The notes below the pieces were generated by a model. The model was not told where the DNA came from and did not search any database. It worked only from the letters and a program-made list of their open reading frames with translations. This document shows positions 1 through 61,695 of a DNA stretch of 61,695 bases, in pieces. The stretch lies in the sequence record SRR31156797_3235; one strand, 5' to 3'. The translations under genes were made by a program, and so were the position numbers. Each line of letters begins with the position of its first letter. Position 1 is the first letter of the stretch.

Positions 1-222
1 GCCTATGAATATCTTATCGAGCCGGGGAACTCGGTTCGGGAAGCAACCGCCTATACCATCGCGCTTAACTGGTATCTCAATCCCTATGTCCGTTTGCTCA
101 TTAACGCCACGAGAACAAATTTTGATCGACCCCTGCTGATTGACAAGGATTCTCTCACCGGGGAAGCCATATACAGTGACCGGGAAGATGTGGTCACGGG
201 CCGTTTTCAACTTCAATTCTAA
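1..222 (+). CDS. C-terminal fragment of a phosphate-selective porin OprO/OprP-like outer membrane protein (5' truncated)
   Basis: Frame 1 is open from base 1 to TAA at 220-222: AYEYLIEPGNSVREATAYTIALNWYLNPYVRLLINATRTNF...DVVTGRFQLQF. NWYLN and a terminal RFQxxF beta-signal are typical of OprO/P porins. Not in the ORF track. Confidence 0.7.
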   Translation, partial: AYEYLIEPGNSVREATAYTIALNWYLNPYVRLLINATRTNFDRPLLIDKDSLTGEAIYSDREDVVTGRFQLQF

Positions 223-271
223 CCGGATTCAATGGAATGGGAAAGGGTAAACTCTTAACAAGGAGGAAGAA

Positions 272-1801
272 ATGAAAATGAAAAAGTTTGCAGCGGTTAC
301 GGGGGCCATATTCATGGTCATGTTGACGGTATCGGTGGTCTTGTCCGCCTACCATCACCAGGGAGAGATAGATTCACAGCACTTTGTGGCGCAGCATCCG
401 GATAAGGCGGGGACAAAGCTGGATCATTGCGCCCTTTGCCATACCGGGGGAAAGTATGAAAAAAAAGCGGGAAAATGGGTGAGCCTTGGAAGCTGTCAGT
501 GGTGCCATTACAGCTATGGTTATGACGGTAGCGGCAATATCGTGGATACCTTGAATCCTTATGGCATGGACTATCTTGTAAATGGCCGAAACCGGAATGC
601 CATCATCGCAATTTCGGGCAAGGATTCGGATGGGGACGGATACAGCAATGCCGAGGAAATTGCAGCGGTCCGGTATCCCGGCAATGCGGAGGACGACCCC
701 ACCAAGGTGCCGGCCCCCAGCCGCGTTTATACCAAAGCGCAACTGGAAGCGATGGGTCAGCACACCCAGTTCATGCTGATGAATACCAGTCGCTCCGGTG
801 ATTTTTACGTTCAGTACACCGGTGTTCCGGTTCAGGATTTACTTAAGGATGCCGGCATCCTGAGTTCCGCTTCGGGAATTACGGTCTTTGCGCCGGACGG
901 TTGGTCCGACTATCATCCCCTTGAGATTGACCCGGATCCGGAACTCTACCATGTAAACGGCATTTATCCCGAGGCGTATTACCAGTACGATGTACAGGCG
1001 GATACCGCCGTGAATGTTACGGACGGCTGGTGCGATTATGGTGCGCCTTCCTGTGCGGGGCGCAGCCACCTGGACAGAATTGTGAACACCAACGGACTTA
1101 AAATGCTTCTGGCTTTCAAACGTGAAGGAGAGTATATGGTGCCGGGTGTATTGGGGGATGACAACAAACTTTCGGGGGAAGGCCCCTTCCGGGTGGTGCC
1201 GCCTCAAAAGGTTCCCAGTCCGCCGGATCAGTCGAGCAGAGCCGCCAACCAGGATGTGGTCTGGCCCTACGATTACGATTGGGACCACAATGCCGGATCC
1301 GCTACCCGCTCCGCCACCATCATTCGGGTTGAACCGCTTCCCGAGGGTACCACGGATATCGACATCCTGGAGGCCGGATGGCAGTATGTGGATGAGGGAA
1401 AAATTATTGTTTACGGCGCCATCGCCGATTCCAACCCGCCCGTTCCGGATATCAAGGTCAATGGCCAGGACGGGCCGGTCACGGTTTCGGTTGGGGATCC
1501 CCTATCCATCACCGTGGAACTCGATGCAGGAAGTCGACTGGGTCAAAAGGCTGATTGGTGGGTGTATACTTATGCCACATCCATTTTGAACAATTTCTAT
1601 TGCTATGTTTACCCCATCGGTTGGGTCGGTGGCGTTTACCCGTTTCTCCAGAATGCGCTATTTAAGGTATCACCCCCTTTTGAAGTGTTTAACGGGGCCC
1701 TTGCAGCAGGCAGCTATGTCTTATACTTCGGGGTTGACAACAATTCTGATGGCCTGCCGGATCTGACTTGGCTGGATACGGTAAAGGTGCATGTGAAGTA
1801 A
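272..1801 (+). CDS. Secreted diheme c-type protein with GEGP motif and C-terminal beta-sandwich-like domain
   Basis: Strong RBS AAGGAGG; signal peptide; two CxxCH motifs (CALCH, CQWCH); DSDGDGYSNAEE Ca-binding-like motif; SGEGPFRVVPPQ motif. Confidence 0.75.
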   Translation: MKMKKFAAVTGAIFMVMLTVSVVLSAYHHQGEIDSQHFVAQHPDKAGTKLDHCALCHTGGKYEKKAGKWVSLGSCQWCHYSYGYDGSGNIVDTLNPYGMDYLVNGRNRNAIIAISGKDSDGDGYSNAEEIAAVRYPGNAEDDPTKVPAPSRVYTKAQLEAMGQHTQFMLMNTSRSGDFYVQYTGVPVQDLLKDAGILSSASGITVFAPDGWSDYHPLEIDPDPELYHVNGIYPEAYYQYDVQADTAVNVTDGWCDYGAPSCAGRSHLDRIVNTNGLKMLLAFKREGEYMVPGVLGDDNKLSGEGPFRVVPPQKVPSPPDQSSRAANQDVVWPYDYDWDHNAGSATRSATIIRVEPLPEGTTDIDILEAGWQYVDEGKIIVYGAIADSNPPVPDIKVNGQDGPVTVSVGDPLSITVELDAGSRLGQKADWWVYTYATSILNNFYCYVYPIGWVGGVYPFLQNALFKVSPPFEVFNGALAAGSYVLYFGVDNNSDGLPDLTWLDTVKVHVK

Positions 1802-1825
1802 TCGGGATTGGTATATTTTGAATGT

Positions 1826-1858
1826 AAAGGCAGGGCCGGAAACGGCCCTGCCTTTTTT
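1826..1858 (+). terminator. Rho-independent terminator
   Basis: AAAGGCAGGGCCG-GAAA-CGGCCCTGCCTTT perfect stem with GAAA tetraloop and T-tract, just after the stop at 1801. Confidence 0.9.
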
Positions 1859-1933
1859 GTTCATTGTATTTCCAAGAGGTCGGGATTGTGATATGGATAT
1901 GTTTGTGAAGGGTTTGATCAGAAAAACAGGGGA

Positions 1934-3451
1934 ATGACCATGAGAGGATTTGAACTGCTTGATCTGAAAGAGAACAATACCATCGCACTGCAGAAGCGTC
2001 GGCGTAGTGGAGGGCGAAAGGCGTTTGACGCCAAAGCGTTCAGGGAAGCCAATCGCATCACCCTGGATGTGACCTACATGTTGGAGGCGCCGGGGCCGGG
2101 TTCAATTGCCATGGAGGAGGTTGAAGCGTTGATTCCGAAGGTGCTCAAGGCCCACCAAATGCTAAAGCGGGAAGAAGGCGATATTTATGATGGCGGCATT
2201 CCCATGACCGGCTGGCAAAACCTTCCCGTCGACATTACGGGAGAACACCTTGCGGAGATTCAAACCGTTGCAAGAAAAATGAGTGAAGAGGTGGATGTTT
2301 TTGTTTCCCTGGGTATCGGCGGTTCCTACCTGGGGATTGAGGCCACTTTCCGGGCGTTGACCCACACCTATTTCAATCAGCTGACCAGAACGGAAAGGGG
2401 CGGTGCCCCTGAAATTTATTTTCTGGGGCAGAACATGGACCCCGATTTTTTCAGGGACACCCTGGACATGCTCCGGGGAAAAAAGGTGGGGGTCAATGTG
2501 ATTAGTAAATCCGGGACCACTACCGAAACCGCCATCGCTTTTCGAATCCTGCGGAAGATGATGGAAGAAAATTTCGGTGCCGATGCGGATCATTTGATCC
2601 TGGTGACCACGGACAGGGAAAAAGGGGCACTGAGGACTTTGGCGGGAGAGACGGGATATCGAACCTTTGTGGTTCCGGACGATGTGGGGGGTAGATTCTC
2701 CGTTTTGACCGATGTGGGTCTGGTGGGTCTGGCCATGGCCCATATCGATATTGAGGAGTTCGTTGCCGGGTTTCGAGCCATGAGGGAAATTTCTTCGGGA
2801 AATGATTTCTGGAAAAATCCCGCCTTACTCCATGCAGCCATGAGACACCTCGCGTGGTGCGCCGGGAAAAAGATCGAAGTGGTGGCCGCCAATTCCATGT
2901 CGCTCTATTGGGTTGCCCGGTGGATGGAGCAGCTCTTCCCTGAAAGCGAAGGGCACGAAGGCCACGGGATGTGGGTTTCGCCTTCGCTATATTCCGAAAA
3001 GCTGCACGCCAATGGACAAATGGTCCAGCAGGGTGAGCGGAATATCATGGAAACATTTCTGGCCTTAAAGGAACATGACAACCGGATGCCGATTCCCCAA
3101 ACGGACAATAACCTGGATGGTTTGGATTTTTTGGTGAAACGGGGAATGGATATGAATCAGGTGAATCAAATGGTGGTGGAAGGGCCCGCTTATGCCCATT
3201 ACCAGGGGGGCGTTCCCAATATGACCATTGAAATTCCCGAGAGGAATCCATTTAATCTGGGACAGTTATATTATATGATGGAAAAGTCGGTTTCCATCAG
3301 TGGTTACCTTCTGGGGCACAACCCCTTTGTTCAACCCGGTGTGGAAGCCTATAAACGGGCCATGTTCGCCCTAGTGGGCAAACCTGGGTTTGAGCAGGAG
3401 GCGCAACAGATGGAGAATCAATTGAAGGGGATGAAACGGATCAGAATATAA
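1934..3451 (+). CDS. pgi: Glucose-6-phosphate isomerase
   Basis: Motifs GIGGSYLG, SKSGTTTET, VGGRFSVL, QLFPESEG, NPFVQPGVEAYK. Confidence 0.9.
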   Translation: MTMRGFELLDLKENNTIALQKRRRSGGRKAFDAKAFREANRITLDVTYMLEAPGPGSIAMEEVEALIPKVLKAHQMLKREEGDIYDGGIPMTGWQNLPVDITGEHLAEIQTVARKMSEEVDVFVSLGIGGSYLGIEATFRALTHTYFNQLTRTERGGAPEIYFLGQNMDPDFFRDTLDMLRGKKVGVNVISKSGTTTETAIAFRILRKMMEENFGADADHLILVTTDREKGALRTLAGETGYRTFVVPDDVGGRFSVLTDVGLVGLAMAHIDIEEFVAGFRAMREISSGNDFWKNPALLHAAMRHLAWCAGKKIEVVAANSMSLYWVARWMEQLFPESEGHEGHGMWVSPSLYSEKLHANGQMVQQGERNIMETFLALKEHDNRMPIPQTDNNLDGLDFLVKRGMDMNQVNQMVVEGPAYAHYQGGVPNMTIEIPERNPFNLGQLYYMMEKSVSISGYLLGHNPFVQPGVEAYKRAMFALVGKPGFEQEAQQMENQLKGMKRIRI

Positions 3452-3471
3452 GGGGGGTATAGGGAGATATC

Positions 3472-4104
3472 ATGACATTGGATCGGCCGGTGGTTTTGGC
3501 CACAAAAAACAGAGGTAAAATATCAGAGTTTCAAGAACTTTTCAGAAATTCGGGTGTTGAAATCAAGACCCTGGATGACTTTGGTCCCATTCCGCCGGTC
3601 ATTGAGGACGGCAACACCTTTGAAGAGAATGCGGTCAAAAAAGCGCAATTCACGGCAAGGGTATTGGGGATACCCGCCATCGCCGATGACTCCGGTCTGA
3701 CGGTGAAGGCGCTAAAGGGGGCTCCGGGTGTGTTTTCTTCCCGCTATTCCGGGGAGGATGCGGACGATAACGCCAATAACCGCAAATTACAGGCTGAAAT
3801 GGAAGGGGTCGAGGACAGAACAGCGGCCTTTATATGTGTGCTGGCCATCGCCGTACCGAGGGGGCCGGCGCTGATTTATGAAGGCGCCTGTGAAGGCATG
3901 ATCGCCAGGACCCCCGCGGGCGACCGGGGGTTTGGGTATGACCCGCTTTTTTACTATCCACCGCTTCAAAAAACCTTTGCTCAGTTGGACCGGGAAGAAA
4001 AAAACAGGATCAGCCATCGGGGAAGGGCCATGGCGGAATTGCGTGGGGAATTGGATAAGGTGACCCTCTGGCTGAAACAACGCCTTAAAGAGGAACCTTT
4101 TTAG
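3472..4104 (+). CDS. rdgB: XTP/dITP diphosphatase (Ham1 family)
   Basis: ATKNRGK, EDGNTFEENA, ADDSGL, GFGYDPLF, KNRISHR motifs. Confidence 0.95.
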   Translation: MTLDRPVVLATKNRGKISEFQELFRNSGVEIKTLDDFGPIPPVIEDGNTFEENAVKKAQFTARVLGIPAIADDSGLTVKALKGAPGVFSSRYSGEDADDNANNRKLQAEMEGVEDRTAAFICVLAIAVPRGPALIYEGACEGMIARTPAGDRGFGYDPLFYYPPLQKTFAQLDREEKNRISHRGRAMAELRGELDKVTLWLKQRLKEEPF

Positions 4105-4140
4105 AAAATCTGTAACCTTTTTCTTCTCTCAGTCTCTCTA

Positions 4141-4168
4141 TTGACAAAGCAGATATCGTACATATTCT
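4141..4168 (+). promoter_or_regulatory. Sigma-70-type promoter of the HesB-like gene
   Basis: TTGACA (4141-4146), 16-nt spacer, TATTCT (4163-4168), about 40 nt upstream of ATG 4211. Confidence 0.55.
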
Positions 4169-4210
4169 AACATACAACAACCGAGAGAAAAAGTTCCATA
4201 AGGAGGGGAT

Positions 4211-4528
4211 ATGCTGGAAATAACCGAAAAAGCAAGTGATATGATAAAAGACTTTCTGAAGGACAGGGAAGAGGTCCCGGCCATCAGGATCATGATGTCC
4301 CAGGGCGGGTGAAGCGGCCCGTCACTGGGGATGGCTCTGGATGAGTCAAGAGACAATGATCAGGAATTTGATGACCGTGGTATCAAGTTTGTTGTTGAAA
4401 ACGACCTGTATGATCGGGTAAAACCCATAAAAGTGGATTATGTGACCTCCGCCATGGGTTCCGGTTTCAACATTATGTCAAATATGCCGGTTCAGCCGTC
4501 TGCATGCGGTTCCGGATGTAGTTGTTAG
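4211..4528 (+). CDS. IscA/HesB-like selenoprotein (in-frame UGA at 4310-4312 read as Sec)
   Basis: RBS AGGAGGGG then MLEITEKASDMIKDFLKDREEVPAIRIMMSQGG-U-SGPSLGMALDES...GSGFNIMSNMPVQPSACGSGCSC. The UGA occupies the Cys position of the HesB GGCSG motif, and the frame continues into the 4331-4528 ORF. Confidence 0.88.
4332..4348 (+). promoter_or_regulatory. Candidate bacterial SECIS hairpin
   Basis: TGGCTC-TGGAT-GAGTCA: 6-bp stem with one G-U pair, G at loop position 2, loop starting 25 nt after the UGA. Fits the general bacterial SECIS model; folded by eye. Confidence 0.5.
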
Positions 4529-4550
4529 GGAAAACCGGTCTGAAATAAAT

Positions 4551-4603
4551 CATCCTCTGATTGACATGCTTTCAAGCAAAGGCTCAAGAAGAGGATGTTT
4601 TTT
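4551..4603 (+). terminator. Probable intrinsic terminator between convergent genes
   Basis: CATCCTCT...AGAGGATG inverted repeat with an internal TGCT-TTCA-AGCA stem, followed by T6. Confidence 0.55.
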
Positions 4604-4611
4604 GGGTATCA

Positions 4612-5046
4612 TTAAAAAGCGCCCAGCTGGCAGGCGTTTATTTTAATGCCCAAGTGTTCACAGGCGGACGATACGGCCATTTTCCCAAGACCCAGCTTTT
4701 CGGCAATTTCCCATGCCTTCTTGCAGGGTAGCCGGTTGTCCTTGAGTTTTCTCCCAATGCAGGTTTCCAGTTCCTCGGAAACCGTTTCAGCCGGTTTTAC
4801 AATCCTTTTGTTCGGTTCATATCCAAAAAGCCCCATTTGACACTTTCTAAGACGCAGCTCAAGCAGATCCGCTGTTTTTCCCACAAGCCCCGGTGCCACA
4901 TCCAATTCCGATGCAATTTTAAAGGCGACGGCACAGGGGATCTCTCCATCTGATACCCGCTCTCTCAATGCGCCGGAAATACGAGGATCGGTTTCACTGT
5001 CCGAAGGGTGTTTTTGTGCAAAATGTCCATCTTCATCTTTAGGCAT
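4612..5046 (-). CDS. Conserved hypothetical protein made of two tandem Cys-containing small domains
   Basis: RBS AAGGAGGG; internal duplication IPCAVAFKIA...KCQMGLF / LPCKKAWEIA...ACQLGAF. Confidence 0.75.
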   Translation of the reverse strand: MPKDEDGHFAQKHPSDSETDPRISGALRERVSDGEIPCAVAFKIASELDVAPGLVGKTADLLELRLRKCQMGLFGYEPNKRIVKPAETVSEELETCIGRKLKDNRLPCKKAWEIAEKLGLGKMAVSSACEHLGIKINACQLGAF

Positions 5047-5186
5047 GTTGTTCCCTCCTTGTTTTTTAATTTCTGAATACCACAGCTACGGGAAAAAATA
5101 CAACGAAATGCCCCTTTATGGCGCCCTACCCCTTTACACCCATCCGGAATTGCGGTATCACCTTTCTAATTAACGAGGAGGTAATC

Positions 5187-5852
5187 GTGATAAAAGACAA
5201 TGTGAAAAGAATTCAGGCGGAATTACCTGAAGGGGTTCAACTTGTGGGGGCCGCCAAGACCCGTTCCGTTGAAGAGGTTATCGAGGCCATTGAGGCGGGT
5301 CTTACGATCATCGGGCATAATTACGTTCAGGAAGCGGAAAGGCACTTTGATGCGGTTTCCCACCCGGTGAAATGGCACATGATCGGCCATTTGCAGTCCA
5401 ATAAAGCCAAAAAAGCCGCGGCCATCTTCCATATGATTGAAACCGTGGATTCCATGAAATTGGCCAAAGCCATTGATAAGGCGTGTAAAGGGTTACATAA
5501 AACAATGCCGATTCTGCTGGAGATCAATAGCGGTGAAGAGGTCCAAAAGGCCGGTGTCATGCCGGAAAATGCCGCCCGGCTGGTGCGGGAGATATCCACC
5601 CTGCCCCATGTAAAAGTCAGGGGGCTCATGACCATGGGACCCTTTACCGGTGACCCTGAGGAGGCGCGTCCCTATTTTCGAAGGACCAAAATGCTTTTTG
5701 ATGAGATCAGCGCTTTGAATCTTCATAAAGTGGATATGTCCCTCCTTTCCATGGGAATGTCCAATTCCTACAAGGTCGCCATTGAGGAAGGTGCCAATCT
5801 GGTGAGAATCGGTACCAAGCTTTTTGGGGAACGCGTTTATGGTGCTTTATAA
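5187..5852 (+). CDS. yggS: PLP homeostasis protein, YggS family
   Basis: AAKT, HNYVQEA, WHMIGHLQSNK, GLMTMGP, LSMGMS, VRIGTKLFG. GTG start at 5187 after GAGGAGG is preferred to 5118. Confidence 0.92.
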   Translation: MIKDNVKRIQAELPEGVQLVGAAKTRSVEEVIEAIEAGLTIIGHNYVQEAERHFDAVSHPVKWHMIGHLQSNKAKKAAAIFHMIETVDSMKLAKAIDKACKGLHKTMPILLEINSGEEVQKAGVMPENAARLVREISTLPHVKVRGLMTMGPFTGDPEEARPYFRRTKMLFDEISALNLHKVDMSLLSMGMSNSYKVAIEEGANLVRIGTKLFGERVYGAL

Positions 5853-5902
5853 AATGTCATGACAGAAAGTGAATCCATTACCGAGGTCCCAATAATTTTT
5901 TC

Positions 5903-7243
5903 ATGAGAAATAAGGCCAGCCAATTGATCTCCGAAGGTATGCGGTTTTTTGGAGAGGATCTCTGGAGAATTCGCCTTGACGCCATTCCCTGGTGGAAAGC
6001 CCTTTATATTCGCCCTTTACGGATTGTGTTGCTGGGCTTTCGCGCTTTTAACGAAGACCAGTGCATGTTCAGAGCGTCTGCCCTGACGTTTTATTCGCTT
6101 TTGTCCATTGTTCCTGTTTTGGCCATGGCCTTTGGCATTGCCAAAGGGTTTGGGTTTCAAGAAACCCTGGAGCGTCAGCTTCACGAAAGTTTTTACGGCC
6201 ATGAGGAAATCATTGATAATGTAACCGTATTCGCCAATTCCATGCTTGAGAGCACCAAGGGTGGTCTGATTGCGGGGGTGGGGGTTCTGATCTTGTTCTG
6301 GACCGTAATCCGGGTTCTGGGAAATATCGAAAGTGCATTCAATCACATTTTGAATTTTCCCAAATCCAGGAGCATGGGAAGGAAAGTCAGCGATTATATG
6401 GCCACCATGCTCATTTGTACGGTCCTATTGGTTTTGTCAAGTGCAATCACTGTTGTCATTAAGAGTCAAGTGACATCCGCGGTTCAGTCTTTTTCCATTT
6501 TGGGGTCGGTGAGCCCTGCCATTTTCTTTTTGATGAAATTACTTCCTTACTGCGCCATTTGGCTTCTTTTTACGTTTCTCTATATGTTTTTGCCCAATGG
6601 GAAAATCAGTTTGAAGTCCGGTTTGCCGGCCGCCATTGCAGCCGGCACCTTTTTCCAGTTGTTTCAGTGGGCTTATCTCTCATTCCAAATTGGTGTAACC
6701 AAATACAATGCCATTTACGGTAGTTTTGCTGCGCTCCCCCTGTTTCTCGTGTGGCTGCAAATAAGCTGGTTGATTGTGCTTTTCGGGGCGGAATTGCTGT
6801 TTTCCATTAAGAACGAAAGAGATTATGAGTTTGCACCGGATTTTTCCCATATCAGTTATCGGTTAAAAAAGACCATTATGCTGCAGGTGGTTCACTTCCT
6901 TGTGAAACGTTTTTGCCAAGGCGCTTCGCCCGTCACTTTAGCCCAGATTATCGAAGCGCTCAAAGTTCCGAAATCCCTTTTACAACAGATTCTAACGGAG
7001 ATAAAGGCCGCCGGGATTGTTTCGGAAATCTGCCCTGAAAAGGGGGGTGCCAGGGCTTATCAGCCGGCACAGGATGTGGACCTGTTCACCGTAAAATATG
7101 TCATCGACAAGGTGGAACAACGGGGTGTAAATCACGTTCCCGTGCTTTCAGGTCCCGATTTTGAAAAAATAAAGGAGAGCTTGGACGGCTTGGAAGGTTT
7201 TGCGGAAAAGGCTTCGGCAAATGTATTGTTAAAGGAAATCTGA
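5903..7243 (+). CDS. YihY/BrkB family inner membrane protein with C-terminal wHTH-like region
   Basis: RASALTFYSLLSIVP, IESAFNHI, YNAIYGSFAALPLFLVWLQISW motifs. Confidence 0.9.
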   Translation: MRNKASQLISEGMRFFGEDLWRIRLDAIPWWKALYIRPLRIVLLGFRAFNEDQCMFRASALTFYSLLSIVPVLAMAFGIAKGFGFQETLERQLHESFYGHEEIIDNVTVFANSMLESTKGGLIAGVGVLILFWTVIRVLGNIESAFNHILNFPKSRSMGRKVSDYMATMLICTVLLVLSSAITVVIKSQVTSAVQSFSILGSVSPAIFFLMKLLPYCAIWLLFTFLYMFLPNGKISLKSGLPAAIAAGTFFQLFQWAYLSFQIGVTKYNAIYGSFAALPLFLVWLQISWLIVLFGAELLFSIKNERDYEFAPDFSHISYRLKKTIMLQVVHFLVKRFCQGASPVTLAQIIEALKVPKSLLQQILTEIKAAGIVSEICPEKGGARAYQPAQDVDLFTVKYVIDKVEQRGVNHVPVLSGPDFEKIKESLDGLEGFAEKASANVLLKEI

Positions 7244-7269
7244 TTTGCTCCTTCCATGAGGAACAGAAA

Positions 7270-8847
7270 ATGGGTAAGGAAATGATTCTTGTGGTGGATG
7301 ATGATGCCGCCACCATTAATATCCTCCAAGAGACTCTCGGGTTATTCGGCTACCGCTGCCGAACTGCAAATGACGGCTTTGAGGCCCTGGAATTGATCAG
7401 AAATGAGACATTCTCCGCCGCCATTTGTGATATCCGGATGCCGGGAATGGACGGCCTGGAGGTTATGGCGGAGGCTCTCAAAATCGCTCCCGACGTACCC
7501 TTCATTATCATTACCGGTTTTGCCGAGGAGTATGTCTATGATCAGATTATCGAAGCCGGGGCCACCGATTTTATCCAGAAACCCATAAAACCTGGTGAAC
7601 TCAGAATCAAGCTTGGTCGTATTCTGGATGAACGTTTGTTGCTGGAGAAGAACAGGGCGTTGCTCAAAAAAACCAATTCTCTCAATGATCGCTTGACCGG
7701 CCTTCTCAATATGGCCAGAGAACTCAGCCTGGAACTGGACTTTGAAAATCTCTTCCCCCTGATTATCAAAAAAGTGACCGAGGCCATGGGTGCCGAACGG
7801 ACCAGCCTTTATCTGATTGATTGGAATCGCGGTGAAATCTGGACCAAGGTGGCTGAACAGTTCAAGAAGATTCGCCTTCCCATAGGCCAGGGAATAAGTG
7901 GCCGTGTGGCGGAGACCGGTGACACCATCAATGTGGCTGACGCCCGGAATCTTTCCTATTTTGACAGGAGTTTTGACCGGGATTCCAACTTTCGTACACG
8001 GTCCGTGCTCTGCGCCCCCATATCAAACCGCCAGGGTGAGCGGATCGCGGTTATTCAGGTGATCAACAAGATCGGGGGGATGCGCTTCGGTAAAGACGAT
8101 TTGCAGGTGTTGAAGGCGCTTTCCGGTTTTGTTGCCATTGCCCTTGAAAATTCATTTCTCATAGAGGAGTTGGAGGCATCTTTCGAGGGGGCCATCGGGA
8201 CTCTGGCGGCAACCGTTGATGCCAGGCATCCCCTCACAGCGGGTCATTCCCAGCGTGTGACGGAATACGCTCTTGCCATTGGCAGGGAGATGAACCTGGA
8301 TGAAGATGCCTTGAAAGAGATCAATTATGCGGGTTTGTTGCATGATATCGGAAAGATCGGCATAAAGGACGACATATTGCTGAAAAGCGGCCCTTTTACC
8401 CCCGAGGAACGATCCGCCATGAATGAGCATACCACCAAAACCCTTGCAATTCTGGAGAAATTTCATTTTTCAAAAAAGTTGCGTCGCGTCCCCATTGTGG
8501 CAACCTATCACCACGAAAAGGTTAATGGTCAGGGCTATCCCTTCGGCTTAACCGGCAATGAGTTGCCTCTGGCATCGAAGATTCTGGCTGTGGCGGATGT
8601 TTTTGATGCGCTGACGTCACGCAGGGATTATCCCAAATATGTTGAAAATGAAACCCTGGGGTTCGGACCGATGCCCTTCCGGAAGGTCATGGGGATTCTG
8701 AGAGCGGACCGGGGAAGCCATTTTGATTCCGAGGTCATCGATGCATTTTTCAGATGTATGCCTGAAGTATTGCGCCGTTATGGTGGAAAGCATTTCCCTC
8801 CCGAGTATGTCAACGGGGCCATCGCTTTACTTGAAGCGGAAATCTGA
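7270..8847 (+). CDS. Response regulator REC-GAF-HD-GYP c-di-GMP phosphodiesterase
   Basis: N-terminal VVDDD...DIRMPGMDG...KP receiver; GAF domain (GQGISGRVAETG, FRTRSVLCAPI); LLHDIGK, HHEKVNGQGYP, VADVFDAL. Confidence 0.9.
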   Translation: MGKEMILVVDDDAATINILQETLGLFGYRCRTANDGFEALELIRNETFSAAICDIRMPGMDGLEVMAEALKIAPDVPFIIITGFAEEYVYDQIIEAGATDFIQKPIKPGELRIKLGRILDERLLLEKNRALLKKTNSLNDRLTGLLNMARELSLELDFENLFPLIIKKVTEAMGAERTSLYLIDWNRGEIWTKVAEQFKKIRLPIGQGISGRVAETGDTINVADARNLSYFDRSFDRDSNFRTRSVLCAPISNRQGERIAVIQVINKIGGMRFGKDDLQVLKALSGFVAIALENSFLIEELEASFEGAIGTLAATVDARHPLTAGHSQRVTEYALAIGREMNLDEDALKEINYAGLLHDIGKIGIKDDILLKSGPFTPEERSAMNEHTTKTLAILEKFHFSKKLRRVPIVATYHHEKVNGQGYPFGLTGNELPLASKILAVADVFDALTSRRDYPKYVENETLGFGPMPFRKVMGILRADRGSHFDSEVIDAFFRCMPEVLRRYGGKHFPPEYVNGAIALLEAEI

Positions 8848-8899
8848 ATCAATAATTATGGGCTCATATTGATTGAAATAAACGAAAAATGGAAGTGGT

Positions 8900-9313
8900 A
8901 TGTATCAGTCAGAAAAGACTGCGCAAAAAATAGAAACCCTGATTTTTGAAGTGGTGGCGCTTCAGAAAGATTGCGTTGAGGTGGTATGCGCCCGTTGCAA
9001 GTCCCCCTGTTGTGAGCGGGTCGGCTATCTTTTTGGAGAGAAGGATATCCTTTTTCTGAAATTGACGGGGAGAAAAGAAAGATGGCGAAAAAACGGTTTA
9101 CGGAAAAAGGGTTGCGGTTTTCTGGGGCCTTTGGGTTGTACTCTGGAGCCGGGGGCAAGACCCTTCATATGCCATCACTATATATGCCATGATTTGGAGG
9201 TGGAAATGCGACGTTGCGAATCAGGGATTCTTCCGCGGTTGCAGCGAAAATTTGGAACCATTGAGATGTTGCGGAGCCGAATGTGGGCGGAGTATCTTGA
9301 CGATGCATTATAG
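8900..9313 (+). CDS. Cys-rich YkgJ-like (CxxCxxCC) putative Zn/Fe-chelating protein
   Basis: CARCKSPCC ... GCGFLGPLGCTL...RPFICHHYIC pattern. Confidence 0.6.
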   Translation: MYQSEKTAQKIETLIFEVVALQKDCVEVVCARCKSPCCERVGYLFGEKDILFLKLTGRKERWRKNGLRKKGCGFLGPLGCTLEPGARPFICHHYICHDLEVEMRRCESGILPRLQRKFGTIEMLRSRMWAEYLDDAL

Positions 9314-9373
9314 CGTGTTACTCTTCTCCATGCGTTTATTCGGGATTAGACCCATTTTAAGGAGGCAAAAAGG

Positions 9374-10591
9374 ATGATGGTGAATGCATCATTAGCGGAA
9401 AAATTCCAGCGGGCCGCCGGCGTTGTTTGCAAACAGGGGCTATTCCCCTTTCCGGTGAACCATACCAGTGTTTCAATCATCAAGCAGGTGGTCGGGGAGA
9501 ATGAGGATGAACTTGATTTGATTTTTGCATTTCAACAAAAAGCGTCCCAGACCTTGGATGAGTTGACGGCATCAAGCGGCTTTTCCCGTGAAGGGGTCAG
9601 GCGTATCACCGATAGGTTGGCTCGAAAGGGGTTGATTTTCAACCAGCCCAGCGGTTCGGGGATCATGGTCTATCGCTTGCTTCCCCTTATGAATGTGGGT
9701 TTGTTGGAATATAAATTCATGGGTGAACTGACCGGGGATGACGCGGAAAAAGAGCTCGCGTTTCTCTTTGAAAAACTCATGAAGGAAGTTCGGGACAATC
9801 TTCAGCGCAACTATGAGCAGCTGCTCCCCCGGTTCAAAATGGCACCGGCTGTGGATCGGACGGTGGCATCAACCGTCGCGGAAGACGGCAGAACCATCCG
9901 GGTCGTCCGTGTGGACCAAGTTGTGGAGACACCCGAGGAATTTATCCTGCCGAGCCAGAGCGTGGAAGAGATCATTGATAAATTTGATGATATTGCCGTC
10001 GGGCACTGCTTCTGCCGACAGCGGCGAAAGGTCCTGGGGGATGGTTGTGCCACCCAGGCGCCCACATTGAACTGTTTTACTTTCGGAAAATCGGCGCGTC
10101 ATACATCGTCCCAGGGGTTTGCCAGAAAAGTGACGAAGGCAGAAGCCCTTAAGATCATGAAAGAAGCTGAGGCGGCGGGTCTGTTACATAAGGCCTACCA
10201 TCCCGCTTCCAATGAATCGAAACCGGAAACAAGCATCTGCAACTGCTGCAAGGATTGCTGCGATGCCATCCGCATGTGGCGCGAAGGCGCTTTGCCCCTG
10301 ATCAATTCCACCTATTACGTCTCTGTCATTGACGCCGACCTGTGCACAGGGTGTGGAACGTGTGTGGATCTTTGTCCCACGGATGCCATTGGGTTGAATG
10401 CCGAAAATCTGGCAGGAAGGGATGGGGATAGGTGTCTCGGTTGCGGTGTTTGTGCGCGATTCTGTTCGGAAGAAGCCATTTTCTTAAAGGAGGGGTTACG
10501 AAAAGTATTTATCCCTCCCCCGAGGCTGGGTGAGACTCAGCCTTCCGAGGCCTCAGGACATTCAGCCTCAACGCAAGTGGTTGGAAAGTGA
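9374..10591 (+). CDS. Multi-cluster 4Fe-4S binding protein
   Basis: RBS AAGGAGG; CFCR and CNCCKDCC motifs plus two ferredoxin motifs, CTGCGTCVDLCP and CLGCGVCARFC. Confidence 0.85.
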   Translation: MMVNASLAEKFQRAAGVVCKQGLFPFPVNHTSVSIIKQVVGENEDELDLIFAFQQKASQTLDELTASSGFSREGVRRITDRLARKGLIFNQPSGSGIMVYRLLPLMNVGLLEYKFMGELTGDDAEKELAFLFEKLMKEVRDNLQRNYEQLLPRFKMAPAVDRTVASTVAEDGRTIRVVRVDQVVETPEEFILPSQSVEEIIDKFDDIAVGHCFCRQRRKVLGDGCATQAPTLNCFTFGKSARHTSSQGFARKVTKAEALKIMKEAEAAGLLHKAYHPASNESKPETSICNCCKDCCDAIRMWREGALPLINSTYYVSVIDADLCTGCGTCVDLCPTDAIGLNAENLAGRDGDRCLGCGVCARFCSEEAIFLKEGLRKVFIPPPRLGETQPSEASGHSASTQVVGK

Positions 10592-10816
10592 AGAGAATGA
10601 TGAGTATTTGATCCCCCGATTACCAGACACAATTATTGCTGGCCCCCTTGGAAAATGAATCAAGGAGACAGGGAGGTTATGAATCAATGGATAACGGAAG
10701 GGTCTTCATAAACTTGAATCCTTGGAAATACGATGGCTTCAGTGGGTGCTTTCATCTACGTCGGGAAAATGGCCATGAATTGTGGGGCCGGTATGGAACA
10801 TAAGAGAGGAAATCAT

Positions 10817-11905
10817 GTGAAATGGCTTATCCTATGCACCATGGGGGTGGGGTTCATGTTCGGGGACGTGGCCCAAGCGAAAACCATTTCGCCGGCGCGG
10901 ATTCCCGATCTGGTGGAGTCGCTTAAAATCCCCCCCGGCCAGAATTTCTGCGGTGAACCGGTCCCCATGAACAATCCGGATGTGAGACAACGGTTCGAGC
11001 GGGAACTGCTGCTGACCCTCTGGAATCGGCCCCAGGTGATCCTGTGGTTGAAACGGGCGGGACGGTATCTGCCCCATATGGAAAAACTGCTGAAGCAGAA
11101 CGGCCTGCCCGATGACATAAAATATGTGGCCATTGCTGAAAGCGCATTGAGACCCCATGCCGGGTCCAGCCGGGGTGCCGTCGGGTTCTGGCAGTTTGTA
11201 AGGGCCACCGGGCGAAAATACGGGCTCATCATCAACGATCGAATCGACGAAAGACGGAATCCGTTCGCATCCACTCGGGCCGCCATCCGTTATTTCGAAA
11301 CCCTGCACCGGGAACTGGGGTCATGGACTCTGGCCGCCGCAGCCTACAATATGGGGGAAAAGGGCCTTTTGGGTGAGATATTGGCACAGGACTCCATGAA
11401 TTACTATGACCTTTACCTGCCCCTGGAAACGCAGCATTTTCTATTTCGCATTCTCGCCATCAAACTCATCTTTTCCGATCCGGAACGCTATGGCTTCAAT
11501 TTAACCGGAAAAGATCGTTACCCGCTTCTTTCCTTTGACAGGGTTCAGGTGAAATGTGCCCGTGAAACCCCCATTAATCTTGTGGCAAAGGCGGCAAAGA
11601 CCCGTTTCAAGGTGATCAAGGACCTTAACCCGGAAGTGAGGGGGCACTATCTTGCAAAAGGGGAGTATGAACTCCTCATTCCGAAAGGGTCCCTGCCCGG
11701 TTTTCGGAAGCGGTTTTCCAGATTGCTCAAGGCCTATGCTGAAGACCACAAAGGCCGCATCTATGTGGTGCAACGGGGAGACAACCTCTCCACCATCGCT
11801 CGTCGCCACAATGTTCCGGTCACCGCACTGATCATCTGGAATCGTATTAATCCGCGAGATACGATTCACCCGGGACAAAAGCTGATTGTCCATCCCGGTA
11901 ATTAG
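10817..11905 (+). CDS. MltD-like lytic transglycosylase with C-terminal LysM
   Basis: AIAES catalytic Glu motif, GAVGFWQF, IDERRNP, AAAAYNMG, ETQ; LysM YVVQRGDNLSTIA...IHPGQKL. GTG start at 10817 after AGAGGA gives a signal peptide. Confidence 0.88.
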   Translation: MKWLILCTMGVGFMFGDVAQAKTISPARIPDLVESLKIPPGQNFCGEPVPMNNPDVRQRFERELLLTLWNRPQVILWLKRAGRYLPHMEKLLKQNGLPDDIKYVAIAESALRPHAGSSRGAVGFWQFVRATGRKYGLIINDRIDERRNPFASTRAAIRYFETLHRELGSWTLAAAAYNMGEKGLLGEILAQDSMNYYDLYLPLETQHFLFRILAIKLIFSDPERYGFNLTGKDRYPLLSFDRVQVKCARETPINLVAKAAKTRFKVIKDLNPEVRGHYLAKGEYELLIPKGSLPGFRKRFSRLLKAYAEDHKGRIYVVQRGDNLSTIARRHNVPVTALIIWNRINPRDTIHPGQKLIVHPGN

Positions 11906-11908
11906 TTC

Positions 11909-13987
11909 TCAGATCCTTAAATCCTGGCTCAGGTTGCCCATGAGGGCCTCAAGCGCTCTCTTCCGGGTCTTCTGTTGGGTTTTAAGGGTTTCTTCCTGCC
12001 GCACAATTTCTCCCAGTCGGGTTTCCTGGCTGTCAAGCTGCTGGATGTAGCGACTCCGAAGTCCCTTTTCTTCAGTGGTCTGCCCCAGGCCCTTAAGGTT
12101 TGCGCGGAGCCTTTTCTGGTCTTTGAATATCTGTTCCCTTTCCCCATCAATGGTTTTCAATTCGTTTTCAATGCGGGCCAATTCGGTTTTCACGGCAACC
12201 ATCTTTTCCATCTGTTTGAGGGTATTCTCGTCCAGGTATTTTTTTTGGGCGAATATGAGGATGTTGTCGGGGGTCAGATTGCTGATGGCGATGCTTTCCC
12301 ATACGTCCCGAATTTCCCTAACCATGAAAGCGGTTTTGGTATTGCCGGGGACTTCAACTTCAAAACGGAGATAATTATCGGTGATTTCCAGGGGTTTTTT
12401 CGGATGCAACAGTTTCCGGTTGCTGTGGTAAGGGTGTTCCAGGATCACGGTCTTTAAATGGGCGTTCTTGTTGTTGAGTGTGTATGTTCTGGTTTCAATG
12501 ACCCCCCTGTGCAGGCGCATGAGCCCACGGTTGATCACCACCCGATCCACCGGTTCGGTGGTACTCCCTTTTTGGGTATTCACATGAAGGCCCAGGTCGA
12601 CCGCATAGGTGATGTAGCGCTGCTCATTGGATTTTAAGCTCTTGACATAGGCGTCTCCCGCGTAAGTTCCTCCCTTGAATACGGTCAGGGGACCCCCTTC
12701 AAGGGTGAGCCCCGTGGTATTCTTAAGCTTGACCCCTGCCAGGGGATGTTGTTTCCGAACCCTTTCGTTGTAAAGGTCCACAGCCCGACCTTCAATCTCC
12801 TTTGAAACAATGGGAACCAGAGCCGAACGATTTTGTCCTATGGTGACGGGATGGTCGATCCGGTATTCAAACATGTCTCCCACTTCTCGGGTGACGGTTC
12901 GGGCTTTCAATTCCCGAATGCTTTGTTCAATGCGGGGCTCTTTGGAATATTTTCGGACCATACCCTTTTTCCCGGGAACGCCGTGTCCGGCTTCGGGGCT
13001 TGCAGGTGCCGCCATCAACATCCGGTTTTCGCCCATGACAACATCCGGGATCGCGGGTGCCACGGTGTCGTCATCATCCATCTTGAGTTCGGGGCGCTTT
13101 TTAAACCGGGGCGCATAGAGCTCCTGGATAAATGAGACGGGCAGGCCGCTGACCAGGGAAAGCTGCACGTTTTGCCAGTCTTCTCCGCTCACATTGTCAA
13201 CGATGGCCCATCCCTGTAGGAAAGGGTTGTTTCCTTTGTTCGAATCCGGAAGAACAATCCGGTAGGTGACTTTCCATACCGGTACTTCCGAAATATAGCT
13301 CACCAGGAGTTCCTGGGGGCCCTGTCCCGTGGGTGTTATGGTCACGGTTTTCCCATTCTTTTGATGCTTTTGAAACAGGATGGAGAGATATCGGTGCAGT
13401 TCTTTATTGAGCTTTGCGTCAACAAGTTTTATTCCGGTGATTTCACCGGTGTCGAAAGTGCGCATTTGACTGTTCCGGTCCATGATGGTCAGAAAAAATC
13501 GCGGCACAATCTGCTTTTCAGTCTGGGTATTGCGTTTTTCCACCCCCATGATGGTTCCCACGATGGATGTGGTACCGCTCAACACTGCCACTTCACTCCC
13601 TTGGAGTTGTCTGAGAATCTGGGGCAGGCCTTGTTCCTTTTGCAGGTGAAAATTGAATTCATCCAGTTTCTGGCTTGCGGTTTTGGAATTGTCATAGGCG
13701 ATGTTGTTGACCTGACCTCCGCTTAAATTGATCACGGTAAGGCTCTTGAGCAAATCATTCATCTGGTCTCGTTTTACGTAAAGGTTGCACCCTTTTCCAG
13801 CGGGTATGGTTCCCCGAAGCTGAAAATAGCCCACGCCGGTGTTGAACAAAGCCACTTTTTCGAGAACCAGTTTTTCCGGCTGAGTGCCCATTTCCCGGTC
13901 CGCCCCCGTGGCGCCGGCTGAAGGCATTTGAAGGAAAACAGAGATGATAAAAAAGACGACCCATAATATTTTTTTGCGTTGCTTCAT
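11909..13987 (-). CDS. Secreted DUF4139-type protein with C-terminal coiled coil
   Basis: Signal peptide; VALFNTGVGYF, MNDLLKSL, WKVTYR, QGWAIVDNVSGEDW, FEYRIDHPVT; RBS AAAGGAG. Confidence 0.75.
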   Translation of the reverse strand: MKQRKKILWVVFFIISVFLQMPSAGATGADREMGTQPEKLVLEKVALFNTGVGYFQLRGTIPAGKGCNLYVKRDQMNDLLKSLTVINLSGGQVNNIAYDNSKTASQKLDEFNFHLQKEQGLPQILRQLQGSEVAVLSGTTSIVGTIMGVEKRNTQTEKQIVPRFFLTIMDRNSQMRTFDTGEITGIKLVDAKLNKELHRYLSILFQKHQKNGKTVTITPTGQGPQELLVSYISEVPVWKVTYRIVLPDSNKGNNPFLQGWAIVDNVSGEDWQNVQLSLVSGLPVSFIQELYAPRFKKRPELKMDDDDTVAPAIPDVVMGENRMLMAAPASPEAGHGVPGKKGMVRKYSKEPRIEQSIRELKARTVTREVGDMFEYRIDHPVTIGQNRSALVPIVSKEIEGRAVDLYNERVRKQHPLAGVKLKNTTGLTLEGGPLTVFKGGTYAGDAYVKSLKSNEQRYITYAVDLGLHVNTQKGSTTEPVDRVVINRGLMRLHRGVIETRTYTLNNKNAHLKTVILEHPYHSNRKLLHPKKPLEITDNYLRFEVEVPGNTKTAFMVREIRDVWESIAISNLTPDNILIFAQKKYLDENTLKQMEKMVAVKTELARIENELKTIDGEREQIFKDQKRLRANLKGLGQTTEEKGLRSRYIQQLDSQETRLGEIVRQEETLKTQQKTRKRALEALMGNLSQDLRI

Positions 13988-14102
13988 GATTTCACTCCTT
14001 TCGTGAAAGAGTTCATTACATAAAGTTTAGCACAAGAGGAACTTTTTTATCAACGCGCTTTTCCATCCATGGGCCCGCTTTGTATTTAGCCGTAAGGGTA
14101 TG

Positions 14103-14131
14103 TTGACACCCGAATGCCGCTTTCCTATAAT
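14103..14131 (+). promoter_or_regulatory. Perfect-consensus sigma-70 promoter
   Basis: TTGACA (14103-14108), 17-nt spacer, TATAAT (14126-14131), upstream of the DUF481 gene. Confidence 0.8.
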
Positions 14132-14199
14132 CGCGCAAAAAATTAAGGATGGGGATTTCTTTTTTCCAACATGAATGTCTCAGGGGGTAAGTTGATTTT

Positions 14200-15306
14200 A
14201 TGATCGAATGTTGCCATAACTCCAAAGGATCGGTTCCGGGCGGATGGAAAGAACTCGGAAAATCCACGCTGAAGGGTTTAATTGGATTTCTTGCGGTGAT
14301 GCTGTTGTTGCTGGGGCCCAATCCATGCAGGGCGGATGAAGTCGTCATGAAAAACGGAGACCGTATCCAAGGGAAGGTGGTCTCCATGACCCAGGGAAAA
14401 CTGGTGCTCAAAACCACTTATGCAGGTGAAATTACGATTAAATGGGACCAGGTTGCAAAACTTGCCACCGAGGAGCCTCTAAAGGTCACTCTGACCGATG
14501 ATAAGAAACTGGAGGGAAAGGTCGCCACCTCCCATGCAGGCGAGCTTTTGTTCTACCCGGAGGATGGCGCATCGCCGTCGCCCGTAACAACCGCGCAGAT
14601 CAAAGCCATGGATCGGCCCAAACCGCCTGCCACCTGGGATTTCACCGGCAATGTTAACGCCGGGGCCAGTAAGGAGACCGGGAATACCAATACGGAAAAA
14701 TACAGCCTGATCGGGAACCTGAAGGTGTTCAAGATGCCCCATGTGTTGAAATTCTATGGGGAATTCCACAAAGAATGGAGTAAAAACAAGTTGAGCAAAG
14801 ACAACTGGCTGGGTTCGGCTACCTATGAGCGGTTTATCTCCAAGAAATGGTTCCTCTGGGGCAGCGGTGTGGCACAAATGGACAAGTTCAAATCCCTGGA
14901 TTTGCGGGCCAATGCGGCTGTGGGTCCCGGATATCAAATTTGGCATTCAAATGAAAAAAATCTTTCCCTCAAGCTGGGGCCGGGCTATACCTATGAAAAA
15001 TATACCAAAAAAATGAAGAACTTCGGGAATGTTGACAATCGGGAATACTTTTCCGGTTATTGGGTATTGGACTTTGACATGTGGTTTTTTGAAAAACTGT
15101 TCCAGGTTTTTCACCATGACGATTTTCTCTATGACTTTGAAAACAGCGGCAATTGGATAGTCCGAACCCGAACGGGGATTCGGCTTCCCCTGGTGTCAAA
15201 GCTTTTTTCATCCTTCCAGTTCAACTACGATTTCGACAATCAGCCGGCGGATGGAAAGGAAAAATATGATCAGTCCTGGATTTTTAGTATCGGCTGGCGG
15301 TTTTAG
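14200..15306 (+). CDS. DUF481-family outer membrane beta-barrel protein (start uncertain)
   Basis: ADEVVMKNGDRIQG N-terminal domain; GNTNT, GPGYQ, YDFDNQPADGKEKYD; terminal IGWRF. Confidence 0.8.
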   Translation: MIECCHNSKGSVPGGWKELGKSTLKGLIGFLAVMLLLLGPNPCRADEVVMKNGDRIQGKVVSMTQGKLVLKTTYAGEITIKWDQVAKLATEEPLKVTLTDDKKLEGKVATSHAGELLFYPEDGASPSPVTTAQIKAMDRPKPPATWDFTGNVNAGASKETGNTNTEKYSLIGNLKVFKMPHVLKFYGEFHKEWSKNKLSKDNWLGSATYERFISKKWFLWGSGVAQMDKFKSLDLRANAAVGPGYQIWHSNEKNLSLKLGPGYTYEKYTKKMKNFGNVDNREYFSGYWVLDFDMWFFEKLFQVFHHDDFLYDFENSGNWIVRTRTGIRLPLVSKLFSSFQFNYDFDNQPADGKEKYDQSWIFSIGWRF

Positions 15307-16952
15307 GGCCTAACCCGATAGTAACAGATGGTGGGTCTGAGATCGGCGAGGGATCGTTGTTTCATGGCCGCCCGCCAGTCGTGGGCTGTGGCGTCTTTGC
15401 GGGCGAACCGGATCCAGGCCTGGCGGGAGAAAAAGGTCTTGAATTCCCCGGACCGCTCAAATTTGGCTCCCAGTTTTTCCGCACGGTTTTCAAAAGATGG
15501 CGCCTCCGATTCCTTCATGAAAACAAAACCGTCGAATTTTTTCAGCTGGTTAAGGTCCGCTTGGCTGGAGGTGCGGATTCGGCGAGCGCTTCGTTTCAGT
15601 CGAATGGAGAGCATGGATGGTTGGGAGCTGTCAAAGGAAGCCACCGGTTTTGATCCGATAATTTCATCAAGGTTTTCAGGCATGGCATTGACTTGAAGCG
15701 ACGGATACAATAATCCCATCAGCAACGCCAGGAGAATGACCACGGAGGCGGCAATTGCCCGGGTATCCTTTCCCGAATAGGTGAGCCAGAGCATCAGGCC
15801 CACGGCACCCAGAGACAGCATGGCGGCTGAAACACCTATTTTGAACCACATGAAGAAGAGGCAGAACAAAACGGATACCAGGCCCATGAGGGTCATGGAT
15901 ACGCGAAGCAGCGCTTTTTTCCAGGTTCCGCTGATTTGGTTCAACCAGCTGGCACACAGTACGCACGCGGCCGGTATCAGGGGTGTCATGTACCGGGCAA
16001 ACCCCCGAATGAAGAAAAAGGGGACCACACAGCCGAAAAACCAGGCGGAAAGCCATAAGTCCATTTTTCCCGATGGGTATGAGGCCCGCTTGATGGCGTA
16101 AACCAGCCCTGCAAAGAGGATCAGGGACCAGGGAAAAACAAGGCCGAAGGCACCTCCCAGGGTTGAAAATGAAGATCCCACATGAAGGGTTCCGATTCCC
16201 CGGGCTGCCACTTCATTGTCCATGACCGCGGCAAATTCCGGCCAGAGATGGGCCATGGCCAGTGGCCAGGGAAGGGCGACCGCCAGGAGCAGTGCCAGGG
16301 CAAGTAAAATCTGCAGCCAATGGGAAAACAGGAATTGCCATTTTCCGAACACCCAAATGGCGGAAAAGGCAGCCACCGTAAACAAGATGATACCCACGGG
16401 CCCTTTCACCAGAAAGGAAAGGGCCAGAGAGACGGCGGACAACAGAATCCACCCGAGGTGACCCGATTTTCCCCATTTCAAGGCAAAAAAGACGGCCATG
16501 GCCGTGAAAAGGGCCAGGGGCAGGTCGAGCATGGCCCTACGGCCCTCGATGGACACCGTCAGGGTGCCCAAAGTTATGAGACCCGCAAGAAGACCGCTTT
16601 TTCTGAACAACTCTCGGTAAAGGAGGCAGGAACAAGCTGCAAGGGCGGCCCCTGCGAGCACCCCCCATATGCGGGCGGAAAACAGATTGATACCGAAGGC
16701 TTTGTAGGTCAGCATCATGGCCCAGTACAGAAGCGGCGGTTTCTTGAGCCTCGGTTCACCGTTGACCCACGGGGTAAACCAACCGCCATGTTCCAGGGTT
16801 TCCATGGGCGTACGAAAGGAGAGCCAGTATTCATCCTGGCCGGTGATGCTGGTTTCACACCAGATACATGGCATCAACAGAAACATGCCGATGGCAAAAA
16901 CAATCAGTACCTCATGACGATCAAAAAAAATTGTTTTGCGGGTTTGTTCCAT
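15303..16952 (-). CDS. ArnT-family (GT-C) glycosyltransferase, possible lipid A/LPS modification
   Basis: GQDEY, TPWVNGEPRLKKPPLLYW, MLDLPL, LVKGPVG, LPWPL motifs. Start at 16952 (MEQTRK) is preferred because the longer ORF overlaps the divergent gene. Confidence 0.85.
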   Translation of the reverse strand: MEQTRKTIFFDRHEVLIVFAIGMFLLMPCIWCETSITGQDEYWLSFRTPMETLEHGGWFTPWVNGEPRLKKPPLLYWAMMLTYKAFGINLFSARIWGVLAGAALAACSCLLYRELFRKSGLLAGLITLGTLTVSIEGRRAMLDLPLALFTAMAVFFALKWGKSGHLGWILLSAVSLALSFLVKGPVGIILFTVAAFSAIWVFGKWQFLFSHWLQILLALALLLAVALPWPLAMAHLWPEFAAVMDNEVAARGIGTLHVGSSFSTLGGAFGLVFPWSLILFAGLVYAIKRASYPSGKMDLWLSAWFFGCVVPFFFIRGFARYMTPLIPAACVLCASWLNQISGTWKKALLRVSMTLMGLVSVLFCLFFMWFKIGVSAAMLSLGAVGLMLWLTYSGKDTRAIAASVVILLALLMGLLYPSLQVNAMPENLDEIIGSKPVASFDSSQPSMLSIRLKRSARRIRTSSQADLNQLKKFDGFVFMKESEAPSFENRAEKLGAKFERSGEFKTFFSRQAWIRFARKDATAHDWRAAMKQRSLADLRPTICYYRVRP

Positions 16953-17082
16953 GAGACCATGTGTACCAGAGAGTGAACAAGTGTGCAAGCCATCCCGTGA
17001 ATTCCTTGACCGGCGCTTTGTGAAGGGGTAAGAAATGGTAGCTTTTTCATTTTGACGAGGGGTATGAAACGGGAGAAAACCC

Positions 17083-17850
17083 ATGGGACAACCAGTTGAA
17101 AATCGGATTTCCGCTTGTATCATCTGCCATAATGAGGAAAGAAATATTGAACGATGTCTCGAAAGCCTGAAATGGGTCCATGATATTATTGTCGTGGATT
17201 CCATGAGCACGGACCGGACCATTGAAATCGCAGCGGCATATACGGACCGGATTTTCCGACGGCCATGGCCCGGATATGCAGCTCAGAAGAATTTTGCCCT
17301 TAGAAAGGCGGAAACAAATTGGGTTTTAAGCCTTGATGCGGATGAGGCGGTCTCAAGGGCATTGTGCCATGAAATATCAACTGCCATAGCCGGCCCTGAG
17401 GCCCTGGACGGTTACCGGATACCCCGGCGCTCTTTTTACCAGGGGCGTTGGATCAATCACAGCGGGTATTATCCGGATCGCCAATTAAGGCTTTTCAGGC
17501 GGGAAAAAGGGCGCTGGGTGGGCGGCAGGGTTCACGAAAGGATGGCGGTTGAAGGCCGTGTGGGGAATCTGAAACAGGATCTTCTCCATTATCCCTATGG
17601 GGGGAGAATTTCCGGGCAATTGGGAACCGTGAACAGCTTTTCAACCCTATTAGCCGAAGACATGTACGACCGGGGGAAACGGTTTCATCTTGCCCTCCTT
17701 TTTTCCCGGCCGCTTTTCAAATTCCTGGAAGTCTATGTATTGAAAAGAGGTTTTATGGATGGTCTGCCCGGTTTTATCATTGCGGTTTCCGATGCCTATG
17801 CCATGTTTGTCCGTTACGTGAAGCTCAGGGAGATTGAAGCAGGCCTATGA
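17083..17850 (+). CDS. GT2 glycosyltransferase, WaaE/LgtF-like beta-glucosyltransferase type
   Basis: NEERNIERCLES, VDSMSTDRT, QKNFAL, WVLSLDADE, YPDRQLRLF, VHE. Confidence 0.88.
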   Translation: MGQPVENRISACIICHNEERNIERCLESLKWVHDIIVVDSMSTDRTIEIAAAYTDRIFRRPWPGYAAQKNFALRKAETNWVLSLDADEAVSRALCHEISTAIAGPEALDGYRIPRRSFYQGRWINHSGYYPDRQLRLFRREKGRWVGGRVHERMAVEGRVGNLKQDLLHYPYGGRISGQLGTVNSFSTLLAEDMYDRGKRFHLALLFSRPLFKFLEVYVLKRGFMDGLPGFIIAVSDAYAMFVRYVKLREIEAGL

Positions 17851-17873
17851 CCGGTCGGGAGACGTAAAGGATT

Positions 17874-19253
17874 ATGGTGCTCAAAATATCTGAATATGAC
17901 ACGATGGAGACCCTCTTTTCGCGGGTGTTGAACGGGGGCGTTTTCTGCCTGATGGGGATTTTTATATTTTTTAACCCCTTTCCCCATACCACGAGTATTC
18001 AGGAAATCAGCTTCTATCTTTCCGTCTTTCTGGTTCTCATGGGTATTATTTCCCGAAAGATGCCTTTTTCCTTTAAATCCCCCCTTTCCCTGCCCCTTAT
18101 CCTGTTTACCCTGTGGGCGGCTCTGGGGCTTTTTTTTGCGTTGGATCAGGAAAACAGCCTACACGATTTCTATTCCCACCTGTTGAAGTACCTGATGCTC
18201 TATTACATGCTGATCAATGTATTTAATTCAAAGAAGCGGCTTGAGTGGCTGTCATGGATCATTATCCTTTCGGCAACCCTGTTCTGTGTGGGGGCCCTGG
18301 GCTATGAGTATCTGATTTTGGGCGAGAATGAAAACTCGGCCCGGTTCGGTGTTCGGTTTGTACAAAACCCCACCAATCTGATGGGTGTTATTACCCTCTT
18401 TGCGGCCATCCTTTCCGTCCGCCACCTGACCGGAAAAGAGGGTTCCTGGCGGAGTCGAGGTCTCCTGGTGGTCTGCCTGCCTGCACTATTGGCGGTGACG
18501 GTGCTGACCCAGTCACGGAGTAATTTTGTGGCCATGGGAATGGTGGCGGTTATTTTGCTTTCAAAATACAAGAAAGTGCTGTTGGCATTTGTTGTTCTAT
18601 TTGTGCTTATAGTCTGCCTCACCCCTATGAAAGACCGGTTTTTTCTATCTGAGTCCAAGATCAGCGGCAAAGCCTCCATTCTTCATCGGATCAGCATTGC
18701 GTATATCTCCTGTGAAATTATAAAAGATTATCCGGTATTTGGGACAGGCTTCGGTATAAAGACCTTTCAAAATCGAAAAGTGATTGATCCGAAAGCTTAC
18801 AACGCGCGGCTTCCGAAAAAGTACAGGATGGATGAGTGGGCTCAAAGGTTCCCGGATCTGAAGGCATACGAAGAAGAGCTTTCAAAGAATTCCGGGACAG
18901 ATGAAGTATCCCCAAAAGAATCTGGAATCATCGAGTATCTTTTCAAACGCCCTCACAACATGTTCTTAATTATCGGTGTGCGAATGGGGCTTGTGGGGCT
19001 GCTGTTTTTTCTCTATTTGTGGTTTGTTGCAGGGAAGATGTGCTGGAAAACCATGCGGCGCGGAAAGAGCGCTTTTTTTAAGGGGTGGGGTTATTGCGTG
19101 ACGGCCGCCTTTTTCATGTTCCTGGTTAAAGGGTCTCTGGACCCCATTTTTACGCACCTGACGGAAACGGCCCTTTTTACCATCCTCGCCATGATCACCA
19201 TTGTGTGGAAACTGAACCGGTCCGAACTGAATACGCCTCGTAAAACACTGTGA
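17874..19253 (+). CDS. O-antigen ligase (WaaL/Wzy_C) family membrane protein
   Basis: Multi-TM; NPTN, LTQSRS, R...I.DYPVFGTG, PHNMFL...MGLVG motifs. Confidence 0.85.
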   Translation: MVLKISEYDTMETLFSRVLNGGVFCLMGIFIFFNPFPHTTSIQEISFYLSVFLVLMGIISRKMPFSFKSPLSLPLILFTLWAALGLFFALDQENSLHDFYSHLLKYLMLYYMLINVFNSKKRLEWLSWIIILSATLFCVGALGYEYLILGENENSARFGVRFVQNPTNLMGVITLFAAILSVRHLTGKEGSWRSRGLLVVCLPALLAVTVLTQSRSNFVAMGMVAVILLSKYKKVLLAFVVLFVLIVCLTPMKDRFFLSESKISGKASILHRISIAYISCEIIKDYPVFGTGFGIKTFQNRKVIDPKAYNARLPKKYRMDEWAQRFPDLKAYEEELSKNSGTDEVSPKESGIIEYLFKRPHNMFLIIGVRMGLVGLLFFLYLWFVAGKMCWKTMRRGKSAFFKGWGYCVTAAFFMFLVKGSLDPIFTHLTETALFTILAMITIVWKLNRSELNTPRKTL

Positions 19254-19261
19254 CCATGGGG

Positions 19262-20062
19262 TCATGGCTTTTGAAGACCGTTTATACAGAAAACCGGAAT
19301 TTCTTTTCGATTGAAATATTGAATGTTGGGTCCTTCCTGCCAGTGTCGATTCTCTATGGCCGGAGGGTGCCACAGGTGTAAAACCCGAGCGGAACGGATA
19401 GCCGAACGACAATATATGCCGGCCCGGACCAAGCGGATGCCCAAGTCTTCATCTTCACCGCCCCATCCTACAAAATTTTCATCATAGCCGTTTACCTTCT
19501 CAAGGTCATTTTTGTAAATGGAAAAGTGGCCACCCAGGCTCTGACTTCTTGGGCTTTTCAAGCGCAATCGTATCAGGATTGTGCGTTTTATGGTCCTGCG
19601 ATGTCTTTTTAGAATTTCTCCATTGGATATCCCTTCATCCAGTTTTTCTAAAAGGCCATGGGAGATGGAAGTATTCAGAATTTCCTTGGTTGACGGTTCA
19701 TCCAGGTACTTAAACCCCCCGGCCACAACTTTACCGGGTCTTGCAGCATGCAAATGTTCAGCTATGGTATTCGGTAAGACCAGAAAATCACAATCAAGGA
19801 AAATCAGGTAGTCTCCACGGGCTTGTCGAATGCCATTGTTTCGAGAAGCCGCAAGACGAAATCCTTTATTGGGTTGCCAGGCGTGGTTTATGGGAAATTC
19901 ATACTTTTTTATGTGCTCTTTAAACGCTTCAACCGTTTTAAGGGAAGATCCGTCATCTGCCACAACCACCTCATCAAAAGCGCTCGCGTTCAAGGATAGT
20001 GAATCAAGGCAGCACTTCAAATGATCCAGTCTTTCATAAAAACAAATGATGACGCTAACCAT
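19262..20062 (-). CDS. GT2 glycosyltransferase with GT7-like C-terminal motif
   Basis: VADDGS, GFRLAASRNNG, FLDCD, VNGYDENFVGWGGEDEDL, HLWH. Confidence 0.88.
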   Translation of the reverse strand: MVSVIICFYERLDHLKCCLDSLSLNASAFDEVVVADDGSSLKTVEAFKEHIKKYEFPINHAWQPNKGFRLAASRNNGIRQARGDYLIFLDCDFLVLPNTIAEHLHAARPGKVVAGGFKYLDEPSTKEILNTSISHGLLEKLDEGISNGEILKRHRRTIKRTILIRLRLKSPRSQSLGGHFSIYKNDLEKVNGYDENFVGWGGEDEDLGIRLVRAGIYCRSAIRSARVLHLWHPPAIENRHWQEGPNIQYFNRKEIPVFCINGLQKP

Positions 20063-20080
20063 GCCCGTTTACCGCCTTAT

Positions 20081-21043
20081 TTAGATAAAAGCCAGAAGCT
20101 TCTTGATTTTGTACAGTTGGTGGTTCAAGGCCGCACTTGCGGTTCTTTTATAGGGAGGAAGCAGAACTTCAGTGGGCGTAAGATTTCTCTGGGGCTGTTC
20201 GTGTATAAGCCGAGACAAGTGTGGAAACAGTTGGTACCGGCGAAGCACCCGATCCCGGGCCTCCTTGAGCGCTGGGATCCGTTTTTCCCAATTGTCCCGC
20301 TCAAGAATGGTTTTAACAGATTCAAGGCCTTTACCGGGGGGATCGATAGGGATTCTGATGAATGATCCTGAAGGAAAGTAATCTTCCAGGTTGGTGCAGC
20401 CATAGTATATGGGAACCGACCAGGAGAGAAAGCAATCGGCAATTTTTTCCGTCCAATAATCGGGGCTGCTGCTGTTTTCGATGGCCAGGGAATACTTGTA
20501 AGGGGCGAGCCCGTCCCATTTGTCGTCGATAACTTGAACCGCTCTTCCAAACAGATCAATGTTCAAGGAGCCGTCCTGTTGGATAAAATCCAGAAAAGCC
20601 CATCTTTTCCTGTGCCCGGGCAAATCCCTGGCGTTGCCCACTACCCATGAAAGGGTTTTGGGCTTGGGCGGTATCTCAAGGGCCATCAGCTGGTCAAAGG
20701 TTTTGTTCACATGCCAGGGGATGGCAGGCTGTGAAACGGCAAATTTTGATGGATTTGAGGAGGGGATATGGTGAGATAAAACCTGTGAAAAGTTCTCCAG
20801 CTTCTCAACCATCCAGTCCGTGTGTCCTTTCATATACGGTTCCTGCATGAGGCACCACACGTTTTCCCCGGGACATCGGACTTTTGTTTGAGTCTTCATT
20901 TTGTTGTTCAGCACCACCAGAAAATCGCAGGCCGGTTCAGGGTTCAGAGTGAACCGTACCCCTTCCCAAACCCCTTTTCCACCCGGAGTTTGTCTGAGGA
21001 GATCGGGCCAGTCCCAGTCTTTTACAATGCCGACGGTGATCAT
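20081..21043 (-). CDS. GT10 family (alpha-1,3-fucosyltransferase-like) glycosyltransferase
   Basis: YKYSLAIENSSSPDYWTEKIADCFLSWSVPIYYG matches the GT10 donor-binding signature. Confidence 0.8.
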   Translation of the reverse strand: MITVGIVKDWDWPDLLRQTPGGKGVWEGVRFTLNPEPACDFLVVLNNKMKTQTKVRCPGENVWCLMQEPYMKGHTDWMVEKLENFSQVLSHHIPSSNPSKFAVSQPAIPWHVNKTFDQLMALEIPPKPKTLSWVVGNARDLPGHRKRWAFLDFIQQDGSLNIDLFGRAVQVIDDKWDGLAPYKYSLAIENSSSPDYWTEKIADCFLSWSVPIYYGCTNLEDYFPSGSFIRIPIDPPGKGLESVKTILERDNWEKRIPALKEARDRVLRRYQLFPHLSRLIHEQPQRNLTPTEVLLPPYKRTASAALNHQLYKIKKLLAFI

Positions 21044-21063
21044 GGATGCCTCACAAAAAAAGC

Positions 21064-21852
21064 CTAGAGCTCATCTGAATGTTCACGGTAAAAGCGTTCA
21101 TTGGGGTATTGCTCCGGACCTTCATCCATCATTTTCATGGGTGCATCAAACATCCCCTGGATGCCTTGTAGGGATGCCGCATATTTTTTTTCGTGCACAA
21201 ACCGTTGATTAAAAAGGCTGTATTTGCTTTCGGAATGGCATTTTATATTTTCCGGTTGCTGTGCCATGGTGTCTTCAGCATAATTTTTAAATCCCTTGAT
21301 GGTGTGACTGACCATGGGTGCACCATATTTACGGATGTATCGCCAGGTCATGTCACCGTCTTCCTCACCGATGCCCAAAAGCCGTTCATCGAAATAACCC
21401 AAACCGGCGATTTCTTTTTTCCGGGCAACGAAATGGGACCAGGACCGGTTGATCAGAAATGAACGTCCTCCATTTTTTTTCAGTATACTTGAGATTTTAT
21501 TCATAAATTTTCGGTCGGTGATCAGGGTATCGTCATTGAGCATGAGGACCACTTCGCCCGAGGCATGGATAAGGATCGTGTTCCAGAGTTTTGACAGACT
21601 TCTGAACACGGGAAAAAAGATGGGAAAGGTCATTTGATGCTTGGAGAGGAATTCCAGCATACGCCGTCGATAAGCCTCTCCAAATTTTCTCCCGTGTTCG
21701 CCGTTGATGGCCACCACAATTTCCGCATCCATTTCAAAAGATCGAATTTTCGTCAAAAGCGGCACAAAATAGTCTTCAAATCGTCTTTCAAAGGTGGCGA
21801 TACCGATGGAAACCGTAAAAGGACTTTCTTTTTTTCCAAAAGGGGCAAACAT
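21064..21852 (-). CDS. Divergent GT2-like glycosyltransferase
   Basis: LSKLWN, LMLNDD, GYFDERLLGIGEEDGD motifs. Confidence 0.65.
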   Translation of the reverse strand: MFAPFGKKESPFTVSIGIATFERRFEDYFVPLLTKIRSFEMDAEIVVAINGEHGRKFGEAYRRRMLEFLSKHQMTFPIFFPVFRSLSKLWNTILIHASGEVVLMLNDDTLITDRKFMNKISSILKKNGGRSFLINRSWSHFVARKKEIAGLGYFDERLLGIGEEDGDMTWRYIRKYGAPMVSHTIKGFKNYAEDTMAQQPENIKCHSESKYSLFNQRFVHEKKYAASLQGIQGMFDAPMKMMDEGPEQYPNERFYREHSDEL

Positions 21853-21887
21853 TGAACTCTCAATTGAATAGGTTCATAATGTGCCAG

Positions 21888-21917
21888 ACTATAGGGAAAA
21901 ACCGTCCAATCTGTCAA
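21888..21917 (-). promoter_or_regulatory. Sigma-70-type promoter for the minus-strand GT operon
   Basis: Minus strand TTGACA (21917-21912), 18-nt spacer, TATAGT (21893-21888). Confidence 0.55.
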
Positions 21918-21980
21918 CGTCAAAGGCCGGCTTCGACCATGTATCCCCTTGGGTGCGGGTCTTTTGCTTTCCCCTTTTCC

Positions 21981-22009
21981 TTGACTGGACCACCTGATTC
22001 CAGTAGTTT
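21981..22009 (+). promoter_or_regulatory. Sigma-70-type promoter for the permease-decarboxylase operon
   Basis: TTGACT, 17-nt spacer, TAGTTT; divergent from the promoter at 21888-21917. Confidence 0.4.
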
Positions 22010-22067
22010 CAATCATTAAAATCGCTGGAATCCTTGTCCATATACACTGTTGGAATGGGGTATCATT

Positions 22068-23534
22068 ATGCCGGAATCGGTCCGGAAAAAGGATCAGAAA
22101 GCGCTTGATCAAAAGCCCGGTCGGGGCACCATCGGATGGATCTCCCTGGCCATGATCAACCTGGCCATTATTTACAGCGTCAGAGGGCTTCCCCTCATGG
22201 CGGAGGAAGGTTTTCGCGCCATTTCGTTCATGGCTGTTTCAGCAATCATTTTTTTGATCCCCATTTCACTGGTGACAGCCGAGCTTTCTTCCACATGGCC
22301 GCCCAAGGGAGACGGCGGTGTCTACATCTGGGTCAATGAAGCCCTCGGGAAACGGTGGGCTTTCCTGGCCATCTGGCTCCAATGGAGCGAAAACGTTATC
22401 TGGTTTCCCACGGTACTCTCTTTTATCGCGGCAACCCTGGCGTATGCCTTTTCACCCCAACTGGCTGAAAATAAGCTCTATACCCTGATAGTGGTGTTGC
22501 TGGTTTACTGGGGGGGGACTTTCGCCAACCTGCGTGGCTTGAAGACCTCCGCCTGGATCAGTACCCTGGGGGTGGTGAGCACACTGATCACCACGGGCCT
22601 GATCGTTGTTCTCGGTTTCAACTGGATCATTTCGGGCAATGCCTCACAGATTCACTTTTCCATTGACGCCATGGTTCCGGATTTCACCCATATGGATAAT
22701 CTCGTATTCCTTGCCGGCGCACTGGTCATCGTTTCCGGCATAGAGGTTTCCGCGGCCCACGCGTCCCATGTGGAAAATCCCAAAAGAGCGTTTCCCAAAG
22801 CCATTTTCCTGTCCGTATTCATTTCCATTACTTCCATTATCCTGGGGTCTCTGGCCATCGCCTTCGTGGTGCCCCAGAAGGAAATCAGCCTGGTGGCAGG
22901 GCTCATGGAGGCTTTTGAAAAGTTTTTTGCCGTGTATCATCTGGGTTGGCTGGTGCCCGTTGTGGCGTTGCTCATCGTGGTGGGCTCCCTCGGGGAGGTG
23001 GCGGCCTGGATCCTGGGCCCCAGTAAGGGTCTGCTGGTATCGGCCCGGCACGGTCTTCTGCCGCCCATCCTCCAGCGCAAACGCCATGGGGATGTGCCGG
23101 TGAACATCCTCTTCCTTCAAGCCTTTGTGGTCACGGGCCTGGTCTTTGTATTTCTGCTGATGCCCACCGTGAGCAGTGCTTACTGGATTCTGACCGCCCT
23201 TACGGCCCAGCTTTACCTGATCATGTACCTGCTCATGTTCCTCTCCGCCCTTGTCCTGAGGTACAAGCGGCCGGATACCCACCGGCCTTACCGGATTCCC
23301 GGGGGTAATTTGGGTATGTGGGTGGTGGTCATGCTGGGACTTCTGGGGGGCGTGTTTACCCTGTTCATCGGATTTTTCCCCCCGTCTCAATTGAAGACGG
23401 GGAGCCTTCTGTTTTATGAGTCGTTTCTGGTTCTGGGGATTCTGGTGATGTGCGGTGCGGCCTTTTTCATATACGGTTTGAGAAAGCCAGCCTGGATAAG
23501 GGCAGATGAAAAGGACGAAGAACCATCAAATTGA
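22068..23534 (+). CDS. APC-family amino acid permease/antiporter (GadC-like)
   Basis: About 12 TM segments; FLIPISLVTAELS, GGVYIWV, GIEVSA, NPKRAFP, WILGPSKGLL, RPYRIPGG. Confidence 0.88.
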   Translation: MPESVRKKDQKALDQKPGRGTIGWISLAMINLAIIYSVRGLPLMAEEGFRAISFMAVSAIIFLIPISLVTAELSSTWPPKGDGGVYIWVNEALGKRWAFLAIWLQWSENVIWFPTVLSFIAATLAYAFSPQLAENKLYTLIVVLLVYWGGTFANLRGLKTSAWISTLGVVSTLITTGLIVVLGFNWIISGNASQIHFSIDAMVPDFTHMDNLVFLAGALVIVSGIEVSAAHASHVENPKRAFPKAIFLSVFISITSIILGSLAIAFVVPQKEISLVAGLMEAFEKFFAVYHLGWLVPVVALLIVVGSLGEVAAWILGPSKGLLVSARHGLLPPILQRKRHGDVPVNILFLQAFVVTGLVFVFLLMPTVSSAYWILTALTAQLYLIMYLLMFLSALVLRYKRPDTHRPYRIPGGNLGMWVVVMLGLLGGVFTLFIGFFPPSQLKTGSLLFYESFLVLGILVMCGAAFFIYGLRKPAWIRADEKDEEPSN

Positions 23535-23560
23535 TAAGACGGTTTTGAAACCGGGGAGGA

Positions 23561-25873
23561 ATGCATATGGAGATCAGAAAAGACGAATGGCCCATAATGA
23601 TCATTTCAGGCCAGTTCAATGCTCAGAATGACGAAGGGTACCGGCTCAGGCAGCTGACCCATCAACTGGAGGAAATCCATGATTGCCGGGTTATTCCGTC
23701 TTTTACCTACGAAGACGGCTATGAGATATTCCGCTCCAGGTCCGATTTCGGCAGCATTGTGGTGGACTGGGATATCCCCCGGGAAGACCCCGCCGAGGCG
23801 ACCACCGCGGAGCAATTGATTATCAGGATGAGGAAGCGACACCGGAATGTGCCCATCATTCTGTTGACGGGACGGATGGGAATGGAAGGGATACCCTCGG
23901 AAATCTTAAGAGATGTCAATGATTGCCTCTGGAAAACGTCTGAAACCATATCCTTTCTGGCAGGCAGGATTGAAACCCATGCGGCCGATTATATCCGGAC
24001 CAACTACCCCCCATTTTTTGGCGCAATGGTAGACTATGCCAATGAATACAAGTTCGCCTGGCACACCCCCGGCCACATGGGGGGAGAAGGATTTCTGCGT
24101 AGTCCGGCGGGTGTGGCGTTTTTTAAGTTTTTCGGGGAAAACATGTTTCGGTCGGATCTTTCCGTTTCCGTTCCGGAGCTGGGTTCCCTCCTGGAGCACA
24201 GCGGCGTGGTGGGGGACGCGGAGAAAAATTCGGCCCGGGTGTTCGGGGCGGATCAGACCTATTATGTGTTAAACGGCACCAGCAACGTGAACCAGATCAT
24301 CTGGCGGAGCCAGCTGGTTCGGGATGATATCGCCTTTGTGGACCGAAACTGCCATAAATCCCTTAACTACGCCATGGTCATCACGGATGCCTACCCCGTA
24401 TACATGATCCCCAGGAGAAACAAACGGGGCATCATCGGTCCGGTTCGCCTGTCGGAATTTTCCCCCCGATCCATTCGACAAAAGATCCTTGAGGACAGCC
24501 TAATTCCCGCGAAACTGAAAGGGGACGTGGTCAGAATGTCGGCGTTAACCAACTCCACCTATGACGGGGTCTGTTATAATGTGGTGAACATCAAAAAACA
24601 GCTGGAGAAAAGTGTTGAAAATCTCCATTTTGATGAAGCCTGGTACGCATATGCCCGTTTTCATCCCATTTACCGGGATCATTACGGCATGACCGATGAT
24701 GCGCTGGACGAAAACCATCCGCCCATTTTCTGCTCCCATTCAACCCACAAACTGCTCACCGCCTTCTCTCAGGCATCCATGCTTCACATCAAGAACGGGG
24801 GCAGGGTTGAGATCGACCCGGATGAATTCAATGAATCCTACATGATGCACGGCTCCACGTCGCCCCAATATACCATGATCGCATCCCTGGATGTTGCCAC
24901 CCAAATGATGGATGATAACGGTACCACCATGATGAATGACATTATCTTGGGGGCTATCCGGTTGCGCCGGAAGGTCGTGAAAATCGAAAAAGAATTCAGA
25001 CGTAAAGATAGGAACGACTGGTTTTTCGGCATGTGGCAGCCGCGAAAAGTGGATGTGGATGGGGAAATGAAGCCTTTTGAGGAAGTGGATATCGATTTTC
25101 TGGCGGCCCATCAGACGCCCTGGGTCATGAGCGGGGACAACAACTGGCACGGCTTTGAAGATATGGAAGACAATTATGCCATGCTCGATCCCATCAAACT
25201 GACCTTCACTACCCCCGGGATCGATGATCATGGGCAAATGGGCCATGAGGGCATTCCCGCTTCCATTGTGACCGAATATCTCATGGGGAAAGGTATCGTA
25301 TGTGAAAAGACCGATTATTATTCTTTTCTTCTCTTGAATTCTCTCGGAACCACCGAAGCCAAGCAGGGGACCCTTCTCTCCGCATTGCTCCGGTTCAAGG
25401 ACCTCTATGACGCGGATGCCCCACTGGCAATGGTTTTCCCGGACCTGGTAAAATCATATGCGGAACAGTATGAGGGTGTGGGGCTCAAAAAACATTGCAA
25501 TGATATTCACGGTTACTGGAAGGAACACCGAATACTGGAAATGATGCAGGATGCTTTCCAGGTCATTCCCGACCAGGCCATGAAGCCTTCCGAGGCCTAT
25601 CATCAGGTGGTCCGTAAAAATGTGGAGTTCGTGGAATTGGACCATATGGCGGGGCGAACGCCGGCCGTCATGATGGTGCCTTATCCTCCCGGCATACCCG
25701 TTATGATGGGGGGTGAAATCATGAATGAAAAGGCAAGCCCCATCTTCGATTATCTGAAATTGAGACAGGATTTTGAAAACGCCTTTCCCGGATATGAAAG
25801 TGAGATCCATGGCGTCGAGAGAACCTCAAGAGATGGAAAGCGGTTTTTCAGGACATTGTGTGTCAAAAAATAG
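23561..25873 (+). CDS. Wing-domain Orn/Lys/Arg decarboxylase (PLP fold I)
   Basis: N-terminal receiver-like wing; WHTPGHMGG, VLNGTS, DRNCHKS, NSTYDG, HFDEAW, HSTHKLL (PLP Lys), LDPIKLT, PYPPGIP, FPGYESEIHG. Confidence 0.92.
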   Translation: MHMEIRKDEWPIMIISGQFNAQNDEGYRLRQLTHQLEEIHDCRVIPSFTYEDGYEIFRSRSDFGSIVVDWDIPREDPAEATTAEQLIIRMRKRHRNVPIILLTGRMGMEGIPSEILRDVNDCLWKTSETISFLAGRIETHAADYIRTNYPPFFGAMVDYANEYKFAWHTPGHMGGEGFLRSPAGVAFFKFFGENMFRSDLSVSVPELGSLLEHSGVVGDAEKNSARVFGADQTYYVLNGTSNVNQIIWRSQLVRDDIAFVDRNCHKSLNYAMVITDAYPVYMIPRRNKRGIIGPVRLSEFSPRSIRQKILEDSLIPAKLKGDVVRMSALTNSTYDGVCYNVVNIKKQLEKSVENLHFDEAWYAYARFHPIYRDHYGMTDDALDENHPPIFCSHSTHKLLTAFSQASMLHIKNGGRVEIDPDEFNESYMMHGSTSPQYTMIASLDVATQMMDDNGTTMMNDIILGAIRLRRKVVKIEKEFRRKDRNDWFFGMWQPRKVDVDGEMKPFEEVDIDFLAAHQTPWVMSGDNNWHGFEDMEDNYAMLDPIKLTFTTPGIDDHGQMGHEGIPASIVTEYLMGKGIVCEKTDYYSFLLLNSLGTTEAKQGTLLSALLRFKDLYDADAPLAMVFPDLVKSYAEQYEGVGLKKHCNDIHGYWKEHRILEMMQDAFQVIPDQAMKPSEAYHQVVRKNVEFVELDHMAGRTPAVMMVPYPPGIPVMMGGEIMNEKASPIFDYLKLRQDFENAFPGYESEIHGVERTSRDGKRFFRTLCVKK

Positions 25874-25876
25874 ACC

Positions 25877-26326
25877 ATGAAGAATAAAATAAGGGAGTGG
25901 ATCAGACGATATCTGCTGGCCGATATCTTGAGCACCCTGTTGAGTCTGGCCACGGCATGGTCCATTCACAGCGTAACCGGGGACAATGTTCTGGCGGCCT
26001 TTATGGGATCCGCCATGGCATCCATCAGTTTTTACGGTATTATTGCCTATAGTGATGTGAGGAAAAGCCTGAAACATCATCGAAAGCATGCGCTTCGCTA
26101 TAATTTTACAGCTTATTTCAAAGATTTGCGAAATCTGGTGTTTGAATTCGGTCCGTCGGAGATCCTGGATGTGCTGGCGGTTCGGCCCTTTTTTATGTAC
26201 CTCATGCCGAAACTCATGGGGGAATTTATGTTGGGTACCTTCGTGGGTAAGATGATCGCCGATGTGGTCTTTTTTATCCCCGCAATTGTTATGTACGAGG
26301 TCAGAAAAAAACATTTGAGCCATTGA
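25877..26326 (+). CDS. Conserved hypothetical membrane protein
   Basis: Starts 3 nt after the decarboxylase stop; 3-4 hydrophobic segments; EFGPSEILD..VRP and GKMIADVVF motifs. Confidence 0.65.
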   Translation: MKNKIREWIRRYLLADILSTLLSLATAWSIHSVTGDNVLAAFMGSAMASISFYGIIAYSDVRKSLKHHRKHALRYNFTAYFKDLRNLVFEFGPSEILDVLAVRPFFMYLMPKLMGEFMLGTFVGKMIADVVFFIPAIVMYEVRKKHLSH

Positions 26327-26345
26327 GTTTTACAAAGAATTCCGA

Positions 26346-26385
26346 AAGCCGGAATCAAAAGGAAGCCCCTTTTGTATTCCGGCTT
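26346..26385. terminator. Long hairpin between convergent genes, probable bidirectional terminator
   Basis: AAGCCGGAAT-CAAAAGG-aagcc-CCTTTTG-t-ATTCCGGCTT; no strong U-tract. Confidence 0.55.
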
Positions 26386-26392
26386 CAACCGT

Positions 26393-26800
26393 TTATTTGT
26401 CAAAAGGTCCCCAGGGTGACAGGGACCATTCCTCCCCCGTTACGATGTCGGGCCGGTCCATTTCGAGTACATTGCTGTTCTGCTGTCGTTCCAGGTCCTG
26501 GTAATGTTGAAAGGCTCTCTCGTCCCCGGCGTAGAGACACCGGCAGTCGGCTGCGTCCGCATAAACAAAATAAAGCTTTCCGTGTCGTTTGTGCCGGCTG
26601 ATACGCTGCTGGGCCAGCGTTTTCAAATGGGCCATCTTCTGGGGGGTATCGGCCGCATATTTTTTAAAACCGGCCTTTGTGAGTAACCCCTCCGCATCCA
26701 GGACCTCATTTTTCTGCAACGCGGCGCACCCTGCCAGCATCAGGGCAATGGTCACCACTCCAACCAAAGGAATCAACCAAACCTGCATTTTTTTCATCAT
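26393..26800 (-). CDS. Small lipoprotein, unknown function
   Basis: Lipobox LAGC after a hydrophobic stretch; LLTKAGF, YVYAD-like FVYADAADCRCLYAG motif; RBS AAGGAG. Confidence 0.75.
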   Translation of the reverse strand: MMKKMQVWLIPLVGVVTIALMLAGCAALQKNEVLDAEGLLTKAGFKKYAADTPQKMAHLKTLAQQRISRHKRHGKLYFVYADAADCRCLYAGDERAFQHYQDLERQQNSNVLEMDRPDIVTGEEWSLSPWGPFDK

Positions 26801-26884
26801 ACCAAGCTCCTTTTTTTTGGGTTTACGGCAACTGTTGACCGTGTGTGGCTATCATCAAAAATGTGAATTCCCTTTTAACGTCCC

Positions 26885-28981
26885 CTATTGCCCGTTGGTG
26901 TTGAGGGCCGCCTCCAGATCCTCAAGGGTTGTAACGGGTGCTTTGCAGGCGTATTGTTCACAGATATAGACCGTGGGCGTTTGTTTCTGAGAGTGCATGT
27001 CAGCCAGGAAGGGCGCCAGCGCCATGCATTTGTCGGCATCCGGGCCCTCATCCGGCCTAAACAACACGACTTTATTGGGCAGAAACTTCTTTTGTATGTT
27101 TTTTGCCATTTCAAGCGCAGGTCCCGGATCGGGACTTCCGGCGATGACGATTTCACGGCTGGGTCCCACCATAAAATCAACGGCCCCCAGGAACTGGGTA
27201 TGGGCCATGGGGTAATGTGATACCTGTCCGGAAAAAGCGCCCATGAGTTGTTCGACCTTCTGCGCCGGATCCATATGGCCCGTCATTCGATTCAGTCGAA
27301 GCAGATTCATTGCCGCCACTGAGTTTCCCGAGGGGAGAGCGCCGTCGTAGATTTCCTTACTTCTGGTAATCAGGCGTTCGTTTCCCTTTCCGGTATAAAA
27401 AAGGCCCCCGTTTGAATCATCCCAGAAAATGTCGATCATTTCCCGGTTCAGAAGAATGGCTTTTTCAAACCAGGCTACATTGAATGTGGCTTCGTAAAGA
27501 TCCAGCAGTCCCCATACCATGAACGCATAATCGTTCAGGTAGGCGGGTATGGCGGCTTCCCGTTCCCTGTATCGGCGAAGCAGCCTGCCATTTGCGCTGA
27601 CCAGGTTTTCAAGTATAAAACCGGCGGCTTTTTCGGCGGCTTTGGAGTAGAGGGGTTCATCCAGGGTCTGTGCTCCTTTTGCCAGTGCGGCAATCATCAA
27701 CCCGTTCCAGGAGGTAATAATTTTATCATCCTTCAGGGGATGAATCCGGTTCTCACGAAGCTGAAAGAGTTTTTCCCGGGCCATTTCCAGATCTTCTAAA
27801 AGCTGTTGCAGTTCGATGCCCTCCCTGTCCGCAAACGCCTCCGGCGAAAGGGTCATGTGGGGGATACTTTTGCCCCCTTCGAAATTACCATTGTCAATAA
27901 TGTTGTAATACCGGCAGAAGAGGTCTCCAGGACCATCTCCCAGACAGGCTTTTACTTCCGCGGGGGTCCAAACGTAAAAAAGGCCTTCTTCGCCTTCACT
28001 GTCCGCGTCTTGGGCGGAATAGAATCCCCCTTTTGGGTCGGTCATATCCCTTAGCACATAGGTGAAAATTTCTTGAGCAACCCGGGCAAAACGCTCCTTC
28101 CCCGTAGCTTGATAGCACTCCGTATAAGCCATGGCCAGGAGTGCCTGGTCGTAGAGCATTTTCTCAAAGTGGGGTACCAGCCATTGCTCATCTACCGAGT
28201 ACCGATGAAACCCGAGGCCCATCTGGTCGAAAATGCCGCCGTATCTCATGGCATCCAGTGTTTTTTCAACCATGTCAATGGCCATGCTTTCGGGGTCTCG
28301 CAGATGATATCGCAACAAAAAGGTGAAATTGTGGGGGCTGGGGAATTTCGGGGCTTTTCCGAAGCCGCCCCACCGGGTATCAAAACTCTGTGAGAGCTGG
28401 CTAAAGGCTTTTTCCAATATCCTTTTTCCGGGGAGCGGGGTTGAAGAGTCGCCCGCGGGCTGGGGTTGAATGGCTTCCGTAATCTTGTCTCCCGAGGTCA
28501 AAATCCGGTTTCGATCATCTTTCCACATGGCTGCCAACTGATTGAGGATATCGATCAATCCGGGCATGCCCATGCGGCTGGTTTTGGGGAAATAGGATCC
28601 CGCAAAAAAAGGTTTGCCATCGGGGGTCATCAATACGGTGAGCGGCCAACCGCCGCGACCGGTCAGGGCCTGGCAGACGGACATGTAGATTTTGTCCACA
28701 TCGGGGCGTTCTTCGCGATCCACTTTGACGGAAATGAATTGTTTGTTGAGAATTTCCGCCACTTCATTATCTTCAAAGGATTCATGGGCCATGACGTGGC
28801 ACCAGTGGCAGGTGGCGTATCCGATGGAGAGGAAAATGGGTTTATCTTCAGCTTGTGCCTTTTCAAACGCTTTATTTCCCCAGGGAAGCCAGTGGACCGG
28901 GTTGTCGGCATGCTGAAGGAGGTATGGGCTTTTTTCCCGGGCCAACTGGTTATTGATGTGCTTACCAATTTTTTCGCCCAT
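26885..28981 (-). CDS. YyaL/SPATA20-family thioredoxin-domain protein (DUF255 plus alpha/alpha barrel)
   Basis: [71 protein letters not shown]. Confidence 0.93.
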
Positions 28982-29022
28982 GAGCCTACTACCTCCCTGA
29001 ACAACCTTGTGACCATGGAATG

Positions 29023-29051
29023 AGATTAGAAAAAACGGCCAAAGGAGTCAA
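29023..29051 (-). promoter_or_regulatory. Sigma-70-type promoter for the YyaL gene
   Basis: Minus strand TTGACT (29051-29046), 17-nt spacer, TAATCT (29028-29023). Confidence 0.45.
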
Positions 29052-29116
29052 GTGAAAGGATTGGAGTAGTCGGCAGCCTCTTTTTGTAAGTTTTACGGTG
29101 TGAATACAACAAAAAT

Positions 29117-29132
29117 TGTTACGGATTTTACA
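29117..29132. promoter_or_regulatory. Candidate enhancer-binding-protein UAS (TGT-N10-ACA)
   Basis: TGTTACGGATTTTACA about 130 nt upstream of the sigma-54 -24 element, the spacing typical of PilR/NtrC-type activators. Confidence 0.35.
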
Positions 29133-29262
29133 AATATTGCGAGAAGTCGCGAATGTATGGACCTAAAAGGCCTGATATTTTGTGGGGATGATGCGGGTGC
29201 TTTGATTTAAACTGTTGGAATTGTAAATCAACCTGGATTTAATGGATTTTGTGGGCGTTATG

Positions 29263-29278
29263 CGGCGCAATAATTGCA
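29263..29278 (+). promoter_or_regulatory. Sigma-54 (-24/-12) promoter of the pilin genes
   Basis: CGGCGCAATAATTGCA: GG 29264-65, 10-nt spacer, GC 29276-77, with TTGCA -12 box. pilA genes are classically RpoN-dependent. Confidence 0.75.
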
Positions 29279-29336
29279 TAAATCTTCGACGAGCGTAAGT
29301 TTAAGGTCACTTATAACCCATGAAGGGTCTTTGCCA

Positions 29337-29696
29337 GTGGTAGAAAATTACCCAAAGGGTTTCACCCTGATTGAGTTGATGATTGTTATCGCCATCATCG
29401 GTATTTTGGCGACCATCGCCATCCCCCAGTTTGATGCTTACCGAAAACGGGGGTATAACTCGAGTGCAATCTGGGATATTAAAAACGCCGCTGCCGCTCA
29501 GGAGGCATACTATGTTGATTACCGGGCGTACGCGAACAGAAGAAACCTTTTAGACGGTTTCGGCCTCAGTTCCACCCAGGGTGTCACCCTGACGGTTGCC
29601 GGCAACAATGACGCATACACCCTTGTTTCGTACCACCAAAATGGAGATAGAACCTATACGCTCCAAGGGCCGGGAGGCTCTTTAGAAAGCAATTAG
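29337..29696 (+). CDS. Type IVa pilin (paralog 1)
   Basis: [26 protein letters not shown] prepilin cleavage/methylation motif. GTG 29337 after GAAGGG is preferred because TTG 29274 lies inside the sigma-54 promoter. Confidence 0.9.
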
Positions 29697-29817
29697 TTTT
29701 GGCTTATTATTAAAAAAACAAATTCTGATGATTTATTATGAAGTATGAAAGGGGGTGGGTTTTAAGAGGGCATTTGGATGAAACAAAATTGATTAAAAGG
29801 CAGAAAGGAGAAAAGAC

Positions 29818-30186
29818 ATGTTGTCAAAAATTAATGCAAAAAAAGATCAAAAGGGTTTTACTCTCATTGAATTGATGATCGTTATCGCCATCATCGGTAT
29901 TCTGGCGGCCATTGCCATTCCGCAGTTCAGTTCCTACAGGAAAAGGGCTTACAACGGGGCGGCACAAACGGACGTTAAAAATGGTTACACCTCCGCTCAG
30001 GCCTATTTCGTTGACAATCCGACCGGAACTCCCACCATAGGAAATTTGAATTCCTACGGCCTTACAACATCGTCGGGTGTTACAGTGACGACCAGTGGTG
30101 ATGCTGATGCCATTGCCGTGGTGGGTTACCATGGAAAAGGGGACAAAACCTACACGGTTTCCGGAGGCGGTATGACGAATAATTAG
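29818..30186 (+). CDS. pilA: Type IVa major pilin (paralog 2)
   Basis: Strong RBS AAAGGAGA; leader [13 protein letters not shown] then [28 protein letters not shown]; followed by a strong terminator. Confidence 0.9.
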
Positions 30187-32009
30187 TTAACATTTAACGG
30201 TTGGTTCCTTATGGGCGGGTCAGGGCTCGTTTGTGCCCCTGGCCCACCCTTTTTTTTGATCAAAGTCCCGAGCGCGGTCTTGATTTTTTTGTTCTTCGGA
30301 TCGTGTTTCAATGCATTTTTCAGGGAAATTTCCGCTGCATCCGTTTTTCCCTGAAGGAGATAAATAAAACCGATGTTTCCGTGCCCCCTCGGGTCTTCAG
30401 GGTTAAATGAAATGGCTTTTATGAAATCACTCTCGGCCTTTTCGTATTCTTCCAGCATGGCGTAACTTCTTCCGCGCAGGATATAGGCCGGGTAAAAATT
30501 TGGAAGAATGGTGACGCATCTGGTCAGGGCGTTGATCGCGCTCCGGTAGCTGCCGTTCTTAAAGTCCGACCTTCCGTCCATTTCATAATGGATTTTTGTT
30601 GCCTGCTGCCATCGGTCATGTTTATCAAGCGCCTCTTTAAACGTAAATTGAGTTGAAAGATAGAACACACCAAGAAATATGGCGCACATGCCGAAGCGTT
30701 TGAATTGATGTTTTTTTGCCATATTTTTCAATGCGCAGATCGCATATCCCGCAAAGAGGCAAAAATAGGGCACAGCAGGCGTGCGATATCTGGCATTGAC
30801 AAGGAAGATGGTGCAACTCAGCAGGTATACGCCGATGGCCCCATAAATTAGAAAAAGTCCTTTGAACTTTTTTAAAGAGAGTAATATCCCCAGAAACCCC
30901 AAAGAGATAATGATGCCATATCTAAGAAATGGGTGAGACAAGGATCTTTTGTATTCCTTGTGGGCGGAAGCAATATAGTGAACCTCATAGTCTGTAAAGA
31001 AGTGAACGAATTTTTTGAGTTCCCGGTTCAGATAGAGTTGTGGATTATCAAGAATATCTTTAAGCGTTATGTTGATCCAGAAACTGTTGGCCTGAGAAGG
31101 TGAGAGGGTTTCCCCGGCGATTTTTGAAGCTGTTTTCCGGAATACCACATGGGCGTAGTCCGGCTCGGAATTACTGTTCATATAAGGTGCGTTTTCAAAT
31201 AGATCTGCGCCGACGATGGCGGTTGCCGTTTTACTGTTGCCATGGAAGAAGACCTTGCCCGCATCCGCTGTTACCAGAACGAAATCGTGGAGCTTAAGGT
31301 AGTTTCTGAGTGTTACAGGGGCAATGGTGATGGCGGCTGCGCAGAGAAACAGCAGGGTATGCCATAGTTTTTTTTTGAATCCAAAAGTTGTTGTTCTGAA
31401 AAAGAGGATCCAGACTAGGGCAATCGGTAAAAACAACAGGAAATTTGGTTTTGTTATGATTCCCAGGCCTGTGAAAATGCCCGCTGCAAAAATGATTGAA
31501 ATGTCTTTACTTTGAGAGTTTGATTCGGTTTTGGAAAGGTTCAGAAAATAAACGGAGAGAAGGTTAAAGAACAATACGAAAACAGTGGGTTCAAGTGTTG
31601 TCTCTAAAATGATCAGGTTCCCGTAAAAGGCAAACATCAGGGCCGCTATAAAGGCGGCACCCTTTTGAAAAAGCCTGTTTCCGATAACGAACACCAAAAG
31701 GGTATTGAGTGCCCCAATAAAAACTTGGAAACACTTAATGAAGGCCCAGCTTACGCCAAAAAGCTTGTTTAAAAGTGTCAGGAAATAGAGATAGAAAGGG
31801 CTCAGGTCAACCAGTCTTTCACCAATGTCAATCCCCGCGGCGATTTTTTCGGCAAAAAAAGGGTATTTGAAAAAAAGAATCGGTTCATCAATAGAGATGA
31901 GGAAAAAAATGCGGATGCAAACGGCGACCAAAAAGAGAACGATGTGCAGGGTATAATCCTGTTGGGCTCCTTCCGGTTGAGAAAATAAGTTTTTCACGGG
32001 TATTTGCAC
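30183..32009 (-). CDS. GT-C (PMT_2/GT39-like) membrane glycosyltransferase with C-terminal TPRs
   Basis: GTG start after GAGG; about 11 [26 protein letters not shown] motifs; TPRs (AYILRGRSY...[13 protein letters not shown]). Confidence 0.8.
30213..30257 (+). terminator. Rho-independent terminator of the pilin transcript
   Basis: GGGCGGGTCAGGG ... CCCTGGCCCACCC stem followed by T8. Confidence 0.85.
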
Positions 32010-32042
32010 GCCTCTTTCAAATTCTAAAAATATTCTTCTATC

Positions 32043-34232
32043 TTATTTTAATGATGTTTTTGCAGGGAGGGATTGAAGACAGTCCTCAGCCAGGGTGCCG
32101 TACTCCCGGGACCTTTTTTGACAGGCGGCGCTCAGGAAACAAAGAAGTTCTTGCCGGTGTGCGCTGAATGCACTTTCCGATTCAGAGATGGTGCTCATGC
32201 TACCAATGAATTTCTTGAGGCGCACTGTGCTCCCATCAAAAAACAGAAAGAACTGATCCATGAAGGCTTCTTTTTTGGCGTCCATCCCTTTTTCACCATA
32301 TAGTTGTGCAATCTCCAGCAGCGTAAATGGGTCGTTCGGGTTGATTTCAATGGCGGTCTTGAATATAAATAAGGCATTCGCCGGTTGATTGTTGAGCCTG
32401 TGGGCAAGCCCTAACCGTCTCATTATATCGAGATTTTGAGGGGAGATTTCGAAGGCCGATTTGAGATACTCGATTGCCATATCGGTCTGTCCTCTTCGGA
32501 GTGATAGATGCCCCAGGTTCGTCAGGGTGGTTGGGCGGTGTTTTTTGTCGGTCAGTGCTTTGTGAAATTCTGCCAAAGCCTTTTCGTAAAGCCCTTTTTT
32601 TGCAAATAACTGGCCTTTTTTAATATGGGTCGGCGCGAAAGAAGGTTGGTATTTTTGTGCCTGTTCATAATAGAACATGGCTTCTTCGTCCTTTCCCAAT
32701 TCCTGGTATATGGACCCAAGATTATAATAAGTCCAGTTCTTTCCCGCCAGATTGTTCATGTTTTCCTTGGATAGCGAGATGAGGTATTCATTGATGGCGT
32801 TTTGATACAGGCTTTTTCGTGCGTAAAAGCGGCCAAGATTGTGGTGGGGCCGGGCAAGGTCGGGATATTTTTCAATGCAGTCAAATGATAGAATCCCATC
32901 ATTATTCCAGATTCTGTTCCGTGCGTATGTACTGTGACCCCAGCCTATGAGGATCAGAATCATGAATGTGACAAAGATCACCTGGAGTCCCCGTTTTTTG
33001 GAAAAAAATCGGATGCCATTTGACAGAAGAATAGACAGCGGAACAAAAAAGAGCATGGAGGGGAGATAGTTTCTATGCTCGAAGATAAGCTCAAGTGGGA
33101 AAATTGAAGATTCAATCAGATGGTTCATAAAGAAAAACAAAACGCAAAACGAGATGAGCGGCCTTTTCCCGGCGCATAAGAAGGCCAGGCACAGAATGAG
33201 GGCGATGGTGAGTATTGAAACAAGGGTGGAAACGGGGGTCAGAAATCCGGTGGAGAGCGCCATGCCGTGCTCAAGGCAGAGGCGATCCGGCATGGGATAT
33301 AATAAGAGGGAGATATAAAACAAGATGACACGCGGCTCTGTCAACAATCTTTCCCACAAGGTAAAGCCCCTGTTTTGATAACCGGAGATGAGGCTTTTTG
33401 GATTGAAAATTGACGGGCCCGCAAGGAGCAGGGCGAGAACGAGGCATGCAAGGACGGTCATCAAGAGGAAAAAGGAATATCTTTTTAAATTCTTTTTTGT
33501 TACCCCTTGTAATAGGAAGAGATCGTAAGTGAGGATCACCATGGGGAGCATAACCGCATTTTCCTTTGACCCCAGGGCCAGGATGCCACAACCCATGCAA
33601 AGCAAATAGTGTGTGCCGCGCAAAAGCTTTGGGGCTGATGTTCTCCCTTTGAGGTAAAAGTATATTGCCATAATGCAGAAAAGTCCGGCCATGGAGCTCA
33701 TTCGCTGAACCACATAGGTGACCGCCTGGGTTTGTACCGGATTGATAGCCCATAGTACTGCGGAGATAAGTGCGATAAAGTAAGCATTTGGCCCATATCT
33801 TGCTTTCAAAATTGGGAGATTCAGCGTGTGATAAAGAAAAAGAAAGAGAAAGATGGATGATAGAAAATGAATGATGAGGTTGATCAGGTGGTAGCCATAG
33901 ACCTCGGTTCCGCCAAAATAGTAATTGAGGGCAAAGCTGAGGCATGCAACAGGTCTGTACAGTTTTCCGCTTCCGTTCCAGTCCGCAAAAAAGGTCTTTT
34001 TGATGTTTTGAATATTTAATTGGGCCAGGTGAAGCGGTTTATTATTGAGGATGTTGTTTTCGTCGTCAAAATGCCATGAGGCGTCAAAAGTATTGGAATA
34101 GGTGATCAGTAAGAGGAGAAACAGTGAAACAACGGCGAAAATATTTCTCCTGCATTGGGTCAATGATGTTTCATTTGTCATATTCAAAAGGGCCATGGAC
34201 ATAATTTGGGTAAACGCTTTAAAGAATCTCAT
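32043..34232 (-). CDS. TMTC-like (GT105/DUF1736-type) protein O-glycosyltransferase with TPR array (start may be 34181)
   Basis: FDDENNILNN, LYRPV, YHLINLIIH, INPVQTQAVTYVVQR, SKENA, FEHRNYLPS, RNRIW, then multiple TPRs (HHNLG, YYNLG, LTNLG). Confidence 0.82.
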   Translation of the reverse strand: MRFFKAFTQIMSMALLNMTNETSLTQCRRNIFAVVSLFLLLLITYSNTFDASWHFDDENNILNNKPLHLAQLNIQNIKKTFFADWNGSGKLYRPVACLSFALNYYFGGTEVYGYHLINLIIHFLSSIFLFLFLYHTLNLPILKARYGPNAYFIALISAVLWAINPVQTQAVTYVVQRMSSMAGLFCIMAIYFYLKGRTSAPKLLRGTHYLLCMGCGILALGSKENAVMLPMVILTYDLFLLQGVTKKNLKRYSFFLLMTVLACLVLALLLAGPSIFNPKSLISGYQNRGFTLWERLLTEPRVILFYISLLLYPMPDRLCLEHGMALSTGFLTPVSTLVSILTIALILCLAFLCAGKRPLISFCVLFFFMNHLIESSIFPLELIFEHRNYLPSMLFFVPLSILLSNGIRFFSKKRGLQVIFVTFMILILIGWGHSTYARNRIWNNDGILSFDCIEKYPDLARPHHNLGRFYARKSLYQNAINEYLISLSKENMNNLAGKNWTYYNLGSIYQELGKDEEAMFYYEQAQKYQPSFAPTHIKKGQLFAKKGLYEKALAEFHKALTDKKHRPTTLTNLGHLSLRRGQTDMAIEYLKSAFEISPQNLDIMRRLGLAHRLNNQPANALFIFKTAIEINPNDPFTLLEIAQLYGEKGMDAKKEAFMDQFFLFFDGSTVRLKKFIGSMSTISESESAFSAHRQELLCFLSAACQKRSREYGTLAEDCLQSLPAKTSLK

Positions 34233-34398
34233 ACGTTATAAGGCCTTCATGGTCAAGTTTCATTAAATGGGAATCGCTTGATTGTCATTACCATGATTCT
34301 TTCCACGATGATAAGCTACCGGGTCGCCAACGCGGCGGTCATTATGTTTTCAACCATGTATGGACTTTTCGGCCAACAGGGAGAAAGGGTGATATCCG

Positions 34399-35349
34399 TT
34401 GAACTTTGACATCGTCGTTCCCATTTACAATGAAGCGGAAAACCTGCCCAAACTTCACTCCAGGCTCATAACTGCTTGTGAAAAACTGGAAGATATGGCG
34501 TGGCGGGTGATTTATGTCAATGATGGCAGTTCCGACAGGTCTCTTGAAATTATGCTTCGGCAGCGGGAGGCCGATTCAAGGTTTTCCATTGTGGAACTTT
34601 CACGCAATTTTGGCCATCAGGCCGCCATTACCGCCGGCTTATCCTATGCCGACGGCGACGCGGTAATCTTGATGGATGGAGACCTGCAGGATCCCCCGGA
34701 ACTGATCCCGGAATTAATTTCCCGATGGAAGGGCGGGGCGAAAGTGGTCAGGGCCCATCGTCGCAGCCGAAAAGAGAAAGGGCTGCGAAGGATCGGCTTC
34801 GACATGTTCCATAAATTGTTTGCCTGGATTACGGACTTTCCGGTTCCTCCCAACGCGGGCATTTTCGGACTCCTTGACCGACAGGCCGCGGAGGAATTGA
34901 AACGGCTGCCCGAACAGAATCGCTTTTTCCCAGGTCTCAGGAGTTGGGTCGGATTAAACCAGGAATTGATCTATTACCATCGGGACGACCGTGCGGGTGG
35001 TGAACCCAAACAGTCTTTGAAAAGACTGATCCGTTATGCCCTTGACGCGATTTTCAGCTTTTCCTACAAGCCCTTGAGGGTCATGACCGGCACGGGGGTC
35101 GTCATCAGTGCCATCGGTTTTCTGTTGGCCTGTTTTTTTATTGCAAGGCGGCTGCTCGGCATTGAAATTGCGCAAACGGGTTTTACCACCCTGGTCACAC
35201 TGATGCTCTTTTTAGGCGGCATTCAGCTCATGGCAATCGGTCTGTTGGGAGAATATCTGGCGCGAATCTATGATGAAGTGAAGCGAAGACCGCTTTTTAT
35301 CATCAAGAACACCCATGGCTTCCACAAAACCGGCAGTGAAAAGAGTTGA
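34399..35349 (+). CDS. GtrB/ArnC-like polyprenyl-phosphate glycosyltransferase (GT2 plus 2 TM)
   Basis: VPIYNE, VNDGSSD, LSRNFGHQAAITAGL, MDGDLQDPP, NRFFPGL, GLLGEYLARIYDEVKRRP. Confidence 0.9.
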   Translation: MNFDIVVPIYNEAENLPKLHSRLITACEKLEDMAWRVIYVNDGSSDRSLEIMLRQREADSRFSIVELSRNFGHQAAITAGLSYADGDAVILMDGDLQDPPELIPELISRWKGGAKVVRAHRRSRKEKGLRRIGFDMFHKLFAWITDFPVPPNAGIFGLLDRQAAEELKRLPEQNRFFPGLRSWVGLNQELIYYHRDDRAGGEPKQSLKRLIRYALDAIFSFSYKPLRVMTGTGVVISAIGFLLACFFIARRLLGIEIAQTGFTTLVTLMLFLGGIQLMAIGLLGEYLARIYDEVKRRPLFIIKNTHGFHKTGSEKS

Positions 35350-35353
35350 GCCC

Positions 35354-37399
35354 ATGAATGCCCGCGCCATGGAAAAATGCCTTCCCCTGTTGCTTCCCGC
35401 AGCCGTGTTCGGCGTCTACCTTTGCACCATGGCCCCCGTTGTATACGTGGGCGACAGCGGCGAATTCACGGCGGCCGCTTTCTCTCTGGGCATTCCCCAC
35501 AACAGCGGTTACCCCCTCTACTCCCTGATAGGGAAAATCTTCTGCATGATCCCCTTGGGCAACGTGGGGTTCAGAATGAACCTGATGTCGGCCTTCTTTG
35601 CAGCCCTTGCCGTCTTTCTGGTTTACGACGTCATCCGCCGGTTCACCCGTAATGCCCTGTGCGCCGTGACGGCCGCCGGGTTTCTGGCCTTTACCCCCCT
35701 TTTCTGGTCCCAGACCGTGTCCGCGGAAGTGTATCCGCTTCACATGTTTTTTTTGGCGCTCATGATCCGATTGCTGTGGCAGTGGGATCAAACAAAGGCT
35801 TTTCGCCGTCTTTTGATATTCGTTTTTGTTACGGGGCTCAGCTTCGGAAATCATATGCAGACGGTCATGTTGGCGCCGCCGGTTCTGTACTTCATTATTT
35901 CGGGGGATAAGAGGGCCATTTTCACTCTGAAGCATTTTGTGGCCATATCGGTCTTTTTCATACTTCCGCTTACCCTTTACCTCTATCTGCCCATGCGAAC
36001 GGAGGCGGGCGCCGCCATCCACTGGGGGGACCCGGACAATCTTGAACGTTTCCTGGCCCACGTCACCGCAACGGCTCACAGGGGCGCATACGTGTTCAGC
36101 GCCGGACCCTCGCAATACCTCTCCAGGCTTGCGGAGGCATTGAAAGTCCTGGGCCTTCAATACGGCATATTGACGCTGTTGTCCATATGGGGGTGGATAA
36201 GGATCACGTCCCTTCGCTGGAAAATATTTTTCGCGGGGGTTATCCTGTTCGATCTGTTTTACACGGTGTTTTTAAATATCATTTCCCTCGAAATTACGCC
36301 CTTTACCCTTCCATCTTCAATGGTATCGGCGATCCTCCTGGGCATGGGTTTGAACGACTTCCTGGGCTGGACCCGTCGCCGGAAAAAAATCGGGCCCAGC
36401 ATGAAAAAAGGCATTGTCGCGGCCTTTTGCATCATTCCCATTTTTGCTTTGGTCGTCCATTACGCCCTTTGCGACCAGAGCCGCAACTACACCGCCTATG
36501 ACCACGCCGTCAACATCTTCAGGACGGCGGAACATGGCGGCGCCATCTTTCTGGATGGGGACAACAACCTGTTTCCCGTGGCCTATGGACGGATCGTGGA
36601 GGGGATGGGAGAGGGGACGGCATTGTACGACCGGCACAATATCATCTTCAAATGGTCCCCGGAAGAGCATCGCTCCGATTTTGAGGGGACAGGCGAGGAT
36701 GCCAAATCGATCATGCGCCGGCATATTACCCGCGAAGGGGAAAAGGGAAGCGTCTATTTTGCCGTGTTCAACCCCTATGCGCTTCCAATTCCCATGGGTT
36801 TGCATCTAGTTCCATACGGGATCCTCCGGAAGCTGGTTCCGGATCAAGTCCCGGCTGGAACGGACCATGCCGCCGATGTCTGGGACCATTATTACACAAA
36901 GAGCTTCCATGATGATTTTGAGAGGGATTATATGTCCCGAGAGGTCTGTTCCTTCTTTTTTTTCAGAAAGGGCGAGAACCTGTGGCAGTCGGGACGTACC
37001 ACCGAAAGCCTGGAGCAATTAAGAATCGCCTCCCTGGTCGGCTACAATGATACGGCCATCCATTCGGAGATCGGGCTTTTTCTTACGGACAGAGGTTTTT
37101 TCCATGCGGCAAAAGCCGAGTTTGAAAAAGCGCTCCTTTACCATGATGATTTGAGCGGAATCCACAACAACTGGGGCTATTATTACCACAAAACAGGAGA
37201 TTATCAAAAGGCAGCGGCCTCTTTTAAAAAAGCAATCGCGTTGAGTCCGCACAACTATACTTATCACAATAATCTGGGGCTGATTTCCCATGAAGCCGGG
37301 AATAAAGAAGAAGCCCGGCTAAGCTTCAATAGATCACTTTCAATCAATAATGATCAGCCAAAGATAAAGGCGTACATGGAAACCCATGGGCTCCGGTAA
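35354..37399 (+). CDS. DUF2723/TMEM260-like protein O-glycosyltransferase with C-terminal TPRs
   Basis: GDSGEFTAAAFSLGIPHNSGYPLY, FRMNLMSA, FWSQTVSAEVY, GNH, YLYLPMR, WGDP, GDNNLFP; TPRs (HNNWG, HNNLG). Confidence 0.85.
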   Translation: MNARAMEKCLPLLLPAAVFGVYLCTMAPVVYVGDSGEFTAAAFSLGIPHNSGYPLYSLIGKIFCMIPLGNVGFRMNLMSAFFAALAVFLVYDVIRRFTRNALCAVTAAGFLAFTPLFWSQTVSAEVYPLHMFFLALMIRLLWQWDQTKAFRRLLIFVFVTGLSFGNHMQTVMLAPPVLYFIISGDKRAIFTLKHFVAISVFFILPLTLYLYLPMRTEAGAAIHWGDPDNLERFLAHVTATAHRGAYVFSAGPSQYLSRLAEALKVLGLQYGILTLLSIWGWIRITSLRWKIFFAGVILFDLFYTVFLNIISLEITPFTLPSSMVSAILLGMGLNDFLGWTRRRKKIGPSMKKGIVAAFCIIPIFALVVHYALCDQSRNYTAYDHAVNIFRTAEHGGAIFLDGDNNLFPVAYGRIVEGMGEGTALYDRHNIIFKWSPEEHRSDFEGTGEDAKSIMRRHITREGEKGSVYFAVFNPYALPIPMGLHLVPYGILRKLVPDQVPAGTDHAADVWDHYYTKSFHDDFERDYMSREVCSFFFFRKGENLWQSGRTTESLEQLRIASLVGYNDTAIHSEIGLFLTDRGFFHAAKAEFEKALLYHDDLSGIHNNWGYYYHKTGDYQKAAASFKKAIALSPHNYTYHNNLGLISHEAGNKEEARLSFNRSLSINNDQPKIKAYMETHGLR

Positions 37400-37477
37400 C
37401 CGGATGAAATAATAAAAAAAGCAACCATTGCAAATGGTAAATTCCGAATGCGGGGAACGCTTTGGAGAGACAAGCCG

Positions 37478-38230
37478 ATGGAAGCGTATGAATATAAAAT
37501 AATGTACCATATGGAAACCACCTATTGGTGGTTCAGGGGAAAACAATTCCTCATTGAGATGCTCTTGAACAGATATTTGGATGATGAGGGACCCAACAGA
37601 ATCCTGGATATCGGCGCCGGGGCCGGCGCCACCCTGGAACTGCTTGGAAAATACGGAGTTGCCTACGGCGCTGAATTTTCCACAGTGGCCATCCGTATGT
37701 TGAAACAAAGAGGCCTCAATTCCGTGGTCCGAACAGACGCAGAGGAGTCCATCCCATTCAAGAATGACGCATTTTCCGCCGTCACATGCCTCGATGTCCT
37801 GGAACACCTTGAAAATGATTGGGGCCTCTTAAGGGAAATGGTCAGGGTCTGCAAACCGGGGGGAATCATACTGGTCACGGTTCCGGCGATGCCGTTCTTG
37901 TGGAGCGGACACGACGAGGCTTTGCATCACAAACGGCGATACACAAAGCATCAATTGCTGAATCGAATCGCCTCTCTCAATTGCACCGTGGCCAAGTCCA
38001 CCTATTACAATGCCCTTCTCTTTCTACCCATTGCCGCGGTCAGGACGTTCAAATCTTTCATGGCCGCGGAAGGGGAAAGAGCGGAATCCGATTTTTTTCT
38101 GCCGCTGCCCGGATGGCTGAACAGCGCGCTCTATGCTTTGTTTGCCGCTGAACTGAAATGTTTGGGAATCTTGGACATCCCCTTCGGCCTCTCTATTTTA
38201 ACGGTAATTCAGAAACCTTTAACCCTTTGA
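37478..38230 (+). CDS. Class I SAM-dependent methyltransferase
   Basis: ILDIGAGAG, LDVLEH, KPGG, VPA...WSGHD..LHHKRRY; RBS GGAGAG before ATG 37478. Confidence 0.88.
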   Translation: MEAYEYKIMYHMETTYWWFRGKQFLIEMLLNRYLDDEGPNRILDIGAGAGATLELLGKYGVAYGAEFSTVAIRMLKQRGLNSVVRTDAEESIPFKNDAFSAVTCLDVLEHLENDWGLLREMVRVCKPGGIILVTVPAMPFLWSGHDEALHHKRRYTKHQLLNRIASLNCTVAKSTYYNALLFLPIAAVRTFKSFMAAEGERAESDFFLPLPGWLNSALYALFAAELKCLGILDIPFGLSILTVIQKPLTL

Positions 38231-38242
38231 CCGCCGGCAAAT

Positions 38243-40561
38243 ATGCGCCATATTAATCAAAAAGTTGAAAAAGTTCTCCCTATCATTTTCCTTGCGCTGA
38301 TGCCGGCGGCCTTTTTCGCTAAAATAATTTTTTCACAGGAGACGCTCTACGGAAGTGACTTCCTGTGTTATTTCTATCCCGTAAAACGCTTTGTCTATGA
38401 CTATTTCTTAACGAATGGCGCCCTCCCCCTCTGGAACCCCTACCTTTTTTCAGGGACCCCCTTCATCGCCGATATCCAGGCCGCCATGTTTTATCCCTTG
38501 GGATTCTTGTATTATGTCATCCCCACGGAAACGGCCTATCCATACGCGACCGTGCTTCACTGTATTGTCGGCGCTATTTTCATGTATCTGTTCATGCGTT
38601 CCCTGCGGGCATCCAAATGGGGCGCATTTCTGTCCGGGTTTATCTTCATATTCAACGGCTATTTTATGGCGCACCTCTATGCCGGGCACCTTTCCTTTGT
38701 GCAAACATATGTATGGATTCCGCTGATTTTTCTTTTTCTTGTTCGATTGACTCAGTCGGCATGTTTCAGGTACGCTGTTTCGGCGGGGTTAATCCTGGGC
38801 ATTCAGATTTTGGGCGGTTTTCCGCAATTGGTCTTCTATACGATTCTGGCCTCGATCCTGTTGATCATCTATTCCTGCCGCGCCGGAATGAAAATCCAAG
38901 GGGCGCGATACCTCTTTAAAATGGCCGCCGCCACCCTTCTGTTCGTCTTGATCGGCGTGTCCCTGGCGGCGGTACAGCTCTTGCCCACATACGAATTTTC
39001 CACCTTGTCAACACGGGCCGGCGGGATACCGTACGATTTCGCCGTGATGGATTCCCTGCCCCCCGCAAACCTCTTGACATTCCTGGTTCCGCTCTTGTTT
39101 GGAACCCCTGTGGACGGCTCCTACTGGATCAATGATTCCACCTGGAAGTTCTGGGAATATTGCGCATATGCGGGCGTCGGTGCCCTGACAATATGCGTCG
39201 TCGCCATGAAGAAACTTGTCTCCGACCGTTTGGGCCTTTTTTTCATGATTTTGATTGCCACATCCCTGTTCCTGGCTTTGGGAAAATACAACCCCGCCTA
39301 CCCGGCAATTTATCATTTGCCCGGCTTTAAGGATTTTCGCATACCGGCGCAAATCATTTTTCTGTACATCTTCTCAATTGCAGTGCTTACCGGGAAGGGG
39401 CTCGATTTTTTAAAGGGCTCAAGAGCGTTTTCCATGGGATCGAAACAGATGGTTTTCCTGGTCCTTCTCCTATTTCTTCCCCTGATAATCTGGTCATACG
39501 GGTTTACGGATCATTTCAGCCATTTTCTTTCACAACACATTCAATTGCTGGGATTGTCCATCGAACGGATATCCTCAATCGCTTTCGTGGTCAGCCGCGC
39601 CATTTTTTTGAGTTATGGAATTCTGTTTGCCGTGGCGGTCTTCCTTTATCTCCATGACAAGGGAGGTATTTCCTATTCAATGTTGACCGCCGCATTGATA
39701 TTCATATCAATCGTAGATCTGGGTTCCTTTTCCTCTCCCATGATTCAGTCAACCGACATCAAACCCCTGTTGAACAAAGGGAAATGGCTTCATCACATTA
39801 CCCGGAACCCCATACTCTCCAGGGCCGCAATCAATGGGCGTTGTTTTATCGAAAATGCCGGTCTCTGGTATGGGTTTCAGGATATCCAGGGTTACGACCC
39901 CCTGATCCTGAAGCGATATATGGAATATATCAACAGGAGCCAGGGCCTTCCGCCGGATCGTAAAGTGGTGAATCTGCATTATATCTCCAATTTTAACCAT
40001 AAGCTCATCCGCATGTTGAATCTGAAATACGTGGTTGACTGCAAAGAACAGCGATTTGAAACGGTATATCCCTTTATGCCAAGGTGCAGCATTGTTCACC
40101 ATATGGATACAAAAGGGAAAAATGAGATACTCGATTTCATGTTGGAAGATCAATTCGATCCGCGTAAGACGGTGGTTTTTGAGAAGGGGAATGCCCCTAC
40201 GACATTTTTTCCCGAGGAACCATTCCCCGTCTCCCATGAAACATGTGGGATTACCGCTTACGGCAATGGTGAAATGAGATTGGTTGTCGATATGAAGGCC
40301 CCCGGCTTTTTGGTGATGAGTGAAATCAATTATCCGGGCTGGCAGGTGTTTGTGGATGGAACAAAAAGAAAGATCTTTACCGGAAACTATCTTTTTCGCG
40401 TCGTGCCCCTTAATAGGGGGCGTCATGACATCCATTTTACATTCAGTCCGCTCAGCTTTAAGATTGGAGCGGCTATTTCCGTTATTTCCCTGATTGGGAT
40501 AATGGCATCTCTCTTTTTGATCCAACGAAAGAGGCCTGTGCCGAAGGAGGGAACGACCTGA
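38243..40561 (+). CDS. YfhO-family GT-C membrane glycosyltransferase
   Basis: PLWNPYLFSGTPF, FYP, GFPQ, AVQLLPT, FRIPA, QGYDPL, SEINYPGWQVFVDG, FSPLSF. Confidence 0.87.
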   Translation: MRHINQKVEKVLPIIFLALMPAAFFAKIIFSQETLYGSDFLCYFYPVKRFVYDYFLTNGALPLWNPYLFSGTPFIADIQAAMFYPLGFLYYVIPTETAYPYATVLHCIVGAIFMYLFMRSLRASKWGAFLSGFIFIFNGYFMAHLYAGHLSFVQTYVWIPLIFLFLVRLTQSACFRYAVSAGLILGIQILGGFPQLVFYTILASILLIIYSCRAGMKIQGARYLFKMAAATLLFVLIGVSLAAVQLLPTYEFSTLSTRAGGIPYDFAVMDSLPPANLLTFLVPLLFGTPVDGSYWINDSTWKFWEYCAYAGVGALTICVVAMKKLVSDRLGLFFMILIATSLFLALGKYNPAYPAIYHLPGFKDFRIPAQIIFLYIFSIAVLTGKGLDFLKGSRAFSMGSKQMVFLVLLLFLPLIIWSYGFTDHFSHFLSQHIQLLGLSIERISSIAFVVSRAIFLSYGILFAVAVFLYLHDKGGISYSMLTAALIFISIVDLGSFSSPMIQSTDIKPLLNKGKWLHHITRNPILSRAAINGRCFIENAGLWYGFQDIQGYDPLILKRYMEYINRSQGLPPDRKVVNLHYISNFNHKLIRMLNLKYVVDCKEQRFETVYPFMPRCSIVHHMDTKGKNEILDFMLEDQFDPRKTVVFEKGNAPTTFFPEEPFPVSHETCGITAYGNGEMRLVVDMKAPGFLVMSEINYPGWQVFVDGTKRKIFTGNYLFRVVPLNRGRHDIHFTFSPLSFKIGAAISVISLIGIMASLFLIQRKRPVPKEGTT

Positions 40562-41910
40562 TGATCCTGGAATTTAAGCGGGTCAATATCCTTGGCTTGG
40601 AAATAGGAAACAGTTCCCCTGACGGCGTCTTAACCGGAAACGGTTGTCGGTTGCTTCTGATACTGCTGGGATTTACCGCAATCAATTATTTCTACAATGG
40701 CCTTTTCAGACCGTTATTCACCGATAAGATCGATTTTGAGGCCTACTATAACGCGGCTTTGGCGTTTAAATTCGGGGCTCCCTTGTATGATCTTATGATC
40801 GGATTTTTTGAAGTCGGGCCTGCAAAATATGAAGGCCCGCTTCCGTACGTATATCCCCCGCCATTCGCTGTTTTCTTGAGTCCTTTGGCAAATATGGGGT
40901 TTAAGGATGCCGTTCTGTTCTGGAACCTCGTTAACCAGATATTCTTCTTTTCCGGCCTGCTTTTGCTCATCAAGACCATTTCCCGGAAATATTCGTGGAT
41001 GGAACTGAGCGCCCTGATTTTTGTGTGCATGAATTTCAGACCTCTGTTCATTGATCATCTCTTGGGACAATGTAATATTCTCCTGTTTTTTTTAATGGTC
41101 CTAACCCTTTACTTCTATCGTTTACATAAAGATGTTTATGCGGGGATTTCTCTGGCAACGGCCTGCATCATCAAGGTTATCCCATTTTTTCTTTTGGCAT
41201 ATTTCTTATGGAAGCGTCGGTATAGGGTGTTTGCGGCAGGCGTATTAACGCTGTTACTCATTTTCGTCTATTCTTTGTTATTTTTCGATATGGATCTCTA
41301 TGTTTGGTATTTTAAATTCATGTCAAACCAGACCCTGTTTGACGCGTTTCATGACAATCACGCTCTCACTGGCTTTTTTACCCGGCTGCTGGCCCATACC
41401 ATTTGGACCCAGGGCATTCTGGACAGCCCGATGGCTGCCAAAGTTATGATTGCACTGAGTTCTCTGTCGATCATTGCCGTATTTTTCATCATAACCCGCA
41501 AGAGATGTGAGCCCGAGGATGATCGTACGCTTCACGAATACGGCCTTGCCATCATTACGATGCTTCTGCTGAGCAAGATGACCTCCACCCCCTATCTGGT
41601 CATGTTGTTGCCGCCACTCGGAATTTGGGTGCATGAACTGTTTAAATATGGGGTGAATAACAAGTGGATGCTTTTATCCGCCGCTGCTTACGGAATCGTG
41701 GCAATCTGGTATCCTTTGGCAGCAGGCAAGTTCCTCCATATGGATGCATACAAGATCATTCTGAAAGGCTTCTGGGTGAATGTCTTTTCAATCCAGTTTT
41801 TTGCCTTGGTAGTGTTTTGGTGGTATTTTGCATTTGGGCCTTCAGGTTCAGAGACGTCGGATATTCTGGAATGTGAATATGGGAAAGAGCCCGGACTCGA
41901 AATGGATTAA
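40561..41910 (+). CDS. GT87 (DUF2029, PimE-like) GT-C glycosyltransferase
   Basis: IDFEAYY, YVYPP, LGQCN, AGISLATACIIK motifs; multi-TM. Confidence 0.82.
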   Translation: MILEFKRVNILGLEIGNSSPDGVLTGNGCRLLLILLGFTAINYFYNGLFRPLFTDKIDFEAYYNAALAFKFGAPLYDLMIGFFEVGPAKYEGPLPYVYPPPFAVFLSPLANMGFKDAVLFWNLVNQIFFFSGLLLLIKTISRKYSWMELSALIFVCMNFRPLFIDHLLGQCNILLFFLMVLTLYFYRLHKDVYAGISLATACIIKVIPFFLLAYFLWKRRYRVFAAGVLTLLLIFVYSLLFFDMDLYVWYFKFMSNQTLFDAFHDNHALTGFFTRLLAHTIWTQGILDSPMAAKVMIALSSLSIIAVFFIITRKRCEPEDDRTLHEYGLAIITMLLLSKMTSTPYLVMLLPPLGIWVHELFKYGVNNKWMLLSAAAYGIVAIWYPLAAGKFLHMDAYKIILKGFWVNVFSIQFFALVVFWWYFAFGPSGSETSDILECEYGKEPGLEMD

Positions 41911-42617
41911 TGGAATTATCAGTGATCATACCGGCATACAACGAACAAGACCGATTGCCGCACACATTGGGGCGGATGGTGAGGTTTTTCAGGAAAAATC
42001 GGACTTCATTTGAAATCATTGTGGTTAATGATGGGTCAACAGACAATTCAAAAGCAATCCTTATGGAATATGGGGAAAGATATAAAGAAATAATTTTAGT
42101 TGATTATCCCAAAAACAGGGGCAAAGGCTACGCCGTGAGCAGGGGGGTGTCGAAAGGGATTGGAGACCTTTTCCTTTTTTCGGATGCGGACCTTTCAACT
42201 CCCATAGAAGAGTATGGAAAACTCCTTCCATTCATCAAATCGGGGTATGATGTGGTTATCGGGTCGCGGAGAATAAAGGGCGCCGACATCAAGATCAGAC
42301 AACCCGTTCACAGGAGGATCCTGGGAAGAGGCTTCGGCGTGCTGACCCAAATTTTTTTCCTCCGGGGCATCAAGGACTCCCAATGCGGGTTCAAGCTTTT
42401 CAAAAGCGGCGTGGCCAAAAAAGCCTTTGAAAGGCGAAAAGTGGACGGCTTCAGCTTTGACGTGGAAGTGCTGTATATTGCCAGGAAAATGCTGCGGGCG
42501 CGAATCAGGGAGGTGCCCGTTGAATGGTCTGACAGCGCCAAGCTTTCGAAAGTGAAGGCCGGCAGGGACACATTCCGGATGTTGAAAGATATTTTGAGAA
42601 TAAAGCGGCTGCATTGA
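41910..42617 (+). CDS. Dolichyl/polyprenyl-phosphate beta-glucosyltransferase-like GT2 (ALG5-like)
   Basis: IIPAYNE, VNDGSTD, NRGKGYAV, FSDADLSTP, IGSR, DSQCGFKLF, FSFDVEVL, EVPVEW. Confidence 0.88.
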   Translation: MELSVIIPAYNEQDRLPHTLGRMVRFFRKNRTSFEIIVVNDGSTDNSKAILMEYGERYKEIILVDYPKNRGKGYAVSRGVSKGIGDLFLFSDADLSTPIEEYGKLLPFIKSGYDVVIGSRRIKGADIKIRQPVHRRILGRGFGVLTQIFFLRGIKDSQCGFKLFKSGVAKKAFERRKVDGFSFDVEVLYIARKMLRARIREVPVEWSDSAKLSKVKAGRDTFRMLKDILRIKRLH

Positions 42618-42618
42618 C

Positions 42619-43395
42619 ATGTCTTTAAAAGAATTGGCGCCCACCTATTTTACCCGGCTGGCTACGGTGATCGGAGAGACCGGCCCACAGAAAAGGATCC
42701 TCAACGCAGGATGCGGGGATGGTGTATATGATCTCTATCTCAAAAACAAAACATCGGAAATCGTTTCCATCGACATTAACCGGAGCGACGTCCAAATCGC
42801 CAGAAATTTGAATTTTGAAAAAAATCTCCTGTACTGCGTGGCAGATATCGGGACCATGCCTTTTGCCGAGGGTATGTTTGATTGCGTTATCTGCGTGGAT
42901 GTGATCGAACACCTGGCCGACGACATGGGAGCGATTCGTGAAATGTGCCGGTGTCTCAAGAAAGGCGGAAAACTCATCGTCACCGCACCCTCCAGAAATT
43001 TCCCCCTGTTTTACGACCCTGTAAACTATGTGCTCAATAAATTCGGAAAAAAATTGCCCATCGGCATTTGGGGATGGGGGCATGAACGGTTGTATACGAT
43101 ACGGGAAATCGAGAGAAAAACAGGTCTCAAGCTGATAAGAACAGAATATCTCTCCAAGTCCCTGGTCGGGTTTCTGGAGAACGGCTACGTGAACAGCCTG
43201 CTCCAGAAATTCACCAAGAGCGATCCCGGCAATCAAGCGCGCATGGGCCGGCATGTGAACAGGACGGCCAAAACGGTCAAGTATGAAATACCCGCTGCTC
43301 TTTCTTTGATTCGGGATGCGGTCATAGGTCTTGACAGGACGCTTTGCCGCACGTCTACAAAAAGCGTCGGCATTATGGCCGTGTTCAGGAAATGA
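42619..43395 (+). CDS. Class I SAM-dependent methyltransferase
   Basis: ILNAGCGDG, FD..ICVDVIEH, LKKGG, GHERLY. Confidence 0.85.
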   Translation: MSLKELAPTYFTRLATVIGETGPQKRILNAGCGDGVYDLYLKNKTSEIVSIDINRSDVQIARNLNFEKNLLYCVADIGTMPFAEGMFDCVICVDVIEHLADDMGAIREMCRCLKKGGKLIVTAPSRNFPLFYDPVNYVLNKFGKKLPIGIWGWGHERLYTIREIERKTGLKLIRTEYLSKSLVGFLENGYVNSLLQKFTKSDPGNQARMGRHVNRTAKTVKYEIPAALSLIRDAVIGLDRTLCRTSTKSVGIMAVFRK

Positions 43396-43398
43396 AAT

Positions 43399-44361
43399 CT
43401 ATGCTTTCCTGGAAGCAACCATGACAAACGTTCCGTTCCGGCCCAACAATGCCTCAACAGGGAGGGCGGCGCCGGAAGCCGGGGTAAGGACGGCGCCGAG
43501 GATGAGATTTGATGTCTTGGCCCACGCGGAATGTTCTTTTCCCTTTCCCGTCAGAAAATCGAGAAAGATGTTAGGGGTAGGATTCAGATAATTCATGGCG
43601 CTTTGGGCCCATCCCATAAAATTGTATTCGGTTTCCCGGCATCTGGAACGGCAAACGCGAAATCCCGCCTTTTCGAGGCACCGGCGTAATGAACCCGGGT
43701 CGAAGTGGTACAGATGGCGCGGAACATCCAGCGGAAGCCATCGGGATCCGAACAGTTTTGCCTGTAGACTGTTGTTGTTGGGGACGGCAATGATCAAATG
43801 ACCCTTTGGGGCGAGCAGCCCTGCAATTAAATTCAGGGTTGATTTTATGTCTTTCATATGTTCCAGGCTGTGCCACATGGTAACGCCCTCAAAGCGTTCG
43901 GCTCCATCTATATGATCGAGGGTATGCCTTATGTCAAGACCGAAAGCCCGCGCCGGGTGTGGATTGATTTCCGTGCCCATGACGTTCCATCCCGCCCCTT
44001 TTGCCTCGAGCAGGAACGAACCGTCGCCGCACCCGATGTCAAGCAATCGCTTTTCAATTGTGTTACCCGCGAGACCTTCGAGAAAGCGGAGGCGTCGCCT
44101 TATACAAAACCTTGCGGTGATGCCGTGGCGGCCGCCATAATAGTACCTGCCGTAATATCGGTTTAAATCGTCCGGTTGGGGGTGGGTATGGCCAAGACCG
44201 CATTTTGTACATGCCAGAATGCTGAATGATTCGTTTGTTATGGGGTCGCAAACCCTGCTGAAACGGGGAGTCAACGTACCGCTACATACGTTGCAGGATC
44301 GGCGTGCCGGATTTTTCTTTAAAGGCTTGTCCTGCATTTCAAACTTATGGCCGGGTATCAT
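43399..44361 (-). CDS. Class I SAM-dependent methyltransferase with N-terminal Zn-ribbon
   Basis: CNVC...CTKCGL, LLDIGCGDG, WHSLEH, AVPN, LDVPRHLYHF. Confidence 0.88.
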   Translation of the reverse strand: MIPGHKFEMQDKPLKKNPARRSCNVCSGTLTPRFSRVCDPITNESFSILACTKCGLGHTHPQPDDLNRYYGRYYYGGRHGITARFCIRRRLRFLEGLAGNTIEKRLLDIGCGDGSFLLEAKGAGWNVMGTEINPHPARAFGLDIRHTLDHIDGAERFEGVTMWHSLEHMKDIKSTLNLIAGLLAPKGHLIIAVPNNNSLQAKLFGSRWLPLDVPRHLYHFDPGSLRRCLEKAGFRVCRSRCRETEYNFMGWAQSAMNYLNPTPNIFLDFLTGKGKEHSAWAKTSNLILGAVLTPASGAALPVEALLGRNGTFVMVASRKA

Positions 44362-45125
44362 TCGACAGTATCCTTGTCCGGTCTAGGGAATATTTTCGGG
44401 GTGATGATTTTCATCTTGGCCATACGAAAGAGAAACGCGGTGGAGAGGCATCCCAGTCCGTACTTCACGCTTCTGGAAAAATCAATTGAGGATGCTTCGG
44501 CAAAATAGTTGGTTGGGCAGCTGATTTCAGCCACCGTATATCCCATCCAGACCACCTGCGTCAGCATCTGATTGTCAAACACAAAATCATTTGAATTTTT
44601 TTCTATGGGAAGTTTTTTAAGCAGTTCACGGGAAAAAGCCCGGTAGCCGGTATGGTATTCGGACAGTTTGGCTCCGATGAGGATGTTTTCCACAAAGGTG
44701 AGAAAACGGTTGGCCGCATATTTCCAGAGGGGCATGCCGCCATTTAATGCATAACCGCCCAGGATTCTGGATCCCAAAACACAGTGATACAGGCCGTTTC
44801 CGATCATTGAAGCCATTGCGGGAATCAATTTCGGCGTATACTGATAGTCGGGATGAACCATGATGATAATGTCGGCTTCGGTTTTCAGGATGATGCTGTA
44901 GCATGACTTCTGGTTGCCTCCGTACCCTAGATTTTTGGAATGGGCATGAACGATGGTTTTGGGCAGCTGTTGCGCGATATCAACCGTATCGTCCCGGCTT
45001 GCGTCGTCAACGATGACGACCAGGTCAACAATCCCCTGGTCCATTACTTCACCATAGGTTTTCTCCAGTGTCTTCGCCGCATTGTACGCGGGCATGGCCA
45101 CAACAACTTTCTTATCCTTGTACAC
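44358..45125 (-). CDS. DPM1-like polyprenyl-phosphate glycosyltransferase (GT2)
   Basis: MPAYNA, VDDASRD, NLGYGGNQK, HPDYQY, GSR, LSEYHTGYRA, FVFD; GTG start at 45125 after GAGAGG. Confidence 0.88.
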   Translation of the reverse strand: MYKDKKVVVAMPAYNAAKTLEKTYGEVMDQGIVDLVVIVDDASRDDTVDIAQQLPKTIVHAHSKNLGYGGNQKSCYSIILKTEADIIIMVHPDYQYTPKLIPAMASMIGNGLYHCVLGSRILGGYALNGGMPLWKYAANRFLTFVENILIGAKLSEYHTGYRAFSRELLKKLPIEKNSNDFVFDNQMLTQVVWMGYTVAEISCPTNYFAEASSIDFSRSVKYGLGCLSTAFLFRMAKMKIITPKIFPRPDKDTVE

Positions 45126-45133
45126 AACGCCTC

Positions 45134-47071
45134 TCAAGATGCCGGTGAATTTTCCAATTCCGCGAAACGGTACAAAAAATATCGCCTTTTGTCGCTTTTG
45201 ACAAGCGTAAGATATCGGTTTTGGAATGTCAGAAACAGTTTCTTGTTCTCTTCTGTAAATGTGCCGGCATTGCCGAACACATAGTGGATATCATACAGGA
45301 TATGGGTAAATCCCTTCCTTTTAAGGGCGAGGCGGACATCCTCGGGGGTTTTTGAGCTGTTCAGTATGGTTTCGATGGTATGGGATTCGAACATGGAATC
45401 GGAATAAAAGGGGCGGTTGAAAAGATATGCGAGGTTTTTCATGTAAATCGTAAATATATACGAACTTTCAGGCAGTTTGGTATTCACATATCTGAGCATT
45501 GCATAGGAGGGGACGATTCGGGTCAAAAAGAGATTTTTGTCCTCATGGCCCGTGAGAACGCCCAAAGGGCGTATTTTCCTGAAATCATTTATGATATGAT
45601 AGCCGTTAAAGGCAAGTCCCCACGCAATGAAGATGGAAAGCAAGGTGAAGATTATCGTGTTGTTGCGATAATGGGAAAATGTAAGGCCGGTTGCCATGGC
45701 AAGAAATGGGAAAAGGGGTATGAGATATCGCATTTGTTGGGCGGAGGAGGCCCAGAAAAAAAATGCCAAAAGGCAATAGATTAATAATATCTTAATTTCA
45801 ATGGAGATTTTTCGCATACCGATGGCAAACGGCAGTACCAGAATAAAAACAGGACCCATTAATCCGTCGAAAAGGGGACTGTCCAATTGAGATCGGAAGC
45901 TCAGATTCCAAGGCAAGAGGATATAGTCCAGCAGTTCGCGGCCCATCCCTAAATTTTTTATGAAAACGTCGTAATATCCCGCCTGTTCCGCGCTCCAACC
46001 CTTTCCTCCGAATATTTGATAAAAGAAAGGGTACAGCGGATTGCCGGTCACGATCCAATTTTTCAAATAAAAGGGTGCGCCCGCCACGAACATGAACAAG
46101 ACATAAAGAGAGAGCAAACGGATCGCTTTGCGGGTCGGGATATCATTTTTTCTGCATGCCCACAAAACGCCGAGAATTCCGATAAACGGAAAAGAGAGGG
46201 CGCCGTATTTGATGGACATGGCAATGCCGCAGAAGATCGCGCAAAGGATAAGCCACAGGGTTCGTTTTGTGTTGAACCAGGTTATAAAGGCATATAAAGC
46301 CATAAAGGTAAAAAATGCCAGAATGAGGTCGCAGTTGGCCACATGGGCGTTTATGAAAACGGAAGGGATGGTGAAAAAGATGAGAAGGGGCAATAGTGGA
46401 AAATTGTTTTCATGAACGTATCGCTTGCCGAATTTCCACATGCCGAAAAGGACAAAAACGGCCATGGCAAAATGGATCCCTTTGGGCAGTATTTCCCCCC
46501 AAAGAGCGAGTGCCAAGATGTAGAGCATCTCGCCGAAAAAAGGATAAGAGGCAAAAATATTGCCGGAAATGAAATAGATTCCATGATGCGCCAAAAACAT
46601 CTTTGGAACGCCGATATGATAGATTAAAGCGTCTTTGCCTATTTCCGGCGTCAGAACCAGCATCAAACAGGCCAACAGGGCCATTGCCAGGGCCATGAGA
46701 CAGCAGCGGTTTACAACTGCGGGGAACGCTCCTTTGGAGACTCGATTTTCAAGAGGTTCGCTTTCCCCCAATAAAGGCGGTCTTACCCGAGCCTTTCGGG
46801 TCAAGTGCCATCCCGCAAGCGCCAGAATTGCACAGGTGCCGGTAAACCCATGGATGACGGCGGGATACAACGCCTGGCAGATGCCGAGGATGAATACGCA
46901 ATAGCCGATAACGGCAAAACCCACGGCTGCGGAAAACAAGATTGATTCTCCGGAATCAATCTCTTTCATGGGGGTCCTAACCAGCGCCAACTTGCCCACG
47001 CCGGATGCAATGAAACAGACAACGGCAATCCAAAAAATATTTCCCCCATGTTGCATCAATGCCGCGGCCAT
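45134..47071 (-). CDS. GT-C (GT39/PMT_2-like) membrane glycosyltransferase
   Basis: Multi-TM; DALIYHIGVPK, YP, KY, PFYLKNWIVTGNPLYPF, QQMRYLIP. Confidence 0.75.
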   Translation of the reverse strand: MAAALMQHGGNIFWIAVVCFIASGVGKLALVRTPMKEIDSGESILFSAAVGFAVIGYCVFILGICQALYPAVIHGFTGTCAILALAGWHLTRKARVRPPLLGESEPLENRVSKGAFPAVVNRCCLMALAMALLACLMLVLTPEIGKDALIYHIGVPKMFLAHHGIYFISGNIFASYPFFGEMLYILALALWGEILPKGIHFAMAVFVLFGMWKFGKRYVHENNFPLLPLLIFFTIPSVFINAHVANCDLILAFFTFMALYAFITWFNTKRTLWLILCAIFCGIAMSIKYGALSFPFIGILGVLWACRKNDIPTRKAIRLLSLYVLFMFVAGAPFYLKNWIVTGNPLYPFFYQIFGGKGWSAEQAGYYDVFIKNLGMGRELLDYILLPWNLSFRSQLDSPLFDGLMGPVFILVLPFAIGMRKISIEIKILLIYCLLAFFFWASSAQQMRYLIPLFPFLAMATGLTFSHYRNNTIIFTLLSIFIAWGLAFNGYHIINDFRKIRPLGVLTGHEDKNLFLTRIVPSYAMLRYVNTKLPESSYIFTIYMKNLAYLFNRPFYSDSMFESHTIETILNSSKTPEDVRLALKRKGFTHILYDIHYVFGNAGTFTEENKKLFLTFQNRYLTLVKSDKRRYFLYRFAELENSPAS

Positions 47072-47153
47072 CTCTCATTCATCCTGTTCTGCGGGTGTTT
47101 CCTGCGGAAACGGATGCTCCCACGGGTTGTTTACTTAATTCAGATGGGGTGTT

Positions 47154-47900
47154 ATGGTTAATCATGAATGGCCGGCCTTCTCCAAGAAGCCGATGATCAA
47201 TATGGCTACAGCTTTGAAACGCATGACTCAATTGTTAATCCGCCTATGGAATCGCAGAAACCTCAGGGCTATACTTGTAGGTCTTGCCTTGATTATCCTC
47301 CTCCTGGTTATGGTATGGGCAAGGGTTTTTTATGGTTCAATGGAAACGTACCGGGAGGGTGAAACCCATTTTAGGGCAAATCAATACATCAAAGCAATTA
47401 CATTTTTTGACCGTTCATTACACTGGTACGCCCCCTTTAACCCCTATATTCGCAAGTCAGCCGAGCGTTTGTGGGAGATCAGCAAGGAAGCACGGAAAAG
47501 GGGGGATATCCCCCTGGCATTGATTGCCACAAGGACAATCAGGAGGGGATTTGTCGCTGCAAGGAGCTTTTACGCCCCGGGCGGGGATTGGATTGGAAAA
47601 TGCGACCAAAGAATTTCAGCGCTCTTAAGGATTGAACAGGGCGGGAAAGGCAATCCAAAAGAGGGAGGAACAGCGGAAGGTGCTGTTGTAAACCACCCGC
47701 GGACAAAAGGCCCGGATATCTTTTGGAGCATCATATTGCTTGTCGGTCTCCTGGGATGGATCGCATCCGCCATCGGTTTGATCATTTCAGGGTTCCGAAC
47801 TTCCAAACCTTCGGGGTTGTTAAGCCCACCCAATTTCAAGTGGATGCTGCTCTGGGCTCTCTTTTTCGCAATCTGGATTTTTGGGATGATGAAGGCATAG
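47154..47900 (+). CDS. Hypothetical membrane protein with a single TPR-like element (start uncertain)
   Basis: N-terminal TM, YREGETHF...AITFFDRSLHWYAP helix pair, two C-terminal TMs. Confidence 0.6.
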   Translation: MVNHEWPAFSKKPMINMATALKRMTQLLIRLWNRRNLRAILVGLALIILLLVMVWARVFYGSMETYREGETHFRANQYIKAITFFDRSLHWYAPFNPYIRKSAERLWEISKEARKRGDIPLALIATRTIRRGFVAARSFYAPGGDWIGKCDQRISALLRIEQGGKGNPKEGGTAEGAVVNHPRTKGPDIFWSIILLVGLLGWIASAIGLIISGFRTSKPSGLLSPPNFKWMLLWALFFAIWIFGMMKA

Positions 47901-48006
47901 CACGTCCTTTTCCCTTAAGCCCGTTCCGGACGGAAGAAATGGAAGAGGCCCTTGCAAGAACCGACAAAATAATCGATACTTTTACATTTTAGAGAGCGGG
48001 TGGTCC

Positions 48007-48891
48007 ATGGAGAAAGTCAAGGAATCTGATATCTCAGTCATCATCCCGGCGTACAATGAAGCCCATAATATCGGCAAGATGGTCTCCCGGATTCTGGCGC
48101 TTCATCCCGATTTTGAAATCATTGTCATTGATGACGGTTCCACGGACGGCACCGGAGACATCGCCGGAGAGGCGGGAGCGATCGTCTACAAGCATCCCTA
48201 CAATATCGGCAACGGCGCCGCCATCAAAAGCGGTGTTCGGATTGCCTCGGGTCGGGTTCTGGTATTTATGGATGCCGATGGTCAGCACGACCCTGCGGAT
48301 CTGGGTCAGCTGATTCAGCATTTTCCGGAATTCGATATGGTGGTGGGTGCCAGACCCGGAGGGGCACAGGATTCAAGGATTCGGGCATTGGGCAACCGGA
48401 TTTACAATCGCCTGGCCTCCTATGTGACGAATTTTCGGGTCCGGGATTTAACGTCCGGTTTCAGGGCCGTAAAATCGGATCTGGCACGAAACCTGCTTTA
48501 CCTCTTGCCCAATACCTATTCCTACCCCACAACCCTCACATTGGGGACGCTCAGGTCCGGGAAAAGCGTCAAATATGTTAAAATCAGAGTTCAGCCACGG
48601 AAAACGGGAAAAAGCGAAATTCGGATCATAAAAGACGGCGTGCGATTTTTCATGATTATTATCAGGATCTGCACCTTTTATTCGCCCCTGAAGATTTTTC
48701 TGCCCATCAGCATTTGTCTTTTTCTGACAGGTCTTGCCTATTATGCTTATACTTTTTTTACATCCGGGCGATTTACCAACATGAGCGCACTTCTCTTCAC
48801 CACTTCCATCCTCATCTTCATGCTGGGCCTGATTTCCGAGCAGATCAGCCAGATGCGCTTTGAAAAAAGTGAAGGGGACCGGTTTGTTTGA
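48007..48891 (+). CDS. DPM-like polyprenyl-phosphate glycosyltransferase (GT2 plus 2 TM)
   Basis: IIPAYNE, IDDGSTD, NIGNGAAIKSG, MDADGQHDP, VVGAR, DLTSGFRA, GLISEQI. Confidence 0.88.
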   Translation: MEKVKESDISVIIPAYNEAHNIGKMVSRILALHPDFEIIVIDDGSTDGTGDIAGEAGAIVYKHPYNIGNGAAIKSGVRIASGRVLVFMDADGQHDPADLGQLIQHFPEFDMVVGARPGGAQDSRIRALGNRIYNRLASYVTNFRVRDLTSGFRAVKSDLARNLLYLLPNTYSYPTTLTLGTLRSGKSVKYVKIRVQPRKTGKSEIRIIKDGVRFFMIIIRICTFYSPLKIFLPISICLFLTGLAYYAYTFFTSGRFTNMSALLFTTSILIFMLGLISEQISQMRFEKSEGDRFV

Positions 48892-48988
48892 ATGAAAATT
48901 TGCAGAAACAGACGATGTGATTTGACCGGCGAGAATAAGCGCTCTTCTGGTCTGTGTATTTCAGAATACCATTTGATAGGGAAAAGAA

Positions 48989-50053
48989 ATGATTCCTGAG
49001 GGTATCCTATTTATCACCCGGAATTATCCGCCCAAGGTGGGAGGCCTTGAGGAATACAGCTATAACCTGATCAAAGAATTCGAAGCCCATGAATCCACCT
49101 TTAAAATAACGCTCTCAAGGTCAATAAAACATCTCATCTGGTTTTTTCCCTATTCCCTTCTCAAGGCGTTTTATATTATCCAAAGATCCTCTGTTTCACA
49201 CGTTCATTTGTGTGATGGTCTGCTTGCGCCTGTGGGTTTGATTTTGAAATGTCTGACCCGGGCAAAGGTCACCGCAACCATCCACGGTCTGGATATTACC
49301 TACGGGAATCTGCTTTATCAAAAGGTCATTCCATGGTGCATCGAAAGGGTGGACAGGATCGTTTGTGTGAGCCGTTCCACCCGTGATGAGGTTTTGAAAA
49401 GGACCCGGATCTCTCCTGGAAATTGCGCTGTTATTCCCAACGGAGTCAATCCCGACAACATATTTCTGCCTCAGCCGAAGGGGGGGTTACACCGAAAATT
49501 TACCGTTTTAACCAAGCTATCGCTTTCCAACCGTAAGATCCTGTTTACGCTTGGTCATCTGGTAAGGAGAAAGGGCGTGGCCTGGTTTGTGGCGCATGTG
49601 ATGCCGGGATTACCGGACCAGTATGTTTATCTGATTGCGGGAGAAGGTCCGGAAAGAGGGCCTATTGAGAAGGTCATTGCCCGCCATCATCTTGAAAAGC
49701 GAGTATTCCTCTTAGGTGAGGTAACCAATGAAATCCGCAATATCCTCTACAACCTTGCTGATATATTTGTCATGCCCAATATCACCGTTCCCAATGATAT
49801 GGAAGGGTTCGGCATTGTCGCCATTGAAGCCGGAAGTTGCGGCTTGCCGGTGGTCGCGAGCAATATTCAGGGCTTAAGGGATGCGGTGCTGGATGGAAAG
49901 ACGGGATATCTGATAGGGGAAGGGGATGTGATTGGTTTTGTTAGGGGAATAAAAAAAATGGATCTTCAAGGGGATGAAATTAGAAAAATCGTAACGGGAG
50001 CATTCAGTTGGAAAAGTCTCTCTGAAGAATACCGGCGTTTCCTTTTCCCGTGA
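48989..50053 (+). CDS. GT4 glycosyltransferase
   Basis: RNYPPKVGG, HGLD, IPNG, RRKG, MEGFGIVAIEA. Confidence 0.9.
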   Translation: MIPEGILFITRNYPPKVGGLEEYSYNLIKEFEAHESTFKITLSRSIKHLIWFFPYSLLKAFYIIQRSSVSHVHLCDGLLAPVGLILKCLTRAKVTATIHGLDITYGNLLYQKVIPWCIERVDRIVCVSRSTRDEVLKRTRISPGNCAVIPNGVNPDNIFLPQPKGGLHRKFTVLTKLSLSNRKILFTLGHLVRRKGVAWFVAHVMPGLPDQYVYLIAGEGPERGPIEKVIARHHLEKRVFLLGEVTNEIRNILYNLADIFVMPNITVPNDMEGFGIVAIEAGSCGLPVVASNIQGLRDAVLDGKTGYLIGEGDVIGFVRGIKKMDLQGDEIRKIVTGAFSWKSLSEEYRRFLFP

Positions 50054-50059
50054 GATTTA

Positions 50060-51085
50060 TTAAAATGCCGGGGATTGTTCCAGCACTTCTTCGAATAGCT
50101 TTCTGTATTCTCGAACCATCCTCTCAACGGTAAACATCTTTTCCACCTTGGCCCGGTTGTATTCCCCCATTTCCTTCCTGAGCCCCGGGGAATCCGCCAG
50201 CAAATTGATCTTTGCCGCAAAAGCATTCGTATCTCCCACCGGACACAGAAATCCGCCCTTTCCGTGATCGATTTGCTCCGGCAGAGAGCTGCAGTTGCTG
50301 GCAACAACCGGAAGTCCACATGCCATGGCCTCCAGAACCGCGAGGCTTAAACCTTCACGGACGGTGGGGATCAAGAGGATTTGCGCCTGTTGATACCGAT
50401 TTGGCATTTTTCTGAAAGGCACGGGTCCCAAGGGGTGGAAGCCCGGTTTTCCGGCCAACACATCGCTTCCGCGGAGGCCCTGGGTGTAATAGATTCCAAT
50501 GTTCTTCCCCACTCTCTTCAGTATTCCGGGAAGCCAGTTTACGCCTTTTCGCCTTGTGAGGTTGCCCGAAAACATGACGCGGATCTCGTTTTTTAAAACT
50601 TTTTGAGTCCGGGAGGGGACAAAGTGTTCAATGTCTACGCCGTTGTAGATAACCGGTATGGGCTTGGTAAGGTTTAAATCCTTCTGGGCAATGCATGCGG
50701 TGAAGCGACTAACCGCTGTCATCACCGAAGCCCTTTTCAAGGCCAAACGGGTCCACATCCTGAGATCTGTTCGATAATGGATCCTTTGGAGGGTTGAGCT
50801 GTAGGGTCTCATCCAGGGGTCCAGAACGTAATTATGAAAAGTCAGTACCAAGGGGATGCAATTTCGGTGAAAAAAAAACGCATAATCGGGTGAGGTGTGC
50901 AGAATGCGGGCGCGTTTGTTTGGGAATAAGGCCCATAAGGAGAACGGAAAAAAAGTATACCGCGGATGGTAGCCTTTCACGCAGTAACCAGGAATGTTTT
51001 TTTCCAGGATTTTATGAAGGATATGTGCCCCATTACCCTTCGCCATGAAACTGACGATCTCTTTCGGTTTTTCAGGCCGATCCAT
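50060..51085 (-). CDS. GT4 glycosyltransferase
   Basis: IYNGVD, RRKG, EGLSLAVLEAMACGLPVV. Confidence 0.88.
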   Translation of the reverse strand: MDRPEKPKEIVSFMAKGNGAHILHKILEKNIPGYCVKGYHPRYTFFPFSLWALFPNKRARILHTSPDYAFFFHRNCIPLVLTFHNYVLDPWMRPYSSTLQRIHYRTDLRMWTRLALKRASVMTAVSRFTACIAQKDLNLTKPIPVIYNGVDIEHFVPSRTQKVLKNEIRVMFSGNLTRRKGVNWLPGILKRVGKNIGIYYTQGLRGSDVLAGKPGFHPLGPVPFRKMPNRYQQAQILLIPTVREGLSLAVLEAMACGLPVVASNCSSLPEQIDHGKGGFLCPVGDTNAFAAKINLLADSPGLRKEMGEYNRAKVEKMFTVERMVREYRKLFEEVLEQSPAF

Positions 51086-51866
51086 TCTTTGTTGACCCTC
51101 TCCCTTTAAGCAAAGGGGTAAGATGAACCTTCATGGGAAAGTAAGCGCATCTGAAAAGAACCTGGAGCATTTTCCACGGTACGATCCTTTCATTCTTTTT
51201 CTGAACCGAAAATTCCTCCAGAATGCGCTTTCTTACGAGAGATTCTCGATGGCTGAGTCCGGCTCCCCCCATGAGCGTTACAGGTTGTCCTGCAAATCTT
51301 ACTCTGGCCCCTGTAGCCAATGCCCTGTAAAAAAAATCATAGTCAAAGGCGATGGAAAACTGTTCATCAAACCCCCCGATTTGTTCAAAAACCCTGCGGT
51401 GAACGAAGGCGCCTTGATGGAGAAAAACGGTCTTAAAGTGATGCCAAGAAATCAGATTTTTAGGTCGAAGTAGCTTTCGGTCTCCAAAGGGTGGTTCCAG
51501 TATGATCGGAAAGGCACCGATGTCCGGACGCTCGGTTTTTAAAATGGGGTATACCGCTGCTAAAATACTTTTTTCCAGAAAACGGTCGTCCGCATGGATC
51601 ACAAGAACATACGTCCCCCGTGCCAGCCGGAGGCCCTTGTTAAGGGCATGGGCAATCCCTCGATCCGGCTCCGATATCCACGTTAAATGATAAGATCCCG
51701 CCAAATTTCGCAAGATTTCTTTTGTTCCATCAACGGAATCCCCGTCCACTACGATGTGTTCAAGATCTTCAAAAGTTTGATTTTTAACGGAAAGCAAGGT
51801 CTTTTTTAAAGTTTTGTCATTGTTCAAGCTCGCGGTGAGGATTGTGAAAAAGGGATCGGGGTTCAC
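51072..51866 (-). CDS. GT2 glycosyltransferase (WfgS/WcaE-like)
   Basis: VVDGDSVDGT, SEPDRGIAHALNKG, HADD, HQG, GGFD..FDYDF; GTG at 51866 overlaps the upstream stop (GTGA). Confidence 0.87.
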   Translation of the reverse strand: MNPDPFFTILTASLNNDKTLKKTLLSVKNQTFEDLEHIVVDGDSVDGTKEILRNLAGSYHLTWISEPDRGIAHALNKGLRLARGTYVLVIHADDRFLEKSILAAVYPILKTERPDIGAFPIILEPPFGDRKLLRPKNLISWHHFKTVFLHQGAFVHRRVFEQIGGFDEQFSIAFDYDFFYRALATGARVRFAGQPVTLMGGAGLSHRESLVRKRILEEFSVQKKNERIVPWKMLQVLFRCAYFPMKVHLTPLLKGRGSTKNGSA

Positions 51867-52933
51867 GGGAGGAACCTCAAACCCGGCTCTTTTCGACAAA
51901 ATTCCTCATGGGCCGCAAGAGGTGTTTGCCTGAGAATAACTTTGGCCCGGATGCTGTTTGCACGCCCGGAAATAATGTATCGGATTTTCATGATTTGGCT
52001 CAGCGCTTTAGGGGGTAAGAAAGAAAAGAGAAACAGAATCCTCGGAAAGATGGACCCGGGAAGACAATTTATACTCAGCGCCAGTTTTCTTCTGGCAGCG
52101 GTTTTTCTCCCCGTTTTTAGAAGGTCTCTACCCTCATTCAGACGGTCTATTCCGTATCGAATATACTGACTCTCCCTGAGAAAGGGGTAAAGACGGACCA
52201 TTCGGGCAAATACCTTGTTTCGTTCGTTTTTTACCGCTTCCGAGTTCTGCATGTTATGGGTATGGACCCTTTTGATAACCAGAGGTTCCCGTATGTACTC
52301 GATCTGAAAATGGGCGATGGCACGGAAAAGGAATTCATAATCATCCCATCCGATCAGCTGTTCGTTGAAAAGGCCCGTTTTTTTGAAAACAGACTTCTTG
52401 ACCAGCATAATGCTGGATGAATTGACGGGTTTGAGAAAGAGCCCTTTAAGCAATTCTTTGCGGTTCTGATTTTCAAAGCCTGTGAAAATATCTCGCACTT
52501 TCATATTCCCATCCACAAAGAGTATGCCCGTGGAGACGATGCCCACATCTTCCCGGGAAGAGAGAAAGCGATTGATCTGCAGTTCCAATTTGTTCTCGAT
52601 CCAAAGATCATCCTGGTCCAGGAATGCGACATATCTTCCCCTGGCCGCAGAAACACCTGAATTTTTTGTCGCTGCGATCCCCCGGTTTGTGGGGTGTGTT
52701 ATGATCCGAATCCGATGATCCGCCATGTAGGCTTCACCCGCAAGGAAAGATCGATCAGTGGATCCATCATCAACGATAATGAGTTCCCAGTTGCGGTGGG
52801 TTTGTTTTTGAACACACGCAACGGCCCCGGCTATAAAAACTTCCCCATTATAGTATGGAATGATGACGGAGATAAGAGGAGATTTCTTTTGGCTTTGATC
52901 CTGAATCGATTTTTTGTTTTTGGTCTCTATCAC
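51863..52933 (-). CDS. GT2 glycosyltransferase
   Basis: ISVIIPYYN, VDDGSTD, FLDQDDLW, DDYEF; GTG at 52933 overlaps the upstream stop (GTGA). Confidence 0.87.
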   Translation of the reverse strand: MIETKNKKSIQDQSQKKSPLISVIIPYYNGEVFIAGAVACVQKQTHRNWELIIVDDGSTDRSFLAGEAYMADHRIRIITHPTNRGIAATKNSGVSAARGRYVAFLDQDDLWIENKLELQINRFLSSREDVGIVSTGILFVDGNMKVRDIFTGFENQNRKELLKGLFLKPVNSSSIMLVKKSVFKKTGLFNEQLIGWDDYEFLFRAIAHFQIEYIREPLVIKRVHTHNMQNSEAVKNERNKVFARMVRLYPFLRESQYIRYGIDRLNEGRDLLKTGRKTAARRKLALSINCLPGSIFPRILFLFSFLPPKALSQIMKIRYIISGRANSIRAKVILRQTPLAAHEEFCRKEPGLRFLP

Positions 52934-54027
52934 AGCCCTCTGCCCTTGGGGGAGCCCTGCTCCATCGCTTTGCTGAATCTTTGTTCGATCTGAGCCGCCG
53001 CACGATTCCAACTGAAGTTCCGTTGCACATGCCTGGCGGCCGCTTTAGATAATTGTGATCGGAGATCCCCGTCATTCAACAGCCTGATCAGATTGTTCGC
53101 CAGAAGCTTCGGCGACCGCGGTGGTGATATGAGTGCTGTTTCGCCTTGAATCGCATAATCTTGAACGGCACCCACGTCCGTGGTGGCGACGGCGCACTCG
53201 CAAAGCATGGCTTCCATCGGCGGCATACCAAACCCTTCCGCATGGCTTGGAAAAAGAAAGATATGGCAGGAATTGTAGATTTCCCTGAGTCGATTTCCAC
53301 TCGGCCTTTCATGGAATTCGGTCTCAAGGGGTACGTCATCTCCATGCTCAGGACCAAACATGACCAATTGGATTCTTGGATATTTCTTCTTGGCAATGGC
53401 ATAAGCTGTGATACCATCGGCCATTCCTTTCCAGGAGAGAGAACGGTAGGGCATGAGGACTCGAATCGGGTCGGTTCCCCTCAACTTGTGCTCCGGATAG
53501 AACTGATCGCGGTCGGGCGCATGGAGAATCAGACTGTCCACCGGAACTCCCAGATCTCCATTGAGGATGTTTTTCAACCAGGTTGAGTTGACGATGATCT
53601 TGAGACCCAGACCATAGCTTTTATCAACCTTTTTCTTTGATCCTCCCCATATCTCATAATGTTGGGCAAGATAGAATTTGTGCCCTTTTCTTGGCGAGTA
53701 CCGGCTGATGGGGTAAGCGGTTTCCCACCATGTGGCCACGATGATGTCCCCGTCGGGTACATGCTTTTCTTTCAGGTTTGGGACTATCTTGAGGTCGGAT
53801 TTTAAAAAAAACCAGTCCAGGCCCGCGTGCGACAGGCCCTTTCCGGTGGGGTTTTTGATGGTCTTGACCAGAGGCATGATTGCTGTCTGAAACCTGGAAT
53901 GAGAAAGGGCCGACGGGCACAATACAACAACTTCATGGCCCCGGTCCGAGAGATGGTTAGCGAACTCAAAGACAGCTTTTACGCCCCCGGAGATATGGAT
54001 GTTGGGGATGGCAAAAGTGATTTTCAT
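52930..54027 (-). CDS. GT4 glycosyltransferase (WsaF-like)
   Basis: SGGVK, ATWWETA, QHYE, KG, EGFGMPPMEAM. Confidence 0.88.
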   Translation of the reverse strand: MKITFAIPNIHISGGVKAVFEFANHLSDRGHEVVVLCPSALSHSRFQTAIMPLVKTIKNPTGKGLSHAGLDWFFLKSDLKIVPNLKEKHVPDGDIIVATWWETAYPISRYSPRKGHKFYLAQHYEIWGGSKKKVDKSYGLGLKIIVNSTWLKNILNGDLGVPVDSLILHAPDRDQFYPEHKLRGTDPIRVLMPYRSLSWKGMADGITAYAIAKKKYPRIQLVMFGPEHGDDVPLETEFHERPSGNRLREIYNSCHIFLFPSHAEGFGMPPMEAMLCECAVATTDVGAVQDYAIQGETALISPPRSPKLLANNLIRLLNDGDLRSQLSKAAARHVQRNFSWNRAAAQIEQRFSKAMEQGSPKGRGL

Positions 54028-54707
54028 GATGGAATTTCCGAGTTCCGAGGATCAAGATCTTTTACGGCGAAGAGTTGAAACGCCAAATGGGGCCGGTGGT
54101 ATACAAACAGTTCGGTTAGTGCAACGAGAGCGGCGGAAATGGCGTGCGGAAGGCGGAAACGGACAATCGCCCGTCCTTCCTTGATCTTCCATAAATTCTG
54201 GAAACCGTGAAATCCCCGGACACGGAAGCCCAGTCGGCACAAGTCCCTGTTCGTGTAGCCGGATAGGTGCGTTTCATCAGGATTATCTTGTGGCCCTGCA
54301 TAGGTCGGCAGGAATCCATTGGGGGTTGTGAGAATAATTCTTCTCTTGGTGACCCGCTCTATTTCCCGCAACATGGTTTGGCCGTCGGGTTTGTTCAGGT
54401 GCTCCAGAATCTCAGTGGCTACGGTGCATTCAAAGGTGCGGTTTTTGAAAGGAAGCGCCCTAACGTCTCCAACGAGGTATAAATGGTGAACATGCTTATC
54501 CGCTCTGTTGAAGATATAGGGTGCATAACTGTCCAGGCCCACGCGAAAAGAATCCACGTAAAGGCTCCCTAAGGGTGAAGTTCGTCCACAACCCGCATCC
54601 AGCAGGGTCCAACCCTCTTGGATTTCCTCCGAGATCAAAGATGAAAGACCAAAACGTCCAAAAAGCCGTTCTCCCATGCTTTTGATCATATCCGTAAGAC
54701 TCAACAA
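54024..54707 (-). CDS. Class I SAM-dependent methyltransferase
   Basis: LLDAGCG, EILEHL, TTPNGF, HLSG. Confidence 0.82.
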   Translation of the reverse strand: MLSLTDMIKSMGERLFGRFGLSSLISEEIQEGWTLLDAGCGRTSPLGSLYVDSFRVGLDSYAPYIFNRADKHVHHLYLVGDVRALPFKNRTFECTVATEILEHLNKPDGQTMLREIERVTKRRIILTTPNGFLPTYAGPQDNPDETHLSGYTNRDLCRLGFRVRGFHGFQNLWKIKEGRAIVRFRLPHAISAALVALTELFVYHRPHLAFQLFAVKDLDPRNSEIPS

Positions 54708-54725
54708 ATTAAAAATTCTCCGTTG

Positions 54726-55799
54726 CTATTTATTCACCTTATGTTGCAGCTCTCCCATCAATAGTCGGGGATGCTTTAAATAGAACATCGCGATGGGATT
54801 ATAACTGGAGGTGAGACTCCATCCCGCGCCCCAGGAATTGAGACAGCCCTTGCAGTCTTTTACTTTCTTTCTGCACATCTCCGCTTCATGGCTGCGCCAG
54901 ATGGAAGAAGCGGAAGCTGTTCGTATGTTTCCCGCCTCATCATTCCAGAGATTCAGGCAGGGTGAAAGGGATCCGTCAGCTTTTATTACGCAAAAAGTGT
55001 GCATTGCAAAGCAGGGAAAATCGGGCGCTTTTCCAGAGAACGTTTTCATCCACAACTCTTGAAGAGGGGAGGGTGGTTGGGACCGAACGGCATCCATCAT
55101 CTCCCTGTTTCCAAGAAGCCTGTCCCTGTTTTCGTAAAACATGGAAACGTTGTACCAGGCTTCGGTCAACGGTATGTCCACTTCACTGGCATAATTCCTT
55201 ACCTCGCCGAGAGAGTGCAGCGTGAGATCGGATATGACGATGCCGGCGGAAACCGTCAATCCGGCCTTTGCGGATTTTCTCATGACGATCAGTTCACGGA
55301 TAAGCCGGTCGGTTTTCGTGAAACCGCCTTGCACGCCCCTGATTTGGTCATGAGCAGGTCCGATTCCATCGAGAGAGAGCCCCACATCCAAGGGGAAACC
55401 TTGTTCAATGGCCATTTGGGCTATCTGAATAACCCTCTCGGGGAGCAGTCCGTTACTGCTGAGTTGGATCACGGCACGCGGCAGCGACCGGTGAATGGCG
55501 AGGATCACTTCTTCCAGATCAATTCTCAATGTGGGTTCCCCACCCGTACAGATGACATATCGGACTCCCGCAAAGAGGGGGTCACTCAATGCCCTTTCCA
55601 ATTCCAGTGGCGTCAGAAGAGAAACGCCATGCTTGTTCTGCCAGATGCCGCAATGCACACAACGGGAGTTGCATTGATCCGTTACCATATAGACCAGTTG
55701 CTTGGGTCGGAGCGGATAACCCAAAGCCAACCCTCCCCGATTCATCAAACCTCTTTGAGCGCGTTTTGTCGCCCGGATCAATTTGAAAAGAATATTCAT
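54726..55799 (-). CDS. Radical SAM protein with SPASM/twitch-like C-terminal domain
   Basis: CNSRCVHC, TGGEP, SSNG, LSLDG...HDQIRG; C-terminal PCFA..DGSLSPC..GNI..CKGC. Confidence 0.88.
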   Translation of the reverse strand: MNILFKLIRATKRAQRGLMNRGGLALGYPLRPKQLVYMVTDQCNSRCVHCGIWQNKHGVSLLTPLELERALSDPLFAGVRYVICTGGEPTLRIDLEEVILAIHRSLPRAVIQLSSNGLLPERVIQIAQMAIEQGFPLDVGLSLDGIGPAHDQIRGVQGGFTKTDRLIRELIVMRKSAKAGLTVSAGIVISDLTLHSLGEVRNYASEVDIPLTEAWYNVSMFYENRDRLLGNREMMDAVRSQPPSPLQELWMKTFSGKAPDFPCFAMHTFCVIKADGSLSPCLNLWNDEAGNIRTASASSIWRSHEAEMCRKKVKDCKGCLNSWGAGWSLTSSYNPIAMFYLKHPRLLMGELQHKVNK

Positions 55800-57277
55800 A
55801 AAACAGTACCTTTGGCGCCATGATGTCTGTGGTTTAAAGGACGGAATAGAAAGTCATCCTTTTGAATAACCGCTGTAAGGTAAAGCATGGCCATATACGT
55901 AACCAGCGCCAGGGGTACTAAGAACATCAAGTGTAAATTATAGCAACCCAGGGTGACCAGGCACATGGTCCCTGTGGCGAGCGCTACCTTCAGCAGAAAA
56001 CCGGTTGGCCTTATGCTATTATTTGCCAAGTGGAGATCTTTTTTCCACCAGACGGCTAGGAGGACCAGACTTGCACACTCCGTCAGAACCGTTGCGATGC
56101 TTGCCCCAAGGAGGCTGAATCGAGGTATGAGCGCCAAGTTCAATAGCAAATTCAAGCCTGCACATATTCCGGTTGTTCTCAAGACAATAGACTGTTTGTT
56201 TCTTGCGTTGAAAAGGTTTCCGAAAGGTTGGCTCATGAAGATGAGGACCGTGGACCATATGAGTATTTGAAGTGGGAGCACTGAGGTGTCATATTGGTTG
56301 CCGTAAATAAGCAGGATGATCCTCCTGGCCAATAGGGTGGTAAGAATCCCCAGGGGGATGGCAATGAGCGTCAGATATTTGAAGGATTTCTGAAAAAATA
56401 GCTCTAAGAGTGTTTCAGAAGACTTGTAGTGTCTGGACATGACCGGATAAAGAGCCGCTATAAGGCCATTGGGGATGAACAGAAGGGAGAGCACAAGCCG
56501 GTATGCGGCATTGTAGCAGCCAACCACCTCATCCCCCTTCATGATGGACAGCATTACGCTATCGGTCCAGTAAAAGGTCATGAGAAATGCCATGGCCATT
56601 CCGAATGGAAAAGCCTCTTTTATTGTAGATCTATGGAAACTCCAATCCATCTCGATCATTTGTTCCTGCCATCGGGAGAAAACCTCGGTGAACCTGGTGG
56701 CGAAGACAAAGAATCCGTAGAGAAGAGCACCCATCCCTGACACCAGGTATATGCATGCGAAATAGATTACGTTCAGGTTCCGCCAGACGGCAAAGATGAC
56801 CCCCACCAGCATTATGGCCCCTGCGATCAAAGCCTGAAAGGCCTGGTACTCCATATGCTCATGGGCCTGGAACAGAGCCTGTAAAATGGAATTGAAGGCC
56901 TTTGTTACAATCCATAGTCCCAGGATGAGGATGATGAGGATGGTTTGTTGTGGGTATCCGAGGAAGGATATGGTGGCAAAAATGAATCCAAGGGTAAGGA
57001 TAGACAAAATGACCTTGATCCCGACGATATTTGCCAAATATTTTGGGGCCATGGTTTTGTTCCTGGCCACTTCCCTTGTCATAAGAGGTTGGAGACCAAA
57101 GTCGCAAAAGACCGCAAACAGATTCGTGAAAGCAAGGGCAAATGTTAGGACACCGAATATGGATGGACCAAGAAATCTGGCGGCAACCATCATATAAAAT
57201 AGAGCCATTGCGTAACCTGCCATCTGGCTGCCATAGGAGACCGCGGTATTTTTCAAAATTCTTTGAACGGTATGCAT
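55796..57277 (-). CDS. Wzx-type oligosaccharide flippase
   Basis: KN, ARFLGPSIFG, DFGL, DSVML..VGCYNAAYR, NLLLNLALIPRFSLLGASIAT. Confidence 0.9.
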   Translation of the reverse strand: MHTVQRILKNTAVSYGSQMAGYAMALFYMMVAARFLGPSIFGVLTFALAFTNLFAVFCDFGLQPLMTREVARNKTMAPKYLANIVGIKVILSILTLGFIFATISFLGYPQQTILIILILGLWIVTKAFNSILQALFQAHEHMEYQAFQALIAGAIMLVGVIFAVWRNLNVIYFACIYLVSGMGALLYGFFVFATRFTEVFSRWQEQMIEMDWSFHRSTIKEAFPFGMAMAFLMTFYWTDSVMLSIMKGDEVVGCYNAAYRLVLSLLFIPNGLIAALYPVMSRHYKSSETLLELFFQKSFKYLTLIAIPLGILTTLLARRIILLIYGNQYDTSVLPLQILIWSTVLIFMSQPFGNLFNARNKQSIVLRTTGICAGLNLLLNLALIPRFSLLGASIATVLTECASLVLLAVWWKKDLHLANNSIRPTGFLLKVALATGTMCLVTLGCYNLHLMFLVPLALVTYMAMLYLTAVIQKDDFLFRPLNHRHHGAKGTVL

Positions 57278-57312
57278 TAATGATTCTCTATGGGGAGTTT
57301 GTATCTAAGGGA

Positions 57313-57888
57313 TCAACCGCAAGATTTTGACATGATTTGCATGATCATATGCGTTATGCACAGATGTATGTCCTCGATTTTCTGGGTGTCATGGGAGGGG
57401 ACAACCAGTGATAGGGCAGAGATTTTCTTGAGTTTTCCACCGTCCGAACCTGTTAGCCCGATGGTTGTCCCTCCCCGTGAATTGGCATATTCCATGGCCT
57501 TCACGATATTGATGGAGTTTCCTTTTGAAGAAATGCCTAGGGCCACATCCCCCGGTAACATCAATTTCTTAAGTTGTTCCGAAAAGATATCTTCGTAAGA
57601 AATGTCATTGGCATAGGCCGTTACGGTGGAGATGTTATCGTTCAGGCAGACCACCCGGAACCGCTTCTTCCGGCTGAAACCTAAACTCTTATTGATATCA
57701 CAACAAAAGTGGGATGCGGTTGTTCCGCTTCCTCCGTTGCCCATGACGAATATCTGCTTGTCTTGTTCATAAGCTTTTAGAAGTGAGTGTGATACCGATA
57801 CCAACTCTGTAAAATCGAAACGGTCGAGGCAGGTTTTCAGTTCACCGGCATATTTCAGAAAAAACGAGTGCATCTTTTTATCTCTCAT
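57313..57888 (-). CDS. gmhA: Sedoheptulose 7-phosphate isomerase (start 57888 or 57873)
   Basis: GNGGS, TAYANDISY, FSEQL, GISSKGNS, LTG.DGG, IEDIH. Confidence 0.88.
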   Translation of the reverse strand: MRDKKMHSFFLKYAGELKTCLDRFDFTELVSVSHSLLKAYEQDKQIFVMGNGGSGTTASHFCCDINKSLGFSRKKRFRVVCLNDNISTVTAYANDISYEDIFSEQLKKLMLPGDVALGISSKGNSINIVKAMEYANSRGGTTIGLTGSDGGKLKKISALSLVVPSHDTQKIEDIHLCITHMIMQIMSKSCG

Positions 57889-58891
57889 ACGCAATATCCA
57901 AAGTTCTTGCACCAACTCTTTGAAATCGGAAATCGAGCCGTTTCAGTTCGGTTTGCCTCAAAGCCGATTCCAATCTCTCCTGGTTCGGTTGTTCACAATA
58001 AAAGAGGAAGAAACCGCCGCCTCCGGCACCTGTCAATTTGCCCCCTAAGGCGCCATTCTTTCGGGCCAGGTCGTAAATTTCATCGAGGAACCCATTGGAA
58101 ATACCAGGGCTCATTTTTTTTTTGAATTCCCATGCTTCGTGCAGCAAAAAGCCGAATTCCTTCAAGTTCCCTGCTAGGAGAACTTCCTTAATCTGATATG
58201 CAAGCGCCTTAACCTTGACCATGGCTTCAACGGCGCGCTTGTCGTTCTTTTCGGCGGCCGATTCCTGATGCTTAAGGATATCACCGGCATTTCTCGTTTT
58301 ACCCGTGAAAAACAGGCACAAATTGGACTCTAGCTTCTCAAGAACCCGAGGGCCGGGGTCAAGTGGCGTAACAATTACACCGGTTTTGTGAAATTCAATG
58401 AAGTTTAAACCTCCGTAGCAAGCAGCATATTCGTCCTGTTTGCCGATCGGGAGGTTCAAAAAACGACGCTGAACAAAATAGGCGTCTTCAGCCATCCGTT
58501 CCTTGCTCATCGGTTTTCCCTTCAACGTGCTACAGAGGTGAACCATATTCACTGCCACGGCTCCGGATGAGCCAAGACCGCTCCCCGCAGGTATCTCGGA
58601 CGCCATGAACAGATCAAATCCGTCCCGAATCCCAAAATATTTGATGACCGCTGCCGGTATATCAAAACCTTCTCCAAATTTGAGGTGGTAAAAATCATCC
58701 ACCGTCAAGGTTGACTGGAGATCCGAAGAGATCATCTGGATCTTGTTGTCCTCCCTTGGGTGGAATATGGTATAAAGGTGTTTGTCGATTGCCGTACTGA
58801 CGACTGCCCCGCCATGTTTCATGTAAAAGGCTGCCATGTCAGTTCCGCCACCACCGAAACTTATTCTCACAGGGGCTCGGGTAATAATCAT
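57878..58891 (-). CDS. hddA: D-glycero-alpha-D-manno-heptose 7-phosphate kinase (GHMP)
   Basis: RAPVRISFGGGGTD, PAGSGLGSS, GKQDEY..YGG, FFTG, GGKLTGAGGGGF. Confidence 0.88.
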   Translation of the reverse strand: MIITRAPVRISFGGGGTDMAAFYMKHGGAVVSTAIDKHLYTIFHPREDNKIQMISSDLQSTLTVDDFYHLKFGEGFDIPAAVIKYFGIRDGFDLFMASEIPAGSGLGSSGAVAVNMVHLCSTLKGKPMSKERMAEDAYFVQRRFLNLPIGKQDEYAACYGGLNFIEFHKTGVIVTPLDPGPRVLEKLESNLCLFFTGKTRNAGDILKHQESAAEKNDKRAVEAMVKVKALAYQIKEVLLAGNLKEFGFLLHEAWEFKKKMSPGISNGFLDEIYDLARKNGALGGKLTGAGGGGFFLFYCEQPNQERLESALRQTELKRLDFRFQRVGARTLDIAYER

Positions 58892-58926
58892 GGAAATATA
58901 TTTCCTAATAATGGTTTATGAATAGC

Positions 58927-59652
58927 TTAAAAAGCCCGGAGTGTGTGGCAGGTGGGCCGATCTTTTCCACCAATATATTTTTTTAGGGCTTCCATACCCT
59001 TGAAAGTTCCCATGTCGTAGAAACGCTGGCTGACAGGAAAGGCAAGAACTTCCTTTGCAGCAATTAATTCGGCATAGACTTGCTGTTCTAACGAGCAAGG
59101 CTTGCCGGCGGGAATGAGATCCAAGACCTCTTTTCCGTATACGGCGGCTCCCGCATCCACATGTGTCATCCCTTGCGGGTCGGTTCCATTGTATTCCAGA
59201 ATTTGATCGGATACGCCAAGGCACAAGTTGTTTGGTACAATGTTTTTCCTGTTATCGTATGCGCATATTAGTGCAATTCTTGCTCTTTTATGGAAATAAT
59301 CAACCAACGCCTGATAATTGATTGGCAGCAATGTGTCACCGTTCAAAAGGATGAATTGGTTTTCCAATTTGGACTGAGCGTATTTAAGGGCTCCCCCGGT
59401 TCCGAGTGCTGAAGGCTCATGGGAGTATTCCATATCTATTCCGAGATTTGTGCCGTCCCCGAAATATTCAATGATTTTTTCTCCAAGGTAACCCACCAGA
59501 AGTAGGAATTTGGAAATACCGAAGGCTTTCATGTGCGCCAATTGATAATGCAGAAAAGGCCGACCCTGGAGTTGGACCATGGGTTTGGGCACATCTGTCG
59601 TAAGAGGCATGAGCCGTGTTCCCAGGCCGCCCGCGAGAATTACAACTTGCAT
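58927..59652 (-). CDS. hddC: Heptose-1-phosphate guanylyltransferase-like sugar nucleotidyltransferase
   Basis: ILAGGLGTRL, PKPM, LGTGGAL, LNGDT, FYDMGT; adjacent to hddA and gmhA. Confidence 0.75.
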   Translation of the reverse strand: MQVVILAGGLGTRLMPLTTDVPKPMVQLQGRPFLHYQLAHMKAFGISKFLLLVGYLGEKIIEYFGDGTNLGIDMEYSHEPSALGTGGALKYAQSKLENQFILLNGDTLLPINYQALVDYFHKRARIALICAYDNRKNIVPNNLCLGVSDQILEYNGTDPQGMTHVDAGAAVYGKEVLDLIPAGKPCSLEQQVYAELIAAKEVLAFPVSQRFYDMGTFKGMEALKKYIGGKDRPTCHTLRAF

Positions 59653-59678
59653 GATTTCGAACCTCCCTGTAAATGAGC

Positions 59679-61076
59679 CTACTGAATTCCTGATGATGCA
59701 GGTACGGCAGGGGTCCTTTGAATTTTAAGAAAGAGGATATAGGGTGTTAAAAGCGACATCCAATAAAGATAGGGCCTAAGGGGGATGGAATACCTGGGGA
59801 ATGGAGCGCCTAACATGTGTATGAAGGTATAATAAATAAGCAGAAGTGAGCTGAACCGCGCCAGAAAGAGAGACTCTTGGGGCAGAGCAATTTTTGCCGG
59901 GGGTAACCACGCCATGAAACATCCAAACAGAGCCAGCAGCATGATGGGATAATGGAGGACATACATCCACTTATGGGTAATTCGAAAGAATGTGTTGTGG
60001 GAATAAGGTGAATTTGAGACGGGATAAATAAAGGCATCACCCGTTCCCTGGATCATATCCCAGTTCCAGAAAGTTTTCGGTTTATCAAGCAGATACCATT
60101 TTGCGTGGCGTATGGGGGCCTGAACAAACCGACTCGAAATCTCTTTCAAGACCGAAGGTAGGTTACGCCCGATCTTTTCAGCTCTCGGATCATATCGGTA
60201 TGGAAATCCGTGGCTTCGGGGAACGCCTTCAACCATGAAATCGGGATAGATTCCATGGTGCAGGAAGTTAACCATAAGGCGGTTATCGGTTGTGGTGCCA
60301 AAGGTTGCCATGTTTCGTCCGATCCAGGGCAAAAAAAAGACTGCAAAACCCATGAGCATGACACCCGAGTAGCGCCAGCCTCTCTCCCACCCATAATGAA
60401 ATAGCAGGAACATGGCCAGGATAAGTGGAAAGAATTGAAGGCTCGGCCTGATCAATGCGGCATAACCCATTACGCCTCCCATGATAAGGCCGGACCATGT
60501 GGTTGGCTTTTTTTTGAATAAACTTACCCGCCACCCCAAAACAACCAGCAGAAAGCAGAAGAGGGTTTCGGTCAATATGTAACTGCTTGACACGATAAGA
60601 TGGGGACTTAATGCGACCAATAAGGTCGCTGTTGATGACCAGAGTGGAGAGAGACATTTTTTAAACAGGGCAAAAGCAAAGAGGATCGTGAGTGTACTAA
60701 TCAGTACCTGAGAGAATATAATCAGGTCAACCATCTTCTTGTTTGGCAGGCCTTTGACAAAAATAGACAGAAACAGGGGATAACCCGGAGAACGGACTGC
60801 ATCCGGTGTTACCGGAGATGCAAGATCCTCCGGGTTGCCCACCTGTTGTGAGTATATGTGCTTGTGTCGTAAGTTGTATGCATACATGAAATACTGGCCG
60901 GCATCTGCACGCAGGGGTTTGATGACTTGGGTGTTCAATACGGATTCGCATCTCAGATAGAAGCCCAGGATCAGAATCAGTGCCAGGGGAAGAGCGCCTC
61001 TGATGATTCTGTTCCGATGAAATGTTGTTCTTTTTTTATAAGCGGATGATATGGTGATTTTTTTTTGAAATTCCAT
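59679..61076 (-). CDS. GT-C (GT39/ArnT-like) membrane glycosyltransferase
   Basis: DAGQY, RSPGYPLFL, LTETLF, RP, PWIGRN, PRYSIP; multi-TM. Confidence 0.8.
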   Translation of the reverse strand: MEFQKKITISSAYKKRTTFHRNRIIRGALPLALILILGFYLRCESVLNTQVIKPLRADAGQYFMYAYNLRHKHIYSQQVGNPEDLASPVTPDAVRSPGYPLFLSIFVKGLPNKKMVDLIIFSQVLISTLTILFAFALFKKCLSPLWSSTATLLVALSPHLIVSSSYILTETLFCFLLVVLGWRVSLFKKKPTTWSGLIMGGVMGYAALIRPSLQFFPLILAMFLLFHYGWERGWRYSGVMLMGFAVFFLPWIGRNMATFGTTTDNRLMVNFLHHGIYPDFMVEGVPRSHGFPYRYDPRAEKIGRNLPSVLKEISSRFVQAPIRHAKWYLLDKPKTFWNWDMIQGTGDAFIYPVSNSPYSHNTFFRITHKWMYVLHYPIMLLALFGCFMAWLPPAKIALPQESLFLARFSSLLLIYYTFIHMLGAPFPRYSIPLRPYLYWMSLLTPYILFLKIQRTPAVPASSGIQ

Positions 61077-61217
61077 TGATCGGTCGGGAAGAGGGCGGTT
61101 CCGTTAAGGACCGCTCAAAATATACAGCTCCGCTCTTTGGATTACAAAAACCATTCAAGGTTCGGAGCGATGGTCTGTGACCAAAATTTTATCGGTTTCC
61201 CAAGAAGCGGATTGTTT

Positions 61218-61695
61218 TTATTCCACTTTTTCTTTTTCGACTTCCCAGATCAATACCCGCGGTTTTTTTTTCAGTTTCGGTGAGAATTCGGCGAATTCTT
61301 CCTGGGTTAATACCAGCGAGCGGATTTTTCTTTTGATATAACGTTCAGTTTTTCTACTCAGATCATTCAAGTGGTATGGGTCGATATCTCCCACCAGTAA
61401 CAGATCGACAATTCCCGTGTCTTTTCCTTCGGCATAATCGTCGATCAAATATGCCTTTTCCAGATCCCCCAGTCGCGATACAATGCTGTCGATGACTTGA
61501 TCAATACCCATGGCTTTACTCACCATGGATTTCAGTTCCGGGAAAAGCGGGTGCTGATTGTTTGCCTTATAAAGGATGTTGCGACCGCTCTTTTCAGAGT
61601 TAAGCAGGCCGGTTTTGGTGAGTTGGTTGAGTTCTTCTCGAACGGAATTGGTGGAAACCTGAAATTCTTTGGCCAGTTCTCGAAGATATGCCTGT
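61218..61695 (-). CDS. Winged-helix (ArsR/PaaX-like) protein fused to a degenerate nucleotidyltransferase-like domain (5' truncated)
   Basis: The frame stays open to the window edge: QAYLRELAKEFQVSTNSVREELNQLTKTGLL..GRNILYKANNQHPLFPEL, then AYLIDDYAEGKDTGIVDLLLVG. Confidence 0.78.
   Translation of the reverse strand, partial: QAYLRELAKEFQVSTNSVREELNQLTKTGLLNSEKSGRNILYKANNQHPLFPELKSMVSKAMGIDQVIDSIVSRLGDLEKAYLIDDYAEGKDTGIVDLLLVGDIDPYHLNDLSRKTERYIKRKIRSLVLTQEEFAEFSPKLKKKPRVLIWEVEKEKVE

Follow-up and report, generated by a model that had tools for sequence, protein, structure and literature searches.

The window that we analysed is a 61,695-nt stretch of DNA from an uncultured bacterium most closely related to Desulfobacterota. 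Using ORFs together with Pfam and NCBIfam matches, we observed a cluster of two short type IV pilin genes, six GT-C-type enzymes (three of which end in TPR repeats), four GT2s and three SAM methyltransferases (Table 1). Every gene named in an earlier note on this DNA was found, with coordinates that match those given or differ by a few codons, and the three methyltransferases were absent from that note. It had placed three GT-C enzymes directly after the pilins; the genes do lie there, but GTC-A and GTC-B are encoded on the minus strand and run towards the pilins, and the GTC-A and pilin 2 genes overlap by 4 nt at their stop codons. GTC-A lies between GTC-B and the pilins, which are 1.8 kb apart and on opposite strands; this order is also seen in two related metagenome contigs, L139 and L140. 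Three independent contigs (L139, L140 and L141; ~76% protein identity) are syntenic with the whole cluster and retain pil1-pil2, GTC-A, GTC-B, the PgfS-like GT2, GTC-C, a methyltransferase, YfhO and GT87, and the gene arrangement is therefore not due to chance. The protein encoded at 47154..47900 gave no Pfam or NCBIfam match.

Table 1 Features of the pilin-linked cluster, with positions in the window.
Feature	Position	Strand	Remarks
Sigma-54-like promoter candidate, 5' of pilin 1	29263..29278	+	lead only
Type IV prepilin 1	29337..29696	+	leader 8 residues, mature 111 aa, no Cys, 15 Ser/Thr
Type IV prepilin 2	29818..30186	+	leader 13 residues, mature 109 aa, 22 Ser/Thr, no Cys
GTC-A, PMT_2-type GT-C + C-terminal TPR	30183..32009	-	co-oriented, directly behind GTC-B
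GTC-B, TfpW-like GT-C + C-terminal TPR	32043..34232	-	membrane domain ~residues 1-460
GT2, GtrB/ArnC/PgfS type	34399..35349	+	first gene of plus-strand operon; predicted polyprenyl-phosphate-sugar synthase
GTC-C, bacterial TMEM260 homologue + C-terminal TPR	35315..37399	+	alternative start 35354
SAM methyltransferase 1	37448..38230	+	Methyltransf_11 E 1.2e-17; syntenic in L139-L141
YfhO-like GT-C membrane protein	38243..40561	+	YfhO E 1e-11; PgfM1 model E 4.1e-7
GT87-family GT-C (polyprenyl-phosphate-mannose-type mannosyltransferase family)	40561..41910	+	GT87 E 1.5e-27, 97.3 bits; PRK13375 E 1.2e-9
GT2b, short, no membrane tail	41910..42617	+	Glycos_transf_2 E 9.8e-31; weak ArnC and dolichyl-phosphate hexose transferase matches
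SAM methyltransferase 2	42619..43395	+	Methyltransf_11 E 4.8e-21
SAM methyltransferase 3	43399..44361	-	Methyltransf_23 E 1.6e-27
GT2c, Dpm1/AglJ-like	44358..45137	-	Glycos_transf_2 E 4.9e-20; AglJ E 2.3e-16
GTC-D, PMT_2-like membrane protein, no TPR	45134..47071	-	PMT_2 E 7.7e-6; LIC_10190 family E 2.7e-12
Membrane protein, family without assignment	47154..47900	+	hydrophobic stretches at both translation ends
GT2d, Dpm1/AglJ/PpgS-like	48007..48891	+	predicted polyprenyl-phosphate-sugar synthase; Glycos_transf_2 E 2.7e-33; AglJ E 1.3e-34; PpgS E 2.8e-26

Both pilins matched N_methyl in Pfam (E 6.8e-10 for pilin 1, E 4.5e-12 for pilin 2). The ORF of pilin 1 spans 29274-29696, and its true start is likely the GTG at 29337, which would yield the 8-residue leader. 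The sigma-54-like candidate, ~60 nt before this GTG, has two mismatches against the consensus and an intact GG-N10-GC core; matches with ≤3 mismatches are no commoner in the window than expected (249 versus 268). In relatives, pilA comes after a sigma-54 activator gene, and an ORF and Pfam scan of the window found no pilR upstream of its pilins. Our Ser/Thr count for the mature chain of pilin 2 agrees with that of the earlier note. When GT-C-adjacent pilins were aligned, the column of Ser72 (mature pilin 2) held Ser or Thr in 44 of 53 sequences spanning three pilin sequence types, making Ser72 the best-conserved candidate acceptor.

The membrane domain of GTC-B matched no Pfam family; only its TPR part did. 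An AF2 model of this domain (pLDDT 88.7, pTM 0.89) was compared to known structures with VIA-align, which returned 20 GT-C enzymes at Z 19.1-9.9, followed by the next structure at 4.9. These enzymes include AglB, ArnT, Pmt1/2, ALG12, Pmt4, STT3, PglB and AftA, and ArnT (Z 18.8) ranked first by Foldseek. As modelled, the domain is a GT-C fold. In an alignment of 37 homologues sharing 36-61% identity, D56 and D57 of a DD loop plus about 37-39 further residues are invariant, and the invariant residues lie in periplasmic loops and the membrane core. The K/R clusters fit an 11-TM, N-in/C-out topology, which would place the TPR domain in the periplasm. No sequence relation of GTC-B to GTC-A or GTC-C was detectable with hhalign (probability <1%).

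GTC-B had previously been labelled TMTC-like. The metazoan TMTC1-4 (cadherin O-mannosyltransferases) are described as 11-TM GT-Cs with a C-terminal TPR and a strictly conserved DD in EL1 (PMC7801869), as in GTC-B, which also shares with them YRP in EL1, K-E in EL3 and an E-x-R-x-Y-type loop before TM10. Comparison by published motifs and the PF08409 profile did not find the TMTC motifs M3 (RxD), M5 (DW) and M6 (PxxP) in GTC-B. Some of its close homologues are named 'protein O-mannosyl-transferase' by JGI, and one cluster among its Atlas neighbours, with DUF1736 in 25% of its members, scored 0.91 at rank 30. None of 37 GTC-B relatives matched DUF1736 (PF08409) or PMT, and PF08409 gave no match even at E≤1. 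The label is supported by no profile, and we regard it as unproven because no Pfam family matched.

The TMEM260-like label of the third GT-C (35354-37399), on the other hand, was borne out. GTC-C matched PF11028 (E 2.1e-35, 122.6 bits against a cut-off of 24.2) as well as TPR in Pfam, and its residues 29-448 aligned to residues 34-473 of human TMEM260 (chain 9rql_A) at E 3.9e-36. D47, H62 and D416 align to TMEM260 D52, H67 and D441; R355 aligns to a Pro in this alignment, and the R264/Y267 loop is ambiguous. Judged by sequence, GTC-C is a true TMEM260 homologue in which the predicted catalytic Asp is kept. The human IPT-domain protein O-mannosyltransferase TMEM260 (PDB 9rql) resembles it in the GDSGE-loop Asp, the His and the catalytic base of the Rossmann-like domain, and in its C-terminal TPR repeats. 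Unlike the ER enzyme, GTC-C is bacterial and periplasmic, its donor lipid would be undecaprenyl rather than dolichyl, and the IPT-domain receptors that TMEM260 modifies are absent in its host. Published statements on TMEM260 mention 'distant homologs in bacteria', there with no function given (PMC10214176). The TPR domain of TMEM260 is reported as necessary and sufficient to recruit the acceptor, clasping an extended, unfolded strand (10.64898/2026.03.17.711096), which speaks against the earlier proposal that the TPRs recognise folded substrates.

For GTC-A, Pfam matches to PMT_2 (E 1e-11, 45.8 bits against a cut-off of 26.1), PMT (E 6.8e-6) and TPR_1 (E 2.9e-15) uphold a PMT-like, TPR-bearing reading of 30183-32009. 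The YfhO, GT87 and further GT-C genes reported after the TPR enzymes were all found, although the YfhO model covers residues 678-746 only (the last ~70 of 772) and the PMT_2 score of GTC-D, 26.6 bits, is barely above the cut-off of 26.1. Four polyprenyl-phosphate sugar synthases had also been claimed. Four GT2s are indeed present, but 'synthase' holds at family level only: even the best case, the GT2 at 34399 (Glycos_transf_2 E 2.7e-27), matched the PgfS (E 2.4e-77, 260 bits) and ArnC-type (E 1.4e-54) models below the NCBI equivalog cut-offs.

Next to these assignments, we determined how often relatives of the GT-Cs neighbour pilins. A search of genome_contigs matched 629 stretches, 627 of which encode GTC-B relatives, and 77 loci were kept. 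Prepilin ORFs were called by regex, and a Pfam N_methyl check agreed in 14/15 and 11/11. Such an ORF is present in 60 of the 77 loci, within 2.5 kb of the GTC-B gene in 57 and within 600 bp in 52 (upstream and co-directional in 30, downstream and convergent in 21, otherwise placed in 1); where at least 700 bp were available on both sides, 43 of 55 loci had an adjacent pilin. Prepilin ORF density is 6.57 per 10 kb near GTC-B compared to 0.14 per 10 kb at 6-10.5 kb, a ~47-fold difference. The usual site of the pilin-adjacent genes is the pilR-pilA major-pilin locus, with the order rpoA-rplQ-pyrB-pyrC-pilR-pilA-GTC-B or pilB-pilC-pilR-pilA-GTC-B in 10 long loci. Behind the pilA-GTC-B pair there are often genes for another TPR GT-C, a PMT-like GT-C, a GT2 and a methyltransferase; one cultured carrier of the pair is the Desulfonema magnum strain of locus L057. 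A GT2 of the lipid-sugar-synthase type lies within 5 kb of the pair in only 15 of 36 long loci. Relatives of GTC-D occur in 27 of the 77 loci (median distance 1.3 kb), those of GT2d in 17 and GT2c-like GT2s in 16.

A tree was built of 135 family members. Pilin adjacency applies to 64 of the 92 testable rows in its main clade; of the 39 non-adjacent rows, we read 16 in the tree as tandem second copies at loci with another, pilin-adjacent copy. An evenly drawn phylum sample (best GTC-B-family locus per genome, flanks ±1.5 kb) contained a prepilin ORF in 8 of 30 loci. Since this fraction is small and genomes often carry several paralogues, much of the GTC-B family must have other acceptors or roles. 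GTC-A relatives, used as a negative control, were pilin-linked in 1 of 30 loci, so GT-C genes are generally not near pilins. The TMEM260-like loci had pilA directly upstream in 10 of 30 cases; PF11028 was found in all ten of these enzymes and TPR at E≤1e-8 in seven, with a sigma-54 activator upstream in four loci and a GT2 downstream in five. In the phylum sample, the 12 loci closest to GTC-C all lacked an adjacent pilin. The pilA linkage that the earlier note had expected of such enzymes thus holds for the GTC-B family and a TPR-bearing TMEM260-like branch, but not for the relatives of GTC-A or the closest ones of GTC-C, and it is lower for GTC-B when sampling is even.

The closest known parallel in architecture is TfpW, which had already been invoked for this locus, and aptly so. 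TfpW of P. aeruginosa group IV strains is the pilin D-arabinofuranosyl transferase (10.1101/2020.04.19.049825; PMC11841053), described as an 11-TM GT-C with a DDx loop, a periplasmic C-terminal TPR and a gene right after pilA (10.1101/2020.04.19.049825). GTC-B is likened to it by published architecture and gene position, not by sequence: in both, a DDx motif in periplasmic loop 1 is essential or invariant, a large C-terminal TPR domain lies in the periplasm, and the gene adjoins pilA (for GTC-B, in relatives). Both would also share lipid-phosphate-sugar donors from separate genes and stepwise, rather than en-bloc, transfer. The TfpW homologues named in its description are from gamma- and beta-proteobacteria only, whereas GTC-B loci belong to Desulfobacterota-type genomes. 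TfpW uses D-Araf; by Pfam, the window showed no genes of a D-Araf (DprE-type) pathway, and the donors look like hexose-type GT2 products. Unlike TfpW, GTC-B is accompanied by five more GT-C enzymes and three methyltransferases.

Two other systems share single elements with the cluster. Pgf of Streptococcus mutans (PgfS, PgfM1, PgfE, PgfM2) combines a GtrB-like GT2 with YfhO-type GT-Cs to glycosylate surface proteins (PMC5856776; 10.1101/2022.10.10.511621). The GT2 at 34399 is the window's best PgfS match and the YfhO-like protein weakly matches PgfM1/M2, all below equivalog cut-offs; as described, Pgf is Gram-positive and has neither a pilin nor TPR enzymes, unlike our cluster. The en-bloc pilin O-oligosaccharyltransferases TfpO/PilO, PglL, PglS and TfpM likewise target the major pilin (PMC9829042), and the TfpO gene is downstream of pilA, a position comparable to that of the GTC-B family. 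These are, according to the published descriptions, Wzy_C proteins with a fold different from GT-C that transfer a preassembled undecaprenyl-pyrophosphate-linked oligosaccharide, in contrast to the stepwise GT-C route proposed here.

With moderate confidence, we propose that the two pilin genes (29337-30186) beside the conserved cluster of six GT-Cs, four GT2s and three methyltransferases mark a pilin-modifying locus, in which GTC-B is predicted to work as TfpW does, O-glycosylating the pilins in the periplasm with polyprenyl-phosphate-sugars as donors. Stepwise periplasmic pilin O-glycosylation is the likely predicted function of the cluster, and the pilins are inferred as acceptors from gene position. 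The interpretation in the earlier note is thereby partly supported.

The cluster might instead encode a general periplasmic protein O-glycosylation system, each TPR GT-C serving a class of exported proteins and the pilins being at most one client. Three unrelated TPR-bearing GT-Cs in one cluster would suit this, as would a huge, multi-copy GTC-B family (48,383 representative clusters at E≤1e-3, with as many as 5 or more matches in a genome) that is pilin-adjacent in only 8/30 evenly sampled loci. TMEM260 and the TMTCs are described as domain-specific with several clients each, and streptococcal Pgf (PgfS with the YfhO-like PgfM1/M2) as modifying several surface proteins (PMC5856776; 10.1101/2022.10.10.511621). 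We nevertheless regard a general system as unlikely, given that, for the window's own GTC-B subfamily, no neighbour is stronger or more specific than the major pilin gene (52/77) and that ORFs and Pfam revealed no other Ser/Thr-rich exported protein between 26 kb and 49 kb of the window.

Quite unlikely is that the GT-Cs modify a glycan that is lipid-linked or polymerised (LPS, capsule, EPS or glycolipid) in the manner of ArnT, GtrC-type or GT136 three-component systems, with the pilins merely co-located surface genes. They could serve a polysaccharide because the window is a large glycan island carrying many other glycan genes (Wzx, GT4s, GT10, heptose genes and a Wzy_C gene at 17874-19253, 10 kb away from the pilins). 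ArnT is among the top structural matches of GTC-B, and the GT87 and YfhO families occur in lipoglycan and teichoic-acid pathways. Three-component periplasmic glycosylation of O-antigen is described as needing a GT2, a flippase and a GT-C only (PMC11127046). Yet pilA adjacency at pilR-pilA loci persists in genomes that have housekeeping genes (rpoA, rplQ, pyrB, pyrC) instead of polysaccharide genes on the flanks, and the control GTC-A family is near pilins in 1/30 loci only. GTC-B also ends in a TPR, a protein-binding module in TMEM260 (10.64898/2026.03.17.711096) that TfpW has too (10.1101/2020.04.19.049825). Very unlikely, finally, is that GTC-B-type proteins are pilus-biogenesis accessory factors, chaperone- or pilotin-like TPRs on a GT-C-derived membrane anchor, and not active glycosyltransferases. 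The TPR parts do score against the NCBIfam PilW, PilF and Tgl models, but well short of the cut-offs, and non-enzymatic pilin accessory genes such as TfpY are reported downstream of pilA in Pseudomonas (PMC11841053). However, the invariant DD loop and further invariant residues fit an active-site pattern, and GT2, methyltransferase and more GT-C genes accompany the pilin/GTC-B pair.

If the cluster does glycosylate its pilins, GtrB/Dpm1-like GT2s would attach single sugars to undecaprenyl phosphate at the cytoplasmic face, and these lipid-sugars would then be flipped across the membrane into the periplasm; no flippase gene was recognised within the cluster. The periplasmic TPR domain would hold the membrane-anchored, not-yet-assembled pilin, so that its Ser/Thr residues, Ser72 of mature pilin 2 being the best-conserved candidate, could be glycosylated at the membrane-proximal GT-C active site. 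Further sugars, or other sites and proteins, may be handled by the YfhO-like, GT87 and GTC-D enzymes, perhaps with GTC-A and GTC-C, and the methyltransferases would methylate the sugars. Glycosylation by TfpO and TfpW is reported to shield pilins against pilus phages (PMC11841053). By analogy with TfpW, the likely benefit would be pili masked from pilus-specific phages or an altered pilus surface chemistry.

We observed that the membrane domain of GTC-B, one of the GT-C membrane glycosyltransferases of the cluster named GTC-A to GTC-D (the first three ending in TPR repeats), has no match to any Pfam model, with the threshold relaxed to E<=5, or to any NCBIfam model. PDB searches with the single sequence and with the family profile gave a best E-value of about 1, and Foldseek of the whole protein returned TPR proteins only. 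To get past these TPR-only matches, the membrane domain was folded by itself using AF2 with 37 homologues (pLDDT 88.7, pTM 0.89). In a Foldseek-independent structure search with this model, 20 solved GT-C enzymes lead at Z-scores of 19.1-9.9, with AglB (19.1), ArnT (18.8) and Pmt1/2 (18.6) followed by ALG12, Pmt4, STT3, PglB, AftA and others down to PimE (9.9); unrelated proteins come next at 4.9. Foldseek of the membrane domain also placed ArnT first, with weak E-values. As modelled, the membrane domain of GTC-B has a GT-C fold. No variation was seen among the 37 homologues at D56, D57 and 37 further positions, and the two aspartates are predicted to lie between TM1 and TM2 in the first periplasmic loop. 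An 11-TM, N-in/C-out model would place the invariant positions in periplasmic loops and the K/R clusters on the cytoplasmic side. Pfam TPR families match residues ~460-670 at E-values of 1e-24 to 1e-9. The family is large: of the 8,000 candidates scored, 2,993 were matches, and at E<=1e-3 it comprises 48,383 representative clusters.

This architecture resembles that of TfpW, the pilin D-arabinofuranosyl transferase of Pseudomonas aeruginosa group IV strains. The accessible part of its description (10.1101/2020.04.19.049825) gives TfpW as a 646-aa GT-C with 11 TM helices, a DDx loop and a periplasmic C-terminal TPR domain, encoded directly 3' of pilA. Set against this published description rather than the TfpW sequence, GTC-B has the GT-C fold, the DDx loop, ~11 TM helices and the periplasmic C-terminal TPR domain in common with it. 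The gene position next to the major pilin is likewise common to TfpW and the GTC-B relatives (52/77 loci), while the GTC-B gene of the window itself lies 1.8 kb from the pilins with GTC-A between them. Judged by its predicted structure, GTC-B is a GT-C enzyme of TfpW-like build. The earlier note had labelled it TMTC-like. DUF1736 (PF08409) was not matched by the window protein at E<=5, and neither this model nor PMT or PMT_2 was matched by any of 37 relatives at E<=1. When the TMTC (GT105) motifs M1-M7, as listed in the available text of Eisenhaber et al. 2021 (PMC7801869), were read by eye, GTC-B had M1 (DD), a partial M2 (YRP), the K and E of M4, and an M7-like ERxxY-like loop with a spacing unlike that of TMTC; M3, M5 and M6 were not found. 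Because some TMTC motifs are present and others absent, the label stays one of resemblance and not of membership.

Next to GTC-B relatives, pilin genes are conserved, in line with the pilA linkage that the earlier note had put forward. A prepilin-like ORF was present in 60 of the 77 genome loci encoding GTC-B relatives and lay within 600 bp in 52. In 30 of these the ORF shares the strand of the GTC-B gene and closely precedes it, in 21 it converges on the gene from just downstream, and 1 is placed otherwise. Sequence was available on both sides in 55 loci, of which 43 had an adjacent pilin, and prepilin density was 6.57 per 10 kb beside the GTC-B gene vs 0.14 at 6-10.5 kb. Pfam upheld 14/15 and 11/11 of the prepilin calls made by regular expression. 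Ten long loci represent the major-pilin locus, reading pilB-pilC-pilR-pilA or rpoA-rplQ-pyrB-pyrC-pilR-pilA and then GTC-B; behind the pilA-GTC-B pair there often come a further TPR GT-C and a PMT-like one, together with a GT2 and a methyltransferase. Of the 36 loci with at least 5 kb available on both sides, 15 have a GT2 in that range and 15 a further PMT-like GT-C. The column of Ser72 of mature pilin 2, a chain of 109 residues, holds Ser or Thr in 44/53 adjacent pilins, across three pilin sequence types. The pilin and GTC-B-family pair is present in a cultured Desulfonema magnum strain, whose locus L057 has pilA and the GTC-B gene in convergent orientation and a GT2 at a distance of one kb. 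In one related locus, L138, the GTC-B gene directly adjoins the pilin.

In an even sample of 301 genomes of the phylum, GTC-B-family genes were found in 100, often in several copies. Of the 30 best-per-genome loci in this sample, only 8 had a prepilin within the short flanks available. In a FastTree phylogeny of 135 members, whose support values are SH-like only, adjacency is spread through the main clade (64/92 testable rows) and less frequent in an outer clade (4/15 testable), and the adjacency label changes 19 times vs a shuffled mean of 24.6. Reading the tree by eye, 16 of the 39 rows without adjacency represent the second copy of a tandem whose locus also has a pilin-adjacent copy. Both cable-bacterium loci are among these, L027 (Ca. 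Electrothrix laxa) and L051 (Ca. Electronema sp.) each carrying, at ~7.3-12.0 kb, a pilin and then two tandem GTC-B-family genes. Four loci with typical pilA-GTC-B content (L004, L008, L031 and L038) come from bins labelled, for instance, Eubacteriales, archaeon, Pirellulales or Pseudomonadota; they may be mis-binned contigs or transfers, since they nest among Desulfobacterota rows in the tree. In three loci the GTC-B homologue is followed by a VKOR-DsbA fusion gene, and the adjacent pilins carry two cysteines, which suggests a pilin-maturation cassette of disulfide formation and glycosylation.

In the window, all genes that the earlier note had listed at 29.2-48.9 kb were recovered by ORF calls, Pfam and NCBIfam. 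Both pilins have the cleavage site G|FTLIELM and neither contains a cysteine; GTC-A and pilin 2 overlap at their stop codons by 4 nt. After GTC-C, the plus-strand operon continues with a methyltransferase, a YfhO-like gene, a GT87, a second GT2 and a second methyltransferase. The subsequent minus-strand operon consists of GTC-D, a third GT2 and a third methyltransferase, and the cluster ends with a membrane protein without assigned family and a fourth GT2. Terminator and sigma-70 scans around the pilins gave nothing exceeding shuffled expectation; the sigma-54 pattern gave a single well-placed site, yet its counts were not above chance. The closest public relatives of the window are Desulfobacterota-type MAGs. 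Among the sequencing runs listed, no RNA run contains the window, and the one run that contains it in full is of DNA and may be its source. Three metagenome contigs (L139, L140 and L141), with GTC-B at 76% identity, retain both pilins, GTC-A, GTC-B, the PgfS-like GT2, GTC-C, the methyltransferase, YfhO and GT87, and L140 and L141 also retain more of the downstream genes. In a relative at 60% identity, GTC-B lies directly beside two pilins without GTC-A. The DUF255 gene is retained beyond the pilins in L140.

Positions of genes and domains in the window and, where a locus number is given, in related loci.
Feature	Position	Strand	Remark
PMT/PMT_2 GT-C	15303-17222	-	separate glycan sub-cluster, 15303-21852
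Wzy_C protein	17874-19253		same sub-cluster
DUF255 thioredoxin-domain protein	26885-28981	-	just upstream of the pilins; weak six-hairpin epimerase-like match
Pilin 1	start most likely GTG 29337	+	short prepilin
Pilin 2	29818-30186	+	short prepilin
GTC-A	30183-32009	-	after GTC-B, converges on the pilins
GTC-B	32043-34232	-	upstream of GTC-A, pointing toward the pilins
GTC-B membrane domain	32853-34232	-	
GT2, GtrB/ArnC/PgfS-like	34399-35349	+	heads divergent operon
GTC-C	35315-37399	+	second in plus-strand operon
Fourth GT2	48007-48891		end of cluster
PMT_2-like GT-C	59679-61076		further GT-C
VKOR-DsbA fusion	L014:12089-13255, L028:12006-13169, L039:12190-13365		after GTC-B homologue
LPG_synthase_TM	L003:4541-5431, L028:14653-15555, L063:9007-9969, L079:3261-4271, L082:3312-4322		MprF flippase-domain-like

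Next, we set out the family assignments of the other enzymes. GTC-A is PMT-like, as previously called (PMT_2 45.8 bits vs a cut-off of 26.1; PMT 26.3 vs 22.7), without the MIR domain that eukaryotic and actinobacterial PMT (GT39) carries in the large luminal loop: none was among 13 Pfam matches at E<=0.01, and the C-terminus carries TPRs instead. The GT87 call was borne out by PF09594 (97.3 bits vs 25, model positions 1-236 of 237). YfhO (PF09586) scored 44.4 bits vs 28.5, with the match confined to positions 766-835 of the 835-position model. For the GT2s, described earlier as polyprenyl-phosphate sugar synthases, the similarity holds at family level and does not extend to an equivalog-level match, with scores of 260 vs a cut-off of 500 for PgfS, 185 vs 529 for the ArnC type and 120 vs 325 bits for AglJ. 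The GTC-B family aligned to GTC-A and to GTC-C by hhalign with a probability below 1%; by sequence comparison, each of the three TPR-bearing GT-Cs belongs to a family of its own.

The TMEM260-like assignment of GTC-C was confirmed by PF11028 (GT117; 122.6 bits vs 24.2) and by a direct match to solved human TMEM260 (9rql_A, E 3.9e-36). Human D52, H67 and the catalytic base D441 correspond to D47, H62 and D416 of GTC-C, with residue roles taken from the accessible part of the structure preprint (10.64898/2026.03.17.711096). The donor-contact residue R355 is replaced by P329 in the alignment. For the other two donor contacts the loop aligns ambiguously, A252 and H255 standing opposite R264 and Y267 while an RxxY occurs 4 residues downstream across gaps. 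The earlier note had the TPRs recognising folded substrates. This is not how TMEM260 behaves, as its TPR domain, according to the same portion of the preprint, recruits the acceptor by itself and as an extended strand, not a folded domain.

GTC-C-like genes occur in 40/301 genomes, and the linkage survey of this TMEM260-like branch found a prepilin directly upstream in 10/30 loci. All 10 pilin-adjacent enzymes are TMEM260-like by Pfam, 7 with TPR matches at E<=1e-8; a sigma-54 activator lies upstream in 4 of these loci and a GT2 downstream in 5. These 10 are weaker matches to GTC-C. Its 12 closest relatives have no pilin adjacent, and the 4 close relatives examined have no detectable TPRs and neighbour LPG_synthase_TM-type proteins instead. 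A TMEM260-like gene is absent from five genomes holding the pilA-GTC-B pair. In L082:1-4322, a TPR-less TMEM260-like gene lies between a PilB-type ATPase (T2SSE and MshEN) and an LPG_synthase_TM gene, possibly another link of the family to pilus systems. LPG_synthase_TM proteins recur beside GTC-B-like and TMEM260-like genes and are candidate lipid-sugar flippases; none was found in the window's cluster.

Beyond the fold, the motifs and the gene context, what follows is what we infer. The best-supported reading, drawn by analogy with TfpW, is that GTC-B would O-glycosylate the pilins stepwise in the periplasm. The GT2s would make undecaprenyl-phosphate sugars as donors for GTC-B, the remaining GT-Cs may lengthen the glycan or glycosylate additional sites, and modification of the sugars would fall to the methyltransferases. 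GTC-A-like genes occur in 24/301 genomes, and in this negative control a prepilin ORF adjoins only 1/30 loci, which argues against GTC-A being pilin-specific by ancestry. Three less likely rivals are protein glycosylation of broader scope, decoration of a lipid-linked glycan by the GT-Cs, and a non-catalytic accessory role. Glycan genes are abundant in the remainder of the window too.

TfpW-like pilin glycosylation by GTC-B can also be drawn out into a fuller scheme, which we regard as rather unlikely. In this lineage, six GT-Cs and four lipid-monosaccharide synthases would build a multi-sugar methylated O-glycan on the major pilins entirely in the periplasm and sugar by sugar, with three unrelated TPR initiators (TfpW/TMTC-like, TMEM260-like and PMT_2-like) each serving its own pilin site. 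Pilin glycosylation would be the ancestral role in bacteria of families from which animals later drew TMEM260 and TMTC, their domain-specific O-mannosyltransferases. Synechococcus Ogt, considered as a precedent, was ruled out: this enzyme is cytoplasmic and belongs to GT41, not to the GT-Cs.

The principle is already known from TfpW. In the open-access and bioRxiv literature, we found no description of TPR GT-Cs at Desulfobacterota pilA loci and no function for bacterial TMEM260 homologues, which the available text of PMC10214176 mentions only as 'distant homologs in bacteria'. If true, pilin glycosylation of the TfpW kind would provide a testable function for the huge Pfam-less GTC-B family, a first candidate for the substrate of TMEM260 homologues in bacteria, and a tractable bacterial model of how the TPR domains of GT-C enzymes choose protein acceptors. 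The roles under discussion for pilins of Desulfonema magnum and cable bacteria are adhesion and possibly electron conduction. With a glycan coat, pilus surface chemistry, phage susceptibility and the reading of pilus preparations in Desulfobacterota would all change.

Two further groups of glycan genes were observed in the window. Besides the PMT/PMT_2 GT-C, the sub-cluster upstream of the pilins contains a GT2, the Wzy_C protein, a second GT2, a fucosyltransferase-like gene of family GT10 and one gene resembling GT2. Either a WaaL or an en-bloc O-oligosaccharyltransferase of the PglL type is conceivable for the Wzy_C protein. Downstream, at 48989-61076, lie two GT4s, two GT2s, a further GT4, a methyltransferase, a radical SAM/SPASM enzyme and a Wzx-type flippase, together with SIS, GHMP-kinase and nucleotidyltransferase genes of heptose-type sugar activation.
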